A program made the position numbers and the translations under genes. This document shows positions 1 through 64,000 of a stretch of DNA of 64,000 nt, one piece after another (within the stretch, counting starts at the first letter, position 1; each line of letters begins with the position of its first letter). The notes beneath the pieces were generated by a model. That model searched no databases, was not told the DNA's origin, and saw nothing but the letters and a program-made list of their open reading frames with translations. The DNA lies in IMG/VR virus record IMGVR_UViG_3300014208_000026, positions 32,001 to 96,000 of that record; one strand, 5' to 3'. The DNA is from a virus. Its lineage: Duplodnaviria > Caudoviricetes.

Positions 1-68
1 TTGACACTCTCTCGGATAACGAGATATCTAAGGGGCGTGTTCGCTACGAGGTAGCTGAGCGGACAGGG

Positions 69-275
69 GTGACCTATGCTTACGTTCGACAGCTAGAGGA
101 CAAGATGCTCTCCGTAGTCCCCAAGATCATCGCCAACGATCCTCACCTCCAGAAGCTCATCAACAGAGTGCTCGACCGTTCTGAGATCGAAGCCATGACC
201 TCCGGCTACAAGACAGCCAAGAAAAGATCCTTGGCTTTCCAGCGGATCACTGCCTCCGATCCAGTTCCCTTCTAA
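69..275 (+). CDS. small hypothetical protein
   Basis: 68 aa ORF with GTG start and purine-rich upstream sequence; TTGACA at 1-6 may be its -35 box. Confidence 0.5.
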   Translation: MTYAYVRQLEDKMLSVVPKIIANDPHLQKLINRVLDRSEIEAMTSGYKTAKKRSLAFQRITASDPVPF

Positions 276-282
276 TTTCTTC

Positions 283-311
283 TTGACAGCATCCCAGGTT
301 CCCGCTATAAA
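283..311 (+). promoter_or_regulatory. sigma70-type promoter
   Basis: TTGACA (283-288), 17 nt spacer, TATAAA (306-311). Confidence 0.85.
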
Positions 312-316
312 GGGGC

Positions 317-830
317 TTGTGTCTATTTGTTCTTTGAGCGTGGTCCTCCTGAGCTGTTCTCCCCGAGGCTTACACGGGAGACTTGAGGAGGTCCAAGAGA
401 TTGGGACAGAAGCCGTTGCGACTCTCCTTTAACGAGGGGGAGGTTCGGACTGGGAACCTTGATGTAGGACCCAGTATGCTGAGGGATCGCTGTCCACGCT
501 CAAACAGTACCCATGATGGGGTACGGGTTCTTTGACATAAAAGGATTCCCCCGTAGCAAATCTCCCTAACCCAAAAGGTGGGAGGTGGCTCGGAGCCGAC
601 TAAGACGGATCCCCTGAGCAGAGATCCTCCGGCAGCCGAGTAAGTCCCGAGTGGTGAGACCTAAGAAAGCGTCCCTTACGTAAGTAGAGGACAGGTTGAA
701 GACCCACTAACCCCTGAGAACAGATCCTCTAGAACATAGGTTCAGGATCTCTCAGGATCCTAAGGCCCTAGGATCTTAGGTTCTTGAACCCTCAGATCGG
801 GATCTCAAAATTCAGAAGTGATCTAAGAGT
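317..830 (+). ncRNA. candidate large structured non-coding RNA (ends approximate)
   Basis: Follows a consensus promoter and has no + strand ORF of 60 aa or more. Perfect 11 bp long-range helix 333-343/494-504, many nested hairpins, possible pseudoknot 449-454/470-475, boxA-like TGTTCTTTGA at 328-337. Confidence 0.6.
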
Positions 831-910
831 CCGTGTTCGAGTCCTGATGCTGGTTCTAAGGATGCTGGTGCTGATGGTCTGAGTCCTGGTCTGAGTCCTG
901 GTGATGATGG
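723..910. repeat. GATC-dense and low-complexity repeat tract (resumes at 2515-2630)
   Basis: GATC at 723, 746, 756, 772, 795, 801, 820; degenerate GATGCTGG and CTGAGTCCTGGT repeats. Confidence 0.7.
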
Positions 911-1018
911 TCCTAAGGGTTCTCAACAGTCCCCATAGGTAGCCTATAATGTGCCCTGATTGGTAACATTTAACCCGGGTGAAAGAGTCAGCGTTCATTT
1001 CGGGTCTCCGAAGTGGAT

Positions 1019-1047
1019 TTGACTCCCTCCAATATTTCCCCTATACT
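1019..1047 (+). promoter_or_regulatory. sigma70-type promoter of tnpB
   Basis: TTGACT, 17 nt, TATACT. Confidence 0.75.
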
Positions 1048-1071
1048 TCCCCTTAGTGGAGGCTCGATTTC

Positions 1072-2496
1072 ATGAAGTCCAAGAAGTCGCGATTCTTTTT
1101 TCTCCACCCAGACACCAACCCCATTAAGCGCTCAAAGGTCGAGGATCTCTACGCCGAGTTTCTATCCTATCGTACCCTCTGTGTCAAGACCCTTCTGGGG
1201 AATCGAAAGCTCAGCCTCTCCCGTAAGGAGATGAAAGCCTTTTTCCCGGGATCTGACGTCCTCACTTCCCAAATCCAAAAGAACGCTCAGGATGAAGCAG
1301 TGGTTACCGTCAGGTCTTGGGCTGCTGCAACTTACTCTCGTAAGATCAAAAAACAGATAACTTTGTTAAAGAAAGAGGGAGCAATAACAGAGGATGAGGC
1401 TCGACAACTTTACGCCGTGGGTAAGTACTCCGTAAGTAAACCCTCAGCTACTATCTCTCAAGAAGCAATCGACTTTTACTGGGATCTGTTGGATACCTTT
1501 GGCGGTAAGAAACCCGAGGTCCGTTATGGATCCCCCATGTACCTCACGGAGATGACCTCTAAACTAACGGATCCAGAAGAGACGATTATAGCTGACTATT
1601 GGTTGAAAATTTCTACTCTTGAACCAAGAAAAACAGTTTGGTTACCGTTAGTCGGGAATCCTTACGTAGCTCATGCCGATGAAGTCTCCAAGACGATTCA
1701 GTGTCAACCGACAACGAACGGTCGTTGGCGGTTCATGGTCGTAGAGAAAAAGGAATACGAGATCCCTGAGGTTGATCTGGATGCTCCTAGGTTGGGTTTA
1801 GACGTAGGATTAAACGTCCTGGCAGCTACCTCTTCGGGAGACTTGTACGGGGAGGACGTTAAGCCCAAATTCGACAAGAAATGGGAACAAATCAAGAAAC
1901 TTAGGGCTAACCGCCAGAGGCAAGGGCTCAAAGAAGATTCTCTCAGGTTGAAAACCCTGGAGTCGAAGCTGTCGGGGTTAGTTAAAACAGAGACCGGACG
2001 AATAGTTAACCTGCTTGTAGCTAAGCATCCTGGAACGGTCTTTGTCCTTGAGGACCTCGACCTTTCCGGATGCGCAGGCCAGAAACGGTTTGCTTACAGA
2101 GCACTCCAGCACAGCCTTGAGACCAAGGCTCCCTGTATAAAGATCAATCCTGCGTATACTTCGCAGGAATGTCCCTCCTGCGGCTATATCTCGCGTAAGA
2201 ATCGCACGGGGACGAAGTTCCATTGTCGCTTTTGCGGACGTGTCGCGCATGCTGACTGGGTCGGCTCAACTGGTATCCTGAGACGTTCTCAAGATGTCGA
2301 GATCAGTTTAGCCATGGATCCAGAAAGCGTGAAAGAGGTGCTGATCGGTAGATTCCTTCTTGCACAAAGAGGGATTCACCTATCGGGATTTCTTCGGAAC
2401 GAAAAGGAGCCCCCACCGTTGGGCCCCGGGCTTACTACCGAGGGATCTGGGTTAAGCCTAGACGTCGGCACAGCTCTAGAGTCAAGACCTATTTAA
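1072..2496 (+). CDS. tnpB: TnpB / Cas12f-like RNA-guided nuclease
   Basis: RuvC-I LGLDVG, RuvC-II VLEDL, zinc ribbon TSQECPSCG...CRFCG, RuvC-III HAD. Confidence 0.9.
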   Translation: MKSKKSRFFFLHPDTNPIKRSKVEDLYAEFLSYRTLCVKTLLGNRKLSLSRKEMKAFFPGSDVLTSQIQKNAQDEAVVTVRSWAAATYSRKIKKQITLLKKEGAITEDEARQLYAVGKYSVSKPSATISQEAIDFYWDLLDTFGGKKPEVRYGSPMYLTEMTSKLTDPEETIIADYWLKISTLEPRKTVWLPLVGNPYVAHADEVSKTIQCQPTTNGRWRFMVVEKKEYEIPEVDLDAPRLGLDVGLNVLAATSSGDLYGEDVKPKFDKKWEQIKKLRANRQRQGLKEDSLRLKTLESKLSGLVKTETGRIVNLLVAKHPGTVFVLEDLDLSGCAGQKRFAYRALQHSLETKAPCIKINPAYTSQECPSCGYISRKNRTGTKFHCRFCGRVAHADWVGSTGILRRSQDVEISLAMDPESVKEVLIGRFLLAQRGIHLSGFLRNEKEPPPLGPGLTTEGSGLSLDVGTALESRPI

Positions 2497-2729
2497 GTAG
2501 GTCTTGATGAACGGTGCTGATGTTGAGAGTGCTGGTTCAAGTTCAAGTCCTGATGCTAGTGCTGGTCCTGTAGGTAGTAAAGAAGCTGTACTGGTTCCTT
2601 CGGATGGTGAGTGCTGGATCCTGGTTCTTTGAAATCCTGGTGAACGGATCCTCTCAAAGAGACAGATCCGTTCCTGAGCCTATAGAACTCCCTCTGGTAG
2701 AGGGACGAACAGAAAAGAAGCTCAGGAAC

Positions 2730-3068
2730 ATGAACCTCTCAGAGAATCTAGCTCTCGCCTGTTTGTACGTGATGGGGGGTAGAGCCCAACCGTTCTTCCC
2801 AGGGACAGATCGCTGTGCCCCCTCCTTCATCGTAAGGGTGTTACTAACCCTTCCCGCTCCCTATAGGGAATCGGATCGGTGTAGGTTCCCCATGGATATC
2901 AAATGGGATCTATGGGAACTGATGGTGCCTCTGATAGAATCTGAAACATACAGTCCTAAGCTTCCTGTGAACCAACACCTGTTAAGAGCCACGGATTTCG
3001 ATCAGCTAGTCCTCTTGATGACGGGTAGAGTCGAGGAGGCTCTAAGAGAAGCTGGAAGGATCCCATAA
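2730..3068 (+). CDS. hypothetical protein (ORF track start 2604; ATG 2730 preferred)
   Basis: Open frame abutting the next gene. Confidence 0.5.
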   Translation: MNLSENLALACLYVMGGRAQPFFPGTDRCAPSFIVRVLLTLPAPYRESDRCRFPMDIKWDLWELMVPLIESETYSPKLPVNQHLLRATDFDQLVLLMTGRVEEALREAGRIP

Positions 3069-3073
3069 AGAAA

Positions 3074-3280
3074 ATGGCTGAACAAAGAAAGCTTACCATT
3101 GCCAAGGACAAAACTCCCGTTTGGATCCACTGTCGAGCTAGGAAGACCTGCCCAGGGAACATGGCGGAACCGGTGTTCGACCAAGAGTCCCCGGGAGGGG
3201 GTGGGATCGTGAAGCGATACCGCTGTCTCACCTGTAAAGGGACTTTCCACATTACTGTAGGGTCCCAGTTCAAGGGCTGA
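3074..3280 (+). CDS. small zinc-ribbon protein
   Basis: HC...C and CxxC motifs in 68 aa. Confidence 0.65.
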   Translation: MAEQRKLTIAKDKTPVWIHCRARKTCPGNMAEPVFDQESPGGGGIVKRYRCLTCKGTFHITVGSQFKG

Positions 3281-3288
3281 TCTCGCTG

Positions 3289-3301
3289 GATCGGGTATAT
3301 A
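3289..3301 (+). promoter_or_regulatory. conserved 13-mer putative phage promoter (copies at 9978, 13730, 15156, 22669)
   Basis: GATCGGGTATATA-like motif at five gene junctions upstream of replication genes. Confidence 0.6.
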
Positions 3302-3338
3302 AGAGGACTAGGAATCCTGTCGGGAGCCCTGTCCTCAA

Positions 3339-3995
3339 ATGCCACGACTCAGTTCTCTCCTCTACTATGGTCCAGGTGCCAGGGACAAGGCCATCGAAGA
3401 AGCCCTGTCGAGAGGCAGGCTCCTGTGCCCCCCGATCGGGGATCAAGGACTAAAGGTGGATGATGCGAGAGCCGTCGCAGAACTCCTGCAAGGCTCCGCT
3501 GTAGGGGATGCTCTCGGGGCTGTAGTGATCGGCCCTATGGACTGGGCCTCCAAAGAAGCACCTGACGTATTGCTGAAGTCTATAGAAGACACCTCAGAGT
3601 GGGTCTACCCCGTCCTGTGGGCTTTCGACATCGGAGAGGTAAGGGATACCATTATCTCCCGCTGTCTGGCCCACTGGGCCCCCGCAGAAGACGGTAAATG
3701 GGATCTGAACCAAAGGTCGGAACGGGTTGCTAACACCCTGTTGGAGTCCATCAAGGATAACGACACCATGACCGTCCTGACGATCGTCCGGGATCTCATG
3801 AAGAAAGACGCCAAGGATAAAGAACGGGAAGAGGACCACGATATCGGGGTCGAGCTGCTGGTCTCCCTGGTTCAAAGGTTGGACCCCGAGCGTACTGAGG
3901 ACTTGGAACTCTGGTTGCGGATTCGGAGGGCTATGAGGGTGTCTCACCCCTCCCCTGCCGAGATCCTAGATGCTCTCCTACCTGCGGTTAAATAG
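3339..3995 (+). CDS. holB: DNA polymerase III delta-prime-like clamp loader subunit
   Basis: KVDDARAV...EAPDVLLKSIED resembles the A.NALLKxLEE motif; adjacent to holA. Confidence 0.7.
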   Translation: MPRLSSLLYYGPGARDKAIEEALSRGRLLCPPIGDQGLKVDDARAVAELLQGSAVGDALGAVVIGPMDWASKEAPDVLLKSIEDTSEWVYPVLWAFDIGEVRDTIISRCLAHWAPAEDGKWDLNQRSERVANTLLESIKDNDTMTVLTIVRDLMKKDAKDKEREEDHDIGVELLVSLVQRLDPERTEDLELWLRIRRAMRVSHPSPAEILDALLPAVK

Positions 3996-4007
3996 TGAGG
4001 TCACTCC

Positions 4008-5003
4008 ATGGCTAAGTCCCTCCAGATTTTCTACGGGTCGAACACCTACCTGCGGGATCGGAACTGCCGAGAGGCTTTGTTCAAGGCCAGGAAGGCAGGC
4101 TATGAGGTGAACGAGGTAGCTGGGGATGATGTGATCGGGTTGGCGGCTCAACTCTCGGGCATTTCCGATCTCTTCGGGACGGGAAAGCCAAAGAAGAAGC
4201 TGGTCTATATTAACGACGAGGATAGCAAGCTGCTTTTAGCTCCTGTGAAGCGGTACCTGGAGGATGACACCACGACCGGTTTCATGCTCATTAAAGGCCC
4301 TGCGAAGCCGAAGGCCAAGTCGGGTTTGGCTCAGTTGATCCTGGAGCACCCCAAGCAGGCTCGGGAGTTTGTTGCCCCTCCTCCCTATAAGGCGGAGGAT
4401 GAAGCCATTCAGTTCAGCATCCATGAAGCCGGACTCCATTCCAAGAACATGACCCAGAAGACGGCGGCGGCTTTGGTCAAGGTGATCGGCACCGACCTGG
4501 TGATGCTCGCCTTTGAGATCATGAAGGCCAGCCTGTACCTGGATTCCCTCGGGGACAAGAACGAGATCACGGTCGAGTCCCTCCGGAAGACCTGGGCCCC
4601 GTTCGCTGAGGTAGAGGTGTTCCCGCTGGCGAATGCCCTCATCGACAAGGGAGCTAAGGAAGTTGCTCTCCTCCTGCGACGCATCGAAGACACTCACTCG
4701 GAGGATGCAAGCGGTCGGACCATCAAGGTGTGTAGACAGGTTGGGTCGAACATCATGACCTGGATGTCCATCCTCCACCTGCATGAACTGGGGGTTCGTC
4801 CGAAGGACGCCGCCGAGCGGATGGGGATGAACGCCTACCGCTATGAAAAAATTCTCCTGCCTGAAGCCAAGAAGGCCGGGAAAGTTTTTCTTCGAAAAGT
4901 CCTCGGGGTGCTTGCAGAATCCGAGAAAGGGGTCCGGAGAGGCGAGTTGAACCCCTGGATCGGACTGCAAACGCGCATCCTTCGGATGTTACTGAGAGAT
5001 TGA
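4008..5003 (+). CDS. holA: DNA polymerase III delta subunit
   Basis: 331 aa; IFYG start, IGTDLVMLAFEIMK and VFPLANAL match delta subunit architecture. Confidence 0.75.
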   Translation: MAKSLQIFYGSNTYLRDRNCREALFKARKAGYEVNEVAGDDVIGLAAQLSGISDLFGTGKPKKKLVYINDEDSKLLLAPVKRYLEDDTTTGFMLIKGPAKPKAKSGLAQLILEHPKQAREFVAPPPYKAEDEAIQFSIHEAGLHSKNMTQKTAAALVKVIGTDLVMLAFEIMKASLYLDSLGDKNEITVESLRKTWAPFAEVEVFPLANALIDKGAKEVALLLRRIEDTHSEDASGRTIKVCRQVGSNIMTWMSILHLHELGVRPKDAAERMGMNAYRYEKILLPEAKKAGKVFLRKVLGVLAESEKGVRRGELNPWIGLQTRILRMLLRD

Positions 5004-5140
5004 GATTCTGGAGGTAAAAAGCCTTGTTTTGCCAGGGCTCGTAGAGGCCGGGGCGGTACAGTAATAAGGCTATCGCGCTCGCTTAGAGGGTCGGATGTTT
5101 GTGGCCGACCCTCCCTGTCATAACCGCTTCGGAGCAAAGC

Positions 5141-8100
5141 ATGTTTGTCGGCGCCCAGCAGGATCGAAAAGTTCGCATCTTCTCCCTCAAGCCCGAGTTT
5201 GTTGCTCAGTACAAGGACAAGCAGCCGCCTTGGGGTCCTTTGGGATATTTCGTGTATAAGAGGACCTACAGTAGGCCTTTGTTTGCTAATAATCCTGATG
5301 GACCAACAGAAGAGTGGTATCAGACCTGTCAGAGAGTTGTAGAGGGTGTTTACAACATTCAGAAGCATCACTGTAGGGGCATGGGTCTGGAGTGGAAAGA
5401 AGAGAAGGCTCAGATTTCAGCCAAAGAGATGTATGACCGTATGTTCAACTTCAAGTTCCTTCCCCCTGGACGCGGTTTGTGGTCCATGGGTACGGATGCA
5501 GTAATGATCAAGGGCGGGGCAATTTTGAACAATTGTTTCGCAGGAGAGACAGAGATCCTCACTGCCGATGGGGTGAAGAAGATCAGAGACGTCGCTGGAA
5601 CCATACAGACTCTTCTGGTCCATGACGGGACGTGGGCCGAAGCCCCTGTCCGGTCGTTCGGTATTCAGAAGCTGGTCAAACTTACCGTGGAGAGAGGGGG
5701 GGCCTATAAGACTGTTTTCTGTACTGCGAATCATCGGTGGTTAGTGAGTGTTGATCCCACCTACCCAATCTGCAACATTAGTCATTATGGGTCGCCTGTG
5801 GTACTGAATGGTATTGAGGCACGAGAGGTTGAGACCACGCTGCTTGCCGAAGGGGTTCCTCTTTACAGCGTACTCCCCGGAGTTGGGGTAGGGCCTGACG
5901 TTGAACCTTGGTTCGTAGTCAGTGTAAAGGAAACGGGTCGCGAAGAAGAAGTGTTCTGCGCTACCGTCCCTCAGTACGGAAACTTCACTCTGGCAGATGG
6001 TTTACTCACGGGAAATTGCGGGTTCACGTCGACCGAAAACATCAAAGAAGACTTTGCCGATCCTTTCACGTTTCTGATGGATATGTCGATGCTGGGCGTC
6101 GGAGTCGGCGGGGATATGCTCGGGGCAGGGAAGGTGAAGATCCTTACCCCCAGGATCAAGGACGAGACTTTCGTAGTGGAGGACAGTCGCGAAGGCTGGG
6201 TCGAGCTGGTCGGGACGGTGTTGAACAGCTTTGTCCACAAGGGCTACATGCCTGCCAACATCGACTACACGAAGGTTCGTCCTCGTGGGGCGCCGCTCAA
6301 GGGCTTCGGTGGAACCGCTTCGGGTCCGGGGCCTTTGATGGATCTCATTGACAGTATTAAGAAGGTTCTCACGCCTCCGGAAGGTGTGGAGTCCTATTGG
6401 ATCACCTCACGACACATTTCAGATATCATCAACATGATTGGGCGGTGTGTTGTAGCTGGCGGGATCCGCAGAAGTTCCACTATTTTGTTCGGGGATCCTG
6501 CCGACGAAGAGTTCCAGAATCTCAAGGACCCGACTGAGCGCGATGCTCTTCGACGGGAATTGACCCTTCTGCGTGAGACGGAAGCAAGCAAAGTCCCCTC
6601 CGTGCGAAGTCTGCGGGACTCTATCGAGACGCTGGCGGCACAAGAGCGGAACGCTTGGTTCCTGCCGCTTCAGGAAGAAGTCCAGAAGTGCATGGAGGGA
6701 GGGAACCATACAAAGGCAACCGAACTCCTGAAGAAGAAGCAGCCGGAAGAGACTGTTCGGCTGCGGGAGTTGCGGGCGGAACTGAAGCGTCTCGTGAAGG
6801 AAGAATCGGATAAATCAACTTCCGTTCAGGAACTTGAGGGGAGGTTGTACTCTCTCCCCCTGGAGGCGTGGCGTTGGTCGAGTAACAACAGCCTCGTGGC
6901 TACTGTGGGAATGGACTACACGAAGGCGGCAGAGTCCATCGCTAAGAACGGAGAGCCTGGACTGTTCTGGTTGGACAACGCTCGGGCTTTCTCTCGCATG
7001 GGTCGAAAGCCCGACTGGAAGGACAAGCGGGCCAAGGGTTGCAATCCCTGTTTTGCTGGGGACACCTTGATTGCTGTCGCGGATGGTCGAGGGGCTGTTC
7101 CTATCAAGGATTTGGCAGAGACTGGAAACGACGTTCCGGTCTATGCTATGAATCCTGAGACTGGAGAGGTGGCTGTTCAGCGTGCGTGGCGTCCCAGGAA
7201 GACTCGTTCGGGTGCAGAACTTCTGGAGATCCAGTTCGAGGGAGGCGGATCTCTGCGGGTTACCCCCGATCACGGGATGCTCACTATGGACGGGAGGAAG
7301 ATTCCGGCCAGTGAGATCCGGCAGGGGTTCATGGTTCCGTATTCCCAGGAAGACCTTCGTGTAGAGCACCCTTTTGAGACTTTCGAGTGCGACAGTGTTG
7401 TCAAGCCCTGTGAAGTGTGCGGGAGAGCCCTGGAGGTTCCTTTTGGCCGTCGTGAGGAGTCTTGTTGTTCCCCTGAGTGTTTCGACAAGCTGGCCGCTCG
7501 GGAACAGCAGGGGAAGGTGTGGGGTGAGGGGGTAGAGGCACGCAGGGTGTCCGCTGTAGTGAAAGTCCGAGAGTTGGAGGATGTGTACAATCTGACTGTC
7601 AAAGACTTTCATACTGTGGGCATTGCTCTAGACAACAATGTTAGTTGTTGTTCTATTGTTTTTACGGAAAATTGCAGCGAGCAAACGCTGAACTCGATGG
7701 AATTATGTACCCTTGTTGAGACTTTCCCTGCTAACCATGATTCTTTTGATGACTTTGCCAAGACATTGAAGTTCGCATATCTCTATGCAAAGACCGTAAC
7801 TCTTGTCATGACACACAATCAAAAGACGAACAATGTTATGGCTCACAACCGTCGTATTGGTTGTTCGATGTCTGGCATTGTGCAGGCCGTGCATAAGCAT
7901 GGGCGTTCGGAGTTTAGAAATTGGTGTAAGGAAGGCTATAAGGAACTGTTGAGGTGGGACGAAACATATAGTGAATGGCTTGGAATACCTAAAAGCATAA
8001 AGATAACGTCTGTCAAACCCTCGGGCACAGTTTCGCTGCTCTGCAATGCTACTCCTGGTATCCATTTCCCCCACAGTCAGTTCTACATTCGTAATATCCG

Positions 8101-9970
8101 TGTACAGAATACCTCTCCCCTGGTTCAACTGTACAGGGATGCGGGCTATCCTGTCGAGAAGGACCGCGGGGCTCCGGACACCAGCGTGATTTCTTTCCCT
8201 GTGGAGGAGCCGAACTTCTGGAAGTCCAAGTCCGACGTTTCTATGTGGGAGCAACTGGCTCTGGTTGAGGACCTTCAGTGGTATTGGGCCGATAATCAGG
8301 TGTCCTGTCTGACAGGGAGCACCCTGGTTAGAACTAGCCAGGGTTGGCTCAGGATGTCCGAGTTGTCTAATTCTATGTTTGGGGAGGACCGCCCAGTTGG
8401 GGCTTATCCTTACTCGGGACCCTTGCAAGCACTCAACGCCGACAATGAGTGGTCTCCGATTTCCGCTCTGGTAGTGAATGAGCCTAAGCCTTTGGTGCGG
8501 GTGGTATGTGAAGGGGGGCAGATTCTTACCGGTACTCCTGAGCACCAGCTTCGGGTGATCGGTCCGGATTTGGAATTTCAGTGGAAGCCTTTGAGTGAGA
8601 TAGGGGTTAACGACTATCTCGTAGAGGTGATCAACCATAAGGGTTACAACTCCACGAACCAGATCGTTCAGCGTAGGTTAGAGAAGTTCCAGTTCTCCGG
8701 AAGGTCGGATGCAGACCGTAATTTCAAGGCTCCTACGTGCATGACAAGAGAATTGGGTGAGCTTTTGGGCTTCATAGTCTCTGATGGGCATATTCACCTA
8801 AGCACAGACCAGGGATTCGGTCTGACTCAGAGATCTTCTGCGACTGCTGTTGTAGACAGGTTTCACGAAATAGTTCCTGAGTTGTTCGGTTCAAAGGTCT
8901 GTACAATTGTTAATGCCCGATTTAACAAGGAGGACCCCGTTCTGTCTCTCGCTGTTAATTCTAAAAAGGGAGCTTTGTGGTTAAGGTGGTTGGGTGTATA
9001 CGACGAGAAAAAGCTGAAACGAGTGCCTTGGCCTGTTATGATGGCTGGAGAAGGGGTTATTAAGGCTTTTTTGCGCGGGGTTACCCTTGACGGGCATTTC
9101 TCTAATACTAATGGGCGTATTTACGTCATGACAACTAACTCTTATAAATTAGCGGAAGAATTGTGTGTGTTACTTAAGCATGTAGGTTTTCAGCCAGCTC
9201 TTTTACCAGCACAGGGCACTGATCACACCATGAAGTCTCCTTATAACGGTAAGGTTTACAACTGTGACCCCACTTGGACTGTCTCTCTGTCTACTGCACA
9301 GTCTGCCCGTTTCATGAGAATGATCGGTTTCGCTGAGGATCACAAGAATGAGGCTTATGCGGAACGCGGGGATAAGCATCGGCACAATCTGTTTGGTGGA
9401 GTTCCCGATTTTGGTCTCAGGGACCGGATGCGGACTCTTGAACATCGGTGTCAGAGTCGTTTCTTGAATGACCATTGGCACGGGGCTTCTTGTCATCCTG
9501 ATAAGGAAGTTTCGAGGGAAACCCTTCTTCAAATGAGGGATATGGGAGAAAGCATTCCGGAGAAACTGCTTCAGGACGATTTTGTGTTCCGTCGTGTTCT
9601 TGCGGTGGAGCCTGCAGAACCCGAAGTGACGTATGATCTCACTGTGACAAATGGGCACAGCTATATTGCGAATGGTTTTGCCTCGCACAACTGCACTGTA
9701 ACTTTCAAACCCGAGGAAGCCAAGGACATCAAGTCGGCTCTCGAAACCTACGAAACCCGTTTGAAGTCCGTGTCTTTCCTGCCTCTCAGGGACCACGGCT
9801 ACGACCAAGCCCCCTACATCGAGATCGACGAGGCTACCTACCGCCAGATGGTGGCTGCAATCAGCCCTGTCGACCTCTCTGTACTTGGCCATGACCAGGA
9901 GGATAAGGGGTGTGACGGGGAAGCTTGCCTCATCAAAGCCCAGGCTATGGCCGCTGAGCAGTCTGCTTAG
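5141..9970 (+). CDS. nrdJ: class II (AdoCbl-dependent) monomeric ribonucleotide reductase with three inteins
   Basis: FLPPGRGLW, LNNC, RWSSNNS, spliced NPCSE..ELC, VKPSGT, C-terminal CDGEAC; ATG 5141 follows a GGAG. Confidence 0.95.
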   Translation: MFVGAQQDRKVRIFSLKPEFVAQYKDKQPPWGPLGYFVYKRTYSRPLFANNPDGPTEEWYQTCQRVVEGVYNIQKHHCRGMGLEWKEEKAQISAKEMYDRMFNFKFLPPGRGLWSMGTDAVMIKGGAILNNCFAGETEILTADGVKKIRDVAGTIQTLLVHDGTWAEAPVRSFGIQKLVKLTVERGGAYKTVFCTANHRWLVSVDPTYPICNISHYGSPVVLNGIEAREVETTLLAEGVPLYSVLPGVGVGPDVEPWFVVSVKETGREEEVFCATVPQYGNFTLADGLLTGNCGFTSTENIKEDFADPFTFLMDMSMLGVGVGGDMLGAGKVKILTPRIKDETFVVEDSREGWVELVGTVLNSFVHKGYMPANIDYTKVRPRGAPLKGFGGTASGPGPLMDLIDSIKKVLTPPEGVESYWITSRHISDIINMIGRCVVAGGIRRSSTILFGDPADEEFQNLKDPTERDALRRELTLLRETEASKVPSVRSLRDSIETLAAQERNAWFLPLQEEVQKCMEGGNHTKATELLKKKQPEETVRLRELRAELKRLVKEESDKSTSVQELEGRLYSLPLEAWRWSSNNSLVATVGMDYTKAAESIAKNGEPGLFWLDNARAFSRMGRKPDWKDKRAKGCNPCFAGDTLIAVADGRGAVPIKDLAETGNDVPVYAMNPETGEVAVQRAWRPRKTRSGAELLEIQFEGGGSLRVTPDHGMLTMDGRKIPASEIRQGFMVPYSQEDLRVEHPFETFECDSVVKPCEVCGRALEVPFGRREESCCSPECFDKLAAREQQGKVWGEGVEARRVSAVVKVRELEDVYNLTVKDFHTVGIALDNNVSCCSIVFTENCSEQTLNSMELCTLVETFPANHDSFDDFAKTLKFAYLYAKTVTLVMTHNQKTNNVMAHNRRIGCSMSGIVQAVHKHGRSEFRNWCKEGYKELLRWDETYSEWLGIPKSIKITSVKPSGTVSLLCNATPGIHFPHSQFYIRNIRVQNTSPLVQLYRDAGYPVEKDRGAPDTSVISFPVEEPNFWKSKSDVSMWEQLALVEDLQWYWADNQVSCLTGSTLVRTSQGWLRMSELSNSMFGEDRPVGAYPYSGPLQALNADNEWSPISALVVNEPKPLVRVVCEGGQILTGTPEHQLRVIGPDLEFQWKPLSEIGVNDYLVEVINHKGYNSTNQIVQRRLEKFQFSGRSDADRNFKAPTCMTRELGELLGFIVSDGHIHLSTDQGFGLTQRSSATAVVDRFHEIVPELFGSKVCTIVNARFNKEDPVLSLAVNSKKGALWLRWLGVYDEKKLKRVPWPVMMAGEGVIKAFLRGVTLDGHFSNTNGRIYVMTTNSYKLAEELCVLLKHVGFQPALLPAQGTDHTMKSPYNGKVYNCDPTWTVSLSTAQSARFMRMIGFAEDHKNEAYAERGDKHRHNLFGGVPDFGLRDRMRTLEHRCQSRFLNDHWHGASCHPDKEVSRETLLQMRDMGESIPEKLLQDDFVFRRVLAVEPAEPEVTYDLTVTNGHSYIANGFASHNCTVTFKPEEAKDIKSALETYETRLKSVSFLPLRDHGYDQAPYIEIDEATYRQMVAAISPVDLSVLGHDQEDKGCDGEACLIKAQAMAAEQSA
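5534..6016 (+). mobile_element. mini-intein 1 in NrdJ (161 aa)
   Basis: Starts CFAGETEIL, has TANHRW block B, ends TGN before Cys. Confidence 0.9.
7049..7672 (+). mobile_element. mini-intein 2 in NrdJ (208 aa) with Cys-rich insert
   Basis: Starts CFAGDTLI, has TPDH block B, ends TEN before Cys, inserted inside NP-C. Confidence 0.9.
8306..9691 (+). mobile_element. intein 3 in NrdJ with LAGLIDADG homing endonuclease (462 aa)
   Basis: Starts CLTGSTLV, has LLGFIVSDG and FLRGVTLDG, ends SHN before Cys. Confidence 0.92.
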
Positions 9971-10019
9971 AAGCCCAGATCGGGTATATAGACGCACGAC
10001 CTTTTGACAGAGGGCCTTT

Positions 10020-12362
10020 GTGACCTCCCCTACTCCTACCTACTACTCCGGCAGAATTAACACCGTCCTCTTCTCCAATCCGGCGAAGTCCTTCTACGTG
10101 TTCAAGATGATGCCTGATGGCCGCTCGGAAACCGTGGCAGTCAGGGGTCAAGTGGTTGGCCTGGATATTGAAGTTGGCACGTGGTTTGGTTTCGAGGCTC
10201 ACTGGGAGAACCACCCCAAGCACGGGCGCCAGTTGGTTATCGACAAAGCCCCCGTGTTCAAGAACGGGTGGGACGCGGACACGGTAGTCCAGTTGTTGAT
10301 TTCCAGTGGGGTAGGGGAGGGCGTGGCTCATTCCCTCAAGAAGACTTTTGGATCTAACCTCCCCCAGGCACTCCTGGATGCTGAAACCCTACAGTCCAGC
10401 CCTGGCATTTCGAAGTTCACGGCTCAGCTTATCTCGTCCAAGTGGGATTCCATCCGAGCCTATCACGAGACCTTGAACTTCCTTCTCAAGATCGGCGTCC
10501 CCCAGGGGCAGATTCGTTCCCTGTGGTCCATGTACCGAGAGAAAGCGGAAGAGGTGATGAGTCGCAATCCGTGGGCTCTCACCCGCATTGACGGGATCAG
10601 TTTCGAAGTAGCTGACGAGATTGCCAGTCGTTTGAATATCCCCCTCGACTGTCCTGAGAGAGTTCAGGGAGCGGTGCTCTACGTAAACCGGTCCCAGAAG
10701 GAGTCTGGTCACCTCTATTTGAGTTCGGGAGATATCCTGAATGCCGTACGGAGGTATATCCCTGGAGTGACCCCGAAGGCAATCGGTGAGGCTCTGGTTA
10801 CTGCGAGTAAGGAGAAGTTGTTGGTACTCGACCGAGAAACCCGTCCTGGGTTGACGGCTGTATACGAGCCTTGGGGGTACAGGGTAGAGAATGAGTGCGC
10901 CCGTCTCCTGCATGACCGCGTTCGAACTGCGGGGGTCGGGGATCCTGTAGCCTATGCGGAGGCCCTCACCTCTTTGGGGGTTGTAGTTGAGCGGAAGTCG
11001 GAAGATACCTTGAAGCAAACGGTCGACAAGGTTGTAGATGGTTGGGGGAAGGTGTTGGGGTTGCAGCTTTCCCCCGACCAGATTCGAGGGGTAAGAAACG
11101 CCCTGATTGAGCCCGTGTCGATTATCAACGGTCTGCCCGGGACAGGAAAGACGGCTTCTCTGAAAGTCGTCGTCAAGATCCTTCAGGCTATCGGGGAGCC
11201 TTACCTACTCGTTGCACCTACGGGGATTGCAGCGAAGAGGTTGGAGGCTTTGACAGGCGCCAAGGCTGCTACGATCCATCGGGCGTTCGGGGCCCAGAAC
11301 GTCAGTTCGGATGAAGGAAGAGAAGCCACGTACGAGGGCATTGTTGGAACGGGGACCGGAGCCAAGACGGACGCGGAGGGGGAAGTTTGGGAGTACGGGG
11401 ACGGAAACACACATACTGCCAGGGTTATAGTCGGAGATGAGTTCAGCATGGCAGACCAGCACCTTCTGTACCGTATTTTATCATGTACTTCCGATAAATG
11501 CCGTTTGGTGTTTGTTGGAGATGCAGCGCAGCTTCCGAGTGTTGGCCCGGGGAATGTACTGAGGGATTTGGCTGGAAGCCAGAAGTTCCCTGTGGTGGCC
11601 CTCACCCAGATTTTCCGACAGGACCACACGAGCGGGATTGTTCCGGCGGCTCATGCGATCGTCCACGGAGAATTCCCCAAGACGGGTTGCGGAGCAGAAG
11701 ATGATTTTGTGTTGTTGGAGCGTGAGGGTGAGGCGGAGGTTTACAACACGATCCTGGGTTTGGCGGATCGGATGTACCGGCAGAGGATTCAGTTTCAGAT
11801 TCTCAGCCCGAAGCATGATGGGCCGGTAGGAGTCACGGCGTTGAATGCGGGGCTGAGGGAACTGCTCAATCCCGCAGCCGAAGGGCTCTTGGAAACTCGC
11901 ATGGGGCGGAACATCGTGCGGGAAGGGGACCGCGTCATGGTCGTCAAGAACAACTACAAGCTGGGGGTCTATAACGGGGACATCGGGAAGGTGAACCGCA
12001 TCAACCGGAAGACCGAGGAGATCGAAGTCAAGATTTTCGGGAATCCGGTACTATTTGTACCATTTAAGTTCAGTGAGTTTGCTGTTTATGTACGAATGGC
12101 GTTTGCCTGCAGCATTCATAAGAGCCAATCGCAGGAATTTGATAGGGTGATTGTACCTCTGGTCGACTCATTCAAGCACCAGCTACAGAGAAACCTGCTT
12201 TATACGGCGGTTACGCGAGCCAAGAAGAAGGTTTACCTTGTGGGGACGAAGACCGCTCTGGCTCGGGCCGTGGAGAATGACCGCGAGGATCGGCGGAACA
12301 CCTTGTTTCGGGATCGTTTGGAGAAAGCTTTCCAGAAGGGAACCGACAAAGATGAAGCCTGA
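10020..12362 (+). CDS. recD2: RecD2-like SF1B helicase
   Basis: N-terminal OB and HhH region, GLPGTGKT, VGDEFSM, VGDAAQLPSVG, SIHKSQSQE, LLYTAVTRA. Confidence 0.92.
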   Translation: MTSPTPTYYSGRINTVLFSNPAKSFYVFKMMPDGRSETVAVRGQVVGLDIEVGTWFGFEAHWENHPKHGRQLVIDKAPVFKNGWDADTVVQLLISSGVGEGVAHSLKKTFGSNLPQALLDAETLQSSPGISKFTAQLISSKWDSIRAYHETLNFLLKIGVPQGQIRSLWSMYREKAEEVMSRNPWALTRIDGISFEVADEIASRLNIPLDCPERVQGAVLYVNRSQKESGHLYLSSGDILNAVRRYIPGVTPKAIGEALVTASKEKLLVLDRETRPGLTAVYEPWGYRVENECARLLHDRVRTAGVGDPVAYAEALTSLGVVVERKSEDTLKQTVDKVVDGWGKVLGLQLSPDQIRGVRNALIEPVSIINGLPGTGKTASLKVVVKILQAIGEPYLLVAPTGIAAKRLEALTGAKAATIHRAFGAQNVSSDEGREATYEGIVGTGTGAKTDAEGEVWEYGDGNTHTARVIVGDEFSMADQHLLYRILSCTSDKCRLVFVGDAAQLPSVGPGNVLRDLAGSQKFPVVALTQIFRQDHTSGIVPAAHAIVHGEFPKTGCGAEDDFVLLEREGEAEVYNTILGLADRMYRQRIQFQILSPKHDGPVGVTALNAGLRELLNPAAEGLLETRMGRNIVREGDRVMVVKNNYKLGVYNGDIGKVNRINRKTEEIEVKIFGNPVLFVPFKFSEFAVYVRMAFACSIHKSQSQEFDRVIVPLVDSFKHQLQRNLLYTAVTRAKKKVYLVGTKTALARAVENDREDRRNTLFRDRLEKAFQKGTDKDEA

Positions 12363-13734
12363 GATTTTGATCCTTCCCGTAGGGGACAATCCGCCGAAGG
12401 CTACTCTGTACTACGGACAGCACGTTTTGGACGTTCTGAAGGAGTTGCCGGACGAGAGTGTTCATGCGATCGTGACAAGCCCGCCTTACTATTCTTTGAG
12501 GCGGTACGGAACAGAGCCGGTGATTTTCGGGGGAGATTCGGAGTGTATTCACGAGTGGTCCGGTTCAGAGGAAGAAGGTCAGTGGACGTGTTCTAAGTGT
12601 GGGGCTTGGAAGGGGGAGTTAGGGCAAGAGCCCTCCCCCGAACTTTTTGTTTTGCATCTCGTCGAGATCCTCCATGAAGCGAAGCGGGTTCTTCGGTCGG
12701 ACGGCCAACTTTGGCTTAACCTCGGGGATAGCTTTGCTAACGACACGAAGTGGGGCGGGTCGAGCGGAGGGAAACACGTCAAGGCCCTTCACGGGGATAC
12801 AGGGATTGGGCGAGATAAGAAGTCGACGGGACTAATGCCGAAGAGCCTCATTGGAATTCCTTGGCGGGTAGCTCTGGCTCTCCAAGAAGATGGCTGGTGT
12901 CTTCGCAACGACAATATTTGGGCAAAGAAAAATTCTATGCCATCACCCGTTTCAGACAGGTTCTCTTGTAAGCACGAACACATTTTCCTGTTGACCAAGG
13001 AACCGCACTATTTCTTTGACCTGGAAGCTGTGCGGGTGCCTTTCGAGTCAGGCAGTTATGACGAGGACGGGAATCACTGTCCTTCTCAAAACTGGTTTGA
13101 GAAGAATGAGGGGGAGCGGAAGATTGACAACATAGAGGCGAACCTGGGGGATATGTCGGGGCCTCCCCGTAGAGTTGGGCGAGGGCTTTTCAATCCAGGA
13201 GGGAAGAATCCCGGGGATGTGTGGCACTTAGCTACCCACCCGTACCCCAAGGCTCATTTTGCTTGTTGGCCACCCGCTATCCCCGAACGTTGTATCAAAG
13301 CCGGTACCAGTGAGCGTGGGTATTGCCCTGTCTGCGGTGCTCCGTGGATTCGACAGGTAGAGAAAGAGAAGATTCCGGACCGACCCAATCGAGTGCAGGG
13401 TAGGGAGGGGGACACGCTCGGGGAGGCCCACGGAAAGGACGGGAGGTCCGGTTCTCGATGTAGCCTGTCCGTTCGTACTTTGGGTTGGGAGCCTTCGTGT
13501 GATTGTGGGTCAGACCTGCCCCTTACCCGTGCTGTGGTGCTTGACCTCTTTAGTGGGTCAGGCACTACAGGCATGGTCGCTCTTCAGTTGGGTAGGGACT
13601 ACATCGGAATCGACCGGTCCGAGAAATACTTGCCGATGGCCAAGGAACGGATTTCGGGTATAGAGGAGGCTCCTGAGAGCCCTGTCTCACAGGACGGGAC
13701 GCAGCCTAGCATCACCGACCTTTTCGGCCGATAG
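12352..13734 (+). CDS. N6A/N4C DNA methyltransferase (beta class) with Zn-finger inserts
   Basis: VTSPPY, DLFSGSGTT; ATG 12352 overlaps the end of recD2. Confidence 0.9.
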   Translation: MKPEILILPVGDNPPKATLYYGQHVLDVLKELPDESVHAIVTSPPYYSLRRYGTEPVIFGGDSECIHEWSGSEEEGQWTCSKCGAWKGELGQEPSPELFVLHLVEILHEAKRVLRSDGQLWLNLGDSFANDTKWGGSSGGKHVKALHGDTGIGRDKKSTGLMPKSLIGIPWRVALALQEDGWCLRNDNIWAKKNSMPSPVSDRFSCKHEHIFLLTKEPHYFFDLEAVRVPFESGSYDEDGNHCPSQNWFEKNEGERKIDNIEANLGDMSGPPRRVGRGLFNPGGKNPGDVWHLATHPYPKAHFACWPPAIPERCIKAGTSERGYCPVCGAPWIRQVEKEKIPDRPNRVQGREGDTLGEAHGKDGRSGSRCSLSVRTLGWEPSCDCGSDLPLTRAVVLDLFSGSGTTGMVALQLGRDYIGIDRSEKYLPMAKERISGIEEAPESPVSQDGTQPSITDLFGR

Positions 13735-13774
13735 GGTATAGTAGGGTCGTCACTGCTTTCTGCATGAGGCCCCT

Positions 13775-15112
13775 ATGCCAGATACCACCACCACTTCAAT
13801 CCAGTCGTTCGAGGATCTCGTCAGCGTCTCCGATATCGAGAAGACTTACCGCAGTCTGGCTCCGATGGAAGTCGAGCTGGACGATGACCCCCTGGCTTAT
13901 GGCCCGAAGCGGTTGAACCTCAAGACCTCTGAGGTTCGTCGCTGTCTATCCCAGTTGGAGCGTTCCTTTTCAGAGTGGAGCCGCCAGCGGGCTACTTTGA
14001 ATCGGAGGGTTATCAAGATCAGTGCTCTCATTGAGCAGAAGATGCAAGACCTCATGGAGAACGACCCCTTGGTCCGTTCCGGTTCTTCCCGTCTCGACAG
14101 GGAGGACAGGGCGAATCGGCGGATGCGGGAGGAAGTCTCGGAGAAGACGCGGCTGGAAGAAGCCATTAATGAGATTGACAGTCTGCTTGTGGTGATCAAA
14201 GCCAAGCGGGCGGACTTGAAGGATGTTTCCGGTCGAATCAAGGACCAACTGAAGATATGCCAGGAAGAGTTAGGCCTGGGGGCTCGTTGGGGGTCCAGAC
14301 TGCCAGCGAACGCCGCTTCTATTGAGTTGGTCCCAGGTCTCGGGGCTGGAATGCTCGACACGGCTCAGGATTTGGATTCTGAATTGGAGTCTTTGATTGC
14401 CGTAGAGGAATCTGACGAGAGGAGTCGGAACACCACTCCGGCGTGGATGGATGAGGAACCTGTAGCCGAAGAGGTAGAGGAGGCCGTCGAGACGTCCGAA
14501 GAAGAGGAGCCTGAGATTCTGGTGAGCCAAGAGGTTCTGGGGGATGGAGAAAGCCCCCAGGCCATTGAGGCTGAGGTTGAGTGTTTGGCGGACGAGGTTG
14601 GTGCTCTTGTCTCAGAGCCGGAAGTGCTCGTTCAGGACAGCGGTCCGGTCGAACCAGAGGTAGTCGTTCCGGTTGAAGTGAAGGAAGAGCCCAAGCTGGA
14701 CTTGGATTTTGATCTAGGGGCTCTGCTCTCGGATGAACCTCCTGCTGTCCAGGAAGAGGAAGCCGTCGTTGAGGTTACTGTCCCTGCCCCAGAGGAGAAG
14801 GAGGAATGCTTTCCGATTCCTGAGGTAACAGAGCCCGAGGCGATTGTTTTGGAAGAACCTCCCGTTCTTGTCGCGGATACCGCCCCTGTTACCGAAGCGC
14901 CTCTTTCTCCTGCGGCTGAGGTAGAGGCTCTGTTCCTGGGGGTTTCGATCCCTTCTGGGGATTTCGATAGTGTCCAGGACCATCCTTTGGACTCCTTGCT
15001 GGCTGGAATCACCGAATCCAAGAGCACGGACAAGGTTGCCAGTGCCGTGGATTCCTTTGGTCTTCTCGTCACGCACGACGAAGAGATCATCAACGCCCTG
15101 ACCAACGACTGA
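13775..15112 (+). CDS. coiled-coil protein with long acidic tail, possibly a UvsY-like recombination mediator
   Basis: Helical N-terminal ~170 aa then Glu/Pro-rich region; sits next to ssb, ruvC and recA. Confidence 0.45.
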   Translation: MPDTTTTSIQSFEDLVSVSDIEKTYRSLAPMEVELDDDPLAYGPKRLNLKTSEVRRCLSQLERSFSEWSRQRATLNRRVIKISALIEQKMQDLMENDPLVRSGSSRLDREDRANRRMREEVSEKTRLEEAINEIDSLLVVIKAKRADLKDVSGRIKDQLKICQEELGLGARWGSRLPANAASIELVPGLGAGMLDTAQDLDSELESLIAVEESDERSRNTTPAWMDEEPVAEEVEEAVETSEEEEPEILVSQEVLGDGESPQAIEAEVECLADEVGALVSEPEVLVQDSGPVEPEVVVPVEVKEEPKLDLDFDLGALLSDEPPAVQEEEAVVEVTVPAPEEKEECFPIPEVTEPEAIVLEEPPVLVADTAPVTEAPLSPAAEVEALFLGVSIPSGDFDSVQDHPLDSLLAGITESKSTDKVASAVDSFGLLVTHDEEIINALTND

Positions 15113-15249
15113 AAAATGACCCTGTTTGTCGTTTTCCCCGAAGAGACGGGACGCCGATAGAGTATATATAAGATCGGCTGGTCAAGCGACCTGTGGGAAC
15201 CTGTCAAAGACCGAGCCGAGAACAACCACTGTGAGAAGAGGTAAAAGAG

Positions 15250-16023
15250 ATGAGTGACCAAGAACTGCTGCAAGAGATCGGAGCGATGGAGTTCGGGATC
15301 GATTCGGGCGACGATGACGTTGGTCGGAAGCACAATCGTTGGAGCCCGAAGGAAGGCGTGTTCCGTGTTTCGTTCTTCTGGTGGAACGGCATGGACAAGG
15401 GCACGATTGACCCGTCGGCTCTGGAGGCCAAGTCTCCGAAGTTCGTCCAGGTCAAGACGTTGTTCGACGACGCCATTGGGACCAACTTCTTTGCCAAGGG
15501 CCCTGAGTACCTGAAGCTCTGCCCTGGCAAGCAGGTCAAGGAGTACATCGGCTCGATCATCGTTGTGTGGCCGATCCAGGCTGACGGTGAGATCGATATG
15601 GTTGCCGTCAAGGCGGGCAAGGCCAAGGTCTACGTTTGGCGCATGCCTCCCGACAAATATGACCAGATCAAGTCCCAGCACCGCAAGTTCCACCTGGGGG
15701 CTTCGGACGTGGAAGTGACGGTCACGGACGCCACCTACCAGAAGATGACGTTCCAGCCCTACGGCAAGTCGTTCCTCAAGCAGCTTGTCGCTAAGTATGA
15801 GGAGCCGGGGATCAAGACCGTTCTCCAGCCGCTGCTGGACAAGGCCAAGAGCCTGATCGAAGTCGGCGTGGCTTCGGAGCTGGCCCTGAACCTGTCTCTG
15901 GACGAGCTTCGTGAGCGTATGGGCAAGGGCTCTCCGGCCACTGCCACGGCGCATGCGACTGCTTCCAGCGGTGAAGTGGACGCCGAACTCGACGGTCTGA
16001 TCGATCCCACGAGCAACGACTAG
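15250..16023 (+). CDS. probable single-stranded DNA-binding protein
   Basis: 257 aa, aromatic beta-rich core, acidic C-terminal tail, strong codon bias, recombination context. Confidence 0.65.
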   Translation: MSDQELLQEIGAMEFGIDSGDDDVGRKHNRWSPKEGVFRVSFFWWNGMDKGTIDPSALEAKSPKFVQVKTLFDDAIGTNFFAKGPEYLKLCPGKQVKEYIGSIIVVWPIQADGEIDMVAVKAGKAKVYVWRMPPDKYDQIKSQHRKFHLGASDVEVTVTDATYQKMTFQPYGKSFLKQLVAKYEEPGIKTVLQPLLDKAKSLIEVGVASELALNLSLDELRERMGKGSPATATAHATASSGEVDAELDGLIDPTSND

Positions 16024-16047
16024 TCCCAGATTGCGAGGGGTCGAGAC

Positions 16048-16707
16048 ATGAGAGTTCTCGGTCTTGACCCCTCGCTTTCTCAGTTCGGTTGGGCACTCGT
16101 CGAGCTTTCCGGTCCTGAAGGCTATGCTCAGTGCCTGAGTCGTGGAAGGTTGAGGGCGCCTGCTCGCAATTTTCCTGCTTTCGTCCAGCGATACCTCCAC
16201 CAGCGGGACGAGTTGAGAACTGTGATTCAAGAACAGAAACCCGACAAAGTGTCTATCGAGTCCCCCATCTTTGGGGAAATGTACTCGGAGGGCATGTACG
16301 GGCTGTTTCTCTATTGTCACGAGGCTTTGTTGCTGGAAGGTATGGACGCCGTGCATTTCTCTCCTGGACAGACCAAAGCTTGTGCTCGGGAATGCATTCC
16401 GCGTCCTCCGAAGTGGAAGATGGAGAAAGAGGATATGGTCGAGGCCGCCAAAACCGTATCCGGTATCAAGAAGTCCTGGAATCACAACGAGGCGGATGCT
16501 TACTGGGCGGCTCACTTGGGGGCTAGGTTCTGGCTCCTTCGGGAAGGGGCAATCCAGGAAGAACACCTGGGAGCCAGGGAGCGGGATCTCTTCCTGGAGA
16601 TCCACAAGTATATGAAGGGTAAGAAGGCGGGGCAGACGGAGTATTCCGGTCTGCTCTATCGGGAAGACGATCGTTTCTTCCTGTGGTCACAACTGAAGGA
16701 GGCGTAA
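16048..16707 (+). CDS. ruvC: RuvC-like Holliday junction resolvase
   Basis: MRVLGLDPS, IESP, HNEADA. Confidence 0.88.
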   Translation: MRVLGLDPSLSQFGWALVELSGPEGYAQCLSRGRLRAPARNFPAFVQRYLHQRDELRTVIQEQKPDKVSIESPIFGEMYSEGMYGLFLYCHEALLLEGMDAVHFSPGQTKACARECIPRPPKWKMEKEDMVEAAKTVSGIKKSWNHNEADAYWAAHLGARFWLLREGAIQEEHLGARERDLFLEIHKYMKGKKAGQTEYSGLLYREDDRFFLWSQLKEA

Positions 16708-16708
16708 C

Positions 16709-18067
16709 ATGCCAAAAGGCATTCCTAACAAGAAGCGGATTGCTCCCGTAGAGGATCCGGATCAGGGCGAGATCGAAGAGGGTGTTGTCGAAGTCGTCGA
16801 GAAGAATGAAACCCCCAAGGCTTCTATTTCAGGAAAGCCGCCCACGGCCCTGAAGCTGGCCCTGGAGGACCTGAAGAAGGACACCAAGGGCAAAGAAGGT
16901 AGCTACGTGGTGCTGGACCCGAAGCTGCTCACTCAGTCTTTCCCTCACTGGGGGACTGGTTCGATTACTGCCGATTACTACATCGGCGGGGAGCCCAACG
17001 AGAAGGGGGTTGCACCCTGCCCGGGATTGCCCAAGGGGCGTGTGACCCTGCTGTACGGTAGAGAGTCCTCGGGCAAGACCACCCTCGCCCTTACAATGGC
17101 TGCGGCCGTGTGTAAGGCGGGGGGTACTTGCTGTTACATCGACTACGAGCAGGAAGTGAACCTGTCGTGGGCTGAGACTCTGGGGGTGCCGGTCAAGGAC
17201 GAGGCTCGGTTCCAGCTTCACCAGCCGGACAACCTTGACGCAGGGGCCTTCGTAGCTTTGAAGATGATTCAGCGGGGCGTTTCCCTGGTCATTTTCGACT
17301 CGGTCGGAGCTTCTCAGACCAAGGCGGAGAGCCTGAAGGCTCTCGACGAGGCTGCTCGCGTAGGTGCTAACGCTGGGTTCTGGAGTCGAGTGGCTCCCAC
17401 GCTGAAGAACGCCTGCAACAAGTACGGGTCCTCTTTGCTGGCTATTTCCCAGGTTCGTACGAAGGTGGACACTTCGGGCGGTAAGGCCAAGGGGGATCCT
17501 GAGAAGCCCCAGGGCGGGAACATTTGGATGCACGTCCCGAGCGTTCGTATCAAGCTTGTCCGCATCGGCGCTCTGAAGGAAGGGGTTTTCGATCCGTTCC
17601 AGAACAAGATCGAAGACGCCGTGGTCGGCCTGATCGGCAAGATGAAGATCGAGAAGTGCAAGGTCAGCCAGAACATGGGACGTGAGGGGATCTATCACCT
17701 GCGTTCCGGTTTCGGGTTCGACAATCCTACGACGATCATCGAGCTTTGTTCCAAGCACCGTATTGTCCGCAAGGACGGGTCTTGGTTCACGGTCGAAGGT
17801 CCGGACGGGAATGAGTGCCGTGCTCAGGGTCTTCGCGGTTTCCGAGAGAAGGTTCTGAAGGACGAAGCTCTGTTCAAGTTCCTTTGGAGGAAGACCGTTG
17901 AGGCGCTTTCCGCCCACGCCGCTTCTCCCGTAGAGGAAGAAGAGGTGGAGATGGTCGAGGGGGACGACGAAGCAGAAGCTCTGCTGGCGGAACTCTCTGG
18001 GGAGAAGGGTCTGTCCACGGACGGGTCTGAGATCGATGACGACGAAGGCGGGATCGAGGGCGAATAG
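16709..18067 (+). CDS. recA: RecA/UvsX recombinase
   Basis: GLPKGRVTLLYGRESSGKTT, IDYEQ, VIFDSVG, GSWF. Confidence 0.95.
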   Translation: MPKGIPNKKRIAPVEDPDQGEIEEGVVEVVEKNETPKASISGKPPTALKLALEDLKKDTKGKEGSYVVLDPKLLTQSFPHWGTGSITADYYIGGEPNEKGVAPCPGLPKGRVTLLYGRESSGKTTLALTMAAAVCKAGGTCCYIDYEQEVNLSWAETLGVPVKDEARFQLHQPDNLDAGAFVALKMIQRGVSLVIFDSVGASQTKAESLKALDEAARVGANAGFWSRVAPTLKNACNKYGSSLLAISQVRTKVDTSGGKAKGDPEKPQGGNIWMHVPSVRIKLVRIGALKEGVFDPFQNKIEDAVVGLIGKMKIEKCKVSQNMGREGIYHLRSGFGFDNPTTIIELCSKHRIVRKDGSWFTVEGPDGNECRAQGLRGFREKVLKDEALFKFLWRKTVEALSAHAASPVEEEEVEMVEGDDEAEALLAELSGEKGLSTDGSEIDDDEGGIEGE

Positions 18068-18081
18068 ATAGGGGGCCCTAA

Positions 18082-19467
18082 ATGGCTGTCAAAGTCCGCA
18101 TCAAAAATTTCCAGTCACTCAAGGACATCTCCTTTGAAATCAAAGGGATGACGACCATCACGGGCCAGAACAACTCTGGTAAGACCGCTATCATGCGGGC
18201 CCTGCGGGGTGTCTGGGAAAACACGGCTTGTGAGTCCTACATTCGTTCCGGAGAAGCCTATTTCTCGGTTTCGATGGATTTCGAGGACGGGCAGTCCGTG
18301 CTTTGGGAGAAGGGGACTGAGAAGCCAAACGGGAAGGGCGGGACCATCAACCGCTACGTGATCAACGGTGTCACGTACAATGACGTCGGGCAGGGGGTTC
18401 CGGAGGCTCTGGACGCACTCAAAATCACGTCCGTCCAGGCCTCCGGACACACCCTCTGGCCTCAGATCGCCACACAGTTCCCCGACACGCAGCACTCCTC
18501 CCAGGTGTTCCTGCTCGACAAGACGGGTCCGGTGATCGCAGAGGCAATCGCGGACGTGGAAAAGGTCGGGTTGTTGAACAGAGCTTTGAAGGAGTCTGAG
18601 ACTGACCGCAGGACCGCCAACGCCGAACTGAAGACTCGACGTAAGGATGAATCCGAGGTCGCAAAGGGCCTGGAGCGGTTCGAGGGCTTGGAAGAGGTCG
18701 ACGTAGAGGTCATTCGACTTGAAGAGAAGTCGGCCGAGTTGGAGGAAGCCCGTAAAGGGTTGTTGCTCCATATGCTGCTCAGGGAGAAGGTGCAGAAGGC
18801 GGCGGGGGAAGTCTCTCGACTCCTCCCTGTGGAAAAGGTAGCTGTTCCGAGTACCGAGCGGGTTGCAGAACTGGAGGGCGCCCAGAAGAATCTGGCCCTC
18901 CACACCACGTTGCGGGATAGGGTTGTGAGAACCGACAAGGAAGTCTCTCGGCTCCTGCCTATCGAGAAGGTTCTTATCCCTGGGGCCGAGCAAACCGACA
19001 AGCTGCAGAAGTACCAGAAAGCGCTTACCACGGCTTCTAGGCTGAAGGGCTCTCTTGCACAGGCTGCGGCGGAGGTTTCCCGCCTGGGGGGTGTCGAGCA
19101 AGCTATTATCCCTGACGAACCGGTTTCCGTACAAGACCTCGGGGCACAGTTGCGGCAAGCCCACGAGATCCAAGCGGCCATTAAGAAGGCGGCGGGGGAC
19201 GTGGAACGGTACTCCGCGATTGAGGGGGTTGAATTCCCCTCCTCCGATCGGCTCCTGAAGATTCAGAAGACTCTGGGGGAAGCCCTGGACTTCAAGAAGC
19301 GGTTGTCGGGGACTGCCACGGAGGTGGCTTCCCTGACGGGGCAGTTGGAGACCGCTGAGAAGGGGTATATTGCAGCAGGGGTTGAAGTCGACTCCCTGAA
19401 GGCAGAACTGGGAAGCTGTCCTCTCTGCGGAGAGGTTTTCGGTGAAGGACACTTGCATGGATCCTAA
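18082..19467 (+). CDS. sbcC: SbcC/Rad50-like ATPase, N-terminal half ending at the zinc hook
   Basis: IKNFQS, Walker A GQNNSGKT, Q-loop, coiled coil, terminal CPLCG; no Walker B. Confidence 0.85.
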   Translation: MAVKVRIKNFQSLKDISFEIKGMTTITGQNNSGKTAIMRALRGVWENTACESYIRSGEAYFSVSMDFEDGQSVLWEKGTEKPNGKGGTINRYVINGVTYNDVGQGVPEALDALKITSVQASGHTLWPQIATQFPDTQHSSQVFLLDKTGPVIAEAIADVEKVGLLNRALKESETDRRTANAELKTRRKDESEVAKGLERFEGLEEVDVEVIRLEEKSAELEEARKGLLLHMLLREKVQKAAGEVSRLLPVEKVAVPSTERVAELEGAQKNLALHTTLRDRVVRTDKEVSRLLPIEKVLIPGAEQTDKLQKYQKALTTASRLKGSLAQAAAEVSRLGGVEQAIIPDEPVSVQDLGAQLRQAHEIQAAIKKAAGDVERYSAIEGVEFPSSDRLLKIQKTLGEALDFKKRLSGTATEVASLTGQLETAEKGYIAAGVEVDSLKAELGSCPLCGEVFGEGHLHGS

Positions 19468-20770
19468 AATCCTGAAGGCCGCTATTGGGGATAGCCCTGG
19501 TGTCGCCTCGTTGTACTACGGACAGGACGTGCTTGAGACTCTGAAGCAGTTACCGGACCAGTCCGTTCATATGGTGGCAACTTCGCCTCCCTATTTCAAC
19601 TTGCGTTCATATTTGCCCGAAGGGCACCCTGACAAGGCACGTGAAATAGGAGTCGAGGAAACCCCAGAGGAGTACGTCGAGAAGCTGGTTGTGGTGTTCC
19701 GTGAAATCTGGAGAGTGTTACACAACTCGGGTGTGATTTGGATTAATATCGCAGATAGCTATGTGGGTGGCGGGGGCTTTTCCCCTAATGCCCCGTCAAA
19801 TCTGGCAGGTTCTAAGCAGGCTACGCAGGGCGGGGCTAAGCCTGGGGGCGTTAAGCCCTGCGGTAAGCTGAAGCCTAAAGACCTCGTTGGTATCCCCTGG
19901 CTGGTAGCCCTGGCTTTGCGGGATGATGGCTGGTATTTGAGATCCGACTGTATCTGGCATCGGATCAATAGCATGCCAGAGAGCGTTTCGGACCGCTGTA
20001 CTAGAACCCATGAGTACATTTTCATGCTGACCAAGAAGCCTAAGTATTTCTTTGACGCAGAGGCGATCAAAGAAAAGACGGCTGCGGAGACTAGAGACCC
20101 CAGTACGACGGGGGTTACGGATTTTTTCGGATCAAATGAGGACACTTCTGATTCTGTTGATATTGATGTAACGAGAAATCATAGAACAATTTGGTCTTTT
20201 TATTCTCGTCCATATAAAGGCGCTCATTTTGCTACTTTTTGCGAGGAGCTTCCTGAGACCATGATCAAGGCAGGTTCCAGCTCATGGGGTTGTTGCCCTC
20301 GCTGTCTAGCCCCTTGGAAGAGAGTATCGGGGAAGCCCTGCGAGAAGTGCGGCGCTTTCGTCAGAACGGCTGCTGTCAAGTGCCCAGGTTGCGGTCACGT
20401 TCGGGATTGGAAGAAAGGCCGTATGGCCAAGGAAGAACTTCTAGCCGGGAATTTTGATTCCGGGTCGGGAAAGCACGTTCCCAGGTTCCCGGGCAATTAC
20501 AAGAACAACACGGTCTTTGGGGAGTGGGTTCCTACCTGTAACTGTCCGGCCCATGAGCCGGTTCCATGTACCGTGCTGGACCCTTTCAGCGGGTCTGGGA
20601 CTACGGGCAGGGTAGCCCTCCGGCTGAAGCGTAACTACATCGGGATCGATTTGAACAAAGAGTACGAGGCCATGGCCGTCAAGCGAATTGACGGGGTTAC
20701 GGAGCCCGAGGTTTCTACTGACGGAATTCTGGAGCAAGGGACGCTCGTTGTTTTTGGAGCCTCAAAATGA
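19457..20770 (+). CDS. second N6A/N4C DNA methyltransferase with Zn fingers
   Basis: ATSPPY, DPFSGSGTT, CPRC, CEKC and CPGC motifs. Confidence 0.9.
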   Translation: MDPKILKAAIGDSPGVASLYYGQDVLETLKQLPDQSVHMVATSPPYFNLRSYLPEGHPDKAREIGVEETPEEYVEKLVVVFREIWRVLHNSGVIWINIADSYVGGGGFSPNAPSNLAGSKQATQGGAKPGGVKPCGKLKPKDLVGIPWLVALALRDDGWYLRSDCIWHRINSMPESVSDRCTRTHEYIFMLTKKPKYFFDAEAIKEKTAAETRDPSTTGVTDFFGSNEDTSDSVDIDVTRNHRTIWSFYSRPYKGAHFATFCEELPETMIKAGSSSWGCCPRCLAPWKRVSGKPCEKCGAFVRTAAVKCPGCGHVRDWKKGRMAKEELLAGNFDSGSGKHVPRFPGNYKNNTVFGEWVPTCNCPAHEPVPCTVLDPFSGSGTTGRVALRLKRNYIGIDLNKEYEAMAVKRIDGVTEPEVSTDGILEQGTLVVFGASK

Positions 20771-21732
20771 TCAAGCTAGTTTACCGTAAAGACGCTCATC
20801 TTGCCGGACAGTCTCCGCAGTCCCGTAAGGATGACTACGCCGAGTCCATTCTCGCCAAGCTTCGACAGACTGTTGAAATCGCAGAGGAAGAGAACGCGGA
20901 CGCCCTGTTGGACGGTGGGGACCTTTTCCACGTCAAGGCACCGACGAGGAATCCCCACTATCTGACTACCCGTTTGATTGAGGCCCACTACTCCAGGGTT
21001 CGTACGTACCTGACTCCCGGGAACCACGACGTGGTGTACGGGGATATGCAGCACCTCGCCCAACAGCCCCTTGAAGTGTTGTTTGCCTCTGGGGCGATTC
21101 GACGCTTGTACGGAGAGCATGAGGCGGTGTTCGAGCGGGACGGTTTGAAGGTGCGTGTTGTCGGGGTAGCTTATCCTGGCAGGGAGTACGACAAGAGCAT
21201 TCTCGATATCAAGAAGAAGGACGAGGACTACCTCGTTGTGTCCGCACACCTCCTGGCCAGCAGCGAGGGCGGGTCTATGTTCGAGAATGAAGATATCATC
21301 TCCTACAGTGACCTCAAAGGGCTGGATGCTTCGGTCGTGCTGTTTAGTCACTGGCATAAGAACCAGGGCATTGTAGAATTTGCCCCTGGGAAGTGGGTCG
21401 TGAATATCGGGGCTCTCTCCCGAGGGTCTTTGATTCAGGACAACGTGGAGCGCACTCCCTCGGTGGCGGTTCTCTCGTTTACCAAAGAGGGCATTCAGGT
21501 TGTGGAACGGCCTCTGAAGGTTCTGCCTGCGGACGAGGTTTTCGATTTGCAGGGTAGAGTACGAGCGGAAGCCCGTACCATGACCATCGAGGATTTCGTG
21601 ACCCACGTCGATGAAATGCTGTCTCCTACGGTCACGCAATCGTTGGCTGAGACGGTGCGAAACCTGCCTGATATTCCGGAAGCTGTGCGGGAGAAGACTC
21701 TCGATTACATTGAACGAGCTAAGGTAGTCTGA
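20767..21732 (+). CDS. sbcD: SbcD/Mre11-like metallophosphoesterase nuclease
   Basis: DAH, GGDLFH, GNHD, SHWH motifs. Confidence 0.85.
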   Translation: MIKLVYRKDAHLAGQSPQSRKDDYAESILAKLRQTVEIAEEENADALLDGGDLFHVKAPTRNPHYLTTRLIEAHYSRVRTYLTPGNHDVVYGDMQHLAQQPLEVLFASGAIRRLYGEHEAVFERDGLKVRVVGVAYPGREYDKSILDIKKKDEDYLVVSAHLLASSEGGSMFENEDIISYSDLKGLDASVVLFSHWHKNQGIVEFAPGKWVVNIGALSRGSLIQDNVERTPSVAVLSFTKEGIQVVERPLKVLPADEVFDLQGRVRAEARTMTIEDFVTHVDEMLSPTVTQSLAETVRNLPDIPEAVREKTLDYIERAKVV

Positions 21733-21734
21733 CG

Positions 21735-22673
21735 ATGGAACAGCAGAAGATTCTCTATTGGACGGGGTTCGACCGTTACGAAAACTGCCCTCAGCAGTAC
21801 CTATGGTACTACGGCTGGCCCGGAATCGACGTGGGGGGAGGTCCTGGGAAAAAGAAGCCCGTCCCGAAGCAGCGGTCCGAGCACCACCTCCTCATGGGGA
21901 CTGTGATTCAGGCTGTCGTCGAGTGGATGTATCTAACCGAAGCATGGAAGAATCCGGTTACTCTGCGATCTTCCGCTCGGGAGACCCTGGACAAGCGGTT
22001 CGAGCGGGAGTTGGCTCGACGTTTTGTCGACTGGCACGAGGTTACCCGTCAGGAGATTTACGATATCTGCCTGAGCGGGGTAATGGGCTATCTGGATACG
22101 ATGGTTGCCAACCGGTTGGTTGGGGACGTGATGCGGCCCGAGATTGAGTTCATCGGTTGCCTGAAGCAAGACAGCTACCCTATTGCGGTTCGAGCGGACC
22201 TTGTGATTGTTCGCAAGAACACGAACGTTCTGCCTGGGGTGACCGTTCTAGACGGGAAGAATTCCAAGCACAAAGACAAGTACACGAATCCAGATCAGTT
22301 GAGGTGGACCGCCCTTTGCCATTATCTGCGTCAGGGGACTTTGCCAGACCGGTTGGGGTGGTGTTACTACCGATACCCTGCGGGCACTCCCATTCCTGGG
22401 ACGGATCAAGTAGAGACAGGGATTGACTGGGTGTCCTACACTCTGGACGAAGTCAAGGGTCTGGCGGCACGGGCCATCGAGGCTCACGACGGATTGTTGG
22501 CACAGAATTTCGATCCGCATCCGGTTCCGAAGGTCTGCAAGTTCTGTGATTACGAGCCCGTGTGTGAGGCTCGGCAGACTACCAAGAGGCGCCGGAAGCC
22601 CAAGCCAAGTTTGTTTGGGGATGGGGAGGATTGGTCCCCCCGTGAGGTCGAGATCGAGGGAGAGCCTGAATAG
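21735..22673 (+). CDS. Cas4/RecB-like PD-(D/E)XK exonuclease with probable Fe-S cluster
   Basis: N-terminal CP, RADL...LDGK, DQL, C-terminal CKFCxxxxxC. Confidence 0.8.
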   Translation: MEQQKILYWTGFDRYENCPQQYLWYYGWPGIDVGGGPGKKKPVPKQRSEHHLLMGTVIQAVVEWMYLTEAWKNPVTLRSSARETLDKRFERELARRFVDWHEVTRQEIYDICLSGVMGYLDTMVANRLVGDVMRPEIEFIGCLKQDSYPIAVRADLVIVRKNTNVLPGVTVLDGKNSKHKDKYTNPDQLRWTALCHYLRQGTLPDRLGWCYYRYPAGTPIPGTDQVETGIDWVSYTLDEVKGLAARAIEAHDGLLAQNFDPHPVPKVCKFCDYEPVCEARQTTKRRRKPKPSLFGDGEDWSPREVEIEGEPE

Positions 22674-22721
22674 AGTATATAGGGGACTGACGAGTTCACC
22701 GGACTGAGAGGTAAAAAGAAA

Positions 22722-22994
22722 ATGCCGGATCCTACGATGCAGTTGGAAGCCGCTCTCAAGAAGCGGGAGACGCTCTCGAACCTGAAGGAGCGGTTGACAG
22801 GTACTTTGGAAGCCGCTAAGAAGCGTCAGGAAGAGGCTCGGGCGGAATGCCAGAAGCGGGGGATCGACCCCGACAATCTGGACAACGTGATCAAGAAGTT
22901 GGAGACGGCCTTCTCCGAGGGCGTTTCCAAGTTCAGTGCAGATTTGGAAGTTGCGGAAACCAACCTCAAGCCGTTTGCAGGAGAACAAGGATGA
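22722..22994 (+). CDS. small coiled-coil protein
   Basis: 90 aa heptad-rich, strong RBS GAGGT. Confidence 0.75.
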   Translation: MPDPTMQLEAALKKRETLSNLKERLTGTLEAAKKRQEEARAECQKRGIDPDNLDNVIKKLETAFSEGVSKFSADLEVAETNLKPFAGEQG

Positions 22995-24142
22995 AGATTC
23001 AGGTTGCCAGCCAGGACCTCAAGGCCGCGTTCAAGGTTGCGTCGTGCGCCGTGGGTAGTGAGGGCGAAGACGTCCAGACCCATTTCGTGTTCAGGGCTTC
23101 GGACAAGGGGAAGGTGGAGATCCTGTCCTATTCCCAGCGTATCTTCGCCAGTTCCCCTCTGGTCTGCACGGTAGAGGGCGGGCCTTTCTCGTTCACGATG
23201 CGTGCAAAGGATATCCAGAAGTGGGTGCGGGCTCTGCCGGATGAGCTGTTGACGTTGGAATTCGACCAGGGTACCGCCAACGTGGTGGCCAAGGCCAGCA
23301 ATGCCACTGTCCCGTTCGGATCCCTGGATCCGGCCAGTTTCCCCTACTGGGACGGCGAACTGAAGGACGCCAAGGAGATTTCAGAGATTCCGGCCGGTGC
23401 CTATCGTGAGGCCCTGATCTATGCTCGCGGGTTTGCTTCGAAGGAAGACACGCAGCAGCCCGCTCTGTGTGTTGTGCGAGTGCAGGATGGTGTGTGCATG
23501 GCGACGGACCAGACCGGCGTGGTCAAGGTCACTATCCCTTCCCTGAAGGGCACCTCTACCCTGGCCCACACCAAGTACCTCAAGGGTCTGACCGACTACC
23601 TGGGGGGCTTGGGGACGAAGCCGGTCAAGGTGCTCACTCATCCCCGTATGACTGTGTACGTGGGTCCGGATGGGGAATATTTCGGGGAGAGCGCTCACGG
23701 GCTCATGTTCCCCGACCTTTCGATTGACGGGAATATCCAGGACCAGAACTGGTGGGAGTTCAACGTCAAATCGATGCAGTCGGCTATCGAGGCTCTGGGG
23801 GCTACGGCCAAGGACGATGATCAGAAGATCAAGTTCCGTCTCGACCCGCAGGCCAACAAGATCATGATGTCAATGGCTACTCGAACGGGCGGAGAGAGCC
23901 GTTTCGAAGTTCCCTGCCTGGGTTACGGGAAAGAGCCGGACTTCGATATCTACACCGACACTTTCACTTTGGGGAAGGGCCACCTTCTCACGATCCTGGG
24001 CCTGTATACGGACGCCACTGCCCGTCTCGGGGTGAACTACCCTGGAGCCAAGACGAAGACCGGTTGGGTTCGTCAGCGTCGTGTTGTCGCCAGCCCTGAG
24101 GGCGATTGCGAGTTCCTGGCAATCCTTCTCTGGCTGTTCTAG
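22991..24142 (+). CDS. dnaN: DNA polymerase III beta sliding clamp
   Basis: 383 aa, three-domain clamp pattern (SLDPASFP, MATDQ, FPDL); ATG 22991. Confidence 0.8.
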   Translation: MKIQVASQDLKAAFKVASCAVGSEGEDVQTHFVFRASDKGKVEILSYSQRIFASSPLVCTVEGGPFSFTMRAKDIQKWVRALPDELLTLEFDQGTANVVAKASNATVPFGSLDPASFPYWDGELKDAKEISEIPAGAYREALIYARGFASKEDTQQPALCVVRVQDGVCMATDQTGVVKVTIPSLKGTSTLAHTKYLKGLTDYLGGLGTKPVKVLTHPRMTVYVGPDGEYFGESAHGLMFPDLSIDGNIQDQNWWEFNVKSMQSAIEALGATAKDDDQKIKFRLDPQANKIMMSMATRTGGESRFEVPCLGYGKEPDFDIYTDTFTLGKGHLLTILGLYTDATARLGVNYPGAKTKTGWVRQRRVVASPEGDCEFLAILLWLF

Positions 24143-24153
24143 GAGACAAGACT

Positions 24154-24567
24154 TTGGAACCTCTAGTCTTATACTTGAGCAGACAGTTGGGGTTGGGGGT
24201 TTCCTGCAACGCTCTATGCCAGGAGTTGCTGGACGACCAGTCTTTGCTGGGGCGGGCCTATCCCCGGGTGTGTCGCAGTCGCGTAGCGGCACAGCTTAGG
24301 GCCCAGACAAAAATCCGCAAAGCTCTGGATTGTTCTTTCAAGCCTCTATTTGCGTGGTTCCTGGAACGCAAAGCGGGCCAGACCTGGGACGTGGTCAGTA
24401 AGCAGGTTGTTTTGGCGGGTAGTGTGAAGGAGGCTCGCGTGTTGGCTTCTGAAAAGGCCGGAGAAGAAGGGGCTCGGTGTTGGTTGTCGGGGCGACGGTC
24501 TACATGCACCCGACTCCCCTCTGTGGAAGGGCCTGCTCGTGCTCTTGTCAACAATTACGCAGGCTAG
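24154..24567 (+). CDS. hypothetical protein
   Basis: TTG start after AGGAGA; fills the gap between genes. Confidence 0.5.
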   Translation: MEPLVLYLSRQLGLGVSCNALCQELLDDQSLLGRAYPRVCRSRVAAQLRAQTKIRKALDCSFKPLFAWFLERKAGQTWDVVSKQVVLAGSVKEARVLASEKAGEEGARCWLSGRRSTCTRLPSVEGPARALVNNYAG

Positions 24568-24575
24568 GCTTTAAG

Positions 24576-25220
24576 ATGGAACCTCTTCTGGCTGTCCCCG
24601 CGATTACACCCCTTCGCTCAAAGCTGGAGAGGGTGAAGGGAGTTCGAGACGGCGAGCAGCTTCGTCTCTCTACCCTCCAGAAAGCTATCAAGAAGTTGGA
24701 AGAGGACGAAGAACTTCTGAGTCTGGTTTCCGCCCTCCTGCGTTCCCTGATTGATAAGGAAGTGGAAGCAGGGAAGCAGGTCATCGAACGTTTGCAGACC
24801 GAGGCGTTGCAGGCGGTGTTCGATGATCAGGATATTTCCCTGCGAGCGGAACTTTCCATCCAGAGGAACAAGGTAGCCGTCGAGTTGGTGACTGTCCAGA
24901 AGCAAGAGGACGGCACGGTGAATCAAGGTATCAGTTCGGACGCTTTCGGCGGGGCTGTGACTACGGTAGAATCCGTGCTGATGCGTATCGTCGTGATCCT
25001 GCGCCGAGAGCTTCGTAGGATTCTGTTGTTGGACGAGAGCCTTCCGGCGTTCGATCCCAACTACGTGACGAACATGGCGAAGTTCCTCTCCCTGTTGTGT
25101 GCTAAGCTGGGCTTGGATATTTTGCTCATTAGTCACAACCCCGTTCTGATTGAAGGGAGCGATAGCGCCCTCACACTGGTCAAGAAGGGCAATTTCGCCA
25201 AACTGACAAGGCTTCGTTAA
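24576..25220 (+). CDS. sbcC: SbcC/Rad50-like ATPase, C-terminal half
   Basis: Coiled coil, then signature-like SDAFGGA, Walker B LLLDES, D-loop AFD, H-loop ISHN. Confidence 0.85.
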   Translation: MEPLLAVPAITPLRSKLERVKGVRDGEQLRLSTLQKAIKKLEEDEELLSLVSALLRSLIDKEVEAGKQVIERLQTEALQAVFDDQDISLRAELSIQRNKVAVELVTVQKQEDGTVNQGISSDAFGGAVTTVESVLMRIVVILRRELRRILLLDESLPAFDPNYVTNMAKFLSLLCAKLGLDILLISHNPVLIEGSDSALTLVKKGNFAKLTRLR

Positions 25221-25221
25221 A

Positions 25222-25800
25222 ATGAGCACTGCTCAACGTACCGGAATGAAGCGTCGGAAGGAAGTTGAACAGAAGCTCCGACAGGTACGTTTCCGGCACT
25301 TGAAGGTCTATTTGAACGAGAAGCTGAAGCGAGCCGCCTGTAACTGTGAGTTTTCGGGCTGCTACCCCCAGGGAACAGAGGCCACTTGTGCTCATGCAGC
25401 CCTCCTTGACGTCCCCTATCGTATCTGCGATTCCAGGTTCGGAGGGGATAAGATCGCTCAGGTGTGTCCTCATTTCCAGGCCAAGCTGGGGGTCGAGCAG
25501 TACAAGGAAGAGTTCCGGCAACTCATGACCCGCAGTCGGGCTGAGATTGCTCAACGGTATCCTGATATCGCGGCTCTCATGTGGGTGCTCGGTGAGGATT
25601 TCGTGCAGGATATTCAATTGGAGGCTGATGATGTCTGGTCTGAAACCGAAACCCCGCAAGATTCTGGCTCTGCACCTGGACCAGATGACGAAGCCTGTAC
25701 CCGAGCGGGCCTCGGAGAAGGCGCCGACCTCACCGGCAGAGTGCCCGAAGGTGCCTCGCAAGAACCACGACCTTCTGGGGCGGGGGACACTGCCTCTTAA
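25222..25800 (+). CDS. Cys-rich hypothetical protein
   Basis: 192 aa ORF with several Cys/His clusters. Confidence 0.6.
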   Translation: MSTAQRTGMKRRKEVEQKLRQVRFRHLKVYLNEKLKRAACNCEFSGCYPQGTEATCAHAALLDVPYRICDSRFGGDKIAQVCPHFQAKLGVEQYKEEFRQLMTRSRAEIAQRYPDIAALMWVLGEDFVQDIQLEADDVWSETETPQDSGSAPGPDDEACTRAGLGEGADLTGRVPEGASQEPRPSGAGDTAS

Positions 25801-26341
25801 AGAAGGGACCCTGCTCGTAGAGTTTCCTGTTCACCCTGGACTCGCTCCTTACTTGGTTACAGGGGCTTCGAAGCCCCATCTTTGGATTGAGCGGGCTTTT
25901 GGCAAGGGCGGTAGGGGTGCTTACGTCCGTCTCGCGGTGAAGTCCCAGGAAAAGGATCTCGGAGCCTACTACTGGTCCATGGTGGAGACTTTGAGTCAGC
26001 GGAGTGATCAGTCCGGATGGGGGAGCATATTCAAGGCCACTCCGGAGGTGCCTTTTGAGGAAACCATCCGTAAGGCTCTCCAGTATGTTCTCTCGTTCGA
26101 TATCAGCGAGGTCGAGGTGTTGGTCCATCCCGACTGTGCAGATTCTGCCATGAAGGCCGTGGCTCCTGAATTTGTGACTCCGGTTACGTGGTTCAAGACC
26201 CCTTGTTGCGTGGTGGTGCCCAGGGATCGCGATTTCCTGGGGGCTCTCCTGGCCGTGTCCCCTGGAAGGTTTGTGGGGATCGTCCACAATGCCAGTCGTG
26301 GTTTTGCAATGGCTGTCCCGACTGCGGGGGTCGCGGTTTGA
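25751..26341 (+). CDS. hypothetical protein (start uncertain)
   Basis: Open frame ending in a TTGA overlap with the primase start. Confidence 0.55.
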   Translation: MPRKNHDLLGRGTLPLKEGTLLVEFPVHPGLAPYLVTGASKPHLWIERAFGKGGRGAYVRLAVKSQEKDLGAYYWSMVETLSQRSDQSGWGSIFKATPEVPFEETIRKALQYVLSFDISEVEVLVHPDCADSAMKAVAPEFVTPVTWFKTPCCVVVPRDRDFLGALLAVSPGRFVGIVHNASRGFAMAVPTAGVAV

Positions 26342-27036
26342 GAGCGTGGCTTGAAGAGGCTCTGTCGAATACTGAGTTGCCGGAGGACGCAATAGGGTAT
26401 CTATTACGGCGTGGCGCCAAACCCGAGACCTACACGAAGATGGGGGTTACAGTTTGGCAGGCTCCGGAAGCGGTAGCGCCGGACCAGAGCCGCAAAGACC
26501 GGTATGGCCCCAGGTGGGAGAAGCTTCAGGGACGGCTTGCTATCCCGCTAGTATCCCCCGCAGGTAAGGTAATTGGGGTCGAGTTTCGAGGGATGGAGCA
26601 GAAGAAGTTGGATCGGTATCTGCTCCCCGAGGCGGAGTGGAATCCGGTCTGGCATATGATTCCAGGGTCCGTGGAGGCTCTGTGGGCTGGACGTCCTGCG
26701 TGGTTGGTTGAGGGGGCTTTCGATATGTACGCCATGGAATGGGCGGCCCCTGGAGACGGTATTTTCGCAGTGCTGAGGGCGGCTCTTTCCAGGAAGCAAA
26801 TTGAGTTCCTGAGGCGGTTTGCCTCTTTCGTGAATGTTTGTTTCGACAGGGATAAGCCCGGGTTGGAAGGCATGCATGGAGGAAAGGACAAGACCGGTAA
26901 GTTTCATCCTGGGGCGTTGTACCTCCTCAGGAAGGCCGAGATCGCGTGTGCAGAGGTTGTTTTCCGGGGGGGTAAAGACCCCGGTGAATTGTGGGATGCA
27001 AGGGGTCGGGACATGACGGCATGTTTCGGTCGCTAG
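26338..27036 (+). CDS. dnaG: DnaG-like primase, TOPRIM core only
   Basis: VIGVEFR, WLVEGAFD, CFDRDKPG, GKDPGE; no N-terminal zinc-binding domain. Confidence 0.8.
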   Translation: MRAWLEEALSNTELPEDAIGYLLRRGAKPETYTKMGVTVWQAPEAVAPDQSRKDRYGPRWEKLQGRLAIPLVSPAGKVIGVEFRGMEQKKLDRYLLPEAEWNPVWHMIPGSVEALWAGRPAWLVEGAFDMYAMEWAAPGDGIFAVLRAALSRKQIEFLRRFASFVNVCFDRDKPGLEGMHGGKDKTGKFHPGALYLLRKAEIACAEVVFRGGKDPGELWDARGRDMTACFGR

Positions 27037-27061
27037 CACCATCGACAAGAGGAGAGAAGAA

Positions 27062-27580
27062 ATGGAGTACTGGCTGGCACCGGAAGAGGAACTGAAGCGG
27101 ATCCAGGAGATGGCGGACAAGTACGAGCGCCTGAATCAGGTCGCTCTCGTCTCGGATGAGATCGCCATCGTGTTTCGTGAGAAGGCGTCGAAGTCGGGCG
27201 GCAAGGTTTCGCTCGGGAAGACCCTGAAGACGAGTCCGATGCAGACAGCTTTGTCGGCAAAGGATTGGAAGTTCGTCCTTCAGGTCGGGCATGATGAGTG
27301 GGTGAAGCTTGACGCCACCCAGCGGGAGGCCCTGCTGTTCCACCTGCTGTGTGGTTGCGGCGTCAAGGAAGATGAAGAGGCGGGCGGGGATCTCGCGTTC
27401 ACCGTCATTCCTCCGGATATCCAGGCGTACCGCGAGGAACTTGAGATTTTCGGTGTCTGGCAACCCAAGGGTGAGGACGAAGAAGAAGCCTCGTCCGCCT
27501 CTGTCGAGGCTCTGTTCTCGAAGAAGGAACTGGACAAGGGCAAGGGCGTCGACGCTGCGGAAGAAGAGGATTCGGAATAG
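27062..27580 (+). CDS. phage metallopeptidase-fold protein with degenerate active site
   Basis: EWVKLDATQREALLFHLLCGC and PDIQAY in place of HELxH and HD. Confidence 0.6.
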   Translation: MEYWLAPEEELKRIQEMADKYERLNQVALVSDEIAIVFREKASKSGGKVSLGKTLKTSPMQTALSAKDWKFVLQVGHDEWVKLDATQREALLFHLLCGCGVKEDEEAGGDLAFTVIPPDIQAYREELEIFGVWQPKGEDEEEASSASVEALFSKKELDKGKGVDAAEEEDSE

Positions 27581-27624
27581 TCTCTGGACCGTTCTAGCTT
27601 GATGATCTCCCGAAGAGGTGCTGA

Positions 27625-29064
27625 GTGAGTTACGATACTTCGTTCCGGCCTCGAACCTACGATGAAGTGTTGGGGCAGGAAGCTATCATTCGAGTCCTTC
27701 GGGAGATCATCAAGCAAGGTCGGGGGTTTCAACAGTCCTACGTGTTTGCGGGTCTGTGGGGCGGCGGAAAAACCACGTTGGGTAGAATCTTCGCCAGAGC
27801 CCTTCTCTGTCAGCATCCGAAGGATACGGGAGATCCTTGTGATGAGTGTCTTTCTTGCAGGTCTTTCCTGGAGAAGGGAGTCAGCGAAGATTTTACAGAG
27901 GTAGACGCCGGAGCGACGTCCAAAGTAGAAGATGTGCGTAAGATTCTTGATCTTTTACAGTTCCAAACATTCTCCGGTAAACAACGGATATACTTGATCG
28001 ATGAGAGTCATCGTCTAAGTTCGGCCTCCAGAACAGCACTTCTTAAGTCTTTAGAGGATGAGGTTAAACCCGGCTCTAAAGATAAGCAGCTTGTTTGCAT
28101 ATTCTGTACTACAGAGCCAGAATCAATGCACCCAACGATCTTTTCTCGCTGTGCCCCTATCTTTAGAGTTCAAGCAGTGGCTCCCGAGATCCTTGCCAAG
28201 CGGCTGGCTTTCGTGTGTGAGCAGGAGAAGGTCCCGTACGACAGGGAGGCTCTGGTTCTAGTCTCCGAGATCGTGGAGTGCCATATCCGTGACGCCCTGA
28301 AAGCCATAGAAGGGATAGCCCTTCTGGGGGCCGTCAACTTGGAAAACACTCGGTCCTACCTGCACCTGGATTTGCAGGATACCTACCTGTCCATCATCGA
28401 GAACCTCGGAACGGACCTGCAAGGAGTCTTGTCCCGTACGGACGAAATGTTCCTTCAGATTTCTCCTGCGACGTTCTACGAGAAGCTGGCCGAGATTGCT
28501 TTGCTGGCCTACCGGCTCTTTCTTGGGATCCCCCCGCAAGGTTCTCACTGGGACAAGGTTCGGTTGCAGGCGGTGGGGCAGAGATTCGGGGAGAAGCTTA
28601 TCGACGTGGCATCTTGGCTGTCCCAGCGTCCGGTACGGCCTTCCCCCGCTATGGTGCATTGTGATCTGGCGATTCTGCATCGTGTAGTGTCTGGCGTGCA
28701 AGCTTTGCCCGCGACAAATCCCGACCCTGTTGTTTTCATGGCAAGTTCTGCCCCGCCCGTCGCGCACCCTATTAGCAATATGCCTCTTCCCGCACTTTCT
28801 TCTCCGACACCGATAGTTTCTCAGCCCCAGGCTGTTTCTGCAACTTCGGTATCTACAAATGGGAAGACTTCTGGTACTATATCGATGGTAACAGCAGGTG
28901 GGCGTTTCGATGCTGATCCACGAGGGTATCGAAGACCTGATTCTGTTGAAACAAAAAAGAACCCTGCGATCATGGAACCTGCCGATTTCGGACGGTTCCT
29001 GTATCAACACTTTTTGAGTATTGCCGATGGACAAACGGGACAATCCAACATGGGTGGTAGTTGA
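27625..29064 (+). CDS. dnaX: DNA polymerase III gamma/tau clamp loader ATPase
   Basis: RPRTYDEVLGQE, GGGKTT, PCDECLSC, IDESH, LLKSLED, RDAL. Confidence 0.92.
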   Translation: MSYDTSFRPRTYDEVLGQEAIIRVLREIIKQGRGFQQSYVFAGLWGGGKTTLGRIFARALLCQHPKDTGDPCDECLSCRSFLEKGVSEDFTEVDAGATSKVEDVRKILDLLQFQTFSGKQRIYLIDESHRLSSASRTALLKSLEDEVKPGSKDKQLVCIFCTTEPESMHPTIFSRCAPIFRVQAVAPEILAKRLAFVCEQEKVPYDREALVLVSEIVECHIRDALKAIEGIALLGAVNLENTRSYLHLDLQDTYLSIIENLGTDLQGVLSRTDEMFLQISPATFYEKLAEIALLAYRLFLGIPPQGSHWDKVRLQAVGQRFGEKLIDVASWLSQRPVRPSPAMVHCDLAILHRVVSGVQALPATNPDPVVFMASSAPPVAHPISNMPLPALSSPTPIVSQPQAVSATSVSTNGKTSGTISMVTAGGRFDADPRGYRRPDSVETKKNPAIMEPADFGRFLYQHFLSIADGQTGQSNMGGS

Positions 29065-29656
29065 ACTCAACCGGACCGGAGAGGTCAAGGTTGAGGAAGG
29101 TACCTTAGAAGAGTCCCTTCGGCGTGACCTGGATGCTGATCTTCCCCTTTTCATTCCAGCTAAGACCTACATGAAGGGCAATAAGCCCGTTACCGTACAG
29201 TTGATGCAGGGGTACGCTTTTGTTGGGGCGGGGCTCGACGAAGTTTCCTACTTCGCTTTGGAGAAGCGCCCTTACGTCAGTCGAGTTCTCTCTTCAAAGA
29301 ATGCAAGCAAGATGCGGGTTCTGCAGGTCGTCTCAGACGAGAAGGTCAAAGAGCTTCGTAGAAAGCTGCGGGAGGCGATAGCTTCCGATATCGAGATCGG
29401 GGCTCACGTTACGATTACGGAAGGGCAGTACGCCAAGCTAGACGGGAAAGTGGTCGGACTGGAAGAAGACAATGCCTTTGTCTACGTTGTGCTGCGATCT
29501 TTGAAGATCGTTGCGTCCGTGCCGGTGGTCTTTCTTGAGACCGTCGAATGCGGGGCAGATTGTGCTGTGTGTCTTGGACTGGGCGACGGCGAGAGAAGCC
29601 GCAACACCTGGGGAGATGCAGCATGGCACAATTTTGGTCCGGACATCAAGTCGTAG
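29027..29656 (+). CDS. nusG: NusG/RfaH-family transcription factor
   Basis: NGN domain (WVVV...LFIP...GYAFV) plus KOW motif (IGAHVTITEGQYAKLDGKV). Confidence 0.8.
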   Translation: MDKRDNPTWVVVELNRTGEVKVEEGTLEESLRRDLDADLPLFIPAKTYMKGNKPVTVQLMQGYAFVGAGLDEVSYFALEKRPYVSRVLSSKNASKMRVLQVVSDEKVKELRRKLREAIASDIEIGAHVTITEGQYAKLDGKVVGLEEDNAFVYVVLRSLKIVASVPVVFLETVECGADCAVCLGLGDGERSRNTWGDAAWHNFGPDIKS

Positions 29657-30228
29657 ACCCAACTGAGTTGGAAGCAAGGTTCTCCAATGAGGACGGGATA
29701 GGCTACCTGGAGTCCATTACCGAAGAGCCTTCAGAAGAGGCTCTAGAGAAGATCAAGAAGGTTCGGGTCATAATGGAGACGCTTCCGGACAGGGAAGCGG
29801 ACTTCGTCGACCTGTATTTCTTCAAACAGATTCGGCAGACTGGCATTGCCGATATTTTCAAGGTCAGTCAGCCGACCGTTTGTTACCGGCTCCAGAGAGC
29901 GACGGCTCGAATACGATTCCTGCTGGAACTGCCCGCCTTGATCTGGGAAGATTTCCAGCGGGATGTGGCTGTGGCTTTGCCTGATTTTCTTGACCGACGG
30001 ATCATGTTCCTTATGTATGGGACGGCTTGTCAGAGTGAGGTAGCCAAGATTCTGAAGGTGTCCCAGGGGTTGGTTCGGCACCGGTTCATCCGTTCCATCG
30101 TGCGTTTGAGGGATCACGCGGATATGGGCCTCTATGCCAAGTTGTTCGAAGCTATTGCCAGCAACCTGAATATCCGTAGGGAAGTCCAGCGTTCTTGGGA
30201 AGGCCGCGTCTCCTGCGTTGTTGCCTAA
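29623..30228 (+). CDS. regulator with two sigma70 region-4-like HTH domains
   Basis: LPDREADF...IADIFKVSQPTV and LDRRIM...VAKILKVSQGLV; no sigma region 2. Confidence 0.75.
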   Translation: MAQFWSGHQVVDPTELEARFSNEDGIGYLESITEEPSEEALEKIKKVRVIMETLPDREADFVDLYFFKQIRQTGIADIFKVSQPTVCYRLQRATARIRFLLELPALIWEDFQRDVAVALPDFLDRRIMFLMYGTACQSEVAKILKVSQGLVRHRFIRSIVRLRDHADMGLYAKLFEAIASNLNIRREVQRSWEGRVSCVVA

Positions 30229-30289
30229 TCTGGCACTTTCGTTTTCCTGTCTATAGCCTTCTTCTAGTAGAGCAGTGTCGGGAGTGGCG

Positions 30290-30616
30290 ATGTCAAAAAG
30301 TTCGGTCCAAACAGAGTCGAAAGGCACCCAGCGAGTCGTGATGTCACACAAGGTGGCCTCTCGTTGGCTAGAGCAGGCGGCTCAGCCTGAGTACCGCATG
30401 CGAGTGTTTGTGGGGTCCGACTATGAGAACCTCCCTAACCTCCTGCGATCGTTCCGTGACGGCAAAGTGGCGTTGAAGAAAGTGGCTTCTATTCCAGACC
30501 TGGGGATTGAAGTCCAGGCCGATTACGTGTCGGTGTGGTCGAAGAACAGGACCGCGTTGCTCACGCTCCGGAAGTGGTGCGAGGATCGAAAGTTGGAAAC
30601 CTCGGGAATCTGGTAA
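30290..30616 (+). CDS. hypothetical protein with KVASRWL tag
   Basis: 108 aa ORF with GGAG RBS. Confidence 0.7.
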   Translation: MSKSSVQTESKGTQRVVMSHKVASRWLEQAAQPEYRMRVFVGSDYENLPNLLRSFRDGKVALKKVASIPDLGIEVQADYVSVWSKNRTALLTLRKWCEDRKLETSGIW

Positions 30617-30627
30617 GGAATAAGACC

Positions 30628-31296
30628 ATGAGCACACTCAGGAAGGCTGCGATTCAGTTGGCCCATGGGAACCCCAAGGTTCGTCCATATCTGTTGCCTC
30701 TACTGGCCCGTACGGCGGCGGGAGGAAAGTGGATTCAGGACGCCATTAAGCAGCCTGGGGCTCTCCATGAGCACTTTGGAATCCCGAAGGATGAAACTAT
30801 CCCCCCTGAAAAGATCGACGCCGAGATTGCCCGCGTGAAGTCGAAGAAGAAGCCTTCTGCGGGGGATGCAACCCTGCTCAAGCAGTTGAACCTCGCCAAG
30901 ACCCTCCGAGGGTTCGGGAAGAAAGCGGGGATGGTGGGGGACACAGAGCCTGTGCTGGGCACCGCTTTGGACTACTTCTCGCGAGATCGGGCCAAGAACC
31001 TTGTGAACAAGCTGCTGGCGAAGTACACGAATGGTATTTTCAGGGACACTTCTTGGAAGCCTCTGGGGGATATCCGACGGGCTTTCGAGCAGGCTAATAT
31101 CCCCCTGATCATTTCGGGCGGGACTTATGGCCACAACGATGAGGGCACGCCGACCAACAAGAGCTGGCACCTGGAGGTCCCCTTCATTAACCAGGGCGGG
31201 AAGCCCACATGGCTGATCGGTACTTGTGTGGCGTCGGGAGCAGGTTCCGTTAAGGACCCTCTGGAACGCTATGATCTCGTAGCATACGTGAGCTAG
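30628..31296 (+). CDS. putative virion cargo protein with N-terminal LAHxNP tag
   Basis: MSTLRKAAIQLAHGNPKVRPYLLPLLARTAA. Confidence 0.7.
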   Translation: MSTLRKAAIQLAHGNPKVRPYLLPLLARTAAGGKWIQDAIKQPGALHEHFGIPKDETIPPEKIDAEIARVKSKKKPSAGDATLLKQLNLAKTLRGFGKKAGMVGDTEPVLGTALDYFSRDRAKNLVNKLLAKYTNGIFRDTSWKPLGDIRRAFEQANIPLIISGGTYGHNDEGTPTNKSWHLEVPFINQGGKPTWLIGTCVASGAGSVKDPLERYDLVAYVS

Positions 31297-31308
31297 GGGG
31301 TTAGGGCC

Positions 31309-32121
31309 ATGGATGACAAGCAACTCCGAAAAACTTTGGTGCGGTTGGCTCACCAGAAGCCCGAGCTTCGTGGGAGGCTTCTGCCCCTGATCCGTACCGC
31401 GGCAGTGAAGCGTCCGGAAGAGTTCAAGCACCTCAAACGTTACACCTCTTCTGATCTGCGGGAGTTCTGTGACTCTCTGTACACGAAGAATTTCCTCCGG
31501 ATGAAAACCCACGACGCCTGGAAAACAGGGATGCTCCTCTCCTCTCCTATGTACGCTCTGGGTTCGGGGTTGTTGGGTTCGTTTGGCGGGCCAGTGGGCA
31601 AGGCGATCCGTGAACGTTCATTGAAACCGATTCTTGCAGGGGCTGCGGACCCAGGCGGGAAGATTCTGGACGGTATCCTGCGTACGATTGGGCCGGACAA
31701 CGTTTTGGAACTGATGTCAGGGGAAAAATACGCTTTCATCACCTGGATTACGGACAACGGGGAAAACGTTGTGTCGGTGTCTTTCCTCCCTGACAAAGAG
31801 AAGAAGGCCCCTGGCGTTGGAATGAAAGTTTTTGAAATCACGGACTACCTTCAGGCTCATGGTCTGATTCCGTCCGGCGGTGGTTCCCAGTGGAATTACT
31901 ATGGTCTGGAAAGCAAACCTGGGGAGGGACCCTTCGTTCGTCTTGGGAAGAGGACGATTCGATTGGTGTGGCGTAGTCGGCGTACGGATCAGTGGGCTCC
32001 AGGTAGGAAAGGTCCGTTGATGGATGGCGGGGCGGACCGTGAATATGCGTTCGGGAACACCACTCCTGCAATGCTGGACGGCATGATCGAGTACGTGAAA
32101 AAACACTCGAAGGGGCGGTAA
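31309..32121 (+). CDS. putative virion cargo protein with N-terminal tag
   Basis: LRKTLVRLAHQKPELRGRLLPLIRTAA. Confidence 0.75.
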   Translation: MDDKQLRKTLVRLAHQKPELRGRLLPLIRTAAVKRPEEFKHLKRYTSSDLREFCDSLYTKNFLRMKTHDAWKTGMLLSSPMYALGSGLLGSFGGPVGKAIRERSLKPILAGAADPGGKILDGILRTIGPDNVLELMSGEKYAFITWITDNGENVVSVSFLPDKEKKAPGVGMKVFEITDYLQAHGLIPSGGGSQWNYYGLESKPGEGPFVRLGKRTIRLVWRSRRTDQWAPGRKGPLMDGGADREYAFGNTTPAMLDGMIEYVKKHSKGR

Positions 32122-32123
32122 CA

Positions 32124-32552
32124 GTGGCTGCAACCCGAACTCTAGTATCTGCAACGTACCAGTCCGTCGTAGACGAAGGCACCTTTACCTTTGTCGTGAC
32201 GGTGGACTCGAACTCCATTTCTGGAGTGCAGAGCATTCGGGGTCCGAACGGGACGTACTTGGATTCCATGACCTCGTTGCCTCAAACGGTCGTGCAGGAT
32301 ATCCAGGACGCAATCACGCAGGTGGAGGACCAATTGGCCCAGACAAGTGATATCAATGGTCAGTTGGTGTTTGCAGGGGAAACAACGAAGGCTGTGGTTT
32401 TCGTGACTCCCATGGGGAACACCAACTATCGGGTGGTTACTTCCGTAGTGGACTACGTCCCTGTTCGAGTGATTAGTAAGACGACGACCGGTTTCACGGT
32501 GGAGACTGGCGTCACCTATACGGGTCGCGTTGGGTACGACGTTTTCGTATAA
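32124..32552 (+). CDS. putative structural protein with lectin-like C-terminal module
   Basis: Beta-rich; C-terminus resembles that of 33111-34322. Confidence 0.6.
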   Translation: MAATRTLVSATYQSVVDEGTFTFVVTVDSNSISGVQSIRGPNGTYLDSMTSLPQTVVQDIQDAITQVEDQLAQTSDINGQLVFAGETTKAVVFVTPMGNTNYRVVTSVVDYVPVRVISKTTTGFTVETGVTYTGRVGYDVFV

Positions 32553-32570
32553 GAAAGGGAGGAAAAGACC

Positions 32571-33095
32571 ATGGATAACACGCTGCTTCGTAAAAATCTG
32601 GTTCGGTTGGCGCATGAGAAGCCCGAGCTTCGTGAGAAGCTGGTCCCCCTGCTGAAGAAGACGGCGGGCGCAAATCGGAAGGCTTTTGCTTCCAAGGTGA
32701 AGACCGAGTTCAAGATCATTGTTGATCATATTGAGAAGACTACTACAGAAGATTTCCCTGATTCGGGAGCCTCTGGAAAGTCCAGCATCGAGATTTCTAA
32801 GAGCAATCTCGGGTCTTTTGGCTCTTTCAGTGAGGTCGTAGGCTTTCTTCAGAGACAGTATGATTTTCCAGGCTCTAAAGAAAATTGGAATGCTTTCGAG
32901 CCAGGGCGTGTTACGACGAACCGTTCTGAGACGGACTCCGGGAGTGTCCCTGATACCACAGAGACACTGGGTTGGCAGAAAGGGGAACAACGGCTGTTCC
33001 TTGCAGACTACAATGTCTGGTTCCATTTCGCCCGGGTCTATACGCCGAGCGAGAAGGAAATTTCCAAGGTCTTCAAGATTCCGATGTATGACTAA
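32571..33095 (+). CDS. putative virion cargo protein with N-terminal tag
   Basis: LRKNLVRLAHEKPELREKLVPLLKKTAG. Confidence 0.75.
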   Translation: MDNTLLRKNLVRLAHEKPELREKLVPLLKKTAGANRKAFASKVKTEFKIIVDHIEKTTTEDFPDSGASGKSSIEISKSNLGSFGSFSEVVGFLQRQYDFPGSKENWNAFEPGRVTTNRSETDSGSVPDTTETLGWQKGEQRLFLADYNVWFHFARVYTPSEKEISKVFKIPMYD

Positions 33096-33110
33096 GAGAG
33101 GTAAAAGACC

Positions 33111-34322
33111 ATGGCTCAGGGACCTTTCCAGGTAGACCAGCTTAAGATCGAGCCCTCAGCGGCCGGTACACGAACAATCGGACGCCATACGGATGGATCT
33201 ATTCTGTTCACGGACCCTGTGGCCGGAACTCTGACTCTTGCGCAGTTGGCTGGTTTGCAAACCATGACCAACGTGCTCATGGTCGGTAAGGGAGGCCCCG
33301 CTTCTCGCTACACAACCCTTACGGACGCCCTGGCCACTATCCCCCCTTCCGCGTCGAGCACGAACCCTTACGTGGTTCTGGTCGGTCCTGGGGTCTATGA
33401 AGAGAACGTGATTCTCAACAGCGACGGTGTGACTCTGTTCGCCTTGGGTTCCGTTCGAGTCACGGCTCCCTCGGGGAGTACAACGGCGGCTCTCACTATC
33501 CAGGCGGACGGTTCTGTTGTGCCGAAGGGCTGCAAGGTCATCGGGTTTTCTTTCGTCAACCCAAACAGCAATCGAGACTGTGTTCGCATTTATGGTCTGG
33601 CGGGTTCCGAAGTTGGGTCCGAGTGGCTCTCTTTCCTTGACTGTGACTTCGAAGCTTCAGGGGATGGGGCTTATCAAATTCGAGCGGACACGGCTGACTT
33701 CATCCGTGTCCAAGGGGGTTCCTGGTCGAACAGCCACGTCAACTCCCGCACCAAGTTCACGAACTGCGCTCGGGTTGTGGTTGAAGGGGTGCAGGACGCG
33801 AAAGACTTCACCCTCCTGTACGACACGACTGGTTCCGTTCCGAGTGAGGTTTCCAGTGAGTACCGCTTGGCCTATCTGAGCGGAGTTGACACCATCGCCT
33901 GCACCCTGTCTGGAGCGGGTAGCCTCTTCCTCGACAACGTGTCTCAAACTGGCAACCTCACGGTTGACGGGGACCGGCCTCTAGACGCTAGCTTCTGTAG
34001 GTTCGGAAACCTTACCGTGAACGGAACGGTAGAGGCAACACTGTCTGCCTGTTCCAGAGGAACCGCGACGGGTTCTGGTACAAGCACTCTGGCGGAATCC
34101 TATCTGAGCGGGTCCGCTTCTTTCACGGCGGATGATACAGGGGCCGTGGCTTTCGACGTGGGCCAGCCAGATACCGACTATTCCGTGTCCTTGGAACTCG
34201 GGGCAAATGCCGGAGGGTTAGTTCCTGCTTCGGTAGAGACAAAGACGGTTTCTGGTTTCGATATCGTTTTCGACGCTGCTCAGACCACGACGGTAGGCTA
34301 TACCGTGACTCGCAAGCTGTAA
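33111..34322 (+). CDS. beta-helix (pectin lyase/pectinesterase-like) fibre or spike protein
   Basis: YTTLTDAL...VLVGPGVYEENV entry motif followed by beta-helix-like repeats. Confidence 0.7.
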   Translation: MAQGPFQVDQLKIEPSAAGTRTIGRHTDGSILFTDPVAGTLTLAQLAGLQTMTNVLMVGKGGPASRYTTLTDALATIPPSASSTNPYVVLVGPGVYEENVILNSDGVTLFALGSVRVTAPSGSTTAALTIQADGSVVPKGCKVIGFSFVNPNSNRDCVRIYGLAGSEVGSEWLSFLDCDFEASGDGAYQIRADTADFIRVQGGSWSNSHVNSRTKFTNCARVVVEGVQDAKDFTLLYDTTGSVPSEVSSEYRLAYLSGVDTIACTLSGAGSLFLDNVSQTGNLTVDGDRPLDASFCRFGNLTVNGTVEATLSACSRGTATGSGTSTLAESYLSGSASFTADDTGAVAFDVGQPDTDYSVSLELGANAGGLVPASVETKTVSGFDIVFDAAQTTTVGYTVTRKL

Positions 34323-34339
34323 CAGGGAGACGTTGGATT

Positions 34340-35413
34340 ATGAACAAGCAAGCTGCGGCTACCGCCCTCCAGATCGTCGGGGAGTTTCTTTCTCGCGAAT
34401 GGCCCGAAGCCAAGAAGGCTATCGACGTCCAGGATTGGACCAAGGCTCTGAGCTGGGTCGACATGATGCTGTCTGCCTATTTCCACGCGGCGGGGATGAA
34501 CGAGGCTGTTCTCGACCTCTCGGACACGGACGCAGCTTCTCGCCTCTCTTCCCTGAAGCGGGCTTTGGAGCAGGGCGATCCGGACAAGATTGCTATCTGG
34601 GTGCGGTATGTTGAGCAAGAGGCGATCCCCGAGTGGAAGAAGATTCTCGTCAAGTACCGCTGGCAGTCGAAGTGGATGGGCAAAGCGGAGACCCTCATGC
34701 GGATGGCGAATCCGATTCTGAATGAGGCTGCGGGGATGAGCACTGCGATTTGGAAGAAGGTTTCGGAGAAGTATTTCACTGCGGGCCCCGAGGCGGCTCA
34801 GGAAATGCTCGACAAGATTAATGCCCGCAGGAACAAGGTAGCCCAGAAGTTCTCGTATGAGGATATGGTTGCCAACTTCTCACAGGCGAGTCTTGACGCC
34901 AAGGACTACTTCACGGACGGCGGTCAGGCTTGGAACGGCCCGAACTTCTCTCGCGTGCAGGACTACGTTCGTAAGGAGCGGGACGAAGCAACCCTGGACC
35001 TTCCGGTTATGTCGGGAACCAGAGTGGCTTTCAACCCCACCCTGGAAGCACTGTTGACCTATCCGACTCCTCCGAATGCCAAATACGCTGGAACGGTGGT
35101 TCGGGTGCGGACGGCACACGGGGATATGACAGCGGTCAAGGATCTCGTGTTCGTGAAGTGGGATACCGGTTCGTTCATGCCGGTCATGCGTCAGCACCTG
35201 CGTAGGGCGTCGACCAAGAACCAGAAGACGGCTTCCTCCTATCGTGTGGTGACGGCCTCCCTGGGGGACTTGACCGAATTCATGAAGGTTGGCGGGGCCA
35301 GCGACTCTCTCATCCACAAGGCCACTCGGGATCTGTGGAGCCTGGAGAAGTCCGGCGGGAAGTTCGTGCTGGAACGGTTGTTCACGGAATCTGGCGAGCC
35401 GCTTAAGGTGTAG
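34340..35413 (+). CDS. multidomain hypothetical virion-region protein
   Basis: 357 aa ORF with a KTASS junction. Confidence 0.7.
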   Translation: MNKQAAATALQIVGEFLSREWPEAKKAIDVQDWTKALSWVDMMLSAYFHAAGMNEAVLDLSDTDAASRLSSLKRALEQGDPDKIAIWVRYVEQEAIPEWKKILVKYRWQSKWMGKAETLMRMANPILNEAAGMSTAIWKKVSEKYFTAGPEAAQEMLDKINARRNKVAQKFSYEDMVANFSQASLDAKDYFTDGGQAWNGPNFSRVQDYVRKERDEATLDLPVMSGTRVAFNPTLEALLTYPTPPNAKYAGTVVRVRTAHGDMTAVKDLVFVKWDTGSFMPVMRQHLRRASTKNQKTASSYRVVTASLGDLTEFMKVGGASDSLIHKATRDLWSLEKSGGKFVLERLFTESGEPLKV

Positions 35414-35415
35414 GG

Positions 35416-36114
35416 ATGCAGAAGAAAGCGGATGCTGGTCAGGATATTCTCTGGAGTCTGGTCGACCGGAGGGCTTATGCAAAAGTGCGTAGTCGTTTGA
35501 TTCGGGAGGACACCCAGGCTGGAGAATTTCTGTCACAGATCGCAGGCAAGCTTATCGAGCTTCTGGATCTCCCCCAGAACGAAGAGTACGCCCTCAATAG
35601 ACTCCGGAACGTGGTCACGAACCATTGGGATATGGGGAACATTCGGAATCAGGTGTTCAAGGCTGCGGATCTGTTGGGGCTGAATCTGCCCTCGGGCATG
35701 TTCGCTTCGAAGAGGGCCGGTCAGAAGAAAGGGCGCCATGCGGGCTACGATATTCTGTTCAAGCTGATCGACGAACAGAAGTACAACGCCAAGCACGATG
35801 AGATCGAGAAGGCGGGGGATGCTCAAACGGCTTCCCTATTCTTGGACATCGGGGCTACTCTGGCGGGTCTTTTCTATCGGATGGTGCCAGGGCGAGAGGC
35901 TTTGGACCATTTCCAAGATGTCGTTGAAAACGGGCTGCGTTGGGACGTGGCTCTGATTCGTGAAAAGGTGGTTTCGGCAGCAAACTCGCTTGGACTGAAG
36001 GTTTCAGGCCTTCGTCTCGCCTCTGGGGACAAACAGCTTCGTAGAGACTTGATTCGTTTGGCTTCTGCTAATCCAGGTCTGAGAAGTGCCCTTCTCCCCT
36101 TGCTTTCAAGGTAG
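35416..36114 (+). CDS. protein with internal tandem duplication and C-terminal tag
   Basis: AGQDILWSLVD and AGYDILFKLID repeats; ends LRRDLIRLASANPGLRSALLPLL. Confidence 0.75.
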   Translation: MQKKADAGQDILWSLVDRRAYAKVRSRLIREDTQAGEFLSQIAGKLIELLDLPQNEEYALNRLRNVVTNHWDMGNIRNQVFKAADLLGLNLPSGMFASKRAGQKKGRHAGYDILFKLIDEQKYNAKHDEIEKAGDAQTASLFLDIGATLAGLFYRMVPGREALDHFQDVVENGLRWDVALIREKVVSAANSLGLKVSGLRLASGDKQLRRDLIRLASANPGLRSALLPLLSR

Positions 36115-36120
36115 TGATCT

Positions 36121-36990
36121 ATGGACTCAAAGCAGCAGACTCACCGCATCGTAGCCCGATGGGCCCTGAGACGGGCAGTTCAAGAGGTCTGTGCCTCTCC
36201 AGATTTCCACGTCCGTACCGCTTCTCTTGTTGGATTCACCCCCGAAGTGGTAACTGCTTTTGCGGACAGTTTCATCCTGCCGGTCATTGATTTCCACGAC
36301 CGGACAGCTTTGTTTGGAGGGCTCACCCGTAGGCTATCTCAGTTTGTGGAGATGCTTCGGAAGGCTCCCGCTCTTTGGGAGAAGATCAAAGAATTCCTAG
36401 GGATCAAGAATCTGTTGGATATTCCGAGAGCCATCAAGAAGTGGGCTCAAGAAGGATTCCAGGCGATCCGGAACGTGTTCAAGAAGCTGACGCACGAGTT
36501 TCCCTTGGCTCTGTTCTTCACGGTCCCGAAGGCTATGCCTACAATCACCGATGCTGTGAATCGTATCATGGCGAAGAGCCCCTTCATCCAGCGTGCGGTC
36601 AAGAGCATTCAAGGGGCGGCGGTGAAAATCGATCAGCTACTGGATAGGGCTCTGCCGACTTTCCGGCGTCCCATCCTGGCGGCAATTTTCATTTGGTTCT
36701 GGATGAACATTGCAGAACTGTCTTTCGACCTCCCGGGGACCATCGAGGGTTTCCTGGGTGGGGTTACTCTAGGACAACTTTTCAATGAGTTGCCCGAGAA
36801 CGGTTTGAGTTTCCTGGCGGGCATGTTCGGTTTGGGTTACGAGTTCCTGCCTCTGGTCATTATTGCCCGTGTTGCATGGTTGGTGTCTAAGCGATACATG
36901 AAATGGGTGCCGGGTAAGGGGTTGATAGTTGACTGGGGTGCCGTTACGGCAGGGGCGGAACGGTCTCAAGAATTCGTGTCCGTTTTTTAG
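36121..36990 (+). CDS. probable membrane protein
   Basis: Hydrophobic segments ILAAIFIWFW and FLAGMFGLGYEFLPLVIIA. Confidence 0.65.
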   Translation: MDSKQQTHRIVARWALRRAVQEVCASPDFHVRTASLVGFTPEVVTAFADSFILPVIDFHDRTALFGGLTRRLSQFVEMLRKAPALWEKIKEFLGIKNLLDIPRAIKKWAQEGFQAIRNVFKKLTHEFPLALFFTVPKAMPTITDAVNRIMAKSPFIQRAVKSIQGAAVKIDQLLDRALPTFRRPILAAIFIWFWMNIAELSFDLPGTIEGFLGGVTLGQLFNELPENGLSFLAGMFGLGYEFLPLVIIARVAWLVSKRYMKWVPGKGLIVDWGAVTAGAERSQEFVSVF

Positions 36991-37025
36991 CCTTTAGGCT
37001 TTCCTCTATAGGAGGAGAAGCCCTC

Positions 37026-37652
37026 ATGAGCAGTACAAAACGAGTTGCTAGTCGATATCTACAGCGTCAGTGGCCTCAGAATTTCAGAACCAAGACGGCC
37101 GGTGAGGTCATCCACGTCAAGGACAAGGCGGGAGACGCTCTGGAATGGGCTTATGCCCGTGGCCCGTCCGGTCGTGAGATTTCCCCGAACTTCAAGTTCA
37201 ACGAGAAGAACGTCAAGGTGCTGGCAAAAGTGATGCGCTCCCTGTTGGCCGCCCTTGGCCACACCATGACGGGGTACCACACTTTCACCAAGATCAAGTC
37301 GGTTGGCCTCTCCCCCGACGGCAAGTTGGGTGGCAAGGGTTACGTGATAGAGATCGCCACCATCCGTAAGCACCTGACGAACTGTATCGAGGCCCTCTCT
37401 TCGATCACTGACACCCTCTATGACGAAGTGAAAGCCCCGCATTGGGCCGCCGCTTCTCGTCAGGAGACTCCAGAAGCCAAGCAGGAACTCCATGAGGTCG
37501 TGGAGCAGGCCAAAGAAATCAAAGAGGACCCTGAGGGTTGGGCCGAAGAGCAGGAAGAGGATATGGGGGACGACGTTCCAGAGATCAACGACGAACCCGA
37601 TGAGCCTGTGAACCTTAAGACCGCCAGTACACGCTATCGCAGGAGCCGCTAA
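37026..37652 (+). CDS. hypothetical protein with RVASRYL tag
   Basis: 208 aa; KRVASRYL, KTAG and KTAS. Confidence 0.75.
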   Translation: MSSTKRVASRYLQRQWPQNFRTKTAGEVIHVKDKAGDALEWAYARGPSGREISPNFKFNEKNVKVLAKVMRSLLAALGHTMTGYHTFTKIKSVGLSPDGKLGGKGYVIEIATIRKHLTNCIEALSSITDTLYDEVKAPHWAAASRQETPEAKQELHEVVEQAKEIKEDPEGWAEEQEEDMGDDVPEINDEPDEPVNLKTASTRYRRSR

Positions 37653-39811
37653 TGAAACCTAAGAGTGCAAAGTCCAATCTGCCGTTTGACACGACTCCGT
37701 CCCTCGGCTCCAACTACGGCCTGGATGGTTTCGATTTCGACCTGGAGTATGGCGAGGGTGTGAAGGATAAGGCTTCTCTCCCCTCTGCCAGGGGCCTGTC
37801 TGGTTTGCCTGACGGGGTTGTCATGGGCAAGCCAAATATCGAGAAGTTTCCCGTAGGAGTTGTTCGGGCCTCGGAAGGCAACTTCGATTTGACAGCGTTC
37901 ATGTCTGAGCCTCAGTTGAATGACCTGGACTGGTTGGAGTTTGCTGAGCAAGACCTGGAGCGCCTTCCGGAGAATCCCATTCATATTATCCCCGAGTTGG
38001 TCGACGCTTGGGGGGTTGAACGGCGTACTGACGGTGTGAACAAGCGTCTCCCTTACCAGACCAAGGAAGCCATTGATCAGGCCCGTCCCAAGGTTGCCAA
38101 GCCTGGAAAGACGGCCAGCGAGATCAAGGACGTTGTCCGGCAGGCTATGCGCCGGTCCGCTTACGGTGAGCCTCTGGACAAGATTCTGAGAGAAGCGGCT
38201 CTGGCCCTCGGCCCCGATGCTGAGAAGGCCAAGACGGCTATGGCGGCTCTCAGGGCGGAACACGGCTTGGTTGGCAAGGTTCATATTCGAGCCTCGGTGT
38301 TCCCTGGGTGTTGGAACGGTCGTTTTGCGGAAGAGATTCGGAAGTACGCCTCGCAGGCTAAGTACGTGGTTGCGTCTCCTCATTGTGCGGGTTGCGTTCA
38401 CGCCCAGAACAACCACTGCGCGATTTTCAAGAAGGAGATCGTGGTCGACGTTCCGTGGGAACAGGCTCGTACTGCCTATGCCCCTCGTTTGGCGGCGGCT
38501 GGTCAAAAGGTCGCTTCGGACGGCAATGCAAAAGAGGCTTTGAAGGCCGCTCTCACTTCTACCCCCCGTAAGATGCAGTCCTCGCTTGGCCAGATTTTCC
38601 CGACCATCAAGACGGCAACTGGTGTGACCCCCGAAGAGGCTTTTGCTAAGCTGGCTTCCCTTTCCGCTCCGGTCCAGGAGAAGATCGGTATTGCAGACAA
38701 GCAGGCGGCTGAAGAACGAAAGCAAGTGCAGGTCCAGATTGCCAAGTGGCATAGGGCCGGTTTGCTCCCGAGTAAGGAAGAAGCTACTCGGCTGGTGAGA
38801 TCCTCGGCGGACCCCAGGAGTATTCTGAAGGCCGGAGCTGCTTTGATTTTAGCTTCCAAGGCCACTTCGTACAGCGGGTCGGGGATTGTAGTCGACACGG
38901 GAAAGACCGCTTCGCGTGGTCTGGCTTGGAGGGAGTTGGAGCGGGCGGAGAAGGCCAAGAAGGCAATCAAGGCCCGTGTAGAGAGCGATGCTTCCGAAGC
39001 CCTCGGGAAGATGGTCAAGGCCGGACTCCTGAAGGATGAAGAAGTTCGTCGAATCGTCGCCAAGCAGTTGCCCCCCGACGAACAAATGCGGTTGGCTACG
39101 GCTGTTGTGGCTCGCAGGGCTTCCACGGTAGCCCTCCCGCAGAAGACCAAGGCTGCGGCTGACTACACCGGAGCCGGAGAAAGGGCTCTGCCCGCTCGTG
39201 TGGCAGTCCCGAAACCGGCGGCATTCTCCTCACAGCATATTGCCAAGGTCGTGTCTGAGGCAAAGCGGTTGATGAACGCCGGACACGCTGGAAAGATGCT
39301 CGATGGGCTGCTGAAGGTTCATTTCTCCGGTGGTTTGCTGAAGGCGGCTTCGGTAGCGCTCAAGGAAGCCCGGGACGCCCACGAAGGTCTGGCCGGTCAC
39401 GTTTACGTGGATGCTTCCGTTTATGCTTCCCAGCGGGGGACTACAGGCTGCGACGCGGGGGCACTCCTGCATCGTACCAAGGGCACCAAGTTCCTGTTGG
39501 CTATGGATCGGTGCAACGGTTGCACGGCCCACAACGTAGAGGGCGTGTGCCAGAGGTACGGGAAGCAAGTAACCGCTTCAGTTCCCGTGGAGAACCCGAA
39601 GGGGTTTCAGCGGGAAATGATTCGGTTGGCTAACATTTCGGATTCGGAACGAACGGCTGAGTTGTTTGTGACGGACGGCGGGCAGGTTCTCGCTGAGTTC
39701 GGCGGGCTGTCGAACGCCCCCCTGGACGATATCGACCTGGATACCGCCCCGTCGTCCAAGGACCTCGGAGAGATTTTGTTCGGCGGACTCGATGCAGGGA
39801 GTGACGAATGA
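37652..39811 (+). CDS. large Ala-rich protein with duplicated Cys-rich module
   Basis: 719 aa; two HxGLxGxVxxxAS...C...CxGC...C modules. Confidence 0.75.
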   Translation: MKPKSAKSNLPFDTTPSLGSNYGLDGFDFDLEYGEGVKDKASLPSARGLSGLPDGVVMGKPNIEKFPVGVVRASEGNFDLTAFMSEPQLNDLDWLEFAEQDLERLPENPIHIIPELVDAWGVERRTDGVNKRLPYQTKEAIDQARPKVAKPGKTASEIKDVVRQAMRRSAYGEPLDKILREAALALGPDAEKAKTAMAALRAEHGLVGKVHIRASVFPGCWNGRFAEEIRKYASQAKYVVASPHCAGCVHAQNNHCAIFKKEIVVDVPWEQARTAYAPRLAAAGQKVASDGNAKEALKAALTSTPRKMQSSLGQIFPTIKTATGVTPEEAFAKLASLSAPVQEKIGIADKQAAEERKQVQVQIAKWHRAGLLPSKEEATRLVRSSADPRSILKAGAALILASKATSYSGSGIVVDTGKTASRGLAWRELERAEKAKKAIKARVESDASEALGKMVKAGLLKDEEVRRIVAKQLPPDEQMRLATAVVARRASTVALPQKTKAAADYTGAGERALPARVAVPKPAAFSSQHIAKVVSEAKRLMNAGHAGKMLDGLLKVHFSGGLLKAASVALKEARDAHEGLAGHVYVDASVYASQRGTTGCDAGALLHRTKGTKFLLAMDRCNGCTAHNVEGVCQRYGKQVTASVPVENPKGFQREMIRLANISDSERTAELFVTDGGQVLAEFGGLSNAPLDDIDLDTAPSSKDLGEILFGGLDAGSDE

Positions 39812-41184
39812 TGCAGAACCGAAAAGCCTATATCACCGACCGACCTGAGATGGCAGAAGACCTAGCCGCTCTGCTTGGATTGCTTCATGCCCTGTACTGG
39901 AATGGCTGGACTTCCCACTGGCAGTCGAAGGGGCCTACTTTCCTGGCAGACCATGACCTTTTTTCTCGGGTCTATACGGCCTATCCTGACGAGATCGATG
40001 CTCTGGCAGAGAAGACGGTAGGGTACTTCGGGATTGAGGCCGTGAACGTGTTCCCCCACGTTGAGCGATTCAAGGAGTGGTTGGATTCCGCCATGGAAAC
40101 GGCCGACCCCTTTGAGCGGGCTCTTGAGGGCGAGAATTCTCTGATCCTCTTTGCGGGGACTTTGCGGGAGAAGCTTGGGGACGACTTGGGTCTGTTCCCT
40201 GGTCTTGACGATTTCCTGACGGGACTGTGTGACGCCCATGAAACGAGTGTCTACCTTCTCCAGCAGAGGATCGGGGGAGATCAGGAGCCTGTCGTTACCA
40301 TCCCCGACGTGCCTGTAGAGATGGATCTTGACTCAGAGTGGCAGTCTATCCCTGAGCCTGGGGATGGCGTCCCTCCCGTTCTCGACGACAGTGCCTTGAC
40401 CGATGAGTTGGATTCCGAATGGCAGAAGGTCGGGGCCGCAGTGGCTCCCTCGGCTGAAGGTTTGTTTTTCAACAACCCCGAGCAGCGTGAGGTTCGGGAG
40501 TTTGCTCAGACAGGGGCTCCGTCGAACAACACGGGGATCGCAAAAGCCTCTCCCTTGGAAACCGGAGACGTGCAGGCTACTCCTCCGACTCCTTCCGAGA
40601 TTTTGGAGCAGCCTGGGGCGGACCAGTTCTCGACGCTCAATCGTTACTTGATTCGGACAGAGCAGCCTACGGATGAAAAGGTTACGCAGAGTCACGATGA
40701 ATTGCCGAAGCATCCCGATATGATGCAGCTTCAGGCTTCTTTGGAGCGGGATTGGGTCAAGCTGGCTGCAGCTTACCCCTCTATCATCACCGAGGCTAAC
40801 TGGGAAGAGTTTGAGGCGGGTGAAGGCATTTGGGAACGGGACGGGTTGAAGAGGGCTTGGAAGGGCTACAACGTTTCCATGACCTACGAGATTTACCAGT
40901 CTCCGGAAGAGGATGACGATGAGCCCGCAGATCCCGAGAGGGGCTTTGAGTTCAAGGACCGAAACTACGAGTACCTCGAAGATGCTTTGGACTCCAATTC
41001 TAACCGCAATTGGTTGGAGTGGTCCTCCTCACACCCTTCGAGCGGGGATTGGATTACAAGCGAGGACAGTGAGAACTACCGCACTGGGGAGAGGACTCAG
41101 TACTCCCTTTTCATCAAGCGGGGGGACAAAAACCCCCTGACCAAGTTGGAAATCGACTATATCACCGAGCAGTTCAGGTTGTAA
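39808..41184 (+). CDS. Dps/ferritin-like domain fused to an acidic linker and unknown C-terminal domain
   Basis: SHWQSKGPTFLADHDLF...EIDALAEK Dps ferroxidase pattern. Confidence 0.8.
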   Translation: MMQNRKAYITDRPEMAEDLAALLGLLHALYWNGWTSHWQSKGPTFLADHDLFSRVYTAYPDEIDALAEKTVGYFGIEAVNVFPHVERFKEWLDSAMETADPFERALEGENSLILFAGTLREKLGDDLGLFPGLDDFLTGLCDAHETSVYLLQQRIGGDQEPVVTIPDVPVEMDLDSEWQSIPEPGDGVPPVLDDSALTDELDSEWQKVGAAVAPSAEGLFFNNPEQREVREFAQTGAPSNNTGIAKASPLETGDVQATPPTPSEILEQPGADQFSTLNRYLIRTEQPTDEKVTQSHDELPKHPDMMQLQASLERDWVKLAAAYPSIITEANWEEFEAGEGIWERDGLKRAWKGYNVSMTYEIYQSPEEDDDEPADPERGFEFKDRNYEYLEDALDSNSNRNWLEWSSSHPSSGDWITSEDSENYRTGERTQYSLFIKRGDKNPLTKLEIDYITEQFRL

Positions 41185-41186
41185 CC

Positions 41187-41687
41187 ATGAGGCATACCGG
41201 AGCCCAACCTCGATTCAGTTTGCTTGTGGCACATTTCTCAGGGGCGCATGACGCCCAAGGAAATCCTGTGAAGCTGCGTAGCGTGATCACGCAGCAGCGC
41301 CTGAGCCTCAGTAATACCACTTGGGGCACAGGGCTGATCACCAGTGCTGTCGACGCCCCGTGTACAGCGACCATTACGGTTGCGGACAACGATTTCTCTA
41401 CGGGAGCCGTAGAACTGCACCTCGACGACCACCTGTTGGTTTCCGGTGTGCATTACGCTATTGGAGCCTCAGCTACTGACACGGCACACAATCTTGCAGC
41501 CGCGATTACGAACCTGCATGGATTCAATGCAACTCATTTGCTTGGGGTTGTATCAATTACGGGTCCTGTGGGTCCCGACGGCGGTACAATTGAATTGAAA
41601 GTGTTGCACCGTGGGACGATTCTCAATGTTACATACACGCCCTTCGTTGTGGGGCAACCCCGTCTCGGGCCGCTCAGCATCGCCTAG
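41187..41687 (+). CDS. putative structural protein
   Basis: Beta-rich 166 aa in the virion cluster. Confidence 0.6.
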   Translation: MRHTGAQPRFSLLVAHFSGAHDAQGNPVKLRSVITQQRLSLSNTTWGTGLITSAVDAPCTATITVADNDFSTGAVELHLDDHLLVSGVHYAIGASATDTAHNLAAAITNLHGFNATHLLGVVSITGPVGPDGGTIELKVLHRGTILNVTYTPFVVGQPRLGPLSIA

Positions 41688-41731
41688 TCCGTTTTTCATC
41701 CTTTACATTCCGTCACTGTAGGAGGAAGGCC

Positions 41732-42409
41732 ATGGCTGCGTCACCGCAGGCTATTGCAAGCAAACGTCTTTTGGTCGGTTTGGGCCCAGACGTGAAGCGT
41801 ATTCGTGTCATCAATAGCTACGGTCAAGAGACTTGGAGAACTCCGACTACCGTTGCCGATGCAGACGTGGTCATGACCAACGCCGAGGGCAAGCCCATCG
41901 TCATGCTCCAAGAGCCTGGGCGACCTAGGAAGGTTGAGGTCGAGCCGAATACCGAAGCTATTGCTGAGATGCTGCGGCTGAAGAAAGAGGAGGGGGGACG
42001 GTCCAAGATCATCAAGGCTCTGAAAGAGGACCCCGACTCCCTCAAGGGGTTGGATGCGCTCATCCTCGGTATGGCCGAAGAACAGGAATCTATCCGATTC
42101 GAACGCACGGTAGCCGAAAAGCACGGCAAGGATACGAGTACGCTGTCTATCCGCAGATCCCAGGCCCTACGTGCAATCGCTGAAACTTTGCTGAAGAAGC
42201 GGGAACTGGCTACGGCTAAGGAGATCGATCTGTCCAGTCCTACTTTCAAGGTTCTGTTGCGTTTCATCCTTGAGACTGTCCAGGAGGCCATGCGGGCGTC
42301 GGGTCTTCCAGAGGATGCAATCAACGACGTGTTCACCAAGTTCGGCAAGAAGATGAACGCTACGGAGTGGGAAGCAGATGCTAGACGGTCCATGAAGACC
42401 GCGAACTAG
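41732..42409 (+). CDS. possible terminase small subunit
   Basis: Helical 225 aa protein directly upstream of the terL cluster. Confidence 0.45.
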   Translation: MAASPQAIASKRLLVGLGPDVKRIRVINSYGQETWRTPTTVADADVVMTNAEGKPIVMLQEPGRPRKVEVEPNTEAIAEMLRLKKEEGGRSKIIKALKEDPDSLKGLDALILGMAEEQESIRFERTVAEKHGKDTSTLSIRRSQALRAIAETLLKKRELATAKEIDLSSPTFKVLLRFILETVQEAMRASGLPEDAINDVFTKFGKKMNATEWEADARRSMKTAN

Positions 42410-42521
42410 GGAGGGGGAGATAGAAAGTGCTTTTCAGAGTTAGTGCCGATTCGTCCAACTGGGAGTTGGACGTTAGCTGGGCCATGGTGGCCCGGGAATG
42501 GCCTCAAGGAGGGGCCTTATA

Positions 42522-43676
42522 ATGTTGAGAGTTACAGAGTTCGTCGAGCGAGACCTGGGGTTCAAGTTGTTTCCGGTGCAGAAGTTTTTCCTCAGAATGG
42601 CTTATGGGGAGGCTCTGGACACCAAAGAGAAGTTCAAAGTCCCGCGAAGCTGGCACCTGGATAGCTTTTATGACATGACAGAGGCCGAGTATTTGCAGTT
42701 TCTGTACAACGAAGGGCGTTGCAATGCTTCGGAGCCAGACCCGTCCTTGAGAGACGTGTTTCTGGCAGGAGGCAGGCTCGGCTCCAAGTCAACCCTGAGC
42801 GCAATCCTATCGGCCTACGAGACATATAAGCTGATTCAAAAAGATAACCCACAGAAATACTACGGAATGTTGGAAGGGACGACAATTGACGTATTGTCTG
42901 TGTCTACAGACAAAGATCAAGCCGGAATGGTTTACCAAGAGGCGTCATTACTGCTGAGCCGCAGCGGGTACACCCGTCCCTATAGGGCACTTTCGACCCT
43001 GTCGTATACGAGGTTTCAGTCCCCCGCGGACGTCAGGCGTTATGGTTTTTTCCAGGGCCAGGAGGCGGGGTCTAAAGCCACTCTCCGTATGACTTTCAGG
43101 TCATGTATCGCAAAGGGTCTTAGGGGTCCTAACTGTGCCGCCGTGATTCTTGACGAGATGGCCCATTTTTGCGACGAAGGTCAGGGCTCAGCGGAAGCTG
43201 TCTACGACGCTGTGACCCCTAGTATCGCAAATTTCACTCCCAAAGACCCGACTGATCCGAGGATTGTGATCGGTCCTCGGGAGTCTAGTCTTTTTGTTCT
43301 TTCCACCCCCCTGATTGCCGTTCAAGGGGATGAGCCTGATTTCTTCTGTAGTTCGTACTCCAGTTCTTTCAAGTCTGGCGGGTGCCTATGCCTCCAGATC
43401 CCGACTTGGGAGCTTAACCCTGCTATTCCGGTTGGGGTGTATCAGAAAGCCTTTGAACGGAACCTCGCTACTTTCGAGGCAGAGTTCGGGGCGCGGTTCG
43501 TTACGCGGGAAAAAGTCGTGACCCCCTCATCCGGGATTTCTCGAATCAAGGTGCTGGTGCTCAGGTCGGGCGTAGAGACGTGGTTGCAGCTAGAAGGGCT
43601 CCAGGAGACTGACGTCATCCCCTTGAAAATTGATGGTACTCCTTTTATCGCAATGACCCGAACCGGAGATAACTAA
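42522..43676 (+). CDS. terminase large subunit paralog 1, ATPase domain only
   Basis: LFPVQ, GGRLGSKS, ILDEMAH, IPTWELNP; no nuclease domain; ATG after AAGGAGG. Confidence 0.8.
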   Translation: MLRVTEFVERDLGFKLFPVQKFFLRMAYGEALDTKEKFKVPRSWHLDSFYDMTEAEYLQFLYNEGRCNASEPDPSLRDVFLAGGRLGSKSTLSAILSAYETYKLIQKDNPQKYYGMLEGTTIDVLSVSTDKDQAGMVYQEASLLLSRSGYTRPYRALSTLSYTRFQSPADVRRYGFFQGQEAGSKATLRMTFRSCIAKGLRGPNCAAVILDEMAHFCDEGQGSAEAVYDAVTPSIANFTPKDPTDPRIVIGPRESSLFVLSTPLIAVQGDEPDFFCSSYSSSFKSGGCLCLQIPTWELNPAIPVGVYQKAFERNLATFEAEFGARFVTREKVVTPSSGISRIKVLVLRSGVETWLQLEGLQETDVIPLKIDGTPFIAMTRTGDN

Positions 43677-43677
43677 A

Positions 43678-44628
43678 ATGCATGGAATCATCGAGTTCGC
43701 CGAGAAGAGCCTGAATATCCGTCTCTATCCTGTCCAGAAAGTCGTCCTCAAGACTATCTATGGAGAGCCTTTGGACGACAGGGAAGCCTTTAAGATCCCG
43801 ACCGATTGGAGACAAGAAAAGTATCTCTCCATGACAGAGGCAGGATACCTTCAGTATCTATATGAAGAGGGACGAAGCAACGTGAGGGAGCCTAATCCCG
43901 CACTCAAAAAATCCGTTCTCGTAGCCGGACGTCGGGTAGGTAAGAGTTTTCTGGAAACTATCATCATGAGGCACGAGATCCAGAAGTTGGTTTCTCCGGA
44001 TTTTGGAGATCCTCATGCTAGATATGGTTTGTCGCTGAATGACAAGATCAATGTTATATCGGTTACTCCAGGGAGTGATCTAGCCCGCTACATCAAGACA
44101 GAGTTCTGTGCTCTTGTTCCGGGAGTGCCTACTTACGGGGAGTCTGGGACAAGATTCCGGACTTCTGCTCTGAACAGTTCTCTGCGCTCCCCTGCGGAGT
44201 ATAACGTGCGGGCTATGTTCCTGTCTTCTTACTCTCCAGAAGTTTTGAGAGGTTTGAATGCCTATGTTTTGATTTTGGATGAGGCAGGGCATATGACGGA
44301 CAGGCAGTTGTGCGATATCACAAACGCTTGTGGTGCCTATGTGTTTTTTCCGAAAAAAGAGGGCAAGCCTAGCGGGCCTCTGGAGTCCAGAGTTGTCACT
44401 ATCTCCTCTCCTGGAAGGCCCTTTTACGATAAACGCAAAACACTATTCCAGCAGATATATGAGATAGATTTCAGAATGGGGACCAGTACGTGTTTCCAGA
44501 TTCCGACGTGGGAAATGAACCCCACTATCCCTGCCAAAGAGTATTCTAAGCACTATGACAAAGATCCTCTTATTTTTGAAATAGAGTTCGGGGCTAGGTT
44601 CTTGGAGTACAAGGAGACTCTTGTATAA
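43678..44628 (+). CDS. terminase large subunit paralog 2, ATPase domain only
   Basis: LYPVQ, GRRVGKS, ILDEAGH, IPTWEMNP; ends at EFGARF. Confidence 0.8.
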   Translation: MHGIIEFAEKSLNIRLYPVQKVVLKTIYGEPLDDREAFKIPTDWRQEKYLSMTEAGYLQYLYEEGRSNVREPNPALKKSVLVAGRRVGKSFLETIIMRHEIQKLVSPDFGDPHARYGLSLNDKINVISVTPGSDLARYIKTEFCALVPGVPTYGESGTRFRTSALNSSLRSPAEYNVRAMFLSSYSPEVLRGLNAYVLILDEAGHMTDRQLCDITNACGAYVFFPKKEGKPSGPLESRVVTISSPGRPFYDKRKTLFQQIYEIDFRMGTSTCFQIPTWEMNPTIPAKEYSKHYDKDPLIFEIEFGARFLEYKETLV

Positions 44629-47600
44629 TGGCTGGTTTAGGTGACATAGCCCTCGACATTGGGCGCAAGGCTTCCACGGGGAAGGGTAGCGGCAAGATTG
44701 CCAACATCATCGACTTCGTCGAGTCTCCCTGGGGGTTGAAGGCCAGACTGTATCCTGTCCAACGGGTGATCCTCAAAGCCCACTACGGGATCCCCCTGGA
44801 TGACCGGAACAAGATTGTCAATCTCACGGATTGGCGCCGCGAAGATTCGCGCATGATGACTGAGGCTGACTATCTTAAATTTCTATTTGATGCGGGTAGA
44901 TGTAATATTAGAGAAGTAGATCATGAACGTAGAGAGATGATACTCTCGGTCGGACGTCGCTCGGGCAAGTGCAATTTGGGTGATAGTTTAATATTAACTA
45001 ATAAAGGTGTAACAAGAATAGATGCTCTAGGCGATCCTAACGGACCGGAGTTTCAGCCTCTCGAAATCGAGGTTGCCCAGGAAGCAGATAGAAAGGCGAT
45101 TTCGAAGTTTTTCTACAACGGGGGTGTGAAGCCCACCCGTACTTTGACCACTCGCTGCGGTTACAGACTTGGGGGGACGGACAACCATCGTATCAAGGTT
45201 CTGACCCAAGACGGCATAGTGGATTGGAAGTACCTTGCGGATATCCAGGTCGGGGATACCGTTTGCATTCACCGTAAGACGGACCTGTGGGCTTCCGAAT
45301 ACGTTGACTGCACCCCCTACTGGACAAGCGGGGGGTTGAAAAAACTCACTTTTCCGACTTTGTTGGACGAGGATTGGGGTTTCTTGTTGGGTCTTCTCGC
45401 GGGGGACGGAACCTGGGTTCACAAGACCGGCATAGAATTGACCGTGGCTGATATTGAAACCAAAATTCACGCTCGTGCCCTGTGGGATCAGCTTTTTGGC
45501 AGTCACAAAGAGCAGCAGGTTAAGGAATCTCCGATAACCAGTAGAGTGCAGTTTTTCAGTGTCGCTATGAGGCAGTTCCTTCACAACCTAGGCTGGGAGC
45601 TTGGCATTGCTCGGGACGCCAAGATGGTGCCCTGGTCCATCATGAGGTCCCCTAAGTCTGTTGTCCAAGCTTTCCTGCGGGGTCTGTTTGAGACGGACGG
45701 CGGGGTTGAATCTGGCGGTAAGGTCGTTTCATTCAGCACTGCGAGCGGCCGACTGGCCCGAGAAGTGCAAACTCTCCTTCTCAATCTGGGTATTGTCAGC
45801 CGTATCAAGCCGAAACCTATCAAGGGCAAGATTTACTGGATCTTGTGCGTCAGAGGGCTTCGGAGTCGGATTGCTTTTGCTGAACTCGTAGGATTCGACT
45901 CGCACAAGAAAATGGATCCCCTGCTGGCGTCGATTGAGGCGGCAGGGAAAGAAGGGAGCAATGCAGAAGGGATCCCGTACCAAAGACCCTGGTTGCGGAA
46001 ACTGTTGGAGTCTGTTCCTGCCCTTCAGGGCATTCCGGGGCACAAGCAGGAGTGGAGCCGGTCCAAGCTTCGGGCGGTATTAGGCAACACTCTCAAGCCC
46101 AGCACCGCTGAAGAAGTAACATATCCTATGTTGTTGAATGCCCTTCCCGTTGCTCGCTCCCTGGGAGCAGACCTTAGAATCATTGCCCATTTCGAGGAAC
46201 TTCAGCGCCTCGACTATTTCTTCGACCCCATCGAGACCATCGAGGAGGGGGAACATCCTGTCTACGACCTGAACGTGCCCGACGGGGAGTCTTTCGTAGC
46301 CAACGGGATGACAAACCACAACACGATGATCTCGGCTCTCATTTCCGTCTACGAGATGTACAAGCTGATCCAGAAGGGCAATCCGCAACACTACTATGCT
46401 CTTCCGCAGACCAACAACATTCAGATCATCTCGGTCGCTACGGACAAAGACCAAGCAGGAATTCTCTACAACGAGGCTTCCGGCTATTTCCGTTCGTGTG
46501 ATTTCTTCCAACCGTATACCGCCAACAACACCCTGTCCTATGCTCGTTTCCAGTCGCCCGAGGATATCCAGTTGTACGGTCCCTACGCTGAGGACCCTAC
46601 GGCCAAGGCTACTCTCCGCATGACCTTCCGGTCCTGCGTTGCGAAGGGGCTCCGTGGTGCTGGTAACCTTGTGGTCATCCTCGACGAGGTAGCCCACTTT
46701 ACGGATTCGGGGCAGTCCTCTGCTTCCGCCGTGTATGACGCTGTGCAGCCGTCTACCGCTACGTTCTTCCCGAAGGACCCGAAGGACCCTACGACCCCTC
46801 TCGGTCCTGGTGAGGGCCGTACCATTCTGATTTCTTCCCCGCTCGGTCGAGAAGGCATGTTCTACAAGCTCTTCGAGATCGGGTTCAAGGGCGGAGAGGC
46901 CGCCGAGAACATGCTTTGTGTTCAAGCCCCCACCTGGGAGGTAAACCCGACCGTTCCGGCCAGTGAGTTCAAGAAGCATTTTGCCAAGGACGCCAAGGTC
47001 TTCTTCACGGAGTTTGGGGCGGACTTCTCGGATCGTACTCGTGGTTGGATTGAACGCGAGAAAGACCTGACGGACTGTATTAAGCCGGATGCGAAACCGA
47101 CGTACAAGGCCGCTCCCAGACAGCCTCACTTCTTGGGTCTGGACGTCGGGTTGGTGAACGACGGTACCGCTATTGCCATCGGACACAATGAAGGCGACCT
47201 GATCGTCCTGGATATCATGGACTACATTCGAGCTGGAGAGGGCAAGTACGTTCACCACGAACGGTTGGAGTTTGAGGACGTGGCCCAGTGGGTTTACGAG
47301 TGGACTCGCCGTTTCCATATCAAAGAGGGCATTTTTGATAAGCACCTTGCAGACGTGATGGAGCAGTACCTGACTAAGAAGGGTATCGGGACGCTGGTTT
47401 CGCAAAGGTTCACTCCGCAGGAACGATCAGATGTGTACCAGTCGTTCAAGGATATGATGTACGACCGGAGGCTGGTCCTCTATGACGCTCCGATTGTTTC
47501 CGGAGAAATCCACTGTGCGTACATCAAGGAACTGTTGGAGTTGCAGGCAGAGACGCGCACCAAGTATATCACCGAGGTCAGAGCCCCGAATATCGAAGGC

Positions 47601-47834
47601 AAGCACGACGATATGTCGGACGCCTTGACCCGTATGGTCTGGTTGGCTTCTCAGGCGGCCTGTAAGACCCATCACATTGCTGTGACCAGCGGGGCTACCA
47701 GCAGGGACTACGTTCGTGACCCTATGTTGTCCTCATCGAGCAAAGCCGTTATGCGCCGTCACCGGATGACCCGTTCAGGGAGTTCTCCTGAGCGAATGAT
47801 TCCGAGGGGCGGGCGGCTTGGAAGGCGGTTCTAA
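44628..47834 (+). CDS. terL: terminase large subunit, full length, with intein
   Basis: LYPVQ, spliced GRRSGKT, ILDEVAH, nuclease LGLDVG...HDDMSDA. Confidence 0.92.
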   Translation: MAGLGDIALDIGRKASTGKGSGKIANIIDFVESPWGLKARLYPVQRVILKAHYGIPLDDRNKIVNLTDWRREDSRMMTEADYLKFLFDAGRCNIREVDHERREMILSVGRRSGKCNLGDSLILTNKGVTRIDALGDPNGPEFQPLEIEVAQEADRKAISKFFYNGGVKPTRTLTTRCGYRLGGTDNHRIKVLTQDGIVDWKYLADIQVGDTVCIHRKTDLWASEYVDCTPYWTSGGLKKLTFPTLLDEDWGFLLGLLAGDGTWVHKTGIELTVADIETKIHARALWDQLFGSHKEQQVKESPITSRVQFFSVAMRQFLHNLGWELGIARDAKMVPWSIMRSPKSVVQAFLRGLFETDGGVESGGKVVSFSTASGRLAREVQTLLLNLGIVSRIKPKPIKGKIYWILCVRGLRSRIAFAELVGFDSHKKMDPLLASIEAAGKEGSNAEGIPYQRPWLRKLLESVPALQGIPGHKQEWSRSKLRAVLGNTLKPSTAEEVTYPMLLNALPVARSLGADLRIIAHFEELQRLDYFFDPIETIEEGEHPVYDLNVPDGESFVANGMTNHNTMISALISVYEMYKLIQKGNPQHYYALPQTNNIQIISVATDKDQAGILYNEASGYFRSCDFFQPYTANNTLSYARFQSPEDIQLYGPYAEDPTAKATLRMTFRSCVAKGLRGAGNLVVILDEVAHFTDSGQSSASAVYDAVQPSTATFFPKDPKDPTTPLGPGEGRTILISSPLGREGMFYKLFEIGFKGGEAAENMLCVQAPTWEVNPTVPASEFKKHFAKDAKVFFTEFGADFSDRTRGWIEREKDLTDCIKPDAKPTYKAAPRQPHFLGLDVGLVNDGTAIAIGHNEGDLIVLDIMDYIRAGEGKYVHHERLEFEDVAQWVYEWTRRFHIKEGIFDKHLADVMEQYLTKKGIGTLVSQRFTPQERSDVYQSFKDMMYDRRLVLYDAPIVSGEIHCAYIKELLELQAETRTKYITEVRAPNIEGKHDDMSDALTRMVWLASQAACKTHHIAVTSGATSRDYVRDPMLSSSSKAVMRRHRMTRSGSSPERMIPRGGRLGRRF
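44970..46322 (+). mobile_element. LAGLIDADG intein in TerL Walker A (451 aa)
   Basis: Starts CNLGDSLIL, has LLGLLAGDG and FLRGLFETDG, ends NHN before Thr. Confidence 0.92.
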
Positions 47835-47836
47835 CC

Positions 47837-48085
47837 ATGAGCGCACTTTCCCCAAAGAGTCCTATCAGGGCGGATCACCGAGTGATCTGGAAAGTTGTGA
47901 AGCTGACAGGCGGGAACGGGGCTCTGCGAATTGACAGTGAGATGACTCGCATCTCGAACGTCTTTCGAAGGCTGGGTGGGTCCTGGACGGGTTTCTTCAA
48001 AGGGAGCATCGACGATGTGACTCTGTTGAAGAAGGTGGTGCGGTTCGCTATGAAAAAGGGATACGTGACGAAGAGTTCTGAGTAA
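47837..48085 (+). CDS. small basic hypothetical protein
   Basis: 82 aa ORF in operon. Confidence 0.55.
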   Translation: MSALSPKSPIRADHRVIWKVVKLTGGNGALRIDSEMTRISNVFRRLGGSWTGFFKGSIDDVTLLKKVVRFAMKKGYVTKSSE

Positions 48086-48103
48086 GAAGGTAGAGTAGAG
48101 ACT

Positions 48104-48430
48104 ATGAGTAAGATGCGGGCCCGTCTATCTTCCATGGAAAACGATAGAGAGGTGCAAAGCCATGTAGCCGAGGCCGAAAGTGCCTTGGCGAAGGCAATGC
48201 AAGTTGCCAGGGCTGCATCGGGAGAGGCTGGTTCTGCTCAAAGGACACGTTCGGTTGCCGTGATTCGGGATATCGAGAGGGCGTTACATGCCCTGTCTGG
48301 AATCCGGAGAATCGGGGGGATTGATCTTACCGATGAGGATTTGATGGGTTCGGAGGAGAGAAAGAAGGTACGGGAGGCACGAGCGGTTGCCCGTGACGAA
48401 AAGACTCAACGTGCTCGAAGGAGTGCTTAA
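48104..48430 (+). CDS. hypothetical protein
   Basis: 108 aa ORF in operon. Confidence 0.6.
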   Translation: MSKMRARLSSMENDREVQSHVAEAESALAKAMQVARAASGEAGSAQRTRSVAVIRDIERALHALSGIRRIGGIDLTDEDLMGSEERKKVREARAVARDEKTQRARRSA

Positions 48431-48432
48431 CT

Positions 48433-50304
48433 ATGGCTGTCCAAAAACCGCGTACACGTCGAGTGTCTATCGTTGGGAATCGAGGGACCCCCCGGAGGGT
48501 CGTGGCAGGGGCCATGCGGTCGAACGGGTTGGAGGGGGCTGTTGAAGTCTCTAAAGTAAAGCCTCGTCCGGCAACCCTGGGCCGTCCCGCCGTCAGGACG
48601 GGAAAGCCAGGGAAGATTGCCTCTGGCTCGATGCGGTTGGGTACTTCCGCTTTCGGCATGCCCGGGATTGGGAACTCTACGATGGGGCAGGGAGGTAACT
48701 TCTACTCCCCTGAGTTGTCGACTGACTTTTTGGAATTGCCGCAGAGCAGGGACGAAGAACGAAACTACTATCGGTTCTTCTACAAGCACGATCCTTTCGT
48801 CGGTCAGGCTATTGACCTCCAGACAGATATTCCGCTCTCGAAGATTCGATTGGGTAAGCCTGAGATTCCAGAGTTTGATTTGGACTATTTGAACAGCCCC
48901 GAAGGAAAGGAATTCTTGAAGGGGGCGGACAAACTGGCCAAGCAGTCCCAGCGGTTCTGCAAGAAGTGGAACCGTAGGATTCACTTGCTGAAACAACTTC
49001 TGGATATCTCCCATGATTTGAACCTTCTCGGTGAGGTTTTCGTTTTCATAGAGGACGACAATCCAGAGATGCCTGACGACGTGAGATACAACACGGTCCT
49101 GGCGATTGATCCCGAAGGGGGGGAGCCAGTAGAGCAGAAGCATGAGCGCGAAGACGCGGATGAGCGGGCCTACGAGTGGCTCCGGACGCATTACAAGGGA
49201 TGGACCGCCATGCGGGTTCTGCCGCCCGAGCAGATCAGTATGAAGTCTTTCCCCTTCACTGACGAGAGGCTCATCCAGCTCATTATTGATAGTAAGACCA
49301 AGGATCTCGTGAACCAAGCTATGGCGGGGGATCCCGACTCCCAGCGGATCATGGAAAGTCTGCCTGAGGATGTGGTTAATGCTGTGCTAGAAGGGGTCAA
49401 CATTCCTTTGAACACGGACCCTGAAGCAGGATCTTTCGTACATTATATATCTCGTCGTAAGTCTCAATATGAAGAGAGAGGCACTTCTGTATTATCAAGA
49501 TGTATAAGAACACTTGTTTTTATGGACAAATGCCGTCAGGCAAATACTTCGATTGCATCTCGTCATATGACACCTATGCGTATTGTTTGGGTTGAAGATG
49601 GCGATGCGGCTGATGTTGAAGAATTGCGTGAACAAGTTGATATGGCGCTTCAGGACCCCGACTATTCGATCATCACGAACTATCAGGTCAACTGGGAGGA
49701 GATGGGGGCGGAGCAGCGGCTTCTGGATCTAACTAGTGAGTACGAGCGAGCAGACCGTATGTTGTATGCCGGTCTGGGAGTTACGGAGTCGCTGTTGTCC
49801 GGTGAGTCCTCCTACTCAGGGGATAGGATCAACCTGGAGGTGATCAACACCCGTTTCATGCTCTTCCGCGAGTTGATGCAAGAGTTTGTCGAAGAGCACC
49901 TCTACGCTCCGATGTGTCGCCGGATGGGTTACGTGGTCACGGACGAGTGGGGGGACGAGATTCCGCTGGTTCCTGGACTGTCCTTTACTCGACTGGCTCT
50001 GCGGGACAATGCGGACACGTTCGACTCCATGCTGAACCTCTACCAGAAGGGCAGTTTGGATATTGACGTGATCCTGGAACTCTTGAATATCGATCCCGAG
50101 ACGACCCGCGAGAAGCTGAAGCGGGATCTGTTCACTCTCCAGGACGCCACCTTCAACGAACTTCTGCGTAGCATCTACAACGACGCGGCTCAGAAGCTCA
50201 ACGACAATTCCAACATGATCGACCTCATGGCGAAGAAGATGGGGATCGACGGGCTGGTGTACAAGAAGGCACAGGAAGAAGGCGACGGTCGGTTCGGCGG
50301 CTAG
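48433..50304 (+). CDS. probable portal protein
   Basis: 623 aa downstream of terL; YRFFYKHDPFVGQAID, RGTSVLSRC and LYAGLGV patterns. Confidence 0.75.
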   Translation: MAVQKPRTRRVSIVGNRGTPRRVVAGAMRSNGLEGAVEVSKVKPRPATLGRPAVRTGKPGKIASGSMRLGTSAFGMPGIGNSTMGQGGNFYSPELSTDFLELPQSRDEERNYYRFFYKHDPFVGQAIDLQTDIPLSKIRLGKPEIPEFDLDYLNSPEGKEFLKGADKLAKQSQRFCKKWNRRIHLLKQLLDISHDLNLLGEVFVFIEDDNPEMPDDVRYNTVLAIDPEGGEPVEQKHEREDADERAYEWLRTHYKGWTAMRVLPPEQISMKSFPFTDERLIQLIIDSKTKDLVNQAMAGDPDSQRIMESLPEDVVNAVLEGVNIPLNTDPEAGSFVHYISRRKSQYEERGTSVLSRCIRTLVFMDKCRQANTSIASRHMTPMRIVWVEDGDAADVEELREQVDMALQDPDYSIITNYQVNWEEMGAEQRLLDLTSEYERADRMLYAGLGVTESLLSGESSYSGDRINLEVINTRFMLFRELMQEFVEEHLYAPMCRRMGYVVTDEWGDEIPLVPGLSFTRLALRDNADTFDSMLNLYQKGSLDIDVILELLNIDPETTREKLKRDLFTLQDATFNELLRSIYNDAAQKLNDNSNMIDLMAKKMGIDGLVYKKAQEEGDGRFGG

Positions 50305-50361
50305 TTTTTTTTTTGCCTATAGGGTCTGTCTGGGTAGGTGAGTTTCTTAACTTGAAAGGTT

Positions 50362-50856
50362 ATGACCATGACGACCCTGAAGAGCGCGTGTGTGAAGTTG
50401 GCGTATGAGAATCCGGAACTCCGCCCTCTGCTGATGCCTCTGCTGCGAAGCAAGACGGCAACCGAATTCCCCTCAAAAGAGGCTCTTGAGAAGTACCTCA
50501 AGGATCACCCCGGGGCAAACCGGTCGAACCATAAAGTTGTCGAGAACAAGGGTAAGGGAGAGGCCAAGACTGAGGGCAAAGAGGATTCTAAGGCTGTCTC
50601 CATGTCTCGTGAAGGCTACAAGGCTATTGCAAATTCCCTCCGTGGGTTTGGCAGTTCAGGTTCTTGGGAGCACGTTATTTCCTATGCCATTTCGGATAAG
50701 CCCATGGAAAGGAAGCACGTGGATAAGGTTCTTTCCGACATCAACGGGTATCTGAAGAACTGGAAAGCAACCTCCGAGAGTAACCGTTGGGGGGACAGGG
50801 ACAAGAAGAGCCTGACTCGGGCCAAGGGCATTCTGGAGAATTGGTCCAAGAAGTAG
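50362..50856 (+). CDS. putative virion cargo protein with N-terminal tag
   Basis: LKSACVKLAYENPELRPLLMPLLRSKTAT. Confidence 0.75.
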   Translation: MTMTTLKSACVKLAYENPELRPLLMPLLRSKTATEFPSKEALEKYLKDHPGANRSNHKVVENKGKGEAKTEGKEDSKAVSMSREGYKAIANSLRGFGSSGSWEHVISYAISDKPMERKHVDKVLSDINGYLKNWKATSESNRWGDRDKKSLTRAKGILENWSKK

Positions 50857-50919
50857 TTCCCATTCTCCCCACTCTCGCGCAATAACCAGTCTATTCCTTT
50901 CCTCTAATAGAACCTCTGC

Positions 50920-52026
50920 GTGAGTTCTGCCGTGGGTGCTATTCTATACTTGACCAACGTCAAGGTTTTCGAAGAAGCCTTGGCAAACTTGAATCGGTCG
51001 ATTCTCTACCCGACTGACCGTTGGGATCTGGCTATCAACTACGACACGCTCATGAGAAACGGGAAGCGTTGGGCAGACTACATCATCGACAAGCTGTCTG
51101 TTCCTCCCGCCTATGCCAAGTCGGTGGAAATGATTTCCAGGGAGTTTGCCAAGCCTCGGCGTCCCAAGGATATTCCAGCTTGGTTCGAGAAGAACAAGAA
51201 GCGGTTGGAAGTCCTGCTCCTGGCTGACAAGTGGCCCCAGGCTTCTGAGAACGAGGGTACAGAGGGAGAGGTTTTCAAACACGGGGGGTTGACAATCCAC
51301 AACGTCATTCGAGCAAGCGGTAAGGCTCTCGAAGATGCTTTGAAGACCCTCGATATCGCGATGAGGAATGCTGCGGGTACGGGGATCTCGGATTTCCGGT
51401 CGGTGGTGTATGGGGACGTGTACCTCGTCGGGCAGTTGGGCCGAAAGAACTGGGCCGCTTGGTATATGCCCGCCAAGGATATGATTTACCTCCGACCTGG
51501 GGTCAGGGGCTTACCTCCCGAAGAGTGCGCCCAGCACCTGTTGCACGAGTTCGGGCACCGGTACTGGAAATTGAAGTTGTCTCGTGAGGTAATGGGGACT
51601 TGGAACTCACACCACTACCTCATGGAACATGGAATCGGTGCGGGTGGAGACGCTGAAGCCAAAATGCCGGAGGTCGGGGATGCACTCCCTATGAATGTGG
51701 ATAGGAAAAAGGTCAAGGTTGAAAAGATTGAGAAGTCGACTTATTCTCTTGTTGCCGTAGATACGGGGGCTCCTGCGGGCACAATATCTTTTAGTCAGCT
51801 ATTCAATTGGCTGTACAATTATTCAATAGCCGAGAAGTTTCCGACCCTGTATGCCCGCACGGATGCCGAAGAGCACTTCTGCGAAGCATTGTCCCTGAGG
51901 GCTCTGGGCAAGCTGAAGGCTCACAACCTGGAAGCATTCGACAAGATTGTTCTGGGAGAAGGGAAGGGACAGGGGGCTGTGAGGGTTGCGGGTCGGTGGT
52001 TGCGAGGAAAGGGCTGGGCAAGATGA
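50920..52026 (+). CDS. zincin metallopeptidase (HEXXH) protein with C-terminal tag
   Basis: LHEFGH...YARTDAEEHFCE; ends RVAGRWL. Confidence 0.75.
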   Translation: MSSAVGAILYLTNVKVFEEALANLNRSILYPTDRWDLAINYDTLMRNGKRWADYIIDKLSVPPAYAKSVEMISREFAKPRRPKDIPAWFEKNKKRLEVLLLADKWPQASENEGTEGEVFKHGGLTIHNVIRASGKALEDALKTLDIAMRNAAGTGISDFRSVVYGDVYLVGQLGRKNWAAWYMPAKDMIYLRPGVRGLPPEECAQHLLHEFGHRYWKLKLSREVMGTWNSHHYLMEHGIGAGGDAEAKMPEVGDALPMNVDRKKVKVEKIEKSTYSLVAVDTGAPAGTISFSQLFNWLYNYSIAEKFPTLYARTDAEEHFCEALSLRALGKLKAHNLEAFDKIVLGEGKGQGAVRVAGRWLRGKGWAR

Positions 52027-52787
52027 ATCACGCTACATCAGTTGCTTTGATGAAGTTCCTTTCAGGGGTCGCTAGGAGACTCGGAGTGGGAAATGACACA
52101 TATATTGTGGGAGGAGCTGTGCGTAATTTTACGCTTGATCCAACAGGACTCAAGTATCCGATCAAAGATTTGGATATTGTAATAGATCCGGTATCTGTAG
52201 GCAGAAAAGATGCTTCTGATTGGTTTGCAAAGCAATTGTCTGAGAACATACCAGCAGAAACCAAGATCGTTACGAATAATTATGGAGTTGCGATATTGTC
52301 GGTAGTTGGGGAATGGGTTCTTGATGGGCAATCTATGCGCGGAGAGGTCATTGAGATTGCTAATGCTCGAAAAGAGAGTTATGGGGGTGGGGATAGTGAA
52401 AAGGATTCGGGAAAAGGATATAAACCTCATATGGTTGAACCAGCGACTATATATGAAGATATAAAAAGAAGAGAGTTCACCATGAATTATCTCCTCTGGC
52501 GTTTGTATGATCTTGCAGATGGTCCAGACAAAGCTGAGATATTGGATCTTGGGGGTTGTGGACTAAGGGATCTTAAAGAAGGTGTGTTGCGTTGCCCCTC
52601 CGATCCGGACAAGACTTTTTCCGATGATCCTAGTAGGCTTTTGAGGCTTTGTAGGTTCTCTGTGAAATACGGCTTTAAGATACCTCCTGAAATAGTAGAG
52701 TCTGCTAGAAGAAATGCGCATAAACTCAAGAACATACCTCCTAGTGCTCTTTCCAATTTACTCATTAAAATACTAGAGGGAAAATAG
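52023..52787 (+). CDS. cca: class II tRNA nucleotidyltransferase (CCA-type), N-terminal piece
   Basis: IVGGAVRN, KDLDI, EDIKRREFTMN, DDPSRLLR. Confidence 0.85.
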   Translation: MNHATSVALMKFLSGVARRLGVGNDTYIVGGAVRNFTLDPTGLKYPIKDLDIVIDPVSVGRKDASDWFAKQLSENIPAETKIVTNNYGVAILSVVGEWVLDGQSMRGEVIEIANARKESYGGGDSEKDSGKGYKPHMVEPATIYEDIKRREFTMNYLLWRLYDLADGPDKAEILDLGGCGLRDLKEGVLRCPSDPDKTFSDDPSRLLRLCRFSVKYGFKIPPEIVESARRNAHKLKNIPPSALSNLLIKILEGK

Positions 52788-53822
52788 ATGCCTGCTTCAC
52801 CTGAAAAAAGATGGACTGAAGAACAAGACAGCACCCTGCGTGAAGGTTGGGCTGGTGGCGTTTCCGCAGAGGATCTCGCGTTGAAGTTGTTAAGAACGGA
52901 AACATCTATTCGCGGACGAGTTGCGATACTGGGAGTGCGGAGGAGTCCGGGATATATTTCTTCTATTCGTTCAAGTCTGAGTGTTGGTAAGCGTTTTAGT
53001 TGGACGGAAGAAGAGGAGAATATGCTACGTGTCTTTTACGAGGAGCAAGGGCTGTCTTACGAGGAGGTGGCTGTTAAATTACCTGTTGCTAAGACCTATA
53101 CTGCAATCCGGATGAAAGTACGGAAACTAGGGCTTCACCACACTAAAGAACAGTTTCTAGCAGTTTGTAGTCGTATGTCTATGGGGGACAGAAATGGCAT
53201 GTACGGAAAACCCGGGATTAATCTAGGGAAATCTCCTTCGGAAGAAACACGGAATAAGATAAGAGAGAACAAGCTGGAGGGTTTTGCTTCTGGGAGGCTA
53301 CATGGCATGGTTGGCCCTCTTAATCCTGCATTTGGTAAACCCAGCTCTATGCGCGGTAAACATCTTCCGGATTCTGCAAAGCAGACTCTTAGCCAGAAAG
53401 CCCGTGTCCGGTGGTTGGATAGGTCTGAGCAATATAAGTCAGACCATTTGTTAAAGATGCGTAAAGGCTGGATAACCTGGGCTATGAGAACGGAGGAAAA
53501 CAGAACTTGGATTGAGAAACTGGTAGCAATATGGCTGCAAGAAGAGGCTCTGGCATTTACGGAGCAGACACAGGTCGGTTTCTATATTGTGGATTTCCTA
53601 GTCGGTAATAAGGTGATCGAAACGCAAGGCGACTACTGGCATGCCAATCCTTCTGTTTACAGTCAGTTGGACTCCACGCAGAAATCAAATGTACGGAGAG
53701 ACAAGGCCAAAGCAACTTACCTGAAAAATCGAGGTTTCGGATTTCTGTCTTTGTGGGAGTTAGACCTGAAAAAGAATCCCGAGGGCTGTCGAAATCTACT
53801 ACGGGAGTTCTTAGCCTCATGA
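52788..53822 (+). mobile_element. free-standing homing-endonuclease-like ORF (Myb/HTH repeats, NUMOD3, Vsr/EDxHD-like nuclease)
   Basis: WTEEQD and WTEEEE repeats, GMYGK...SEETRNKI, IVDF...IETQGDYWH. Confidence 0.8.
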
Positions 53823-55939
53823 ATACAACTGCTGCAAAAAAAGCCCTGCTCGAAATGCAAAGGCTTGGTCTGCTCGAAGTCATCAAGGAGATCGTCCAGG
53901 AGAACAAGGCGTTCCGGAACGCCCTTGGGAACTGGTCCGAGAAGACGGACCTGACGTTCTTGTTCGACCTCATGGATCTTGGTATGCCGGTAGGACGCGG
54001 GCTCTCTTTCCTCAGCAAGCCGGAGCAGGAGAGGGTTCGAGAAATCACCGTCGATATGGACGCCGCTGAAGGCCGCAAGTTCGTGACCATTCTGGAGCAG
54101 CCCGGACAGGTTATCAGCACTCCAGCTCTCATGGAAGAGTTCAATCTGAAAGGCCCCCAGGTTCGGCAAATCATGTTGACCGCGAGGGCTCTGTTGCTTG
54201 ACCGTCCAGAGTTGGCTCAGGACGCTGCAAAGTGGGAAGGGTTGGTTCGGGACCAGTTGCGGCAGGTTTTGAAGACCGCAGCGTGGGCCCCCTCAAAGAC
54301 CCCTCTTCGCAGAAGTGGCATATCCCGTTCATGGGATGCTTTCGCCAAATCCCATCGCAAGAACTTCTGGTATCTGCCCTATACCGTGGCCGCGAACGGG
54401 GAGATGATCGAAGATCAGTTGAAGCGTATGTACGTGCGGTACTGGACGGAGGACCCTACCACTGCGGACGTTACGTTGGGGGTGTTCCTACGGGGACACG
54501 AAGAGTTCCTGCGTAAGCGTGGAGAGGCAAACCAGAGGGCTCTGGACAACGCAGGCGATCAAGAGGCCCTGTTGGGCCGCTTGATGGCCGGAACGGCCTC
54601 TGCAGAAGATGTACGCGAGATCGGCAAGCTGTGGTCGAAAGACAACGTGTACACCTCCGATACCCGCAGAGCAAAAGATACGGTCAAGCGTAGAATACTT
54701 GAGCTGGCTCGACGACACCATTGGATGTCCGGTTACGGGGTGGACAAGCGGGTTACGAAGTACCCGTACATTTTGTACGTCGACACGCCCTTTGGTCAGG
54801 TGGCTTTCCACGAACAGTTGCCCTCTGTGCATCGGGAATATCCTGGGGAGTGGGACCGGAAACACGCAACGTGGGAAAGGGCCGCTAAGGTCTTGGAACG
54901 GTACGGGTTGAAAGACGGCGGCGGGGGAGCAACGATGGAGAGTAGAGTCGCATCGAGGTATCTGCAAGGCGGTGTGGGGATGGATAAGCAAAGTTCGGTT
55001 CGGCAGGCTCTTTTACATGTGACCGGTTCCCCCTCAATCACCCCCTGCCCCAAGAAACCCGACCGAGTGTGGACGATCCTGCGGGATAAGCACCCTCGAT
55101 TGCCGTTCACTCCGATCTTTGAAGTGAATGCGTTCCCCGAAGACCAGATTCATGACTGGAAGTGGTCTCAGGGGAACCTCCGGTATTTCAGCAGGATCAC
55201 TACCGAGAATCAGCCCCGGTGGTTGCTTTTGGAGTTCGGGAAGGAAGAACCGAAGATGTGCCCGAAGTGCGACAAGGATTTCCCCGCTGGTTCGAACTTC
55301 TGCCCCGATTGTGGGGTAAAGCTGGTAAGCAAAGTTGCATCGAGATACTTGTGCACAGCAGCGGCAGAAGAGGTCGTCGACTCCAACCTCAAGGGTGTCG
55401 TCGAGGTTCCCAGGAACACGTTCCCTGTGGAGGTTCTCCCTCCCAAGAAGAAGCGGAAAAAATGGCCCTTCGAAGGGTTCATTGATTTCCAGGGGTTGGA
55501 GATCGACGTAGAGAACGACAAGGGATCGGTGCGGAGCGGGGTGTCAGAAGATGGAACCCCGTGGGCTGTCGAAATGTTCTGGCCGTACGGTGAGATCAGA
55601 GGGACAGAAGGGGTCGACGCTCCTGACGCCTTGGATGCATACGTAGGCCCCAACCACGATTCCTCTCTTGTCGTGGTTATTCACCAGCATGACCCAGACA
55701 CGGGAAAGTACGACGAGGACAAGGTCATGCTGGGGTTCGACTCTACTGAGGAAGCGATCGGGGCGTACAAGAAACAGTACAGCAAGCCTGGGTTCTATGT
55801 AGAAGGTGAGTATACCGAAATGCCCATTGGGCAGTTCTGGCGGTGGGTGCATGATGACAAGAACAGGGGCAAGAAAGTGAAGGCTCGGGTTCAAAGAATC
55901 GCCTCTAGGTGGTTGAGGGAGGATTCTTTTGCAGAGTAG
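53819..55939 (+). CDS. polyvalent protein: CCA enzyme C-terminal piece, unknown domains, zinc ribbon and pyrophosphatase-like domain
   Basis: Begins KKALLEMQRLGLLE (continues the CCA body domain); CPKC..CPDC; PYGEI..GVD..DALDAY...DEDKVMLGF. Confidence 0.75.
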   Translation: MNTTAAKKALLEMQRLGLLEVIKEIVQENKAFRNALGNWSEKTDLTFLFDLMDLGMPVGRGLSFLSKPEQERVREITVDMDAAEGRKFVTILEQPGQVISTPALMEEFNLKGPQVRQIMLTARALLLDRPELAQDAAKWEGLVRDQLRQVLKTAAWAPSKTPLRRSGISRSWDAFAKSHRKNFWYLPYTVAANGEMIEDQLKRMYVRYWTEDPTTADVTLGVFLRGHEEFLRKRGEANQRALDNAGDQEALLGRLMAGTASAEDVREIGKLWSKDNVYTSDTRRAKDTVKRRILELARRHHWMSGYGVDKRVTKYPYILYVDTPFGQVAFHEQLPSVHREYPGEWDRKHATWERAAKVLERYGLKDGGGGATMESRVASRYLQGGVGMDKQSSVRQALLHVTGSPSITPCPKKPDRVWTILRDKHPRLPFTPIFEVNAFPEDQIHDWKWSQGNLRYFSRITTENQPRWLLLEFGKEEPKMCPKCDKDFPAGSNFCPDCGVKLVSKVASRYLCTAAAEEVVDSNLKGVVEVPRNTFPVEVLPPKKKRKKWPFEGFIDFQGLEIDVENDKGSVRSGVSEDGTPWAVEMFWPYGEIRGTEGVDAPDALDAYVGPNHDSSLVVVIHQHDPDTGKYDEDKVMLGFDSTEEAIGAYKKQYSKPGFYVEGEYTEMPIGQFWRWVHDDKNRGKKVKARVQRIASRWLREDSFAE

Positions 55940-58904
55940 CGCCCACAAGAGGGTCATAGGAGGGATACGTACAGCAGCTTTCTGCCACCTCGGCCCTCTC
56001 TATCATGGAACCAAGGATCCCGAAGGGCTCCTGGAAGCCCAGACCTTTGATTGGAGCCGGTTGCAGTCTCGGGATTCGGGTTTCTTCGGGAACGGCTTTT
56101 ACCTCGCAGACAGTCCGCAACATGCTCGATCCTATGGGGGGACGGTCTTGGAAGTGGCCCTGAAGCCCTCGGCCAAGATCCTGTGCGCCATGGAGCCTGG
56201 AGTCTTCTCTGGAATGACCCCCACGAAGTCTCCCTCTTACCAGGAGGAATTCGCTGTTTTCATGACCGGACGGATTGTGAAGCATCGGGGGGATATAGAA
56301 AAGGCCAAGAAAATCGTAGAGGGGGAGTACACCCCGGGAGGCACTTCTTTCGACTCCATTGGTTGGAAAAAAGATATCACAATGTGGGTACGGGACGAGA
56401 AGGTGGCCGATGCTATCAATTGGGGGTCTGAGACAATTGTCCTGAACCCCCAAGCTATCGCCAGCATCCGACGAATCCGGTACCGTAAGACTCAAGCAAG
56501 TGCGGCTGACGGCATCAAGACCGGCAAAGGCAAAGGGGTCGGTTTCTTCATCCCGCTCCCGTTAGATGAAGCCGCCAAGTTCCCCTCTCTCGGAGACCAG
56601 GATAAAAGCCCGAGCCACGTTACCTTTTTATACGTTGGTGACGTAACTCCCGAGGAGGAGCCAAAACTGCTGAGTGTCGCTCGCAACGTGTTCCGCTCTT
56701 TCGCCAGGGGTCCTGTGAGAGCCCATTCCCTGCCCGTGGAATACTTTGTCCATCCGGCCATGGGGCGTCGGGTAGCTGTCGTACCTTGGCAGTTCGACAA
56801 GGATCTGGCCGGACTCCGCTGGAAGCTGCGGGATGCTCTACAGGACGCGGGTTTCAAGGTAGAGGACAGTTTTCCTCTTGTATACCGTCCCCACACGACT
56901 CTCCGGTATTGTGAGAGCCTCCAGGAGGAGTACAAAGGCTCAGTGCCAGTTGCGGGCTGGTCTTTCGACGCGGTTGAGATTTGGGGCCTGCCATATTTGT
57001 ACCGGATTCCGTTTGGGGAAGGTTGTTCAGTGAGGGTTGCCGGAGCCCCCCTGTCCTTTGCTCCTGCGGAGGACAAGAGAGGCAAGCCCCTCTCCCCTGG
57101 GGACTATGTGCAGCTTCGAGGTCGGGACGGATGGGTGGCAATTAGCCCCAACGTCCAGGGGTTCTATTACCTCGACGAAGAAAATACGGGGATGGCACCT
57201 CAACTTGTTATCGTGACAACGGATTGGAAGGGGGCTGTTAAAACCTCTGAGGTTGTCAAGACGCAGACCGTCAGGATGTCCGCGTATAAAGATCCTCCCG
57301 AGGACGTGGCTCGGGTTCTGCAGACGCTTAGGGTAAAAGTCTCCCGTACTGCTCAGTGTGGGGGATTGGCTTCGAGAGTAGCCAGCCGATTCCTGGAGGC
57401 TTCCAAGAGTCTCCCCATGAAAGGGCGTCGTTACGGATTCTTCATCTACGGGGACAAGACCGGGGCCTGGGAGTTGGGAGATAGTGCTCGCTGGGGAGGG
57501 TTGGAAGACGGAGCGTGGCAGGCTATCCCGAGCTTCTCTTCGAAGAACGAGTGGCGCAACCTGTCTGTAGAGGGGGCTACTGAGCATCACCCTGGATTCT
57601 TGAAGGCTCTCAGGGAGATGGTTCGAGAGTATCCCGAAATGACAGATTGGTGGGTCCAGTTCGACGGGCCTTGGATTGAAGTACGGGACTTGGTAGGAAG
57701 CGGCTCCGTTTCTCCCAAGTTCAATTGGGAGTCCCTCAAGCTATACCACGGCACCAGCATGGCGGCTTGGGAGAAGATCCAAAAGCAAGGGCTCCTCCCT
57801 CGCAATCTGAGCGGGATGGGGCCTTCGTATGGGACGCTATCGCAGGCAGGGGAAGGGCATAAAGACGCTGTGTACCTCACGACCCAGATTGGCACTGCTA
57901 GAATGGCCGCCAGAGACGCGGCTCGCGTCACAAAGAGTAAGCCTATAGTTTTGCAGATAAGGGGGCTGGATGCGGAGTTCGTGGTTGCCGACGAGGATAG
58001 CCATTCGGCCAACCCTGAAGTGAGCCTCCAGACCTTGGGTTCTGTGGCTTACGTAGCCCCGATTCCTGCAAGTAGGGTGGAAATGTTCGAGTATTTAGTG
58101 GACAGCGGGTGGACTAAAACCGCTCGTTTCGATCCCGAACTGGAGGGGTTGGGCGGGTTGCTTCGGGGAGAACCGACCACTCTGTACCACGGGACCACAC
58201 GGCAGTTCAAGAAGTTCGACTTGTCCAAGTCCCGTACGGAGTTGGTGAATGATTTCTACGGGGCTGGCATTTTCCTGACTCCTTCTCAGAGTGTTGCTTG
58301 GGATTACGCCGAGGCCAATAGAAACATTGGATTACCGTCGTCGATTGTGCAGGAACTCAAGAGGAAGAATCCCGTTGCGGGGGATTTCTTGGAAGCTCTG
58401 GTCAAGCACGGGGATGCTGCTTGGGATATAAAGTTGCCTAGCGGGCGCACTTGGGCACAGTCCTTCGCCAGCGACGAGCTAGAGGCGGGGGTCGATCCGA
58501 ACAGCATCAGTGACATTGCGCAGTACGTCGAGGGCAGCAAGGTTCATCCGTTGGCCGACCAGACCGGTTTTGTTAATATCTTCAGTACCTCTACAGGAGC
58601 CCCTGAGTGGCTGTACGACCTGTTGGCAGAGGTGGGCCTGGACGACAAAAAGTACCGTCCCAAGGTCTACGCAGTATCTGTGAAGGTAGACAAGGTGTTG
58701 GTGACAGCCAAGGAGAGTGAGGCTAAGAAGGCCCACAGTCGGGGTTACGATGCGGTGATATTCCACGGGTCCAGGCTGGTGGGCGGAGTACCCGAGGTTG
58801 CAGTTTTCGACCCGAGCAAGGTTCGTATCCTGAATGTTCGTACGGGGTCCTTGGTTCAACGAGTTGCCTCCCGATACTGTGAAGGGGGTCTGAGTGGGAA
58901 GTAG
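55929..58904 (+). CDS. polyvalent protein: three ART-fold domains plus 2H phosphoesterase
   Basis: Three LYHGT motifs (GFYLA, VYLTT, GIFLT) and two HxT motifs (SHVTF, PHTTL). Confidence 0.8.
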   Translation: MQSSAHKRVIGGIRTAAFCHLGPLYHGTKDPEGLLEAQTFDWSRLQSRDSGFFGNGFYLADSPQHARSYGGTVLEVALKPSAKILCAMEPGVFSGMTPTKSPSYQEEFAVFMTGRIVKHRGDIEKAKKIVEGEYTPGGTSFDSIGWKKDITMWVRDEKVADAINWGSETIVLNPQAIASIRRIRYRKTQASAADGIKTGKGKGVGFFIPLPLDEAAKFPSLGDQDKSPSHVTFLYVGDVTPEEEPKLLSVARNVFRSFARGPVRAHSLPVEYFVHPAMGRRVAVVPWQFDKDLAGLRWKLRDALQDAGFKVEDSFPLVYRPHTTLRYCESLQEEYKGSVPVAGWSFDAVEIWGLPYLYRIPFGEGCSVRVAGAPLSFAPAEDKRGKPLSPGDYVQLRGRDGWVAISPNVQGFYYLDEENTGMAPQLVIVTTDWKGAVKTSEVVKTQTVRMSAYKDPPEDVARVLQTLRVKVSRTAQCGGLASRVASRFLEASKSLPMKGRRYGFFIYGDKTGAWELGDSARWGGLEDGAWQAIPSFSSKNEWRNLSVEGATEHHPGFLKALREMVREYPEMTDWWVQFDGPWIEVRDLVGSGSVSPKFNWESLKLYHGTSMAAWEKIQKQGLLPRNLSGMGPSYGTLSQAGEGHKDAVYLTTQIGTARMAARDAARVTKSKPIVLQIRGLDAEFVVADEDSHSANPEVSLQTLGSVAYVAPIPASRVEMFEYLVDSGWTKTARFDPELEGLGGLLRGEPTTLYHGTTRQFKKFDLSKSRTELVNDFYGAGIFLTPSQSVAWDYAEANRNIGLPSSIVQELKRKNPVAGDFLEALVKHGDAAWDIKLPSGRTWAQSFASDELEAGVDPNSISDIAQYVEGSKVHPLADQTGFVNIFSTSTGAPEWLYDLLAEVGLDDKKYRPKVYAVSVKVDKVLVTAKESEAKKAHSRGYDAVIFHGSRLVGGVPEVAVFDPSKVRILNVRTGSLVQRVASRYCEGGLSGK

Positions 58905-60030
58905 AGACCTACAGGCTTCGTTGGTCTTATACCACGGCACCTCTGGAGGTTTTGGGGATCTGGACCCGGACAAGAGCGGTCTAGGGACACATTTCGGTAG
59001 TTACCGTGCGGCCACCCGGCGTTTGCGGGGGCTGAAAAACGTGCAGGGGCCGCATCCGGTTGAGGTCCGAAGGTACAAGATCCTTTCTTCGAACCCCCTG
59101 CTTCTGGATGACGTCGGGGCTTGGGACAGTCTGCCGGATGTCGAGCACGCTCTCATCAAGGTTGGGGTCATGCCCTTGGAAGAGCTTCCCAATAGCCGTC
59201 AGTTGAATGGGTCTGCTGCATGGGAACACCTTCGGGATTTGATTGAATCCGCAGGTTACGATTCCGTGGTCTACGCCAATCGGCTTGAGGACCGTGGTTC
59301 TCTGTCCTACATTGTCTGGGACCGTTCTATGGTGCAGAGACTCCCTGACGCCAAGATTCCCAAGCACCTGAAGACCGCTTCTGGCACGGTCCCCATTCTC
59401 GTCCTCCCAGCCGAAACAGTGAAGTACCGGAAAAAGTTTCCCGGATTCAAAGACACTCTGATCGTGGGCAAGTTCCTAGCGTCGGTCTCCCTATATCGGA
59501 TTTTCGACTTCGATGAGTTCCTCGGTTTGATGTACCGCTTTAACTCCGATATCAAAGGTGGTACCTTTGCGATTCCTGCTGAGAGAACTTTCGGGGCGTC
59601 CTGGAGCGGTAGTTTGCAGGATGCTTTGGACTTCGGGACTGGTTGGAAATCTCGGGGTAGATTAAAGGGGCAACTCTACATTGCAGAGATTGACGGGAAT
59701 GGCAAGACTTTCAGCCATCTGGCTCCCAACATCGATCCTATTTTTGACGGGTTTGCTCTCGATAATGCTTTTCAATCTAACATGCACGTTGATAGCTGTC
59801 GTGGTGAGTTGGGTTGCTCTGTAGTCCACGTTCGTCCCTCCAAGGTGAAGACGTGGTATAGGGTGGACGAGAGCGGGCACCCTGAGAAAGTTTCTGTCCA
59901 GGAGTTGCAGGCGGAATTCAAGGAATGGGAAGAGAACCGGAAGAAGGAGTACATGACGGCCTCTGCGGACAAAACCGCAGCGACGCTCACGAAAGCTTGG
60001 ATCATGTCTGTCCGGCGAGGTTGGAAGTAG
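58894..60030 (+). CDS. polyvalent protein with two ART-fold domains
   Basis: LYHGT..GTHFG..GYDSVVY and LYR..ASWS motifs separated by KTAS. Confidence 0.7.
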   Translation: MGSRDLQASLVLYHGTSGGFGDLDPDKSGLGTHFGSYRAATRRLRGLKNVQGPHPVEVRRYKILSSNPLLLDDVGAWDSLPDVEHALIKVGVMPLEELPNSRQLNGSAAWEHLRDLIESAGYDSVVYANRLEDRGSLSYIVWDRSMVQRLPDAKIPKHLKTASGTVPILVLPAETVKYRKKFPGFKDTLIVGKFLASVSLYRIFDFDEFLGLMYRFNSDIKGGTFAIPAERTFGASWSGSLQDALDFGTGWKSRGRLKGQLYIAEIDGNGKTFSHLAPNIDPIFDGFALDNAFQSNMHVDSCRGELGCSVVHVRPSKVKTWYRVDESGHPEKVSVQELQAEFKEWEENRKKEYMTASADKTAATLTKAWIMSVRRGWK

Positions 60031-61323
60031 TTACGGGTAGCATAGACTTTTATCCAAGCTACACATTTCTTGGGTATCAGGGACTACATGCTCCTGACCG
60101 ATCTCCGCCCAATAAAATCCACGTCTATTGTCCAAAGATCGCCAGCCTTCCCCCAGAGGGGTTAGGTTCAGGCTAATATTCCGGGAGGCGTTCAAGTCAG
60201 CATTTGCGGCGAAGCCGCATTTCTTGCACTTGAACATCTCTCCTTTTCTATTAGCCTTCTGGACCCATCCACAACACGAACATCTCTGGCTCGTAAAAGC
60301 TGGGGGGACTTTAATGATCTGGACACCAGTGTCTTCACAAAGTCTACCCAGCTTACCAAAGATCTCCGTATATGTCCAACTCCTCATGGACTTGGACGTT
60401 CTCACGCCTAATCTAAGATTCTTGATCGCCTCGATCTTAAGTGTTTTTACTCCCCGTAGGTTTAGCTGGTTCAACGACCAGTTGATGTAGTTGGTCCTGT
60501 GGGCTTGAGCCCTCGCGAAAGCTTTAGACCCCTTCTTCTTATGGTTCATCTCAGCGATGATCTTGGGCAGGGTCCAACCATGCACGTCTTCCTGGGACTG
60601 AACCCCGTCGCTCGAAGAGAACACTTTCTTATAACCTATATCCACCCCAACTGTTGTTCCCTGAGATACGGGTTCGGGTTTGGGAATAGAAAATACACAC
60701 GTTACAGAGTTTGAGTTTAGTCTAAGCCCAGGTCTGATCTCACCTCTGGACTTCATCTCGTTAAAGTGCTTAGTTAGTTTGATCGGGAACACGATCTTTA
60801 GGGAGTGGTCCCAACCAGGAGGAGTACCTAAACAGGTTAGATTTACATAAGCATCGAACGAGGTCTCGGACTCCCAGTCGATCTTGACGAATCTTGAGTC
60901 CAGTTGGGGATTCATGTTCTTGAGATCCGGCTTGGACATTTTGGTCTTATCTATGACCTTCTTGAGCTTCTGGGCTTGTTTGGTCTTACCCTCAGCTAAA
61001 AGTTTAGCATAGACGAACTCACGCCTTTTCTGCTTTTCACGAGTTCCTCTCACGATCCCAGAAGCCTGTTTAGCTGCGGCTTGGACAGCACGAGCCGAGA
61101 GCCAAGTCTGGGTCGAGACTTGATCTGTAAAGTTTTTCGAAAACAACCTCTGGATCTCAGCGTCCTCTCCGAGAGTCCAGAGAGGGTCGACGAACAGAGC
61201 GGTTACTCGCCAGTACTCTTCAGTAAAGAGATCGATGAGATCTCGTTTTCCTGGGTTGGTGAATTTGAGGGACAGTTTAGAGGACCGGATCAGGGAGTAT
61301 TTGTCTTTCTTGGATCGAGCCAT
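60031..61323 (-). CDS. tnpB: TnpB RNA-guided nuclease (solo element)
   Basis: VGVDIG, IEAIKNL, TSQRCSCCG...CKKCG, NADLNAS. Confidence 0.9.
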   Translation of the reverse strand: MARSKKDKYSLIRSSKLSLKFTNPGKRDLIDLFTEEYWRVTALFVDPLWTLGEDAEIQRLFSKNFTDQVSTQTWLSARAVQAAAKQASGIVRGTREKQKRREFVYAKLLAEGKTKQAQKLKKVIDKTKMSKPDLKNMNPQLDSRFVKIDWESETSFDAYVNLTCLGTPPGWDHSLKIVFPIKLTKHFNEMKSRGEIRPGLRLNSNSVTCVFSIPKPEPVSQGTTVGVDIGYKKVFSSSDGVQSQEDVHGWTLPKIIAEMNHKKKGSKAFARAQAHRTNYINWSLNQLNLRGVKTLKIEAIKNLRLGVRTSKSMRSWTYTEIFGKLGRLCEDTGVQIIKVPPAFTSQRCSCCGWVQKANRKGEMFKCKKCGFAANADLNASRNISLNLTPLGEGWRSLDNRRGFYWAEIGQEHVVPDTQEMCSLDKSLCYP

Positions 61324-61360
61324 CGGGTCCTGGACTCCTTCAGTTCCTTCGGAAAACCGG

Positions 61361-61404
61361 TTGACAAAAAATCCATCCCTGTCTATAGTACCCTATAGAC
61401 AGGG
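61361..61404. promoter_or_regulatory. sigma70-type promoter (+) overlapping a 12 bp palindrome at the left end of TnpB element 2
   Basis: TTGACA, 17 nt, TATAGT; CCCTGTCTATAG-TACC-CTATAGACAGGG at 61377-61404. Confidence 0.65.
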
Positions 61405-61535
61405 TATTGGAACACGATACTTTAGTAAACTCACGATACTCTGGTAAACCAGAGTAAACTGCCTACACTTCTTTCAAACCCGCTAAGTTCCCTATAGCCT
61501 CGCTATGGTTAGGAGCCTATCTAAGGGACTGCCTT

Positions 61536-61925
61536 ATGCCCGACCGGAATCTTACAACCCGAATTGCCCAAAGGCACTTGCAGGCTCGCAAGTTTGTCTT
61601 GACTCCGCAGGTAGTCGCCGAGTTCCGCAAAGAATTCCTGATGTTGATGAAGAACCTGAAGCGAGTTCAGGATTACGAAGGGGCGATGGCCCTGAAGGAG
61701 GCTCTCCGTACCTGGAACCAGGACATGGATTTCTTTTTCGAGCAAATCCGTGATTTCCTCGAAGATCTGGTTCGAACCGAGAAAGACTCCGGTACAGGTA
61801 AATGGGCGGAGCATTACCTCAAGGAGTTAGGTCCGAGTTTCGGGGCTTTTCTGCATTGGGTTCCACATCTTCCGGTGACTAGGGTGGGGACGGTAACTTT
61901 TGATTTTGATTTCGATTTTAGATAG
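61536..61925 (+). pseudogene. 5' piece of a tagged zincin peptidase gene interrupted by TnpB element 3
   Basis: Starts with RIAQRHL tag; rejoins 63144 in frame when 61876-63143 is removed. Confidence 0.7.
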
Positions 61926-63143
61926 GAAATTTCATATGATCTTGGCACACCGCATACAGCTTGACCCGACTTTCAAACAGGTCCGGTATTTTGTCCAAGC
62001 CAGCGGTACGCACAGATTCGTTTCTAACTGGGCTTTGGCTGAGTGGAATCGGCTTTACGAAGCCGGAGAGAAGCCAGACGGAATGAAGTTGAGGAAATCT
62101 TTCAACTCCCGTTACCCCAAGGAGTTCCCTTGGATCTCGGAACTCCACAGGGACTGTCATTCACAGCCTTTTAACGATCTCCAAGTGGCATTCTCTAGGT
62201 ATTTCAAAGGCGAGGCCAAGCATCCTGTATTCAAGAAAAAGGGAGAGCACGATTCTTTCTATGTAGCAAATGACATTATCTCTTTGGATGAGTCAAGAGT
62301 TCGAATTCCACGTTTGGGTTGGGTTCGGATGACGGAGCCCCTCCGGTTCGCGGGGAAAATTATGAGTGCCCGAGTCACGAGAACCGCTGACAAGTGGTTT
62401 ATTTCTGTCCAGGTGGACATAGGAGATCCCGCTCAAAGTGGTCAGTGGGAGCGAATTTCTGACGGGACAGTCGGGGTAGACCTGGGAATCAAGCATGCAG
62501 TGGTCACCTCCGACAATGAGGTATTCGACGGCCCTAAGCCTCTGAAGAAGAACTTGGAGAAGCTTAAACGTTTGCAGCGACAACACGCCCGTAAGCAGAA
62601 GGGCTCCAAGAACAGGCACAAACTCACGATGCGGCTGGCTCGGCTCCACGCCAAGATCGCGAACATCCGGAAGGACTTTCTACACAAAGTGACGACCAAG
62701 ATCTGTCGTGAGAACCAAACGATAGTTCTTGAGGATCTGAACGTAGCGGGGATGATCAAGAATCATAAGCTAGCTCGGGCGATCATGGATATTGGGTTTG
62801 GAGAGTTCAGGAGGCAGGTTGAGTACAAGTCCGGCCTCTACGGGAACACCCTAATTCTGGCGGACCGGTTCTATCCTTCTTCTAAGTTGTGTTCAAAGTG
62901 TGGACACAAAAAAGAGGATCTGACTCTAAAGGATCGGACGTATTGTTGTGAAGCTTGTGGTGCTGAGATCGACCGGGATCTCAATGCGGCTTTGAATTTG
63001 CGTAATCTAAGTACCCTCGGCTTGAGGGGAGCTTCCGGAGGCGATCTACCTCCGGTAAAAGCCTGTGGACCGAAAGAGCCTCGGAGCGTCGGGAAGAAGC
63101 AGGAACCGAAACGTGTGAAGGGATAAATCCATGCACAAGTCGG
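61876..63143 (+). mobile_element. solo TnpB element, IS607-like GG core
   Basis: CGG at both junctions; typical right end GCCTGTGGA...GAAGCAGGAA...hairpin...GTCGG. Confidence 0.8.
61936..63126 (+). CDS. tnpB: TnpB (IS605 OrfB type with N-terminal HTH)
   Basis: MILAHRIQLDP, VGVDLG, IVLEDL, SSKLCSKCG...CEACG, DRDLNAA. Confidence 0.92.
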   Translation: MILAHRIQLDPTFKQVRYFVQASGTHRFVSNWALAEWNRLYEAGEKPDGMKLRKSFNSRYPKEFPWISELHRDCHSQPFNDLQVAFSRYFKGEAKHPVFKKKGEHDSFYVANDIISLDESRVRIPRLGWVRMTEPLRFAGKIMSARVTRTADKWFISVQVDIGDPAQSGQWERISDGTVGVDLGIKHAVVTSDNEVFDGPKPLKKNLEKLKRLQRQHARKQKGSKNRHKLTMRLARLHAKIANIRKDFLHKVTTKICRENQTIVLEDLNVAGMIKNHKLARAIMDIGFGEFRRQVEYKSGLYGNTLILADRFYPSSKLCSKCGHKKEDLTLKDRTYCCEACGAEIDRDLNAALNLRNLSTLGLRGASGGDLPPVKACGPKEPRSVGKKQEPKRVKG

Positions 63144-64000
63144 ATGAGCAGTATCAGTACGCCGATTTTCTGAAGGAACTGCCAACCTGGGAGAACCGAA
63201 TCCGCGCCAAGTCCTCGACCGCTTGGAAGTATCTCGCCGAGTTGGCGGAGTGGGCTGTACGGGATGATTTCGGCGGAGGTGGCGGGAAGCCCGTAGTCCT
63301 ACGGAGGAGAGAGAAAGAGAACGTCCGGTTGGAGGGGTTTGCAACCCAACTCGTAGGATACGAGGACGATGAAGAATGGCACAGAGATAATCTTGCACGC
63401 CTGAAGGCGGGTCTTGCCCTGTACCGGAAACGGGCTCAGGCGGTCTATCCTTGGCTGCTGAAGTACCAACTCCCCCTGGTCGTGAACTTCGAAGAGTCTT
63501 CTCGGGAGGACTCCGCCGCTAGTTACGAACGCTCTTTCATTCGGATTGGGGTTTGGGCTGTCTCCGACCTCCCCATGGATTTTGTTCATGCCCTAGCTCA
63601 CGAGATGGGGCACCACATGTTCAAGACCCTGGTGACAGCCCAAGGTCGGGAAGCATGGACTGCTTTCATCAAGGGGTCTTACAAGGCGCTTGACCTCCGG
63701 GACGTGCTAGCAAAGTCACGTCCAGATGAAACTCTGTTCCGGTTGGACGATAGGATTCAGCGGGAGGATCCCATCCTCCACATTCAGCTACAGACCCTTA
63801 TCTATGACCCGCGGTACAAAGAGTACGATTTGATCAGCACTACGAGCATCAAGGAGTACCTGGACGCGGGGAAAGACCCGATCGTCCAGGTTCCGGCCCA
63901 TGCCATTTCGGGCTACGCAGGGAAGAACCAAGAGGAAGCGTTCTGCGAGGCGTTCGGGAACCTTGTGGGCTATGGTTCTCGTTCCGTACTGCTTGAGGTT
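63131..64000 (+). CDS. 3' piece of the zincin metallopeptidase gene (runs off window)
   Basis: Frame open from ATG 63131 to the window end; AHEMGH and YAGKNQEEAFCE. Confidence 0.8.
   Translation, partial: MHKSDEQYQYADFLKELPTWENRIRAKSSTAWKYLAELAEWAVRDDFGGGGGKPVVLRRREKENVRLEGFATQLVGYEDDEEWHRDNLARLKAGLALYRKRAQAVYPWLLKYQLPLVVNFEESSREDSAASYERSFIRIGVWAVSDLPMDFVHALAHEMGHHMFKTLVTAQGREAWTAFIKGSYKALDLRDVLAKSRPDETLFRLDDRIQREDPILHIQLQTLIYDPRYKEYDLISTTSIKEYLDAGKDPIVQVPAHAISGYAGKNQEEAFCEAFGNLVGYGSRSVLLEV

Follow-up and report, generated by a model that had tools for sequence, protein, structure and literature searches.

The window, as we call the whole stretch of 64,000 nucleotides analyzed here, corresponds to bases 32001 to 96000 of a 257-kb IMG/VR virus record. 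Since CheckV rates these 257 kb as about half complete, the virus can be regarded as a huge phage. Nearly all genes in the window lie on the plus strand, and the orientation of genes in this genome switches approximately 1 kb upstream of the element under study. The element is preceded by a 364-aa gene with its stop codon at 275, whose product resembles the helix-turn-helix of sigma region 4 at its C terminus; no Pfam match was obtained for this sigma-like gene. A TnpB-like gene lies downstream, and beyond it follow a small gene, two clamp-loader-like genes, an intein-bearing class II RNR, a RecD2-type helicase, and a DNA methylase. The individual features of the locus are as follows.

283 to 311, plus strand: sigma70-type promoter, read from the sequence, with TTGACA as the -35 (283 to 288), a 17-nt spacer, and TATAAA as the -10 (306 to 311)
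317 to 845, plus strand: putative structured RNA, probably a divergent member of the family described below, assigned from the absence of ORFs, synteny, covariation in the family, and window-specific covariation against the related contig L004
329 to 337, plus strand: boxA-like copy 1 (GTTCTTTGA), from a motif count, overlapping the 5' arm of the 11-bp helix
333 to 504, plus strand: 5' domain closed by a perfect 11-bp helix (333 to 343 with 494 to 504), from the fold and a repeat search
345 to 391, plus strand: two-tier hairpin (345 to 350 with 386 to 391, and 358 to 363 with 376 to 381), 12 of 12 pairs being kept in L004
392 to 405, plus strand: hairpin with GNRA loop GAGA and stem 392 to 396 with 401 to 405, corresponding to the GNRA hairpin found family-wide
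406 to 493, plus strand: helix ACAG/CTGT (406 to 409 with 490 to 493) around GAAGCCGTTG (409 to 418); the homologous helix covaries in relatives
507 to 535, plus strand: hairpin (507 to 524) followed by boxA-like copy 2 (527 to 535), at a position conserved across the family
552 to 872, strand not applicable: GATC cluster, the densest in the 257-kb contig at 9 sites per 250 nt
562 to 640, plus strand: hairpin (562 to 584) followed by a three-tier hairpin (589 to 593 with 636 to 640, 595 to 597 with 631 to 633, and 607 to 611 with 623 to 627), from the fold
827 to 844, plus strand: degenerate counterpart of the family 3' hairpin (GAGTCCGTGTTCGAGTCC), the hairpin not being formed
846 to 935, plus strand: left part of a period-3 (GNT) tract, broken by the TnpB element; period-3 z = 12.9
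1072 to 2496, plus strand: TnpB-like ORF of 474 aa (Pfam Cas12f1-like_TNB and OrfB_IS605), an insertion that lies outside the RNA family
2508 to 2729, plus strand: right part of the period-3 tract with boxA-like copy 3 (2624 to 2632) and GGATC-containing repeats, from periodicity and repeats
2730 to 3068: small conserved gene, following the right part of the period-3 tract

The consensus promoter claimed by the initial annotation is present at 283 to 311. A promoter scanner missed it for the sole reason that position 6 of its -10 is A. Judged from the sequence, transcription is likely to start near 317 to 319. The region was also said to be free of ORFs, and the interval from 276 to 1075 is indeed closed in all six frames. 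Stop-codon recoding was considered as an explanation and rejected: TAA, TAG, and TGA each occur in every plus-strand frame of this interval, and recoding therefore gives no ORF.

Several of the predicted structures were recovered from the window. The perfect 11-bp inverted repeat that closes the 5' domain was confirmed, and by our estimate, chance would yield approximately 0.02 such repeats in a region as large as this. The hairpins described as nested inside this helix are seen in the minimum-free-energy fold. ACTGGG at 449 to 454 and CCCAGT at 470 to 475, which had been proposed as a pseudoknot, do pair, but as an ordinary nested stem within enclosing helices. The hairpin and T-rich run at 507 to 537 resemble a weak terminator, which would yield a 200-nt RNA instead. 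In comparison with dinucleotide shuffles, the region folds better, but only modestly and alike on both strands (z = -2.3 for the plus and -2.2 for the minus strand). Because this folding excess is modest and equal on both strands, an RNA cannot be established by thermodynamics alone.

Relatives of the locus were also sought. No match to positions 1 to 3000 of the window was found by blastn among GenBank phages, and no relatives were found among viral contigs with TnpB or the sigma-like protein as the query. Homologues of the sigma-like protein occur on the 1.3-kb contig L004 (54% identical) and, more distantly, on the 9.4-kb contig L005. On L005, the sigma-like gene is followed by 742 nt without ORFs, a small gene, two clamp-loader genes, and RNR; TnpB is missing, and protein identities to the window range from 28 to 36%. 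Alignment of clamp-loader proteins added four further huge-phage contigs, and motif pattern scans added a 402-kb genome with terminal repeats along with many metagenome contigs (at least 120 loci). After removal of chance and unrelated matches, at least 17 distinct relatives were left, all of them huge-phage contigs. The family was defined from L005, L008, L009, L021, L032, L043, L092, L101, L122, L128, L131, and others. A 485-kb genome, LR745208, carries homologues of the flanking genes, but with other ORFs between them; it gave no match to the covariance model described below and was left out of the skew test.

The relatives share one arrangement, in which the sigma-like gene is followed by a TTGACA promoter, the structured element, a period-3 tract with iterons, a small gene, and the clamp-loader genes. 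By tblastn, the order of genes around the element was the same in all 14 lineages with enough flanking sequence, at protein identities of 24 to 42%. In most relatives, a TTGAC(A) -35 with a TAnnnT-like -10 lies just past the stop codon of the sigma-like gene, and a block common to the relatives, CTTGACAG, is located directly past that stop codon. A hairpin with a GNRA loop follows. The sequence of its stem differs by lineage and always pairs. Immediately 3' of it stands (G)AAGCCGTTGAG, replaced by GAAGGGAACCAC in one subgroup, and a GCTCTTTGA-like block is likewise common to the relatives. At the 3' side, the family has a strongly conserved hairpin, GG-GA-GUCC-GNA-GGAC-GA-CC, from which L005 deviates; in most relatives, it lies 375 to 425 nt from the -35 and is preceded by a (T)AGGATC or TAGATC motif.

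In a plain MAFFT alignment of 11 relatives, not fitted to structure, RNAalifold gave 39 pairs, 28 of which showed at least one compensatory double change. The core, which is the basis of covariance model R1, comprises 128 model positions with four helices and 21 pairs. Pairing was found in 94.2% of the core cells, compared with 67.5% in column shuffles, and double changes occurred in 17 of the 21 pairs. The covariation score of the core was 0.767, compared with 0.239 in shuffles, and was attained by none of 500 shuffles. Sliding the partners by 1 to 3 columns, as a control, resulted in pairing of 31 to 50%. The helix of 4 to 5 bp next to the GNRA hairpin was 100% paired in the relatives, with double changes in all four pairs. 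The GNRA hairpin itself, located just upstream of the conserved motif, has a fully covarying stem and is present in 17 of 17 full-length members (16 relatives and the window). Collecting homologs and testing their covariation had been proposed as a check of the initial annotation, and RNAalifold, the shuffles, and the slid controls all show strong covariation in the relatives.

Three features favor a sense-strand RNA over double-stranded DNA: GNRA loops are obtained on reading the sense strand and not its complement, tandem G.A pairs occur in the 3' hairpin of the family, and 7 of 11 sequences have G.U at one of the family pairs. Taken together, the comparison makes it highly likely that this is a real, conserved family of structured RNA maintained by selection. 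It appears to be a new, promoter-driven family of approximately 400 to 550 nt, maintained throughout a clade of huge phages in front of the DNA replication genes; L021 is a compact member of approximately 370 nt. No description of this huge-phage RNA was found in the literature.

The window itself is a distant member. R1 gave no match in the window at default filters; with filters off, the best overlap was at 390 to 451 (5.6 bits, E = 0.15), which was not the top match, and nhmmer with a profile of the family did not find the window. The family 3' hairpin does not form, its place at 827 to 844 being taken by degenerate sequence. Since R1 does not score the window, its membership rests on synteny, motifs, and the link through L004. 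With respect to synteny, the sigma-like gene lies upstream and the small and clamp-loader genes downstream on the same strand, and order and strand fit the family once the TnpB insertion is discounted. A promoter of the TTGACA/TAnnnT type is located directly past the upstream stop codon. The GNRA hairpin is followed by a 4-bp helix around GAAGCCGTTG, in keeping with the family's helix of 4 to 5 bp enclosing (G)AAGCCGUUG. The loop of this helix (406 to 409 with 490 to 493) holds an insert of approximately 70 nt with two hairpins, one of which is the ACTGGG/CCCAGT stem; this insert is seen in the window only.

L004 connects the window with the other relatives. It is 63% identical to the window over 136 aligned columns (z = 5.1). 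In the hairpin at 345 to 391, no paired column differs without a compensating change, five of the 12 pairs being changed on both sides. The sequence of L004 stops short of 494 to 504, the 3' arm of the 11-bp helix. At the position of the GNRA hairpin, this truncated contig reads CGGG-GTAA-CCCG. R1 matches L004 at E ~1e-3 although the contig stops after 24 model positions, and it also matches the distant subgroup L011/L055/L102. When the clamp-loader protein was compared with 5.8 billion proteins, the best match was 43% identical, and the covariation evidence for window-specific helices thus covers the hairpin at 345 to 391 alone. The 3' half of the window copy (540 to 845) aligns poorly with the relatives, its resemblance consisting of position and short motifs. 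The stretch from 562 to 640 was matched to the relatives' CUCGGAG.C and following hairpin by eye, by position and motif; an alignment that placed 556 to 660 on the family hairpins was unreliable and was discarded. We consider 317 to 845 to be probably a divergent, insertion-bearing family member, the link via L004 being indirect but solid. Conservation and covariation in the relatives indicate that the region is beyond chance, and the clustering of GTTCTTTGA described below adds to this. The promoter-driven, ORF-free, structured phage element is very probably an RNA.

The initial annotation had taken the element for a large phage noncoding RNA or ribozyme with a core like that of group I introns. 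The structured, noncoding phage element stands, and the group I ribozyme does not. The motifs that gave rise to this reading, namely, GACTAAGACGG at 598 to 608, GGATC at 607 to 611, GATCC at 623 to 627, and TAAGTCC at 641 to 647, are all present, and the resemblance of their spacing is the single point in its favor. The stretch assigned to P7-P3-P8 lines up by eye with the three-tier hairpin at 589 to 640, which is specific to the family. No match to RF00028 or to any other ribozyme or intron was obtained at an E value of 10 or less in positions 1 to 3200 of the window, where nothing relevant was found, and none to RF00028 or another family at 1 or less in five relatives. The whole window gave no match to Rfam 15 at gathering thresholds, and ARAGORN found no tRNA or tmRNA in it. 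What turned up in the Rfam searches of the window, the five relatives, and unrelated loci with the 3' hairpin motif was limited to microRNA and CRISPR-repeat matches at chance level. No gene is split by the element. In the window and in all relatives, it lies between two complete, separate genes with normal ends and starts, and there are therefore no exons to join. A group I intron or group-I-like ribozyme is accordingly close to refuted by the absent RF00028 match, the intact flanking genes, and the family hairpin set, and we give it hardly any credence.

The adjacent TnpB-like gene suggests another source for a structured RNA, namely, that the element supplies TnpB with a guide or scaffold or forms a terminal structure of the TnpB insertion. 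In IS200/IS605 elements, the omega RNA of TnpB comes from the 3' end of tnpB, whereas the element lies 750 nt upstream of the gene. Its relatives carry the RNA without TnpB: a TnpB-sized ORF or long insert at this place was found in none of the five fully read loci (L005, L008, L009, L011, and L021). No close TnpB relatives were found alongside. In the window, the TnpB gene with its ends splits the period-3 tract, and similar GNT-rich sequence stands on both sides, with period-3 z values of 12.9 and 8.2 on the two flanks. Removal of the TnpB element had been said to leave approximately 800 nt of noncoding locus; we obtained approximately 870 nt, compared with 720 to 920 nt in L005, L008, and L009. 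Since the TnpB-free locus fits relatives that lack the insert, the RNA is independent of TnpB. The guide RNA reading is ruled out by these relatives for all practical purposes, and the chance that it holds is minute.

Past the 3' hairpin, the relatives continue into the period-3 tract, with z above 5 in 9 of 13, and then into lineage-specific iterons (AAAGTTTC, GAGAATC, or GTCACTA, in up to 11 copies), after which the replication genes begin. We considered whether the period-3 tract holds a small conserved ORF and rejected this, several relatives being closed in all frames; no peptide was conserved except for the translation of the hairpin and the beginning of the following gene. No U tract follows the 3' hairpin, and read-through is therefore expected.

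This setting raises the question of whether the locus is a phage replication origin. Its structure would then act in a primer or R-loop transcript, as in ColE1 RNA II or T4/T7-like origins, or as single-stranded DNA hairpins, which primase or an initiator would read in unwound DNA; the period-3 tract would be the site of a filament with 3-nt steps, and the iterons would be initiator sites. Besides the succession of period-3 tracts, iterons, and replication genes past the element, base composition in this genome points in the same direction. The cumulative GC skew of the whole 257-kb contig has its minimum at window position 1288, with a sign change at the element, and the skew of two relatives, G003 and G001, steps up at the element. 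The minimum lies approximately 18.5 kb upstream in G001, the complete 402-kb genome, and in G002, however, and G002 shows no skew step at the element. In this genome, the skew switch coincides with the switch in gene orientation approximately 1 kb upstream, and the skew may thus reflect transcription. The GATC density of the contig has its single maximum at 552 to 872 (the mean per 250 nt is 1.25, with a standard deviation of 1.16), whereas the maxima of G001, G002, and G004 are far from the element and G003 has one of two joint maxima approximately 2 kb away.

The sequence of the element was also considered with regard to origin function. GNA triloops with tandem G.A pairs are unusually stable in DNA, and the 3' hairpin of the family carries such a triloop. 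Against this, the family pair that occurs as G.U in 7 of 11 sequences suits RNA better than DNA. Neither DnaA-box-like sites nor an AT-rich unwinding element occur in the window locus, and the tract past the hairpin is not consistently G-rich, as an R-loop would favor. On balance, we regard an origin as the main identity of the locus as quite improbable.

The best functional clue to the RNA is, in our view, a BoxA-like site, which is predicted to load NusB/S10 on a long untranslated transcript. The boxA-like element noticed initially, TGTTCTTTGA at 328 to 337, is present; the copy that is conserved in the family, however, is that at 527 to 535. GTTCTTTGA occurs seven times in the 257 kb (both strands), and three of these copies lie in the locus, at 329, 527, and 2624, all in sense orientation. 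The boxA-like form of the window is GUUCUUUGA, with its three copies on the sense strand. In the relatives, the motif at the position of copy 2 is CGCTCTTTGA, TGCTCTTTGA, or TGTTCTTTGA, in an unpaired linker between two covarying helices. Among the relatives, L092, L005, L101/L128, and the L010/L011/L055/L102 subgroup lack the motif or have it in altered form.

The family form of this linker motif, GCUCUUUG, equals the NusB/NusE BoxA core as determined by experiment. The NusB-NusE heterodimer recognizes 8 nt; the BoxA of A. aeolicus is GGCUCCUUGGCA, from which that of E. coli rrn differs at positions 1, 6, and 9, and exchange of one purine for the other at position 9 should reportedly be tolerated (PMC3177189). 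From these sequences, GCUCUUUG can be described as the E. coli core carrying the purine of A. aeolicus: it agrees with E. coli BoxA at positions 2 to 8 and with A. aeolicus BoxA at position 9, and the consensus of the phage's own host may differ. In the window, GUUCUUUG at 527 to 534 has one mismatch (C to U) to the BoxA octamer GCUCUUUA/G, and two more copies are present.

Based on these features, we propose tentatively that the RNA is an early transcript that leads into the replication module, is untranslated and equipped with boxA, and may be linked to origin function; we hold this to be quite possible while short of probable. A host-type RNA polymerase would start at the conserved TTGACA/TAnnnT promoter and synthesize the multihelix RNA. 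The unpaired BoxA-like element (GCUCUUUG in the family and GUUCUUUGA at 527 to 535, with two further copies, in the window) would recruit factors of the NusB/S10 type, and because of this recruitment, the elongation complex might survive the long untranslated run through the remaining RNA, the period-3 tract, and the lineage-specific iterons. The polymerase would then reach the replication module, which comprises clamp-loader, RNR, and helicase genes, and the RNA would serve an early replication operon as a Rho-resistant antitermination leader of the rrn or nut kind. The same RNA may also activate an adjacent origin. Transcription, use of BoxA, read-through, and a role at an origin are inferred in this scheme. 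A leader role alone leaves the conservation of approximately 400 nt of intricate structure unexplained.

An alternative is a stand-alone, trans-acting large noncoding RNA similar to GOLLD, ROOL, or OLE. It would have an early promoter to itself, and the 3' hairpin would be the site of its maturation or protection. Its function would be unrelated to read-through, for example, that of a scaffold or a new kind of ribozyme. In its size, its numerous covarying helices, and its GNRA loops, the element is more typical of large functional RNAs than of simple leaders, and the conserved terminal hairpin at 375 to 425 nt from the -35 in most relatives would provide a discrete 3' boundary. BoxA could simply ensure that an untranslated RNA is made in full, which is its role with rRNA. 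On the other hand, there is no intrinsic terminator past the 3' hairpin, the RNA has no Rfam relative, and the window has a degenerate 3' hairpin though the locus is otherwise kept. The strict place directly upstream of one operon suggests action in cis. A free RNA of this kind therefore seems rather unlikely to us. To the same extent, we would not expect, while giving it some weight, that the RNA represents a new large functional class that is integral to the replication apparatus of huge phages rather than a passive leader; it might, for instance, have a fold that nucleates or primes replication at the period-3 tract and iterons, or be a new ribozyme or scaffold.

Huge phages, with genomes of 200 to 700 kb, are known almost only from metagenomes, and to our knowledge their replication origins, early transcription, and noncoding RNAs are essentially uncharted. 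The family described here offers a putative early RNA of such phages, approximately 0.4 to 0.5 kb in size, that combines strong covariation, a conserved host-type promoter, a BoxA-like site, and a fixed place before the replication module in lineages with proteins only 25 to 40% identical. If it is an antitermination leader, huge phages would borrow the host's rRNA-type antitermination machinery for their early replication genes; if it acts at an origin or as a free RNA, it would constitute a new functional RNA class. In either case, the predicted promoter, RNA ends, BoxA site, and iterons provide a concrete handle, and the family alignment is ready for Rfam.

In relation to known systems, the element resembles group I introns (RF00028) in size and in the superficial likeness of three short motifs only, and it differs from them in that it matches no model, has no exons beside it, and shows no P3-P9 core that could be identified. 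With GOLLD (RF01998), ROOL (RF03087), and OLE, it shares the size class, covarying helices, GNRA loops, and occurrence in phages or prophages. Neither the window nor five relatives gave a match to their covariance models, however, and the phage family is fixed at the head of one operon and so far restricted to one clade of huge phages. ColE1 RNA II and the T4/T7 origin transcripts are similar in that a promoter drives a structured noncoding RNA of approximately 0.5 kb into a repeat-rich region by replication genes, which in this genome lies at the GC-skew minimum. They differ in that the phage RNA is unrelated to them by sequence or Rfam and lacks both a consistent G-rich hybrid stretch and an AT-rich unwinding element; in the relatives, the skew minima do not fall at the element. 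Compared with the rrn leader and lambda nut, the family element is far larger (400 to 550 nt, with many conserved helices), no equivalents of boxB and boxC and no N-like protein were identified for it, and the BoxA-like motif is missing in part of the family. What it has in common with both is a single-stranded BoxA-type octamer (GCUCUUUG in the family and GUUCUUUG in the window) that is flanked by hairpins and placed near the start of what would be a long, untranslated transcript from a sigma70 promoter that must escape Rho.

Downstream of the hairpin at the 3' end of the structured RNA (GG-GA-GUCC-GNA-GGAC-GA-CC, hereafter the 3' hairpin), the window and its relatives have a tract of non-coding DNA in which 3-nt periodicity is very strong.

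Window 846-935 and 2508-2630: period-3 tract, non-coding
L005 (relative contig) 1456-1530: period-3 tract, non-coding
L092, L008 and other relatives: period-3 tract, non-coding

In one phase of the tract G is abundant and T scarce; in another, T is abundant and G scarce. Its register relative to the 3' hairpin is unchanged across seven relatives, and a search for a conserved open reading frame within the tract, in the window and the relatives, found none. The tract may serve as the binding site of a protein filament with a 3-nt step. In the window it is interrupted by the first of two TnpB-like genes, which is flanked by copies of GGTGCTGATG at 867 and 2513.

Window 1072-2496: TnpB-like gene, 474 aa, Cas12f1-like TNB domain
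Window 60031-61323 (-): TnpB-like gene, 430 aa, Cas12f1-like TNB domain

No TnpA was found in the window alongside these two genes. The class II ribonucleotide reductase gene of the window (5099-9970, 1,623 aa) is split by intein and Hint domains; the reductase of L005 likewise bears an intein, one that includes a LAGLIDADG domain.

Relatives carry lineage-specific iteron arrays in the stretch that separates the RNA from the first replication gene, with units of AAAGTTTC (7 copies), GAGAATC (5 to 8 copies), or GTCACTA/AATTGTC (9 to 11 copies).

L005 1578-1690: iteron array
L021 2700-2830 (-): iteron array
L008 3850-4150: iteron array
L122: iteron array

The GGATC-containing repeats at 2616-2670 may be the window's counterpart of these arrays. 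Within the RNA, most family members retain a motif that includes a GATC site, either (T)AGGATC or TAGATC, at a distance of 20 to 60 nt on the 5' side of the 3' hairpin.

Window 768-781: (T)AGGATC/TAGATC motif
L009, L021, L043, L055, L102, L127 and L011, equivalent place: (T)AGGATC/TAGATC motif

The GATC cluster of the window looks like an expansion of this motif. In two relative genomes, G001 (402,383 bp, with terminal repeats) and G002, the cumulative GC-skew minimum lies approximately 18.3 to 18.8 kb upstream of the RNA in its sense orientation, a consistent offset that may mark the true origin of that subgroup.

The 3' hairpin itself extends far beyond the huge-phage RNA family. Among the matches listed in a metagenome scan it was frequent, with nonfamily loci comprising L044, L048, L113, L121, L125, L096, L035, L045, L046, and L105. 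At metagenome loci it forms tandem arrays with a spacing of 25 to 27 nt, is contained in GTCATCCTGAG-type repeats, and caps longer hairpins adjoining transposase genes, which read like IS3-family members from their sequence. It was also found 3' of an L28-like (rpmB-type) gene, so judged by its translation. An Rfam search of unrelated loci with the motif returned no covering family. With its GNA triloop and tandem G.A pairs, the hairpin looks like an unnamed, widespread structural module.

Follow-up and report, generated by a model that had tools for sequence, protein, structure and literature searches.

What makes short stretches of otherwise GC-rich phage genes AT-rich, and why do several of the strongest lie at inteins or at sites that inteins occupy in relatives? 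The window analysed here, a stretch of 64,000 nucleotides, belongs to a huge-phage contig of 257 kb from groundwater (GC 0.55, GC3 0.62), on which inteins and homing endonuclease genes (HEGs) are abundant. When synonymous codons were permuted within each gene and every gene was tested on its own, a low-GC3 segment was found at p<=0.002 in 15 of 185 genes where about 0.4 would be expected. All ten hand counts of the initial annotation proved exact (for example 43/120 at 49441-49560, 8/40 at 44981-45020 and 35/60 at 50101-50160), and its claim of intact frames holds throughout, with reading frames unbroken across all examined dips. Its description of the dips as third-position shifts stands for portal, terL, the DNA methylase (MTase) and the whole of cca, and in a modest form for nrdJ 7620-8060 and recD2, but fails for dnaX 27961-28020 and is marginal for nrdJ 5220-5540. 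In the portal, terL and MTase patches, GC at codon positions 1 and 2 is normal, GC3 falls to 0.15-0.23 and the differences are mainly synonymous, which preserves the protein. The edges of the patches are sharp. Genome-wide, 16 of 32 sharp patches lie inside or within 300 nt of an annotated mobile element (9% by chance, p<0.0005), and several orphan patches, including one near the C-terminus of DnaX, have no known element nearby; other orphans lie at window-relative 135082, 137360, 180485, 184606 and 201093. Half of this genome's low-GC stretches are simply mobile DNA.

The patch in the portal gene surrounds an intein site that is empty in this genome:

49420..49641, plus strand: AT-rich synonymous patch in the portal gene (74 codons, GC3 0.20, z 17.5)
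49498..49503, plus strand: empty intein insertion point between Arg and Cys of LSR|C (49500|49501), placed by insertions mapped in homologs and by codon alignment

It extends from -81 to +141 nt relative to 49500|49501, the point at which about 46 of the 94 insertions mapped in long portal homologs are found. The intein that relatives carry there is a LAGLIDADG intein of about 525 aa, and 10 proteins whose junctions were inspected show LER|C...HN|C. The sequence LSRC is unique to the portal of the window, its relatives having LERC, LQRC or LGRC, and the change from Glu to Ser at the -2 position is likewise unique among them. Over the 30 nt around the insertion point, a hand count on the codon alignment gave 13-16 differences from each of three occupied alleles, and L020 and L022, the sole pair of occupied alleles counted, differ from each other at 9. 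Among 83 intein-free relatives (GC 0.37-0.65; z -2.5 to +2.5), none shows even a partial GC3 dip at the site, so that the dip cannot serve a conserved function in translation or structure. The residues F, N and M, which the patch shares with intein-bearing portals, were considered as a marker of an intein haplotype and rejected because they are equally common in empty alleles.

Two further patches are placed with similar precision, one of them outside the window:

20120..20239, plus strand: AT-rich patch in an N6/N4 DNA methylase gene (40 codons, GC3 0.15, z 9.2)
G000:C1:249813-249872, outside the window: AT-rich patch in a DnaB-like helicase gene (20 codons, GC3 0.10)

The methylase patch spans -114 to +6 nt around HFA|TF (20233|20234) and thus ends 2 codons beyond the site. 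In the homolog P0432, an insert of 330 aa with the form C...GN|T lies at query residues 264|265, which correspond to HFA|TF; its LAGLIDADG match is slightly below the Pfam threshold, and we regard it as intein-like. A second methylase fragment carries a patch on the motif HPT|VKT, which appears equivalent as judged by eye; the related methylases of G002 and G004 are uninterrupted at the position of the patch. The DnaB patch (0 to +60 nt) starts exactly at the +1 Ser of the empty site ANECER|SADI, which is occupied by a 431-aa LAGLIDADG intein in G002, a relative of 435 kb; single-protein searches of viral contigs returned no DnaB or dnaX relatives. The portal, DnaB and methylase sites are all empty in this genome, and no endonuclease gene adjoins any of the three patches.

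In terL, by comparison, the element is present:

44871..45038, plus strand: AT-rich patch in terL (56 codons, GC3 0.23, z 11.2), covering 33 N-extein codons and the first 23 intein codons
44970..46322, plus strand: LAGLIDADG intein in the P-loop of terL (GRRSGK|C ... NHN|T), with Pfam matches to Intein_splicing and LAGLIDADG_3 (GC3 about 0.62)

With Cys1 (GRRSGK|CNLGDS...), a C-terminal HN, Thr as the +1 nucleophile and a Hint splicing domain with an embedded LAGLIDADG endonuclease, this is a canonical intein. The patch reaches from -99 to +69 nt around the occupied N-junction and is interrupted by a GC-normal core of 30 nt over the P-loop. Since the body of the intein is GC-normal, the patch cannot be a tract that came in with the intein. 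A homologous intein occupies the same site in L024 and, overall, in 10 of 57 relatives, and AT-rich relatives with this intein exist that could have served as donors; when six alleles of the terL intein were compared, there was a weak hint of similarity to the AT-rich alleles over the first 23 intein codons. Not every empty intein site is recoded, however, an example being RS|CDFF in terL.

The remaining dips are weaker or are not codon effects:

5534..6007, plus strand: nrdJ mini-intein 0 (NN|CFAGETEIL ... LLTGN|C), a weak Pfam match with junctions read from the sequence
7049..7672, plus strand: nrdJ mini-intein 1 (GCNP|CFAGDTL ... FTEN|C), with junctions in the sequence
7673..8059, plus strand: nrdJ extein downstream of intein 1, with a moderate AT shift (GC3 0.48, extein baseline 0.68, z -4.8)
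8306..9691, plus strand: nrdJ intein 2 (NQVS|C ... SHN|C), with LAGLIDADG (GC3 0.50)
12040..12210, plus strand: 3' end of recD2, overlapping the start of the next gene, with a modest dip (GC3 0.48, z -2.9)
27961..28020, plus strand: Walker-B region of dnaX (IYLIDESHRL), its low GC arising from codon positions 1 and 2
28768..28956, plus strand: AT-rich patch at the dnaX C-terminus, in a non-conserved linker rich in Ser, Thr, Pro and Ala, off any motif

The nrdJ dip at 5220-5540 is the extein just 5' of mini-intein 0 (p 0.12 when compared with the whole gene and z -2.9 when the baseline is taken from the exteins only), and that at 7620-8060 has z -3.4 against the whole gene and, in its extein part (aa 859-987), the z of -4.8 given above. 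The proposal that the dnaX IDE(S/C)H motif had been recoded at an intein site did not survive, since the dip there is an effect of amino-acid composition (GC3 0.40 against 0.53 for the whole gene, p 0.17) and no dnaX intein was found in the five relatives examined. The more general claim that AT-rich patches are associated with homing sites is borne out for the strongest patches, which were tested with relatives (portal, terL, MTase and DnaB). For annotation, caution is warranted, as low-GC stretches are often mobile DNA and several of the dips listed initially stem from amino-acid composition.

A different arrangement is seen at cca, which is AT-rich over its full length:

52029..52787, plus strand: cca (PolyA_pol head domain), GC3 0.35
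52788..53822, plus strand: free-standing endonuclease gene directly downstream of cca, with a GcrA-like N-terminus and a Vsr/MTES_1575-like nuclease (GC3 0.45)

Although cca is AT-rich in its DNA, the nearest relatives of its protein (54-64% identity) are GC-rich, as is every cca relative in the loci that were retrieved. With a free-standing endonuclease as its neighbour, cca may have undergone, over the entire gene, the kind of conversion that we propose for the patches.

The codons used in the patches bear on where they came from. Their 19 Arg codons comprise 9 AGA, 9 CGT and 1 CGC, with no CGA, CGG or AGG, and the patches also use ATA, TTA and codons that end in T. AGA, ATA and TTA are rare codons in this genome, and the pattern is that of its own inteins and HEGs in a stronger form. 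Deamination or hypermutation was rejected as a source, given that random GC-to-AT change would be expected to yield about 36% CGA among Arg codons. The pattern argues for an AT-rich source and, with AGA and CGT used and CGA absent, favours conversion over recoding in place, although the two mechanisms are not decisively separable by codon usage. At the protein level the patches look native, and the discordant ancestry expected of foreign tracts was not seen. Measured against the family consensus, the portal patch has diverged no further than the remainder of the protein (55 matches, 56.2 expected), and patch and flank identities across 70 portal relatives form a star-like pattern, with none of these relatives more similar in the patch than in the flanks. 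A blastn search of GenBank phages with the portal and terL patches gave no match, and no donor for the patches was found among 5.8 billion proteins, where the best match in a search restricted to the portal patch (78% identity) belongs to the same family as the flanks; no relative of this phage exceeds about 63% portal identity. The initial suggestion of co-conversion from AT-richer relatives or of recoding is upheld as regards the link to intein sites and the AT-rich-like codons, but gains nothing from the donor search or from the protein identities.

We believe, with somewhat better than even confidence, that the sharp AT-rich patches are endonuclease-linked gene-conversion tracts that left cleavage-resistant alleles behind. 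AT-richer relatives of this phage would have supplied the tracts, 60 to 220 nt in length, as double-strand breaks at the targets of inteins or homing endonucleases were repaired. Where the element is present, as in the terL P-loop intein, a split-intein neck gene and nrdJ intein 1, the patch lies beside the junction or runs across it. At the empty sites (portal LSR|C, DnaB ANECER|SADI and probably methylase HFA|TF), the cut may have been repaired from an intein-free allele or, alternatively, an earlier intein may later have been replaced by such an allele; either way, the outcome would be a protein-neutral scar. The many third-position changes, together with the change from Glu to Ser beside the portal site, would leave the LAGLIDADG endonucleases of GC-rich relatives with a poor substrate there. 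What the data establish is the patches themselves, with their codon-level nature and codon pattern, their coincidence with insertion sites and their absence from relatives, whereas a foreign donor, a break and immunity are inferred.

Of the other explanations, the one that survives best, though we consider it unlikely, is mosaicism without any endonuclease, in which ordinary recombination between diverged sequences swapped in short pieces from AT-rich co-infecting relatives at conserved motifs, where nucleotide similarity peaks, and the overlap with inteins is a by-product. The patches do sit in well-conserved protein blocks, a preference of intein sites for conserved positions is known (PMC2814812), the portal family has many AT-rich members, and the dnaX C-terminal patch and several other orphans lie near no known element. 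Conserved motifs attract inteins and recombination alike, so that some of the overlap could be indirect. However, the coincidence is precise, with the DnaB patch beginning at the +1 codon, the methylase patch stopping two codons past its site and the portal and terL patches bracketing theirs. Moreover, the portal has about five equally conserved blocks and recoding is confined to the block of the intein, and exchange limited by similarity should place the ends of tracts, rather than their centres, in the conserved core.

Less probable still, to our mind improbable, is adaptive recoding in place, by which point mutations were selected for escape from the endonuclease and for loss of the flanking homology on which homing depends, all without foreign DNA. 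Such a process would account for the native-looking proteins of the patches, the empty donor search and the unique Ser at the portal -2 position, and it has a precedent in the yeast WHO elements, where synonymous changes at the site confer resistance (bioRxiv 10.64898/2026.08.13.744650). Yet recognition sites of about 20-31 bp are much shorter than patches of 60-220 nt, one or two changes suffice for escape so that a uniform shift towards AT is unneeded, and neither the sharp edges, the lack of CGA (0/19) nor the absence of even a partial dip in all 83 empty-site portal relatives is what gradual recoding would predict.

It is very unlikely that the patches are functional signals in nucleic acid or translation, such as rare-codon pauses for folding or splicing, internal promoters or RNA elements. 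The rarity of AGA, ATA and TTA in this genome and the location of two patches just before or at the start of intein splicing domains would suit such a role, but the 83 portal relatives do without a dip at the same place, and empty sites hold no intein that needs folding. In addition, a scan of 44000-54000 found no promoter-like or terminator-like sites in the terL or portal patches, and the window contains no Rfam family or tRNA. A 5' codon ramp was dismissed as well; it is weak on average (0.58 over the first 10 codons, as opposed to 0.65) and leaves internal patches unexplained. An assembly chimera of a GC-rich and an AT-rich phage, conceivable for a metagenome contig whose relatives co-occur in the same sample, can practically be dismissed, as Logan's separate assembly of the source run spans 44001-54000 as a single piece and shows 0 differences, a second groundwater study (2022) holds short contigs, all 100% identical pieces with no alternative allele and one of them spanning the left edge of the portal patch, and at least three in-frame swaps of 60-220 nt with no shared k-mers are implausible.

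Co-conversion tracts are a textbook feature of homing introns. The group I intron of angiosperm mitochondrial cox1 is adjoined at its insertion site by a short, mostly synonymous and highly divergent tract, and in Cynomorium the intron was lost and the tract kept (PMC3192709). The patches described here resemble these tracts in lying at an insertion site, in being mostly synonymous and in persisting where the element is absent; they differ in belonging to phage inteins, in reaching up to 220 nt and lying on both sides of the site, and in being recognised by base composition rather than donor identity. Loss through a spliced RNA copy is impossible for inteins, so that another route to the empty site is needed. 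In phage T4, the free-standing endonucleases SegF, SegG, SegB and MobE mediate intronless homing and marker exclusion, in which a conserved gene of a co-infecting relative is cut and repair copies the cleavage-resistant flank of the donor (PMC2988022, PMC2330249, PMC2790892). This may apply to cca beside the HEG at 52788-53822, whereas the portal, DnaB and methylase patches, unlike the Seg and Mob cases, have no endonuclease gene beside them, and cleavage and a donor are here only proposed.

Resistance of empty sites has also been described elsewhere. In haloarchaeal MCM, empty intein alleles resist invasion and flanking extein residues are co-converted (PMC10643990); there, as here, empty targets differ from occupied ones beside the insertion point, which in MCM limits invasion. 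Resistance in MCM, however, lies in a single residue, Pro at +1, that blocks splicing, whereas our patches retain Cys or Ser at +1, and the change, mainly synonymous, extends much further. The Torulaspora WHO elements and FBA1 are locked in an arms race, with a cleavage-resistant version taking the place of part of the host gene; one third of synonymous changes in the WHO recognition site give resistance, and the target codons are under positive selection (bioRxiv 10.64898/2026.08.13.744650). Our reading shares with this system the replacement of part of a gene by a resistant version, and WHO target-site codons evolve away from LAGLIDADG cleavage, but WHO replaces the 3' half of FBA1 and leaves the old 3' fragment downstream of the element, whereas here the patch is internal and no element is left. 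Finally, Barth, Dunham and Seed (2023) described HEG-bounded exchange regions in phages, with nuclease genes at the boundaries of recombined DNA (PMC10448857). As in those regions, nuclease genes would here mark recombined phage DNA, although HEG-bounded islands exceed 10 kb at high identity and our proposed tracts lie within genes, are shorter than 250 nt and are visible through composition alone. Our literature search turned up no account of scars that stand out by their composition and lie on empty intein sites of phage genes.

More broadly, we tentatively suggest, as a possibility that we hold to be clearly less probable than the conversion origin of the patches, that huge phages gain short cleavage-resistant patches at intein homing sites without gaining the intein ('vaccination by patch conversion'), which would keep essential genes such as those for the portal, DnaB and methylases intein-free. 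In that case, AT-rich synonymous scars could map past endonuclease attacks, and homing sites yet to be discovered, across metagenomes. If the conversion reading itself is right, it would open a sequence-only route to homing sites, including those of unsampled elements. It would also show how a phage among an intein-rich community keeps its essential genes uninvaded, and would bear on the long-standing question of how intein-free and intein-bearing alleles coexist.

AT-rich synonymous patches in this phage are real and statistically extreme in four of the regions picked out by the initial annotation, namely stretches of the portal, terL and methylase genes and the whole of cca. The source IMG/VR virus contig (257,181 bases, with the window at 32001-96000; 49% complete by CheckV estimate) has an overall GC of 0.548, with GC1, GC2 and GC3 (GC at first, second and third codon positions) of 0.59, 0.44 and 0.62 in predicted genes. 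Pfam bears out the gene names proposed earlier (nrdJ, recD2, MTase, dnaX, terL and cca), and the portal gene has no Pfam match and more than 1,500 homologs, with a top identity of about 63%. Mobile elements were catalogued by family scans over the whole contig.

Genes identified by Pfam and mobile elements identified by whole-contig family scans
Pfam: class II ribonucleotide reductase (nrdJ) with inteins
Pfam: RecD2-type helicase
Pfam: two N6/N4 methylases
Pfam: DnaX-like clamp-loader ATPase
Pfam: large terminase (terL) with LAGLIDADG intein
Pfam: PolyA_pol/CCA-type enzyme (cca)
Pfam: 52788-53822, GcrA-plus-Vsr-like endonuclease gene, next after cca
Scans: 5534-6007, 7049-7672 and 8306-9691, three nrdJ inteins
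Scans: 44970-46322, terL intein in the P-loop
Scans: SNF2 helicase intein
Scans: 1104-aa protein with two inteins
Scans: split-intein neck gene, its halves separated by an endonuclease gene
Scans: free-standing HNH, GIY-YIG and Vsr-like endonuclease genes
Scans: 1072-2496, TnpB/Cas12f-like gene (Cas12f1-like TNB domain; weak OrfB_IS605 match)

The bodies of the measured inteins and endonuclease genes have a GC3 of about 0.39-0.50, and that of the terL intein is near the genome average (0.62). The TnpB-like gene as a whole is also near average and absent from the genes with GC3 below 0.52; this mobile-type gene heads the replication block and has an AT-rich stretch within it (1271-1702). Endonuclease 52788-53822 joins a GcrA-like DNA-binding N-terminus to a Vsr/MTES_1575/DUF559-type nuclease, and similar nuclease domains occur at 125142-126149 and 254233-255216 of the whole contig (G000:C1). 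The nrdJ mini-inteins 5534-6007 and 7049-7672 both start CFAG(E/D)T, and their last residues are GN|C or EN|C in place of the usual HN. A 109-aa ORF between terL and portal (48104-48430) has a low GC3 (0.50).

The hand counts of GC made earlier in the listed stretches all reproduce exactly on recount. When synonymous codons were permuted within each gene and the best low-GC3 segment was scored, 15/185 genes reached p<=0.002, against about 0.4 expected.

AT-rich patches within genes
49420-49641, portal: 74 codons, GC3 0.20, z 17.5
44871-45038, terL: 56 codons, GC3 0.23, z 11.2
20120-20239, methylase: 40 codons, GC3 0.15, z 9.2

Codon positions 1 and 2 are normal in these three patches, and cca has a GC3 of 0.35 over its full length, both neighbour genes being normal beyond about 40 codons. 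The remaining dips fall within ordinary variation, and therefore the original observation is confirmed in part. Compared with the gene as a whole, nrdJ 5220-5540 is a marginal case (p 0.12), and its z is -2.9 when the baseline is taken from exteins only (0.68). The dips at nrdJ 7620-8060 and at the recD2 3' end (z -2.9) are modest; the former scores z -3.4 relative to all of nrdJ, and its extein part (aa 859-987) scores z -4.8 relative to the extein-only baseline. The dip over the dnaX motif IYLIDESHRL is no codon effect (GC3 0.40 versus 0.53, p 0.17), its low GC being caused by positions 1 and 2. Gene 5' ends show a small mean GC3 dip (0.58 versus 0.65).

For the portal gene, we mapped 94 insertions in 120 homologs longer than 1,091 aa. 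Window residues 200-220 and 340-375 are the approximate positions of about 47 and about 46 of them, respectively. In the ten of the latter group that were read, the junction is S(I/L)LER | C(L/F)LPGT...VHN | C(I/L)RTLV; an insert at this site matches LAGLIDADG and intein-splicing domains. The window counterpart, SVLSR|CIRTLV at 49500/49501, is intein-free, and the patch extends from -81 to +141 nt relative to this empty site, an insertion point occupied in relatives. By manual count from the codon alignment, the 30 nt of the site differ from three occupied alleles at 13-16 positions, while two occupied alleles (L020 and L022, the one pair counted) differ from each other at 9/30; at position -2, a Glu-to-Ser change is unique to the window. 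None of 83 intein-free portal genes (GC 0.37-0.65) has a dip at the homologous 74 codons (z -2.5 to +2.5), and the window gene lies at about -9 by the same rough measure, estimated from a GC3 of 0.20 in the patch and about 0.70 in the rest of the gene. The patch is thus not a conserved property of the gene. Intein-bearing portal relatives are GC-rich (0.60-0.62), and the 27 codons that precede their intein have GC3 of 0.89-0.96. In L020 and L022, the 47 codons directly downstream have GC3 of 0.70-0.77 versus 0.86-0.95, possibly a weak co-conversion signal there too. Inside the window patch, 49531-49533 encodes Cys in DK(C)RQ, a non-conservative change from the Leu, Ile or Val of 242/242 homologs. 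The second portal intein site follows window residue ~208 (...LMGN|C...HN|CF in L008:3970-7413, a relative's locus, and about 47 other homologs); the window has Val rather than Cys at +1, so the splicing nucleophile is missing.

Similar coincidences are found in other genes. The terL patch comprises 33 codons of extein and the 23 that open the P-loop intein (junctions GRRSGK|CNLGDS...NHN|T), the patch having a GC-normal core of 30 nt that lies on the P-loop, and the same intein occupies this site in 10/57 relatives, AT-rich and GC-rich alike. A further terL intein site, RS|CDFF, is seen in a relative (L022:1-1815); its window counterpart near 46480-46500 is empty and carries no patch in window scans. 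Outside the window, a DnaB-like helicase patch (20 codons, GC3 0.10) starts exactly at Ser477 of ANECER|SADIITS, where a complete 435 kb relative has a 431-aa LAGLIDADG intein (ANEAER|C...SHN|SADIVTS). The methylase patch stops two codons after HFA|TF; at query residues 264|265, the homolog P0432 contains an insert of 330 aa, which starts with Cys, ends GN|T and matches LAGLIDADG slightly below the Pfam threshold. A split-methylase fragment at G000:C1:250877-251005 (window-relative 218877-219005) has an AT-rich patch over HPT|VKT, which by eye appears equivalent to the HFA|TF motif class.

The proposed link between the sharpest patches and intein homing sites was tested genome-wide: 16/32 sharp patches lie inside or <=300 nt from an annotated element, against 9% at random (p<0.0005), and the extein flanks of the split-intein neck gene are AT-rich too. 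The association holds for the sharpest orphan patches, which lie on intein insertion points, but not for dnaX, where no intein was present in five relatives examined. The dnaX C-terminal patch (28768-28956) encodes a Ser/Thr/Pro/Ala-rich linker (GC3 ~0.25), non-conserved in five relatives, that could represent a replacement tail or one newly evolved.

Patch third positions are T in 43-65% and A in 20-34% of cases; ATA, TTA and T-ending codons dominate, and Arg is encoded by AGA (9), CGT (9) and CGC (1), with no CGA, CGG or AGG. Plain GC-to-AT transitions can be rejected, as they predict about 36% CGA (0/19 seen; probability ~2e-4, calculated from codon counts). The usage is a stronger version of that in the inteins and endonuclease genes of this genome itself and is typical of a long stay in an AT-rich genome; together with the sharp edges, it favours copying from an AT-richer relative over in-place mutation. 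As to ancestry, the best database match of the portal patch (78% identical) belongs to the same family as its flanks, matches to the family consensus number 55 versus 56.2 expected, and 70/70 distinct relatives lie at much the same distance, both in the patch and in the flanks, at low resolution. The terL intein body is closer to GC-rich L024 and L048 (0.55-0.61) than to other alleles (0.34-0.47), AT-rich alleles being equally close over its first 23 codons; AGA ATA GAY .. CTA GGY GAT is common to the window and L047, with too few sites to count. The cca protein is nearest to GC-rich relatives. Any donor would therefore belong to an AT-rich lineage not yet sampled and about as distant from the family as the window itself, which is plausible for a phage without a close relative.

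We believe that endonuclease-linked gene conversion fits best and is the probable origin of the patches. A break at a homing site would be repaired from a homologous, diverged allele, and the short tract so produced would have the cut at its centre or directly at its edge. Where the site is occupied, the template would have had the same intein, which would explain why the terL tract crosses its junction; where the site is empty, the template would have been intein-free, either because a cut empty site was mended from a resistant allele or because an intein was replaced along with its immediate flanks. LAGLIDADG recognition spans ~20-31 bp and resistance is possible even from synonymous changes (bioRxiv 10.64898/2026.08.13.744650), which, given the changes at the portal site, makes a putative immunising effect there reasonable. 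A rival in which recombination is confined to conserved motifs and involves no endonuclease is weakened by coincidences precise to codon level and by the fact that, of about five conserved blocks in portal, a single one is recoded. In-place recoding under selection fits poorly with the tract length, the uniform direction of change, the codon pattern and the lack of partial cases (0/83 relatives). Functional signals would be expected to recur, yet the patches are missing in relatives, and no promoter-like, terminator-like, Rfam or tRNA features were found in the patches scanned; the 83 dip-free portal genes and the GC-rich upstream codons of intein carriers exclude conserved pause sites and amino-acid effects. 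Against an assembly chimera, an independent contig shows 0 differences and a second groundwater study yields identical pieces. For 44001-54000, the same phage is present in a run of that study (X2, from another year) as short contigs that are 100% identical.

Co-conversion tracts of homing introns are established, in one case kept after intron loss (PMC3192709), and free-standing T4 endonucleases copy resistant flanks by marker exclusion (PMC2988022, PMC2330249, PMC2790892). Moreover, resistant empty intein sites are described in haloarchaeal MCM (PMC10643990), and nuclease genes border exchanged regions in phages (PMC10448857). Unlike in these systems, inteins of a huge phage are the elements involved here, and the tracts are recognised through strong composition contrast, lie at empty sites in element-free neighbourhoods and affect several genes of one genome. 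This combination was not found in the literature searched, which does not prove its absence. We regard the interest as moderate to high, mainly because the patches offer a sequence-only marker for past homing-endonuclease attack.

Follow-up and report, generated by a model that had tools for sequence, protein, structure and literature searches.

The window analysed here, a stretch of 64,000 nucleotides from the genome of a huge, uncultured Caudoviricetes phage (positions 32,001 to 96,000 of IMG/VR record IMGVR_UViG_3300014208_000026), contains two genes that encode complementary parts of a Rad50/SbcC-type ATPase, separated by 5.1 kb and five other genes (Table 1). In the textbook picture, Rad50/SbcC is a single chain that folds back at a zinc hook and forms an antiparallel coiled coil. 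A sequence-only reading of this DNA had proposed that the enzyme is split at the hook into two genes about 5 kb apart, and our analysis confirmed the split in exactly these two genes, referred to below as the N-half and the C-half.

Table 1 Features of the split Rad50/SbcC locus (window coordinates)
Feature	Position	Strand	Basis
RecA/UvsX-type recombinase, opening the conserved cluster	16709..18067	+	Pfam RecA 102 bits; phrog_97 UvsX-like
Rad50/SbcC N-half: ABC lobe I, helical arm, putative C-terminal zinc hook; 461 aa	18082..19467	+	AAA_23, AF2, folds, profile
Walker A codons, GQNNSGKT, residues 28-35	18163..18186	+	G28, N31, G33, K34 invariant in 53 relatives
Five arm repeats of 41-44 residues, each a helix and a proline-containing linker, residues 203-443	18688..19410	+	anchors, model helices
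Putative zinc hook CPLC at residues 446-449, followed by 12 more residues	19417..19428	+	C446, P447, C449 invariant in 53 relatives
N6/N4 DNA methyltransferase; cargo gene filling the variable N-half/SbcD interval	19457..20770	+	N6_N4_Mtase 143 bits
SbcD/Mre11-like nuclease, 321 aa	20767..21732	+	Metallophos 42.5 bits; phrog_100 SbcD-like
PD-(D/E)XK exonuclease, conserved in the cluster	21735..22673	+	PDDEXK_1 30 bits; phrog_69 exonuclease
Conserved 90-aa helical protein, central G-I-D-P turn, candidate third subunit	22722..22994	+	related loci, homologs
Sliding clamp	22991..24142	+	phrog_947 processivity factor 86 bits
433-nt spacer, missing from relatives	24143..24575	.	clamp and C-half abut in relatives
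Rad50/SbcC C-half: one 72-residue helix and ABC lobe II; 214 aa	24576..25220	+	phrog_15167 ATPase, AF2, profile
Signature-like FGG (residues 124-126) to Walker B ILLLDE (149-154)	24945..25037	+	33 relatives
Conserved four-cysteine protein, always after the C-half	25222..25800	+	related loci

The N-half matches AAA_23 with 41.3 bits (cut-off 27). Its Walker A and its Q-loop (WPQIATQF, with Q132 kept in at least 90% of relatives) lie in the N-terminal ABC lobe, as in Rad50/SbcC. In the AF2 monomer model (pLDDT 82), the best fold matches are the N-terminal head chains of Rad50/SMC proteins (1f2u_A, Foldseek E 1e-5, and 9a9j_A), with VIA Z values of 8-11.5 against SMC/Rad50 heads; a wide structure search covered mainly residues 1-228, and since the heads of SMC, RecF and RecN score alike, the fold by itself does not single out Rad50. 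The profile of the N-half matches Rad50 zinc-hook crystals (6zff_A and 1l8d_A, E ~2e-4) and also Rad50 heads. The top PDB profile match of the arm, 4u08_A (LIC11098), was taken as repeat or low-complexity noise.

The C-half carries the motifs of the C-terminal lobe, though on a separate gene. Among 33 relatives, G125, G126, D153 and E154 are invariant, F124 is kept in at least 90%, and the D-loop (SLPAFD) and the H-loop (H187) are invariant or nearly so; the signature context is DAFGG, with FGG in place of SGG. The start codon at 24576 agrees with the starts in relatives. The best fold matches of the model (pLDDT 82), in which a single helix occupies residues 10-81, are the C-terminal chains of P. 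furiosus Rad50, namely 3qkr_B (Foldseek E 3e-7), 1f2t_B and 9a9j_B, and the same three chains are matched by the profile (E 2.5e-4). The predicted models of both halves have a Rad50/SMC-type head fold, and the two sequences match complementary parts of Pfam SMC_N, the N-half positions 4-50 and the C-half positions 137-218. Alignments of relatives show that the two motif sets are complementary and invariant, and neither half carries a full ATP site. The motif assignments of the sequence-only reading, including the N-half stop soon after CPLC, are upheld for both genes. An exhaustive profile search recovered 1,168 cluster representatives of the stand-alone C-half at E<=1e-10; the best 150 of these are all short stand-alone proteins, nearly all of 200-230 aa, and no fused form was found among them. 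A word-based search for longer C-half relatives also found none, which is weak evidence.

The arm of the N-half comprises 287 helical residues, in predicted helices that span residues 149 to 443, against the 72 of the C-half, close to the asymmetry of about 270 and 70 aa estimated earlier. Two genes with coils of such different length do not make up a fold-back single chain with matched antiparallel strands; the long arm is left with next to no return strand, and ~200 of its residues are without an evident partner. Within the arm, the model places the repeat helices at residues 203-247, 258-291, 302-335, 350-378 and 388-443, with EV.RL-type anchors at 243, 287, 331, 373 and 414, and arm length among relatives varies by whole 44-residue repeats. 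In every N-half readable to its end among 76 IMG/VR loci, the stop codon follows 3-17 residues after the C(P)xC motif. The minimal conserved hook is CPxC alone, while some lineages hold four ligands within one N-half tail (CPFCGxxHExxxC).

The SbcD-like gene, correctly located between the halves by the sequence-only reading, is present once per genome; its best solved relatives are P. furiosus Mre11 structures, and it would supply the nuclease partner expected of a Rad50/SbcC ATPase. In many relatives the N-half adjoins SbcD directly, the methyltransferase occupying the slot only in two loci (L038 and L051), and the RecA/UvsX gene lies upstream of the N-half in most. The 90-aa gene and the clamp gene overlap by stop and start codon (ATGA). 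An open reading frame in the spacer region (24106-24567) is without homologs, and a scan of positions 16500-26500 for promoters and terminators gave counts no higher than in shuffled sequence.

The 76 related loci share the cut site at 25-57% identity, and most of those that are well flanked keep the order RecA, N-half, SbcD, PD-(D/E)XK nuclease, 90-aa gene, clamp and C-half. With the halves themselves, the place of the cut and the order of genes all conserved in these loci, the split is beyond chance. Each SMC_N piece occurs once per genome in the record that holds the window, itself only ~49% complete, and in three relatives, two of which are at least 93% complete; in these two, the halves lie up to ~50 kb apart. 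No further SMC_N-like gene and no second partner of either half, which would have spoken against a common complex, was found elsewhere in these four genomes. One subgroup has the two halves and SbcD dispersed over the genome at distances of 14-70 kb, so that co-regulation is not guaranteed.

LR745208.1 (485 kb) has the same split, as do four cultured phages, 0305phi8-36, phBC6A51, vB_BboS-125 and the Microcystis phage Mvi-JY20. Bacillus phage 0305phi8-36 has the same family with the same cut: gp8 is an N-half that ends in CPTC followed by 17 residues, gp7 is a small helical protein and the C-half is gp5. Unlike the window's N-half, gp8 begins with a fused Mre11 domain. In phBC6A51 (BC1852, BC1854 and BC1855) and vB_BboS-125 (gp32, gp34 and gp35), an N-half ending in CPLC is likewise followed by a small helical protein and then by a 211-aa C-half; unlike in the window, the pieces are adjacent, in small temperate (the phBC6A51 prophage) or siphovirus genomes. 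They are annotated as 'SbcC' or 'exonuclease' and as 'chromosome segregation ATPase' or 'ATPase'. Our literature searches turned up no account of a Rad50/SbcC that is split in nature. Yoshida et al. 2011 (PMC3175470) described gp8 as lacking one P-loop NTPase segment and did not link gp5 to it, and a 2026 preprint on viral Mre11-Rad50 fusions treats Mre11 and Rad50 as separate genes, with no split Rad50.

The 90-aa gene is present in all loci that hold the block, always between the N-half and the C-half, and its product keeps a length of 84-98 aa across relatives. With hhalign, its family matches 0305phi8-36 gp7 (E 1.5e-6), vB_BboS-125 gp34 (2.7e-8) and phBC6A51 BC1854 (5.9e-6), and it accompanies the split in four phage lineages. 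We consider it a conserved companion and probably a subunit. The protein atlas returned only unnamed viral clusters for it, and the sole match of its profile among PDB sequences is a weak one to RecX (E 0.005), with no Rad50 hook chain. A 94-aa gene ahead of the C-half in Mvi-JY20 was tried as a homolog and rejected for lack of detectable similarity.

Taken together, these data make it very probable that the phage ATPase consists of two chains from separate genes, cut just after the zinc hook. It is highly improbable that the two genes are functionally unrelated, as degenerate ABC fragments each with its own role or partner: their separation by 14-50 kb on different strands in one subgroup would agree with this, but the ATP site is incomplete on either half, exactly one of each half occurs per genome with no other SMC_N-like gene, and each genome examined, from four phage lineages, has the two together. 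A broken gene or an assembly error has next to no probability given the identical cut site in the 76 loci and the five conserved genes between the halves. The same holds for a split intein that would rejoin the two proteins: the tails after the hook are far too short for it, and the inteins present in homologs sit at Walker A. The split is a new form of the known Rad50/SbcC enzyme, natural, ancient and very common.

How the arm of the two-chain enzyme is completed is a separate question. The sequence-only reading had suggested that the 90-aa protein could make up for some of the missing arm, and its standing as a real, conserved companion is borne out. Since its length is constant and the arm varies by 44-residue repeats, it is not a co-extensive return strand. 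A remnant of the descending coil that pairs with part of the arm, for instance with the last helix below the hook, would make Rad50 a three-piece protein; this would fit the conservation of the small protein alongside the split, the position of its gene between the halves, collinear with an ancestral single gene, and the shortest class of N-halves (~365 aa), in which its two helices and the C-half helix together come near the helical length of the arm. Nevertheless, we regard such a remnant as rather unlikely. Besides its fixed length, the protein resembles neither the hook or coil chains of Rad50 nor the N-half arm nor the helix of the C-half (profile comparisons with the two halves gave insignificant probabilities of 8% and 19%), its stop overlaps the clamp start, and in scattered genomes its gene stays with the nuclease, clamp and C-half block and not with the N-half. 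In a search for a gene fusion, the longer C-half relatives P0322 and P0343 had 85-100 extra N-terminal residues without similarity to it. Alternatively, and with a similarly low likelihood, two N-half arms might pair in parallel and in register, closed at the top by a shared zinc; with identical arms paired, no return strand is needed. Such chains always match in length, and repeat number could shift in single steps while the partner proteins keep theirs, as is observed, whereas a zigzag of repeats would flip the hook with every added repeat. Furthermore, a hook of CPxC alone needs a second chain for four zinc ligands. Against this conjectural pairing, proline-rich linkers would break a continuous coiled coil, and the CPFCGxxHExxxC tails of some lineages would permit an intramolecular zinc site; the monomer model, read for its secondary structure, carries no information on packing. 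Tentatively, and with somewhat less than an even chance of being right, we read the system as a Rad50 without need of a fold-back arm: a single outgoing chain of modular repeats with a terminal hook, which would owe its stiffness to a second, identical chain paired with it or else to a small helical protein acting in trans.

In the two-chain assembly that we propose, the N-half would contribute lobe I of the head (Walker A and Q-loop) and the C-half lobe II (signature, Walker B, D-loop and H-loop). Most likely, the C-half would pair its 72-residue helix antiparallel with the first 70-90 residues of the N-half arm, giving one ABC head with a short coiled-coil stalk; PDB entries of the P. furiosus Rad50 catalytic domain made as two chains assemble in this manner. 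With ATP, two such heads may close, and they may bind the SbcD/Mre11 nuclease as a dimer. Past the stalk, the N-half alone would continue for two to five or more ~44-residue repeats, and its terminal CPxC could join a second N-half via zinc. As to the SMC-like nuclease complex in pieces that had been suggested, complementary motifs, folds, one-to-one copies and linkage argue for one with SbcD. The complex may process DNA ends for recombination-dependent replication, together with RecA/UvsX, the PD-(D/E)XK nuclease and the clamp. In phage T4, gp46/gp47 has this role in DNA-end processing.

The phage system shares with T4 gp46/gp47, SbcC/SbcD and Rad50/Mre11 the ABC-head motifs, the CPxC hook, an Mre11-type partner and a gene link to a recombinase and a clamp. 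In T4, in E. coli SbcC/SbcD and in archaeal and eukaryotic Rad50, however, a single chain has equal outgoing and returning coils, whereas the phage hook is C-terminal on the first chain, the return helix has 72 residues and the 44-residue repeats vary in number. Engineered Rad50 catalytic domains (1F2T/1F2U, 1II8, 3QKR and 9A9J) also form one head from separate N and C segments, but these are laboratory truncations without arm or hook; the phage split is natural and keeps both on the N chain.

Models of how the Rad50 arm zips up and signals to the head rest on the fold-back picture. A two-chain form that has given up most of the return strand but retains head, hook and nuclease partner raises the question of what the arm must do, and a single outgoing repeat arm, if real, would be a third way to build an SMC-like arm. 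With separable chains, a tunable repeat number and cultured Bacillus phages, the split system offers a simple test bed. It also corrects annotation, as public records list the C-half under 'chromosome segregation ATPase' or 'ABC transporter ATPase', or as a hypothetical protein, and the N-half was earlier read as a Rad50 without one ATPase segment. Finally, two N-half homologs carry inteins inside Walker A, a placement typical of essential genes.

The N-half, encoded by the first of the two ATPase genes, carries a Walker A motif (GQNNSGKT, residues 28-35) and a Q-loop within WPQIATQF. Its C-terminus reads ...SCPLCGEVFGEGHLHGS, with the stop 12 residues past CPLC, and its invariant residues include G28, N31, G33, K34, C446, P447 and C449 (n=53 relatives). 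In the AF2 model (pLDDT 82), residues 1-125 form a β-rich lobe and helices span residues 149-157, 159-199, 203-247, 258-291, 302-335, 350-378 and 388-443. The C-half, whose numbering and length of 214 aa are taken from the ATG at 24576, consists of a single helix (residues 10-81) and then an α/β lobe (AF2, pLDDT 82). It contains DAFGG, ILLLDE, SLPAFD and the H-loop histidine; G125, G126, D153, E154, L156, P157, A158, D160 and H187 are invariant in 33 relatives and F124 is conserved in ≥90%. The sequence-only reading had assigned Walker A and the Q-loop to one gene, ending just past the hook cysteines, and the signature (here a signature-like FGG), Walker B, D-loop and H-loop to the other, with SbcD between them. 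The motifs, ends and helices of both halves are as read, and that description is therefore right on every point.

In Foldseek, the C-half was most similar to C-terminal chains of P. furiosus Rad50 heads crystallised as two chains (3qkr_B, E 3e-7; 1f2t_B; 1ii8_B; 9a9j_B) and to SMC heads, and the N-half to the N-terminal chains of such heads (1f2u_A, E 1e-5; 9a9j_A). A Foldseek-independent structure search with the N-half gave Z 8-11.5 for SMC, Rad50, RecF and RecN heads, the matches covering residues 1-200. At the profile level, the N-half matched Rad50 heads, its last helix with the CPxC matched two crystal chains of the Rad50 zinc hook, 6zff_A and 1l8d_A (E ~2e-4), and the C-half matched Rad50 C-terminal chains (E 2.5e-4). 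The two halves matched complementary segments of Pfam SMC_N, the N-half positions 4-50 and the C-half positions 137-218; each segment is present in one copy in the window's record and in each of three relatives. No further SMC_N matches were found in these four records, and thus none of the alternative partners elsewhere in the genome that the sequence-only reading had raised. The two genes together very probably make one Rad50-type ATPase. While the Rad50/SbcC family is a single chain folding back on itself, the ATPase of the window is two chains from separate genes; it lacks this one defining feature of the family and, as predicted from the genes, has the others.

The record from which the window derives is viral, 257 kb long and rated ~49% complete by CheckV, hence its source is a huge phage. 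All genes around the two halves are on the + strand, with little space between them.

Features of the split-ATPase cluster in the window, and two intein-bearing N-half homologs from related loci
Feature	Position	Strand	Length or remark
RecA/UvsX-type recombinase	16709-18067	+	
ABC ATPase N-half	18082-19467	+	461 aa
N6/N4 DNA methyltransferase	19457-20770	+	
SbcD/Mre11-like phosphoesterase	20767-21732	+	
PD-(D/E)XK exonuclease	21735-22673	+	
90-aa helical protein	22722-22994	+	
Sliding clamp	22991-24142	+	ATG overlaps stop of 90-aa gene as ATGA
Spacer, clamp to C-half	24143-24575		433 nt
ABC ATPase C-half	24576-25220	+	214 aa
Four-cysteine protein	25222-25800	+	
Intein-bearing N-half homolog	L019:3406-5652		749 aa
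Intein-bearing N-half homolog	L022:2638-4761		708 aa

We found 287 close relatives of the C-half (184-226 aa) and 95 relatives of the N-half (nearly all 340-505 aa), several of which share contigs. An exhaustive C-half profile search matched 3,091 cluster representatives at E<=1e-3, of which 1,168 passed E<=1e-10; the top 150 matches were almost all 200-230 aa long, with no full-length Rad50 form among them, and a separate search for C-half relatives among longer proteins found none. Synteny, which the sequence-only reading had named as a check, was followed in 76 related IMG/VR loci annotated by script. In most loci with enough flank the order is conserved as RecA, N-half, SbcD, PD-(D/E)XK, 90-aa gene, clamp, C-half and four-cysteine gene, with variable cargo slots after the N-half (the methyltransferase in the window) and after SbcD. 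Every N-half readable to its end stops 3-17 residues past C(P)xC. Two N-half homologs carry a Hint + LAGLIDADG intein just past Walker A. The same layout occurs in LR745208.1, a 485-kb uncultured phage (31% and 50% identity).

In a scattered subgroup (mainly loci L061-L079, likewise L056 and L058), PD-(D/E)XK, 90-aa gene, clamp and C-half are kept as a block, with the N-half 14 to ~50 kb and SbcD up to ~70 kb from the C-half. In the records of L066, L069 and L058, two of the three 93-100% complete, N-half, SbcD and C-half lie on different strands and each gene is present in exactly one copy. The conserved cut site and gene order rule out chance, decay into a pseudogene or misassembly as the origin of the split.

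The split also occurs in cultured phages. In Bacillus phage 0305phi8-36, gp8 is an Mre11 domain fused to an N-half ending in CPTC + 17 residues, accompanied by gp7 (92 aa), gp6 and the C-half gp5, annotated as 'ATPase'. Yoshida et al. 2011 (PMC3175470) stated that one SbcC P-loop NTPase segment 'was not observed' in this phage and did not connect gp5 to it. In the Bacillus prophage phBC6A51, BC1852 ('SbcC') ends in CPLC + 11 and is followed by BC1853, BC1854 (77 aa) and the C-half BC1855, annotated as 'chromosome segregation ATPase'; SbcD comes two genes further along. The plan is the same in phage vB_BboS-125 (gp32, gp34, gp35) and in Microcystis phage Mvi-JY20. The annotations of NC_004820.1 (L088) and NC_048735.1 (L089), 'SbcC' or 'exonuclease' for the N-half and 'chromosome segregation ATPase' or 'ATPase' for the C-half, do not link the two. 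We found no description of a natural Rad50/SbcC split in the literature, and a 2026 preprint that deals with viral Mre11-Rad50 fusions makes no mention of a split Rad50.

The 90-aa protein is encoded in every locus holding the block (53 distinct sequences, 84-108 aa long and nearly all within 84-98) and has the conserved core RL.GRLE...KGIDP..L. Its profile matched gp7 of 0305phi8-36 (E 1.5e-6), gp34 of vB_BboS-125 (E 2.7e-8, full length) and BC1854 of phBC6A51 (E 5.9e-6). Judging from these matches and gene positions, it accompanies the split ATPase in phages that are only very distantly related, always between the two halves; it is therefore likely a subunit, and its place is consistent with a fission origin. 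A weak profile match to RecX (3dfg_A, E 0.005), covering KGIDP..L, probably reflects only a common helix-turn-helix pattern, although the gene is located in a RecA cluster.

The arm of the N-half, its helical part between the ABC lobe and the C-terminal hook, is built of five repeats, one every 41-44 residues (anchors 243, 287, 331, 373 and 414), each modelled by AF2 as a helix of 29-56 residues and then a proline-containing linker. The asymmetry noted from the sequence holds: ~240 helical residues in the arm stand against 72 in the C-half helix and ~75 in the small protein, so that beyond its first 70-90 residues the arm mostly lacks its own return strand. The 90-aa gene had been suggested to supply part of this missing strand. 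Several features speak against its simply replacing that strand: its length is constant, whereas N-halves (87 relatives) fall into classes of ~365, 410, 445 and 487-504 aa that differ by one repeat each, and no similarity was detected between it and Rad50 hook chains, the arm or the C-half helix. Moreover, its stop overlaps the clamp start, and where the genes are scattered it remains beside clamp and C-half. Repeat number changes in single steps, and in a simple zigzag every such step would turn the hook round. Collinear repeats would leave the hook unturned by such changes and may pair with those of a second, identical N-half chain or with multiple copies of the small protein; we infer this packing, the N-half monomer model having been read for secondary structure only.

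Beyond the hook, some relatives carry extra ligands, CPFCGxxHExxxC, and others none, so the conserved unit, as read from the alignments, is CPxC alone and a four-ligand zinc site would need a second chain. The extended tail, which could supply four zinc ligands from a single chain, is seen in the N-halves of L022, L028, L029, L037 and L047; in other lineages a bare CPxC is followed by 3-4 residues.

We propose that N-half and C-half would assemble into a single ABC head, held together by a short antiparallel stalk, that two such heads would bind ATP as well as an Mre11-like nuclease dimer, and that the N-half arms would terminate in a zinc-linked hook. Like T4 gp46/gp47, the complex may act with the neighbouring recombinase, exonuclease and clamp to process DNA ends in recombination-dependent replication.

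The methyltransferase of the window occupies the variable slot between N-half and SbcD. L038 and L051 likewise have methyltransferases there, and in many relatives the slot is unoccupied. The spacer region holds an ORF at 24106-24567 (153 aa, TTG start) for which no family match was found; in relatives, which lack the spacer, the clamp and C-half genes abut there. The four-cysteine protein, for which no Pfam or PHROG family matched, is conserved; it starts with KLxQVRFRHLK and all four cysteines are invariant, and in nearly every related locus its gene lies directly after the C-half or within ~2 kb. In the window its tail is acidic and of low complexity.

Follow-up and report, generated by a model that had tools for sequence, protein, structure and literature searches.

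Why should five proteins with otherwise dissimilar bodies carry the same peptide of about 25 residues? The five are encoded in a window of 64,000 nt (positions 32,001–96,000 of the viral record IMGVR_UViG_3300014208_000026); genome coordinates given below refer to the whole 257,181-bp viral contig. An earlier note on this DNA had described the peptide as a portable helical tag that would load cargo into the capsid as in T4 and would be clipped at (K/R)TA, and had suggested a profile scan of the genome and metagenomes as well as a structure prediction of the tag with head proteins. Here, we followed up these proposals by computational analysis.

Eight unrelated proteins of the contig carry the tag

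We found all five copies where the note had placed them, four at the N terminus and one at the C terminus of their proteins (Table 1). An HMM built from the five and run on the six-frame translation of the contig recovered them with E values of 1e-15 to 1e-21. The count of five was nevertheless too low, since the same scan detected three further copies elsewhere on the contig. The next-best match had an E value of 0.2, and thus the separation of the tag from chance is clean. The N-terminal tags start 2–6 residues past the methionine, which is preceded in each case by a purine-rich ribosome-binding stretch.

The eight tagged proteins are net basic and, as the note had stated for the first five, their bodies lack significant similarity (best pairwise BLASTP E value of 0.1). 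Paralogy and chance were both rejected as sources of the tag, given the unrelated bodies and the fact that only ~40% of third codon positions match where the residues are identical. The tag cores of copy 5 and of the copy at genome 119924 share 91% identity in protein and 84% in DNA. The tag is maintained by selection at the peptide level and not by recent copying of DNA. Among the bodies, residues 34–99 of p30628 match Pfam PF25632, the fusellovirus VP2 family (30.6 bits, cut-off 27), and the protein also matches phrog_15706 (E 1.3e-8). For p31309, only the protein itself was found among 5.8 billion proteins, and it matched no Pfam family. In p50362, the tag is followed by a second recurrent mini-module, EFPSKEALEKYLKDHPGAN..HKV, which also follows tags in metagenomic relatives. 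Five of the eight tagged genes lie in the block that leads up to the terminase and portal genes, and one (p50362) immediately follows the portal gene. The remaining three lie outside the head region, one of them on the opposite strand, which we count against a role as head cargo.

Table 1. Tag copies, tagged genes and head genes (window coordinates unless marked "genome")
Feature	Position	Strand	Details
Tag copy 1	30628..30717	+	N-terminal, MSTLRKAAIQLAHGNPKVRPYLLPLLARTA, ends R-T-A; HMM E 3e-19
Tagged gene p30628	30628..31296	+	222 aa, net basic; ribosome-binding stretch 5' of 30628
Tag copy 2	31309..31401	+	N-terminal, MDDKQLRKTLVRLAHQKPELRGRLLPLIRTA; HMM E 7e-20
Tagged gene p31309	31309..32121	+	270 aa, orphan body
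Tag copy 3	32571..32666	+	N-terminal, MDNTLLRKNLVRLAHEKPELREKLVPLLKKTA; HMM E 5e-20
Tagged gene p32571	32571..33095	+	174 aa; C-terminal part matches phrog_24968 (function unknown), E 1.8e-5
Tagged gene p35416	35416..36114	+	232 aa; two internal repeats in body, C-terminal tag; protein ends ...RLASGDKQLRRDLIRLASANPGLRSALLPLLSR*
Tag copy 4	36013..36111	+	C-terminal, RLAS-GDKQLRRDLIRLASANPGLRSALLPLLSR then stop, R-L-A-S directly before the tag; HMM E 2e-15
Terminase-like paralogues	42498 and 43678		
Terminase large subunit	44628..47834	+	with LAGLIDADG intein
Portal protein	48433..50304	+	phrog_16240, E 6e-31
Tag copy 5	50362..50460	+	N-terminal, MTMTTLKSACVKLAYENPELRPLLMPLLRSKTA; HMM E 5e-21
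Tagged gene p50362	50362..50856	+	164 aa; immediately 3' of portal gene
Prohead protease (from modelled fold)	genome 103161-106475		split by two inteins
Scaffold	genome 106491-107870		459 aa, very acidic (141 D/E vs 51 K/R)
Head-module protein			222 aa
Major capsid protein (MCP)	genome 108768-109643		phrog_2522, E 3e-50; no delta domain
Further tag copy	genome 119924	+	outside window
Further tag copy	genome 128578	+	outside window
Further tag copy	genome 154539	-	outside window; tagged protein 153583-154539

The tag is portable and virus-specific

The tag follows the consensus (K-K/T-A-S)-LRxxLIRLAHxNPELRxxLLPLL-K-x-A-(A/G), with a core of ~27 residues, LRxxLIRLAHxNPELRxxLLPLL, that contains three conserved arginines. 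Its helical character, as claimed in the note, is a reading of the residue pattern, according to which the tag probably forms two short amphipathic helices. Modelling yielded no confident structure for the tag: the predicted complex of MCP, scaffold and tag had a score of 0.00, with the tag at a pLDDT of ~48, an outcome that counts neither for nor against docking.

In metagenomes, the suggested profile scan matched 3,618 protein clusters, 272 of them at E <= 1e-10. The best 150 tagged proteins contain 345 copies (119 N-terminal, 55 C-terminal and 171 internal), so that 174 of the 345 occupy an extreme terminus. Ala12 is conserved in 100%, Arg19 in 98% and Pro16 in 96%. A protein may have one to six tags; tandem copies are spaced by 7–12 residues, and many small proteins consist of 2–5 tags joined by highly charged linkers. 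The presence of one module at either end of, or inside, thousands of unrelated proteins strongly supports the view that it is portable.

Known domains are rare in the tagged bodies. In 79 longer tagged proteins, Pfam and PHROGs scans revealed hardly any functional families, and none of the tagged bodies is a recognised virion enzyme, which we count against head cargo. The folded bodies include a VP2-like DNA-binding domain, GNAT and RelA/SpoT. PHROGs matches of tagged proteins were limited to families of unknown function. On the tag itself, no Pfam family exceeded its cut-off in sets of 10, 10 and 79 proteins, and the motif strings did not occur in the literature searched.

To follow the tag at the DNA level, we used a degenerate pattern against 185,579 species genomes and IMG/VR. 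It matched 3 MAG contigs among the former and 60 stretches on about 35 contigs, mostly of 50–485 kb, in the latter. All 28 viral records searched were positive, with 1–15 tags each. The tag is virus-specific. Among 50,697 genomes of deposited phages, it was present in one uncultured record only. Judged by portal similarity, the cultured relatives are Tunturi_5 and Bacillus phage G, and both lack the tag. In several relatives, one tagged gene lies inside or beside the head module; in a 485-kb relative, the tagged genes are scattered across about 240 kb, which also counts against head cargo.

A K/R-x-A-(S/A/G) motif borders the tags

All four N-terminal tags of the window are followed by (R/K)TA within 1–3 residues, as the note had observed. 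With a background of ~1.2 [KR]TA per 1000 residues of the proteome, the chance of four such hits out of four in a 6-residue window is ~1e-9. In the wider collection, [KR]xA[SAGT] directly precedes 56% of internal and C-terminal tags and directly follows 37% of N-terminal and internal ones, compared to 2.3% of background windows, a 16–24x excess. In the tagged protein encoded at genome 153583-154539, the motif is located exactly between the repeated units.

The motif is not confined to tags. [KR]TA[SAG] reaches 1.0–1.7 per 1000 aa in genome 60–120 kb, as compared to 0.14 expected and 0–0.8 in other regions; this 7–12x enrichment is restricted to the portal-to-capsid region. The K/R-x-A-(S/A/G) motif also takes conserved positions in the head proteins. 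Of 53 protease homologues, 51 have it around residue 25, where the disordered N terminus ends; in the scaffold, it lies near the N terminus and again directly before the conserved C-terminal LWESAPDVS peptide, and in the MCP it is an invariant K25-L-A-x-S29.

The head module encodes a predicted prohead protease

The head module lies just past the window, with the protease gene beside those of the scaffold and MCP. Pfam models for S78, S77 and Phage_capsid found no match in the contig, and Pfam and PDB sequence searches with a protease homologue were empty; only fold comparison identified the protease. We modelled an intein-free homologue with AF2 on a 53-sequence alignment, which gave a pLDDT of ~90 for residues 31–254 (37 with a 4-sequence alignment). 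The model aligned to herpesvirus assemblins (1VZV, 4V08, 1AT3 and others) with Z scores of 10.3 and 10.0 and to T4 gp21 with a Z score of 9.9 (rmsd 2.4 A over 124 residues). The top Foldseek match was gp21 (probability 0.92), and look-alikes in the Atlas were S77/S80/S78 prohead proteases. Judged by this model, the product is a prohead protease with the assemblin/T4 gp21 fold. H58, H130 and S181 (in LSMGC), which are invariant in the 53-homologue alignment, are candidate catalytic residues, and the two inteins are inserted next to EH and LSMG. The protease has a C-terminal helical extension. Its C terminus, EARTLIRLASLL, resembles helix 1 of the tag but was rejected as a copy with an HMM score of -0.8 bits.

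Together, these data lend real but indirect support to the clipping proposed in the note: the phage encodes a protease of the assemblin/T4 gp21 fold, and sites that border tags are conserved in protease, scaffold and MCP and enriched from portal to capsid. The K/R-x-A flanks could instead reflect a linker or helix-cap habit.

A cleavable address for head cargo and its alternatives

We propose that the tag serves as a portable address for head cargo that is later cleaved off, similar to the capsid-targeting sequence (CTS) of T4, and give this explanation an even chance of being correct. In the first step, the tag would dock on a prohead component during assembly, most likely the hyper-conserved MCP or the very acidic scaffold, and thereby enclose the attached small, net basic and otherwise unrelated protein. 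The assemblin/T4 gp21-type protease would then cut the K/R-x-A-(S/A/G) sites at the tag borders, as well as those in the scaffold, in its own N terminus and probably at MCP residues 25–29, and the border cleavage would free the cargo inside the head. Finally, multi-tag proteins and strings of mini-modules split by sites would act as polyproteins giving rise to small internal peptides. The tag, its spread and restriction to viruses, the site motif with its distribution, and the protease fold are established here; docking and its partner, cleavage, packaging and injection are what we infer from them.

The best surviving alternative, which we nonetheless consider unlikely, is that the tag serves for docking in general, as a single HEAT/LRV-type unit whose K/R-x-A flanks are mere linker composition. 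It might attach accessory proteins to the capsid exterior, to the tail or baseplate, to a compartment for replication or assembly, or to a host protein. The 7–12-residue spacing of tandem tags resembles stacked repeats, the P0030 tag has a sub-threshold match to Pfam LRV_2 (E 0.008; 16.5 bits, cut-off 27), and two tag-profile matches are true LRV proteins; above the curated Pfam cut-offs, LRV and LRV_2 were found neither on the tag nor in the window's proteins. The partial dispersal of tagged genes along the genome would also fit, and multi-tailspike phages are a classical case of otherwise different proteins with a common N-terminal anchor. However, the bodies here are small, basic and mostly orphan rather than fibre- or spike-like, and several relatives keep a tagged gene in or next to the head module. 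Moreover, a plain linker habit fails to explain why scaffold, protease and MCP share the motif at conserved positions, or why it is enriched only from portal to capsid.

Less probable still, tags could be assembly elements, with tag–tag or tag–scaffold association building an inner core or auxiliary scaffold that is later degraded and expelled, in which case the host would receive little or none of it. The many small proteins made of 2–5 tags and charged linkers point in this direction, and cut sites on both sides of tags would suit removal in pieces. Relatives reach 437–485 kb, and thus the capsid must be very large, while the MCP lacks a delta domain. On the other hand, the phage already has a canonical acidic scaffold, whose C terminus carries a conserved peptide of its own, and single tags on folded, diverse bodies (VP2-like, GNAT, RelA/SpoT) resemble cargo. 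Last, a shared degradation or chaperone-recognition signal that times removal or folding, unrelated to the virion, appears highly improbable: the preference for extreme termini (174 of 345 copies) is one that degrons and chaperone-binding leaders share, but known degrons do not resemble a motif of 27 residues that has near-invariant positions and is often internal and present in several copies, and the site motif ties the tag to head-maturation genes.

Returning to the cleavable address, we tentatively extend it to a large, globally abundant clade of ~450–500 kb megaphages. In these phages, one ~27-residue tag and an Ala-Ser-type site might constitute a loading code, by which the products of 10–20 or more genes per genome, including mini-module polyproteins, would bind to the inner capsid lattice, be cut free and enter the host with the DNA. 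Within the clade, MCPs are 84–88% identical as compared to 45–60% for portal and protease; the need to keep one docking surface would explain this difference.

The head module (protease, scaffold, 222-aa protein and MCP), the shared site motif and its regional enrichment are new here. If the proposal is correct, it provides a first functional label, that of head cargo and probably injected, for thousands of megaphage proteins that are now orphans, and sequence alone would suffice to count the proteins that huge phages carry as payload. The unusual conservation of the clade's capsid protein would then have a possible explanation. The cut-site rule of the maturation protease, which notably resembles that of herpesvirus assemblin, would become a testable prediction, and the compact, highly conserved tag a possible handle for loading foreign proteins into large capsids.

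Comparison with known systems

The C-terminal helix-turn-helix of the P22 scaffolding protein, a small basic two-helix coat binder used for loading foreign cargo, is similar in being a small two-helix element that loads cargo. It is, however, confined to the scaffold, and the scaffold here has another conserved C-terminal peptide, LWESAPDVS. Short portable peptides also bring cargo to the inner face of an HK97-fold shell or to its delta domain in encapsulins, by cargo-loading peptides, and in HK97, by the C-terminal capsid-targeting tail of its protease. These peptides are, however, shorter than the tag, different in sequence, usually limited to one terminus and not removed by a protease.

In phiKZ-like giant phages, many head and ejection proteins (the substrates of SPN3US gp245) have N-terminal propeptides removed by a gp21-like protease, with cleavages demonstrated by mass spectrometry; long propeptides contain several cut sites, and a targeting role has been proposed for them (PMC10052503, PMC5694885). 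In contrast to the tag, these propeptides are not one conserved module across unrelated proteins, and their cleavage motif ends in Glu.

Herpesvirus assemblins cut (V/L)-x-A followed by Ser, and one such site releases the C-terminal capsid-binding peptide of the scaffold. The likeness extends to the protease fold (Z about 10), the Ala-then-Ser core of the site, a site that immediately precedes the conserved peptide at the scaffold's C terminus, and the C-terminal helical extension of the protease, reminiscent of pUL26, which carries scaffold sequence. The P3 residue is Val or Leu there and Lys or Arg at the putative sites here, and we know of no portable tag shared by many unrelated proteins for their loading in herpesviruses.

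According to PMC10052503, T4 internal proteins are loaded via an N-terminal targeting sequence that is removed by gp21; the CTS on IPI–III and Alt was described by Mullaney & Black 1996, as cited there. The CTS is ~10 residues long, strictly N-terminal and ends in L/I-x-E, whereas the tag has ~27 residues, is far more conserved, occurs on thousands of proteins and has K/R-x-A-S/A/G at its borders. The two sequences show no resemblance on inspection, and C-terminal (55/345), internal (171/345) and tandem tags are without counterpart in T4. Packaging is proven for T4, where the CTS is portable to foreign proteins, whereas here it is a prediction from sequence. Thus, the T4-like system envisaged in the note departs from T4 in length, position and cut site, and agrees with it in that unrelated basic proteins have a short leader in common, with a presumed prohead protease site behind it, and in the modelled fold of the protease, which is that of gp21.

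Tag copies and their surroundings

All five tag copies that the earlier note had placed in the window were present at their coordinates, at the N terminus of the genes at 30628, 31309, 32571, and 50362 and at the C terminus of the gene at 35416-36114. An HMM built from these five tags and searched against every stop-to-stop frame of the whole contig recovered them at E values of 1e-15 to 1e-21 and detected three new copies outside the window; no further copy was found in the contig, the best remaining match having an E value of 0.2. The (R/K)TA said to follow the N-terminal tags was found 1 to 3 residues downstream in all four window copies. The three outside tags carry K-T-A (two copies) or K-L-A (one copy), while R-L-A-S precedes the C-terminal copy. 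As had been claimed, the bodies appear unrelated: once the tags were stripped off, comparison of the eight proteins gave nothing significant (best E 0.1). All eight bodies have a net basic charge. Ribosome-binding-like stretches lie upstream of the proposed start codons. At identical residues, third codon positions agree between tag copies in only ~40% of cases, except for the pair 50362 and genome 119924. Thus, the tag peptide is kept by selection and is not the result of recent copying.

In the first tagged protein (30628-31296), body residues 34-99 score 30.6 bits against PF25632 (cut-off 27), the family of fusellovirus VP2 proteins. VP2 of archaeal spindle viruses is a virion DNA-binding protein.

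The source is a single IMG/VR viral contig of 257,181 bp with an estimated completeness of 49% (CheckV), and nearly all genes lie on the + strand. The tagged block sits shortly upstream of three terminase-like genes and the portal gene, and around them, with polyvalent proteins further downstream. The three consecutive terminase-like genes are alike in their N-terminal parts. By portal identity, the nearest records are the uncultured 485-kb phage LR745208.1 (57%), Tunturiibacter phage Tunturi_5 (33%), and Bacillus phage G (26%). Two genes past the portal, after the tagged p50362, lies a 368-aa protein (50920-52026) with a zincin-like HEFGH motif and the C terminus RVAGRWL, for which Pfam and PHROGs gave no match; it may be a second protease.

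Coordinates of the terminase-like, portal, and head genes and of the tag copies outside the window (bare, window; "genome," whole contig)
Feature	Coordinates	Strand	Remarks
Terminase-large-subunit-like gene 1	42498-43676		not full length
Terminase-large-subunit-like gene 2	43678-44628		not full length
Terminase-large-subunit-like gene 3	44628-47834		sole full-length copy; LAGLIDADG intein
Portal gene	48433-50304		
Predicted prohead protease	genome 103161-106475 (window-equivalent 71161-74475, beyond the window)		upstream of scaffold; 1,104 aa with two inteins
Putative scaffold			upstream of the 222-aa gene; 459 aa; 141 D/E vs 51 K/R
Conserved 222-aa protein			directly upstream of the MCP gene
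MCP	genome 108768-109643		291 aa; phrog_2522, E 3e-50
Extra tag copy	genome 119924	+	
Extra tag copy	genome 128578	+	
Extra tag copy	genome 154539	-	

Spread and composition of the tag

A profile of the eight tags was scored against 1.84 billion representative proteins. It matched 3,618 clusters when the threshold was E <= 0.001, of which 272 remained at <= 1e-10; many clusters contain two to six matched stretches. The best 150 proteins contain 345 tags, of which 119 lie directly past Met1, 55 at the extreme C terminus, and 171 internally. The resulting logo, (K)(K/G)(A)(S)-L-R-x-x-L-I-R-L-A-H/Y-x-N-P-E-L-R-x-x-L-L-P-L-L-K-x-A-(A/G), is most conserved at Ala12 (100%), Arg19 (98%), Pro16 (96%), and Pro24 (92%). 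The tag has LLPLL and LLGVL sub-types. Pfam scans of the tagged proteins found no family covering the tag, and neither its motif strings nor any description of it was found in the literature searched. The tagged proteins are mosaics of more short conserved mini-modules that recur in thousands of metagenomic proteins, none of them in Pfam; examples from 50362-50856, two viral records (L001:2925-3374 and L003:2584-3540), and many metagenomic matches are EALxKYLKDHPxAD..H.V, YQDYVxRKKKxGEKPL, DPTENMSPExKxKWExN, and GCEKLPEGPMRxNCEKKK.

At the DNA level, a degenerate pattern of the tag core matched only three MAG contigs among 185,579 species genomes and 60 stretches on ~35 IMG/VR contigs, mostly of 50-485 kb. 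All 28 viral records searched carry tags (1-15 each). LR745208.1, with 11 copies, is the sole carrier of the tag in a set of 50,697 deposited phage genomes, and Tunturi_5 and Bacillus phage G have none; virion data from experiments are therefore not transferable to this system.

The head module beyond the window

Sequence profiles and a PDB sequence search returned nothing for the protease. Its two inteins (aa 129-615 and 672-805) adjoin the invariant EH and LSMGC motifs and leave an extein of 483 aa, as compared to 474-505 aa for the intein-free homologues of relatives. An AlphaFold2 model of an intein-free homologue (53 homologues) reached a pLDDT of ~90 at residues 31-254 and resembled the herpesvirus assemblins of VZV (Z 10.3) and PRV (Z 10.0) and T4 gp21 (Z 9.9, rmsd 2.4 A, 124 residues). 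The top 30 structural matches were all herpesvirus assemblins or T4 gp21; Foldseek ranked gp21 first (probability 0.92), and the ESM Atlas look-alikes were S77/S80/S78 prohead proteases. The extremely acidic 459-aa protein, whose gene is masked by a spurious opposite-strand ORF, is read as the scaffold, and it ends in a conserved C-terminal peptide, ...LWESAPDVS..F. No delta domain was found in the MCP. Together, these genes make up a canonical protease-scaffold-MCP module whose protease has a predicted assemblin fold.

Tagged genes also occur in or next to this module in relatives. In the 437-kb relative, whose complete genome has terminal repeats, the 137-aa gene immediately preceding the protease gene (L093:3218-3631, - strand) begins with a divergent tag, LIGLALARPTLREALGPVLKRAG. 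In the 485-kb relative, also a complete genome, a tagged 134-aa gene lies between the scaffold gene and a 228-aa protein upstream of MCP.

The site motif is shared by tags and head proteins

K/R-T-A occurs genome-wide at twice its expected frequency. With P-loops taken out, K/R-T-A-(S/A/G) reaches 1.0-1.7 per 1000 residues at genome 60-120 kb, which contains the portal, tagged genes, polyvalent proteins, protease, scaffold, and MCP, as compared to 0.14 expected and 0-0.8 elsewhere. Of the nine [KR]xA[SAGT] sites in the putative scaffold, one is K-K-A-S at residue 10, and another, R-T-A-S, immediately precedes the conserved C-terminal peptide; the relatives keep the x-A-S core at both positions, but the basic residue varies. 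In 51 of 53 protease homologues, R-(V/T)-A-(S/A/G) stands at residue ~25, the end of the N terminus that is disordered in the model, and K25-L-A-x-S29 is invariant in the MCP. The metagenomic proteins have the site motif immediately upstream of the tag in 56% of cases and immediately downstream in 37%, as compared to 2.3% of background windows. The tagged protein at genome 153583-154539 has the motif exactly at the borders of repeated units: its tag is followed by two ~30-residue modules, each ending K-K-A-G/A, and then by three repeats of ~80 residues, with K-T-A-S/G standing before repeats two and three.

Another motif, R-V/I-A-S-R-[FYW]-L, recurs in ~18 proteins, at 30290-61600 of the window and genome-wide (for example, at 37026, 36121, 50920 C terminus, 53753 three times, and 55929), often right after K-T-A. 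It lies at N termini, at C termini, and inside polyvalent proteins. Because its first four residues fit K/R-x-A-S, this motif may represent a longer version of the protease site and not a tag in its own right.

Proposed mechanism and comparison with known systems

The earlier note proposed a portable tag that docks cargo on the scaffold or capsid interior and is clipped at (K/R)TA. This is partly supported, in that tags and head genes have the site motif in common, from which we infer cutting at K/R-x-A sites. The tag would dock the attached protein onto a prohead component during assembly, and the protease would then cut at the bordering sites; the basic bodies, once freed, would remain inside the head, and some would presumably be injected. 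We consider this sequence of events about evenly balanced between right and wrong. Candidate docking partners are the acidic scaffold and the MCP. For the latter, identity is 84-88% in the best 120 of 1,974 matching clusters and 76-88% in 18 of the 28 viral records with tags (relatives including L077-L088), which is unusual as compared to the far more diverged protease homologues (45-60%) and the nearest relative's portal (57%).

We favor head cargo over three other explanations because the site motif is shared and confined to the head region. The tag might instead dock proteins in a general way at some other destination, as suggested by its weak likeness to LRV/HEAT units, by tandem tags spaced like stacked repeats, and by the partial dispersal of the tagged genes. 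Proteins with several tags might have an auxiliary role in building the core, which we likewise favor less. A degron or chaperone signal also fits this confinement less well.

Returning to head cargo, the tag system would work like the T4 capsid-targeting sequence, yet it is not a member of that system: length, conservation, position, and cut site all differ, and no sequence relationship was apparent by inspection. Herpesvirus assemblins cut (V/L)-x-A↓S, and one such cut releases the C-terminal capsid-binding peptide of the scaffold. The layout here, with x-A-S before the C-terminal peptide of the scaffold as a putative cut site, is strikingly parallel. Further parallels to the tag are the P22 scaffold coat-binding hairpin, encapsulin cargo-loading peptides, and the propeptides of phiKZ-like phages (PMC10052503, PMC5694885).
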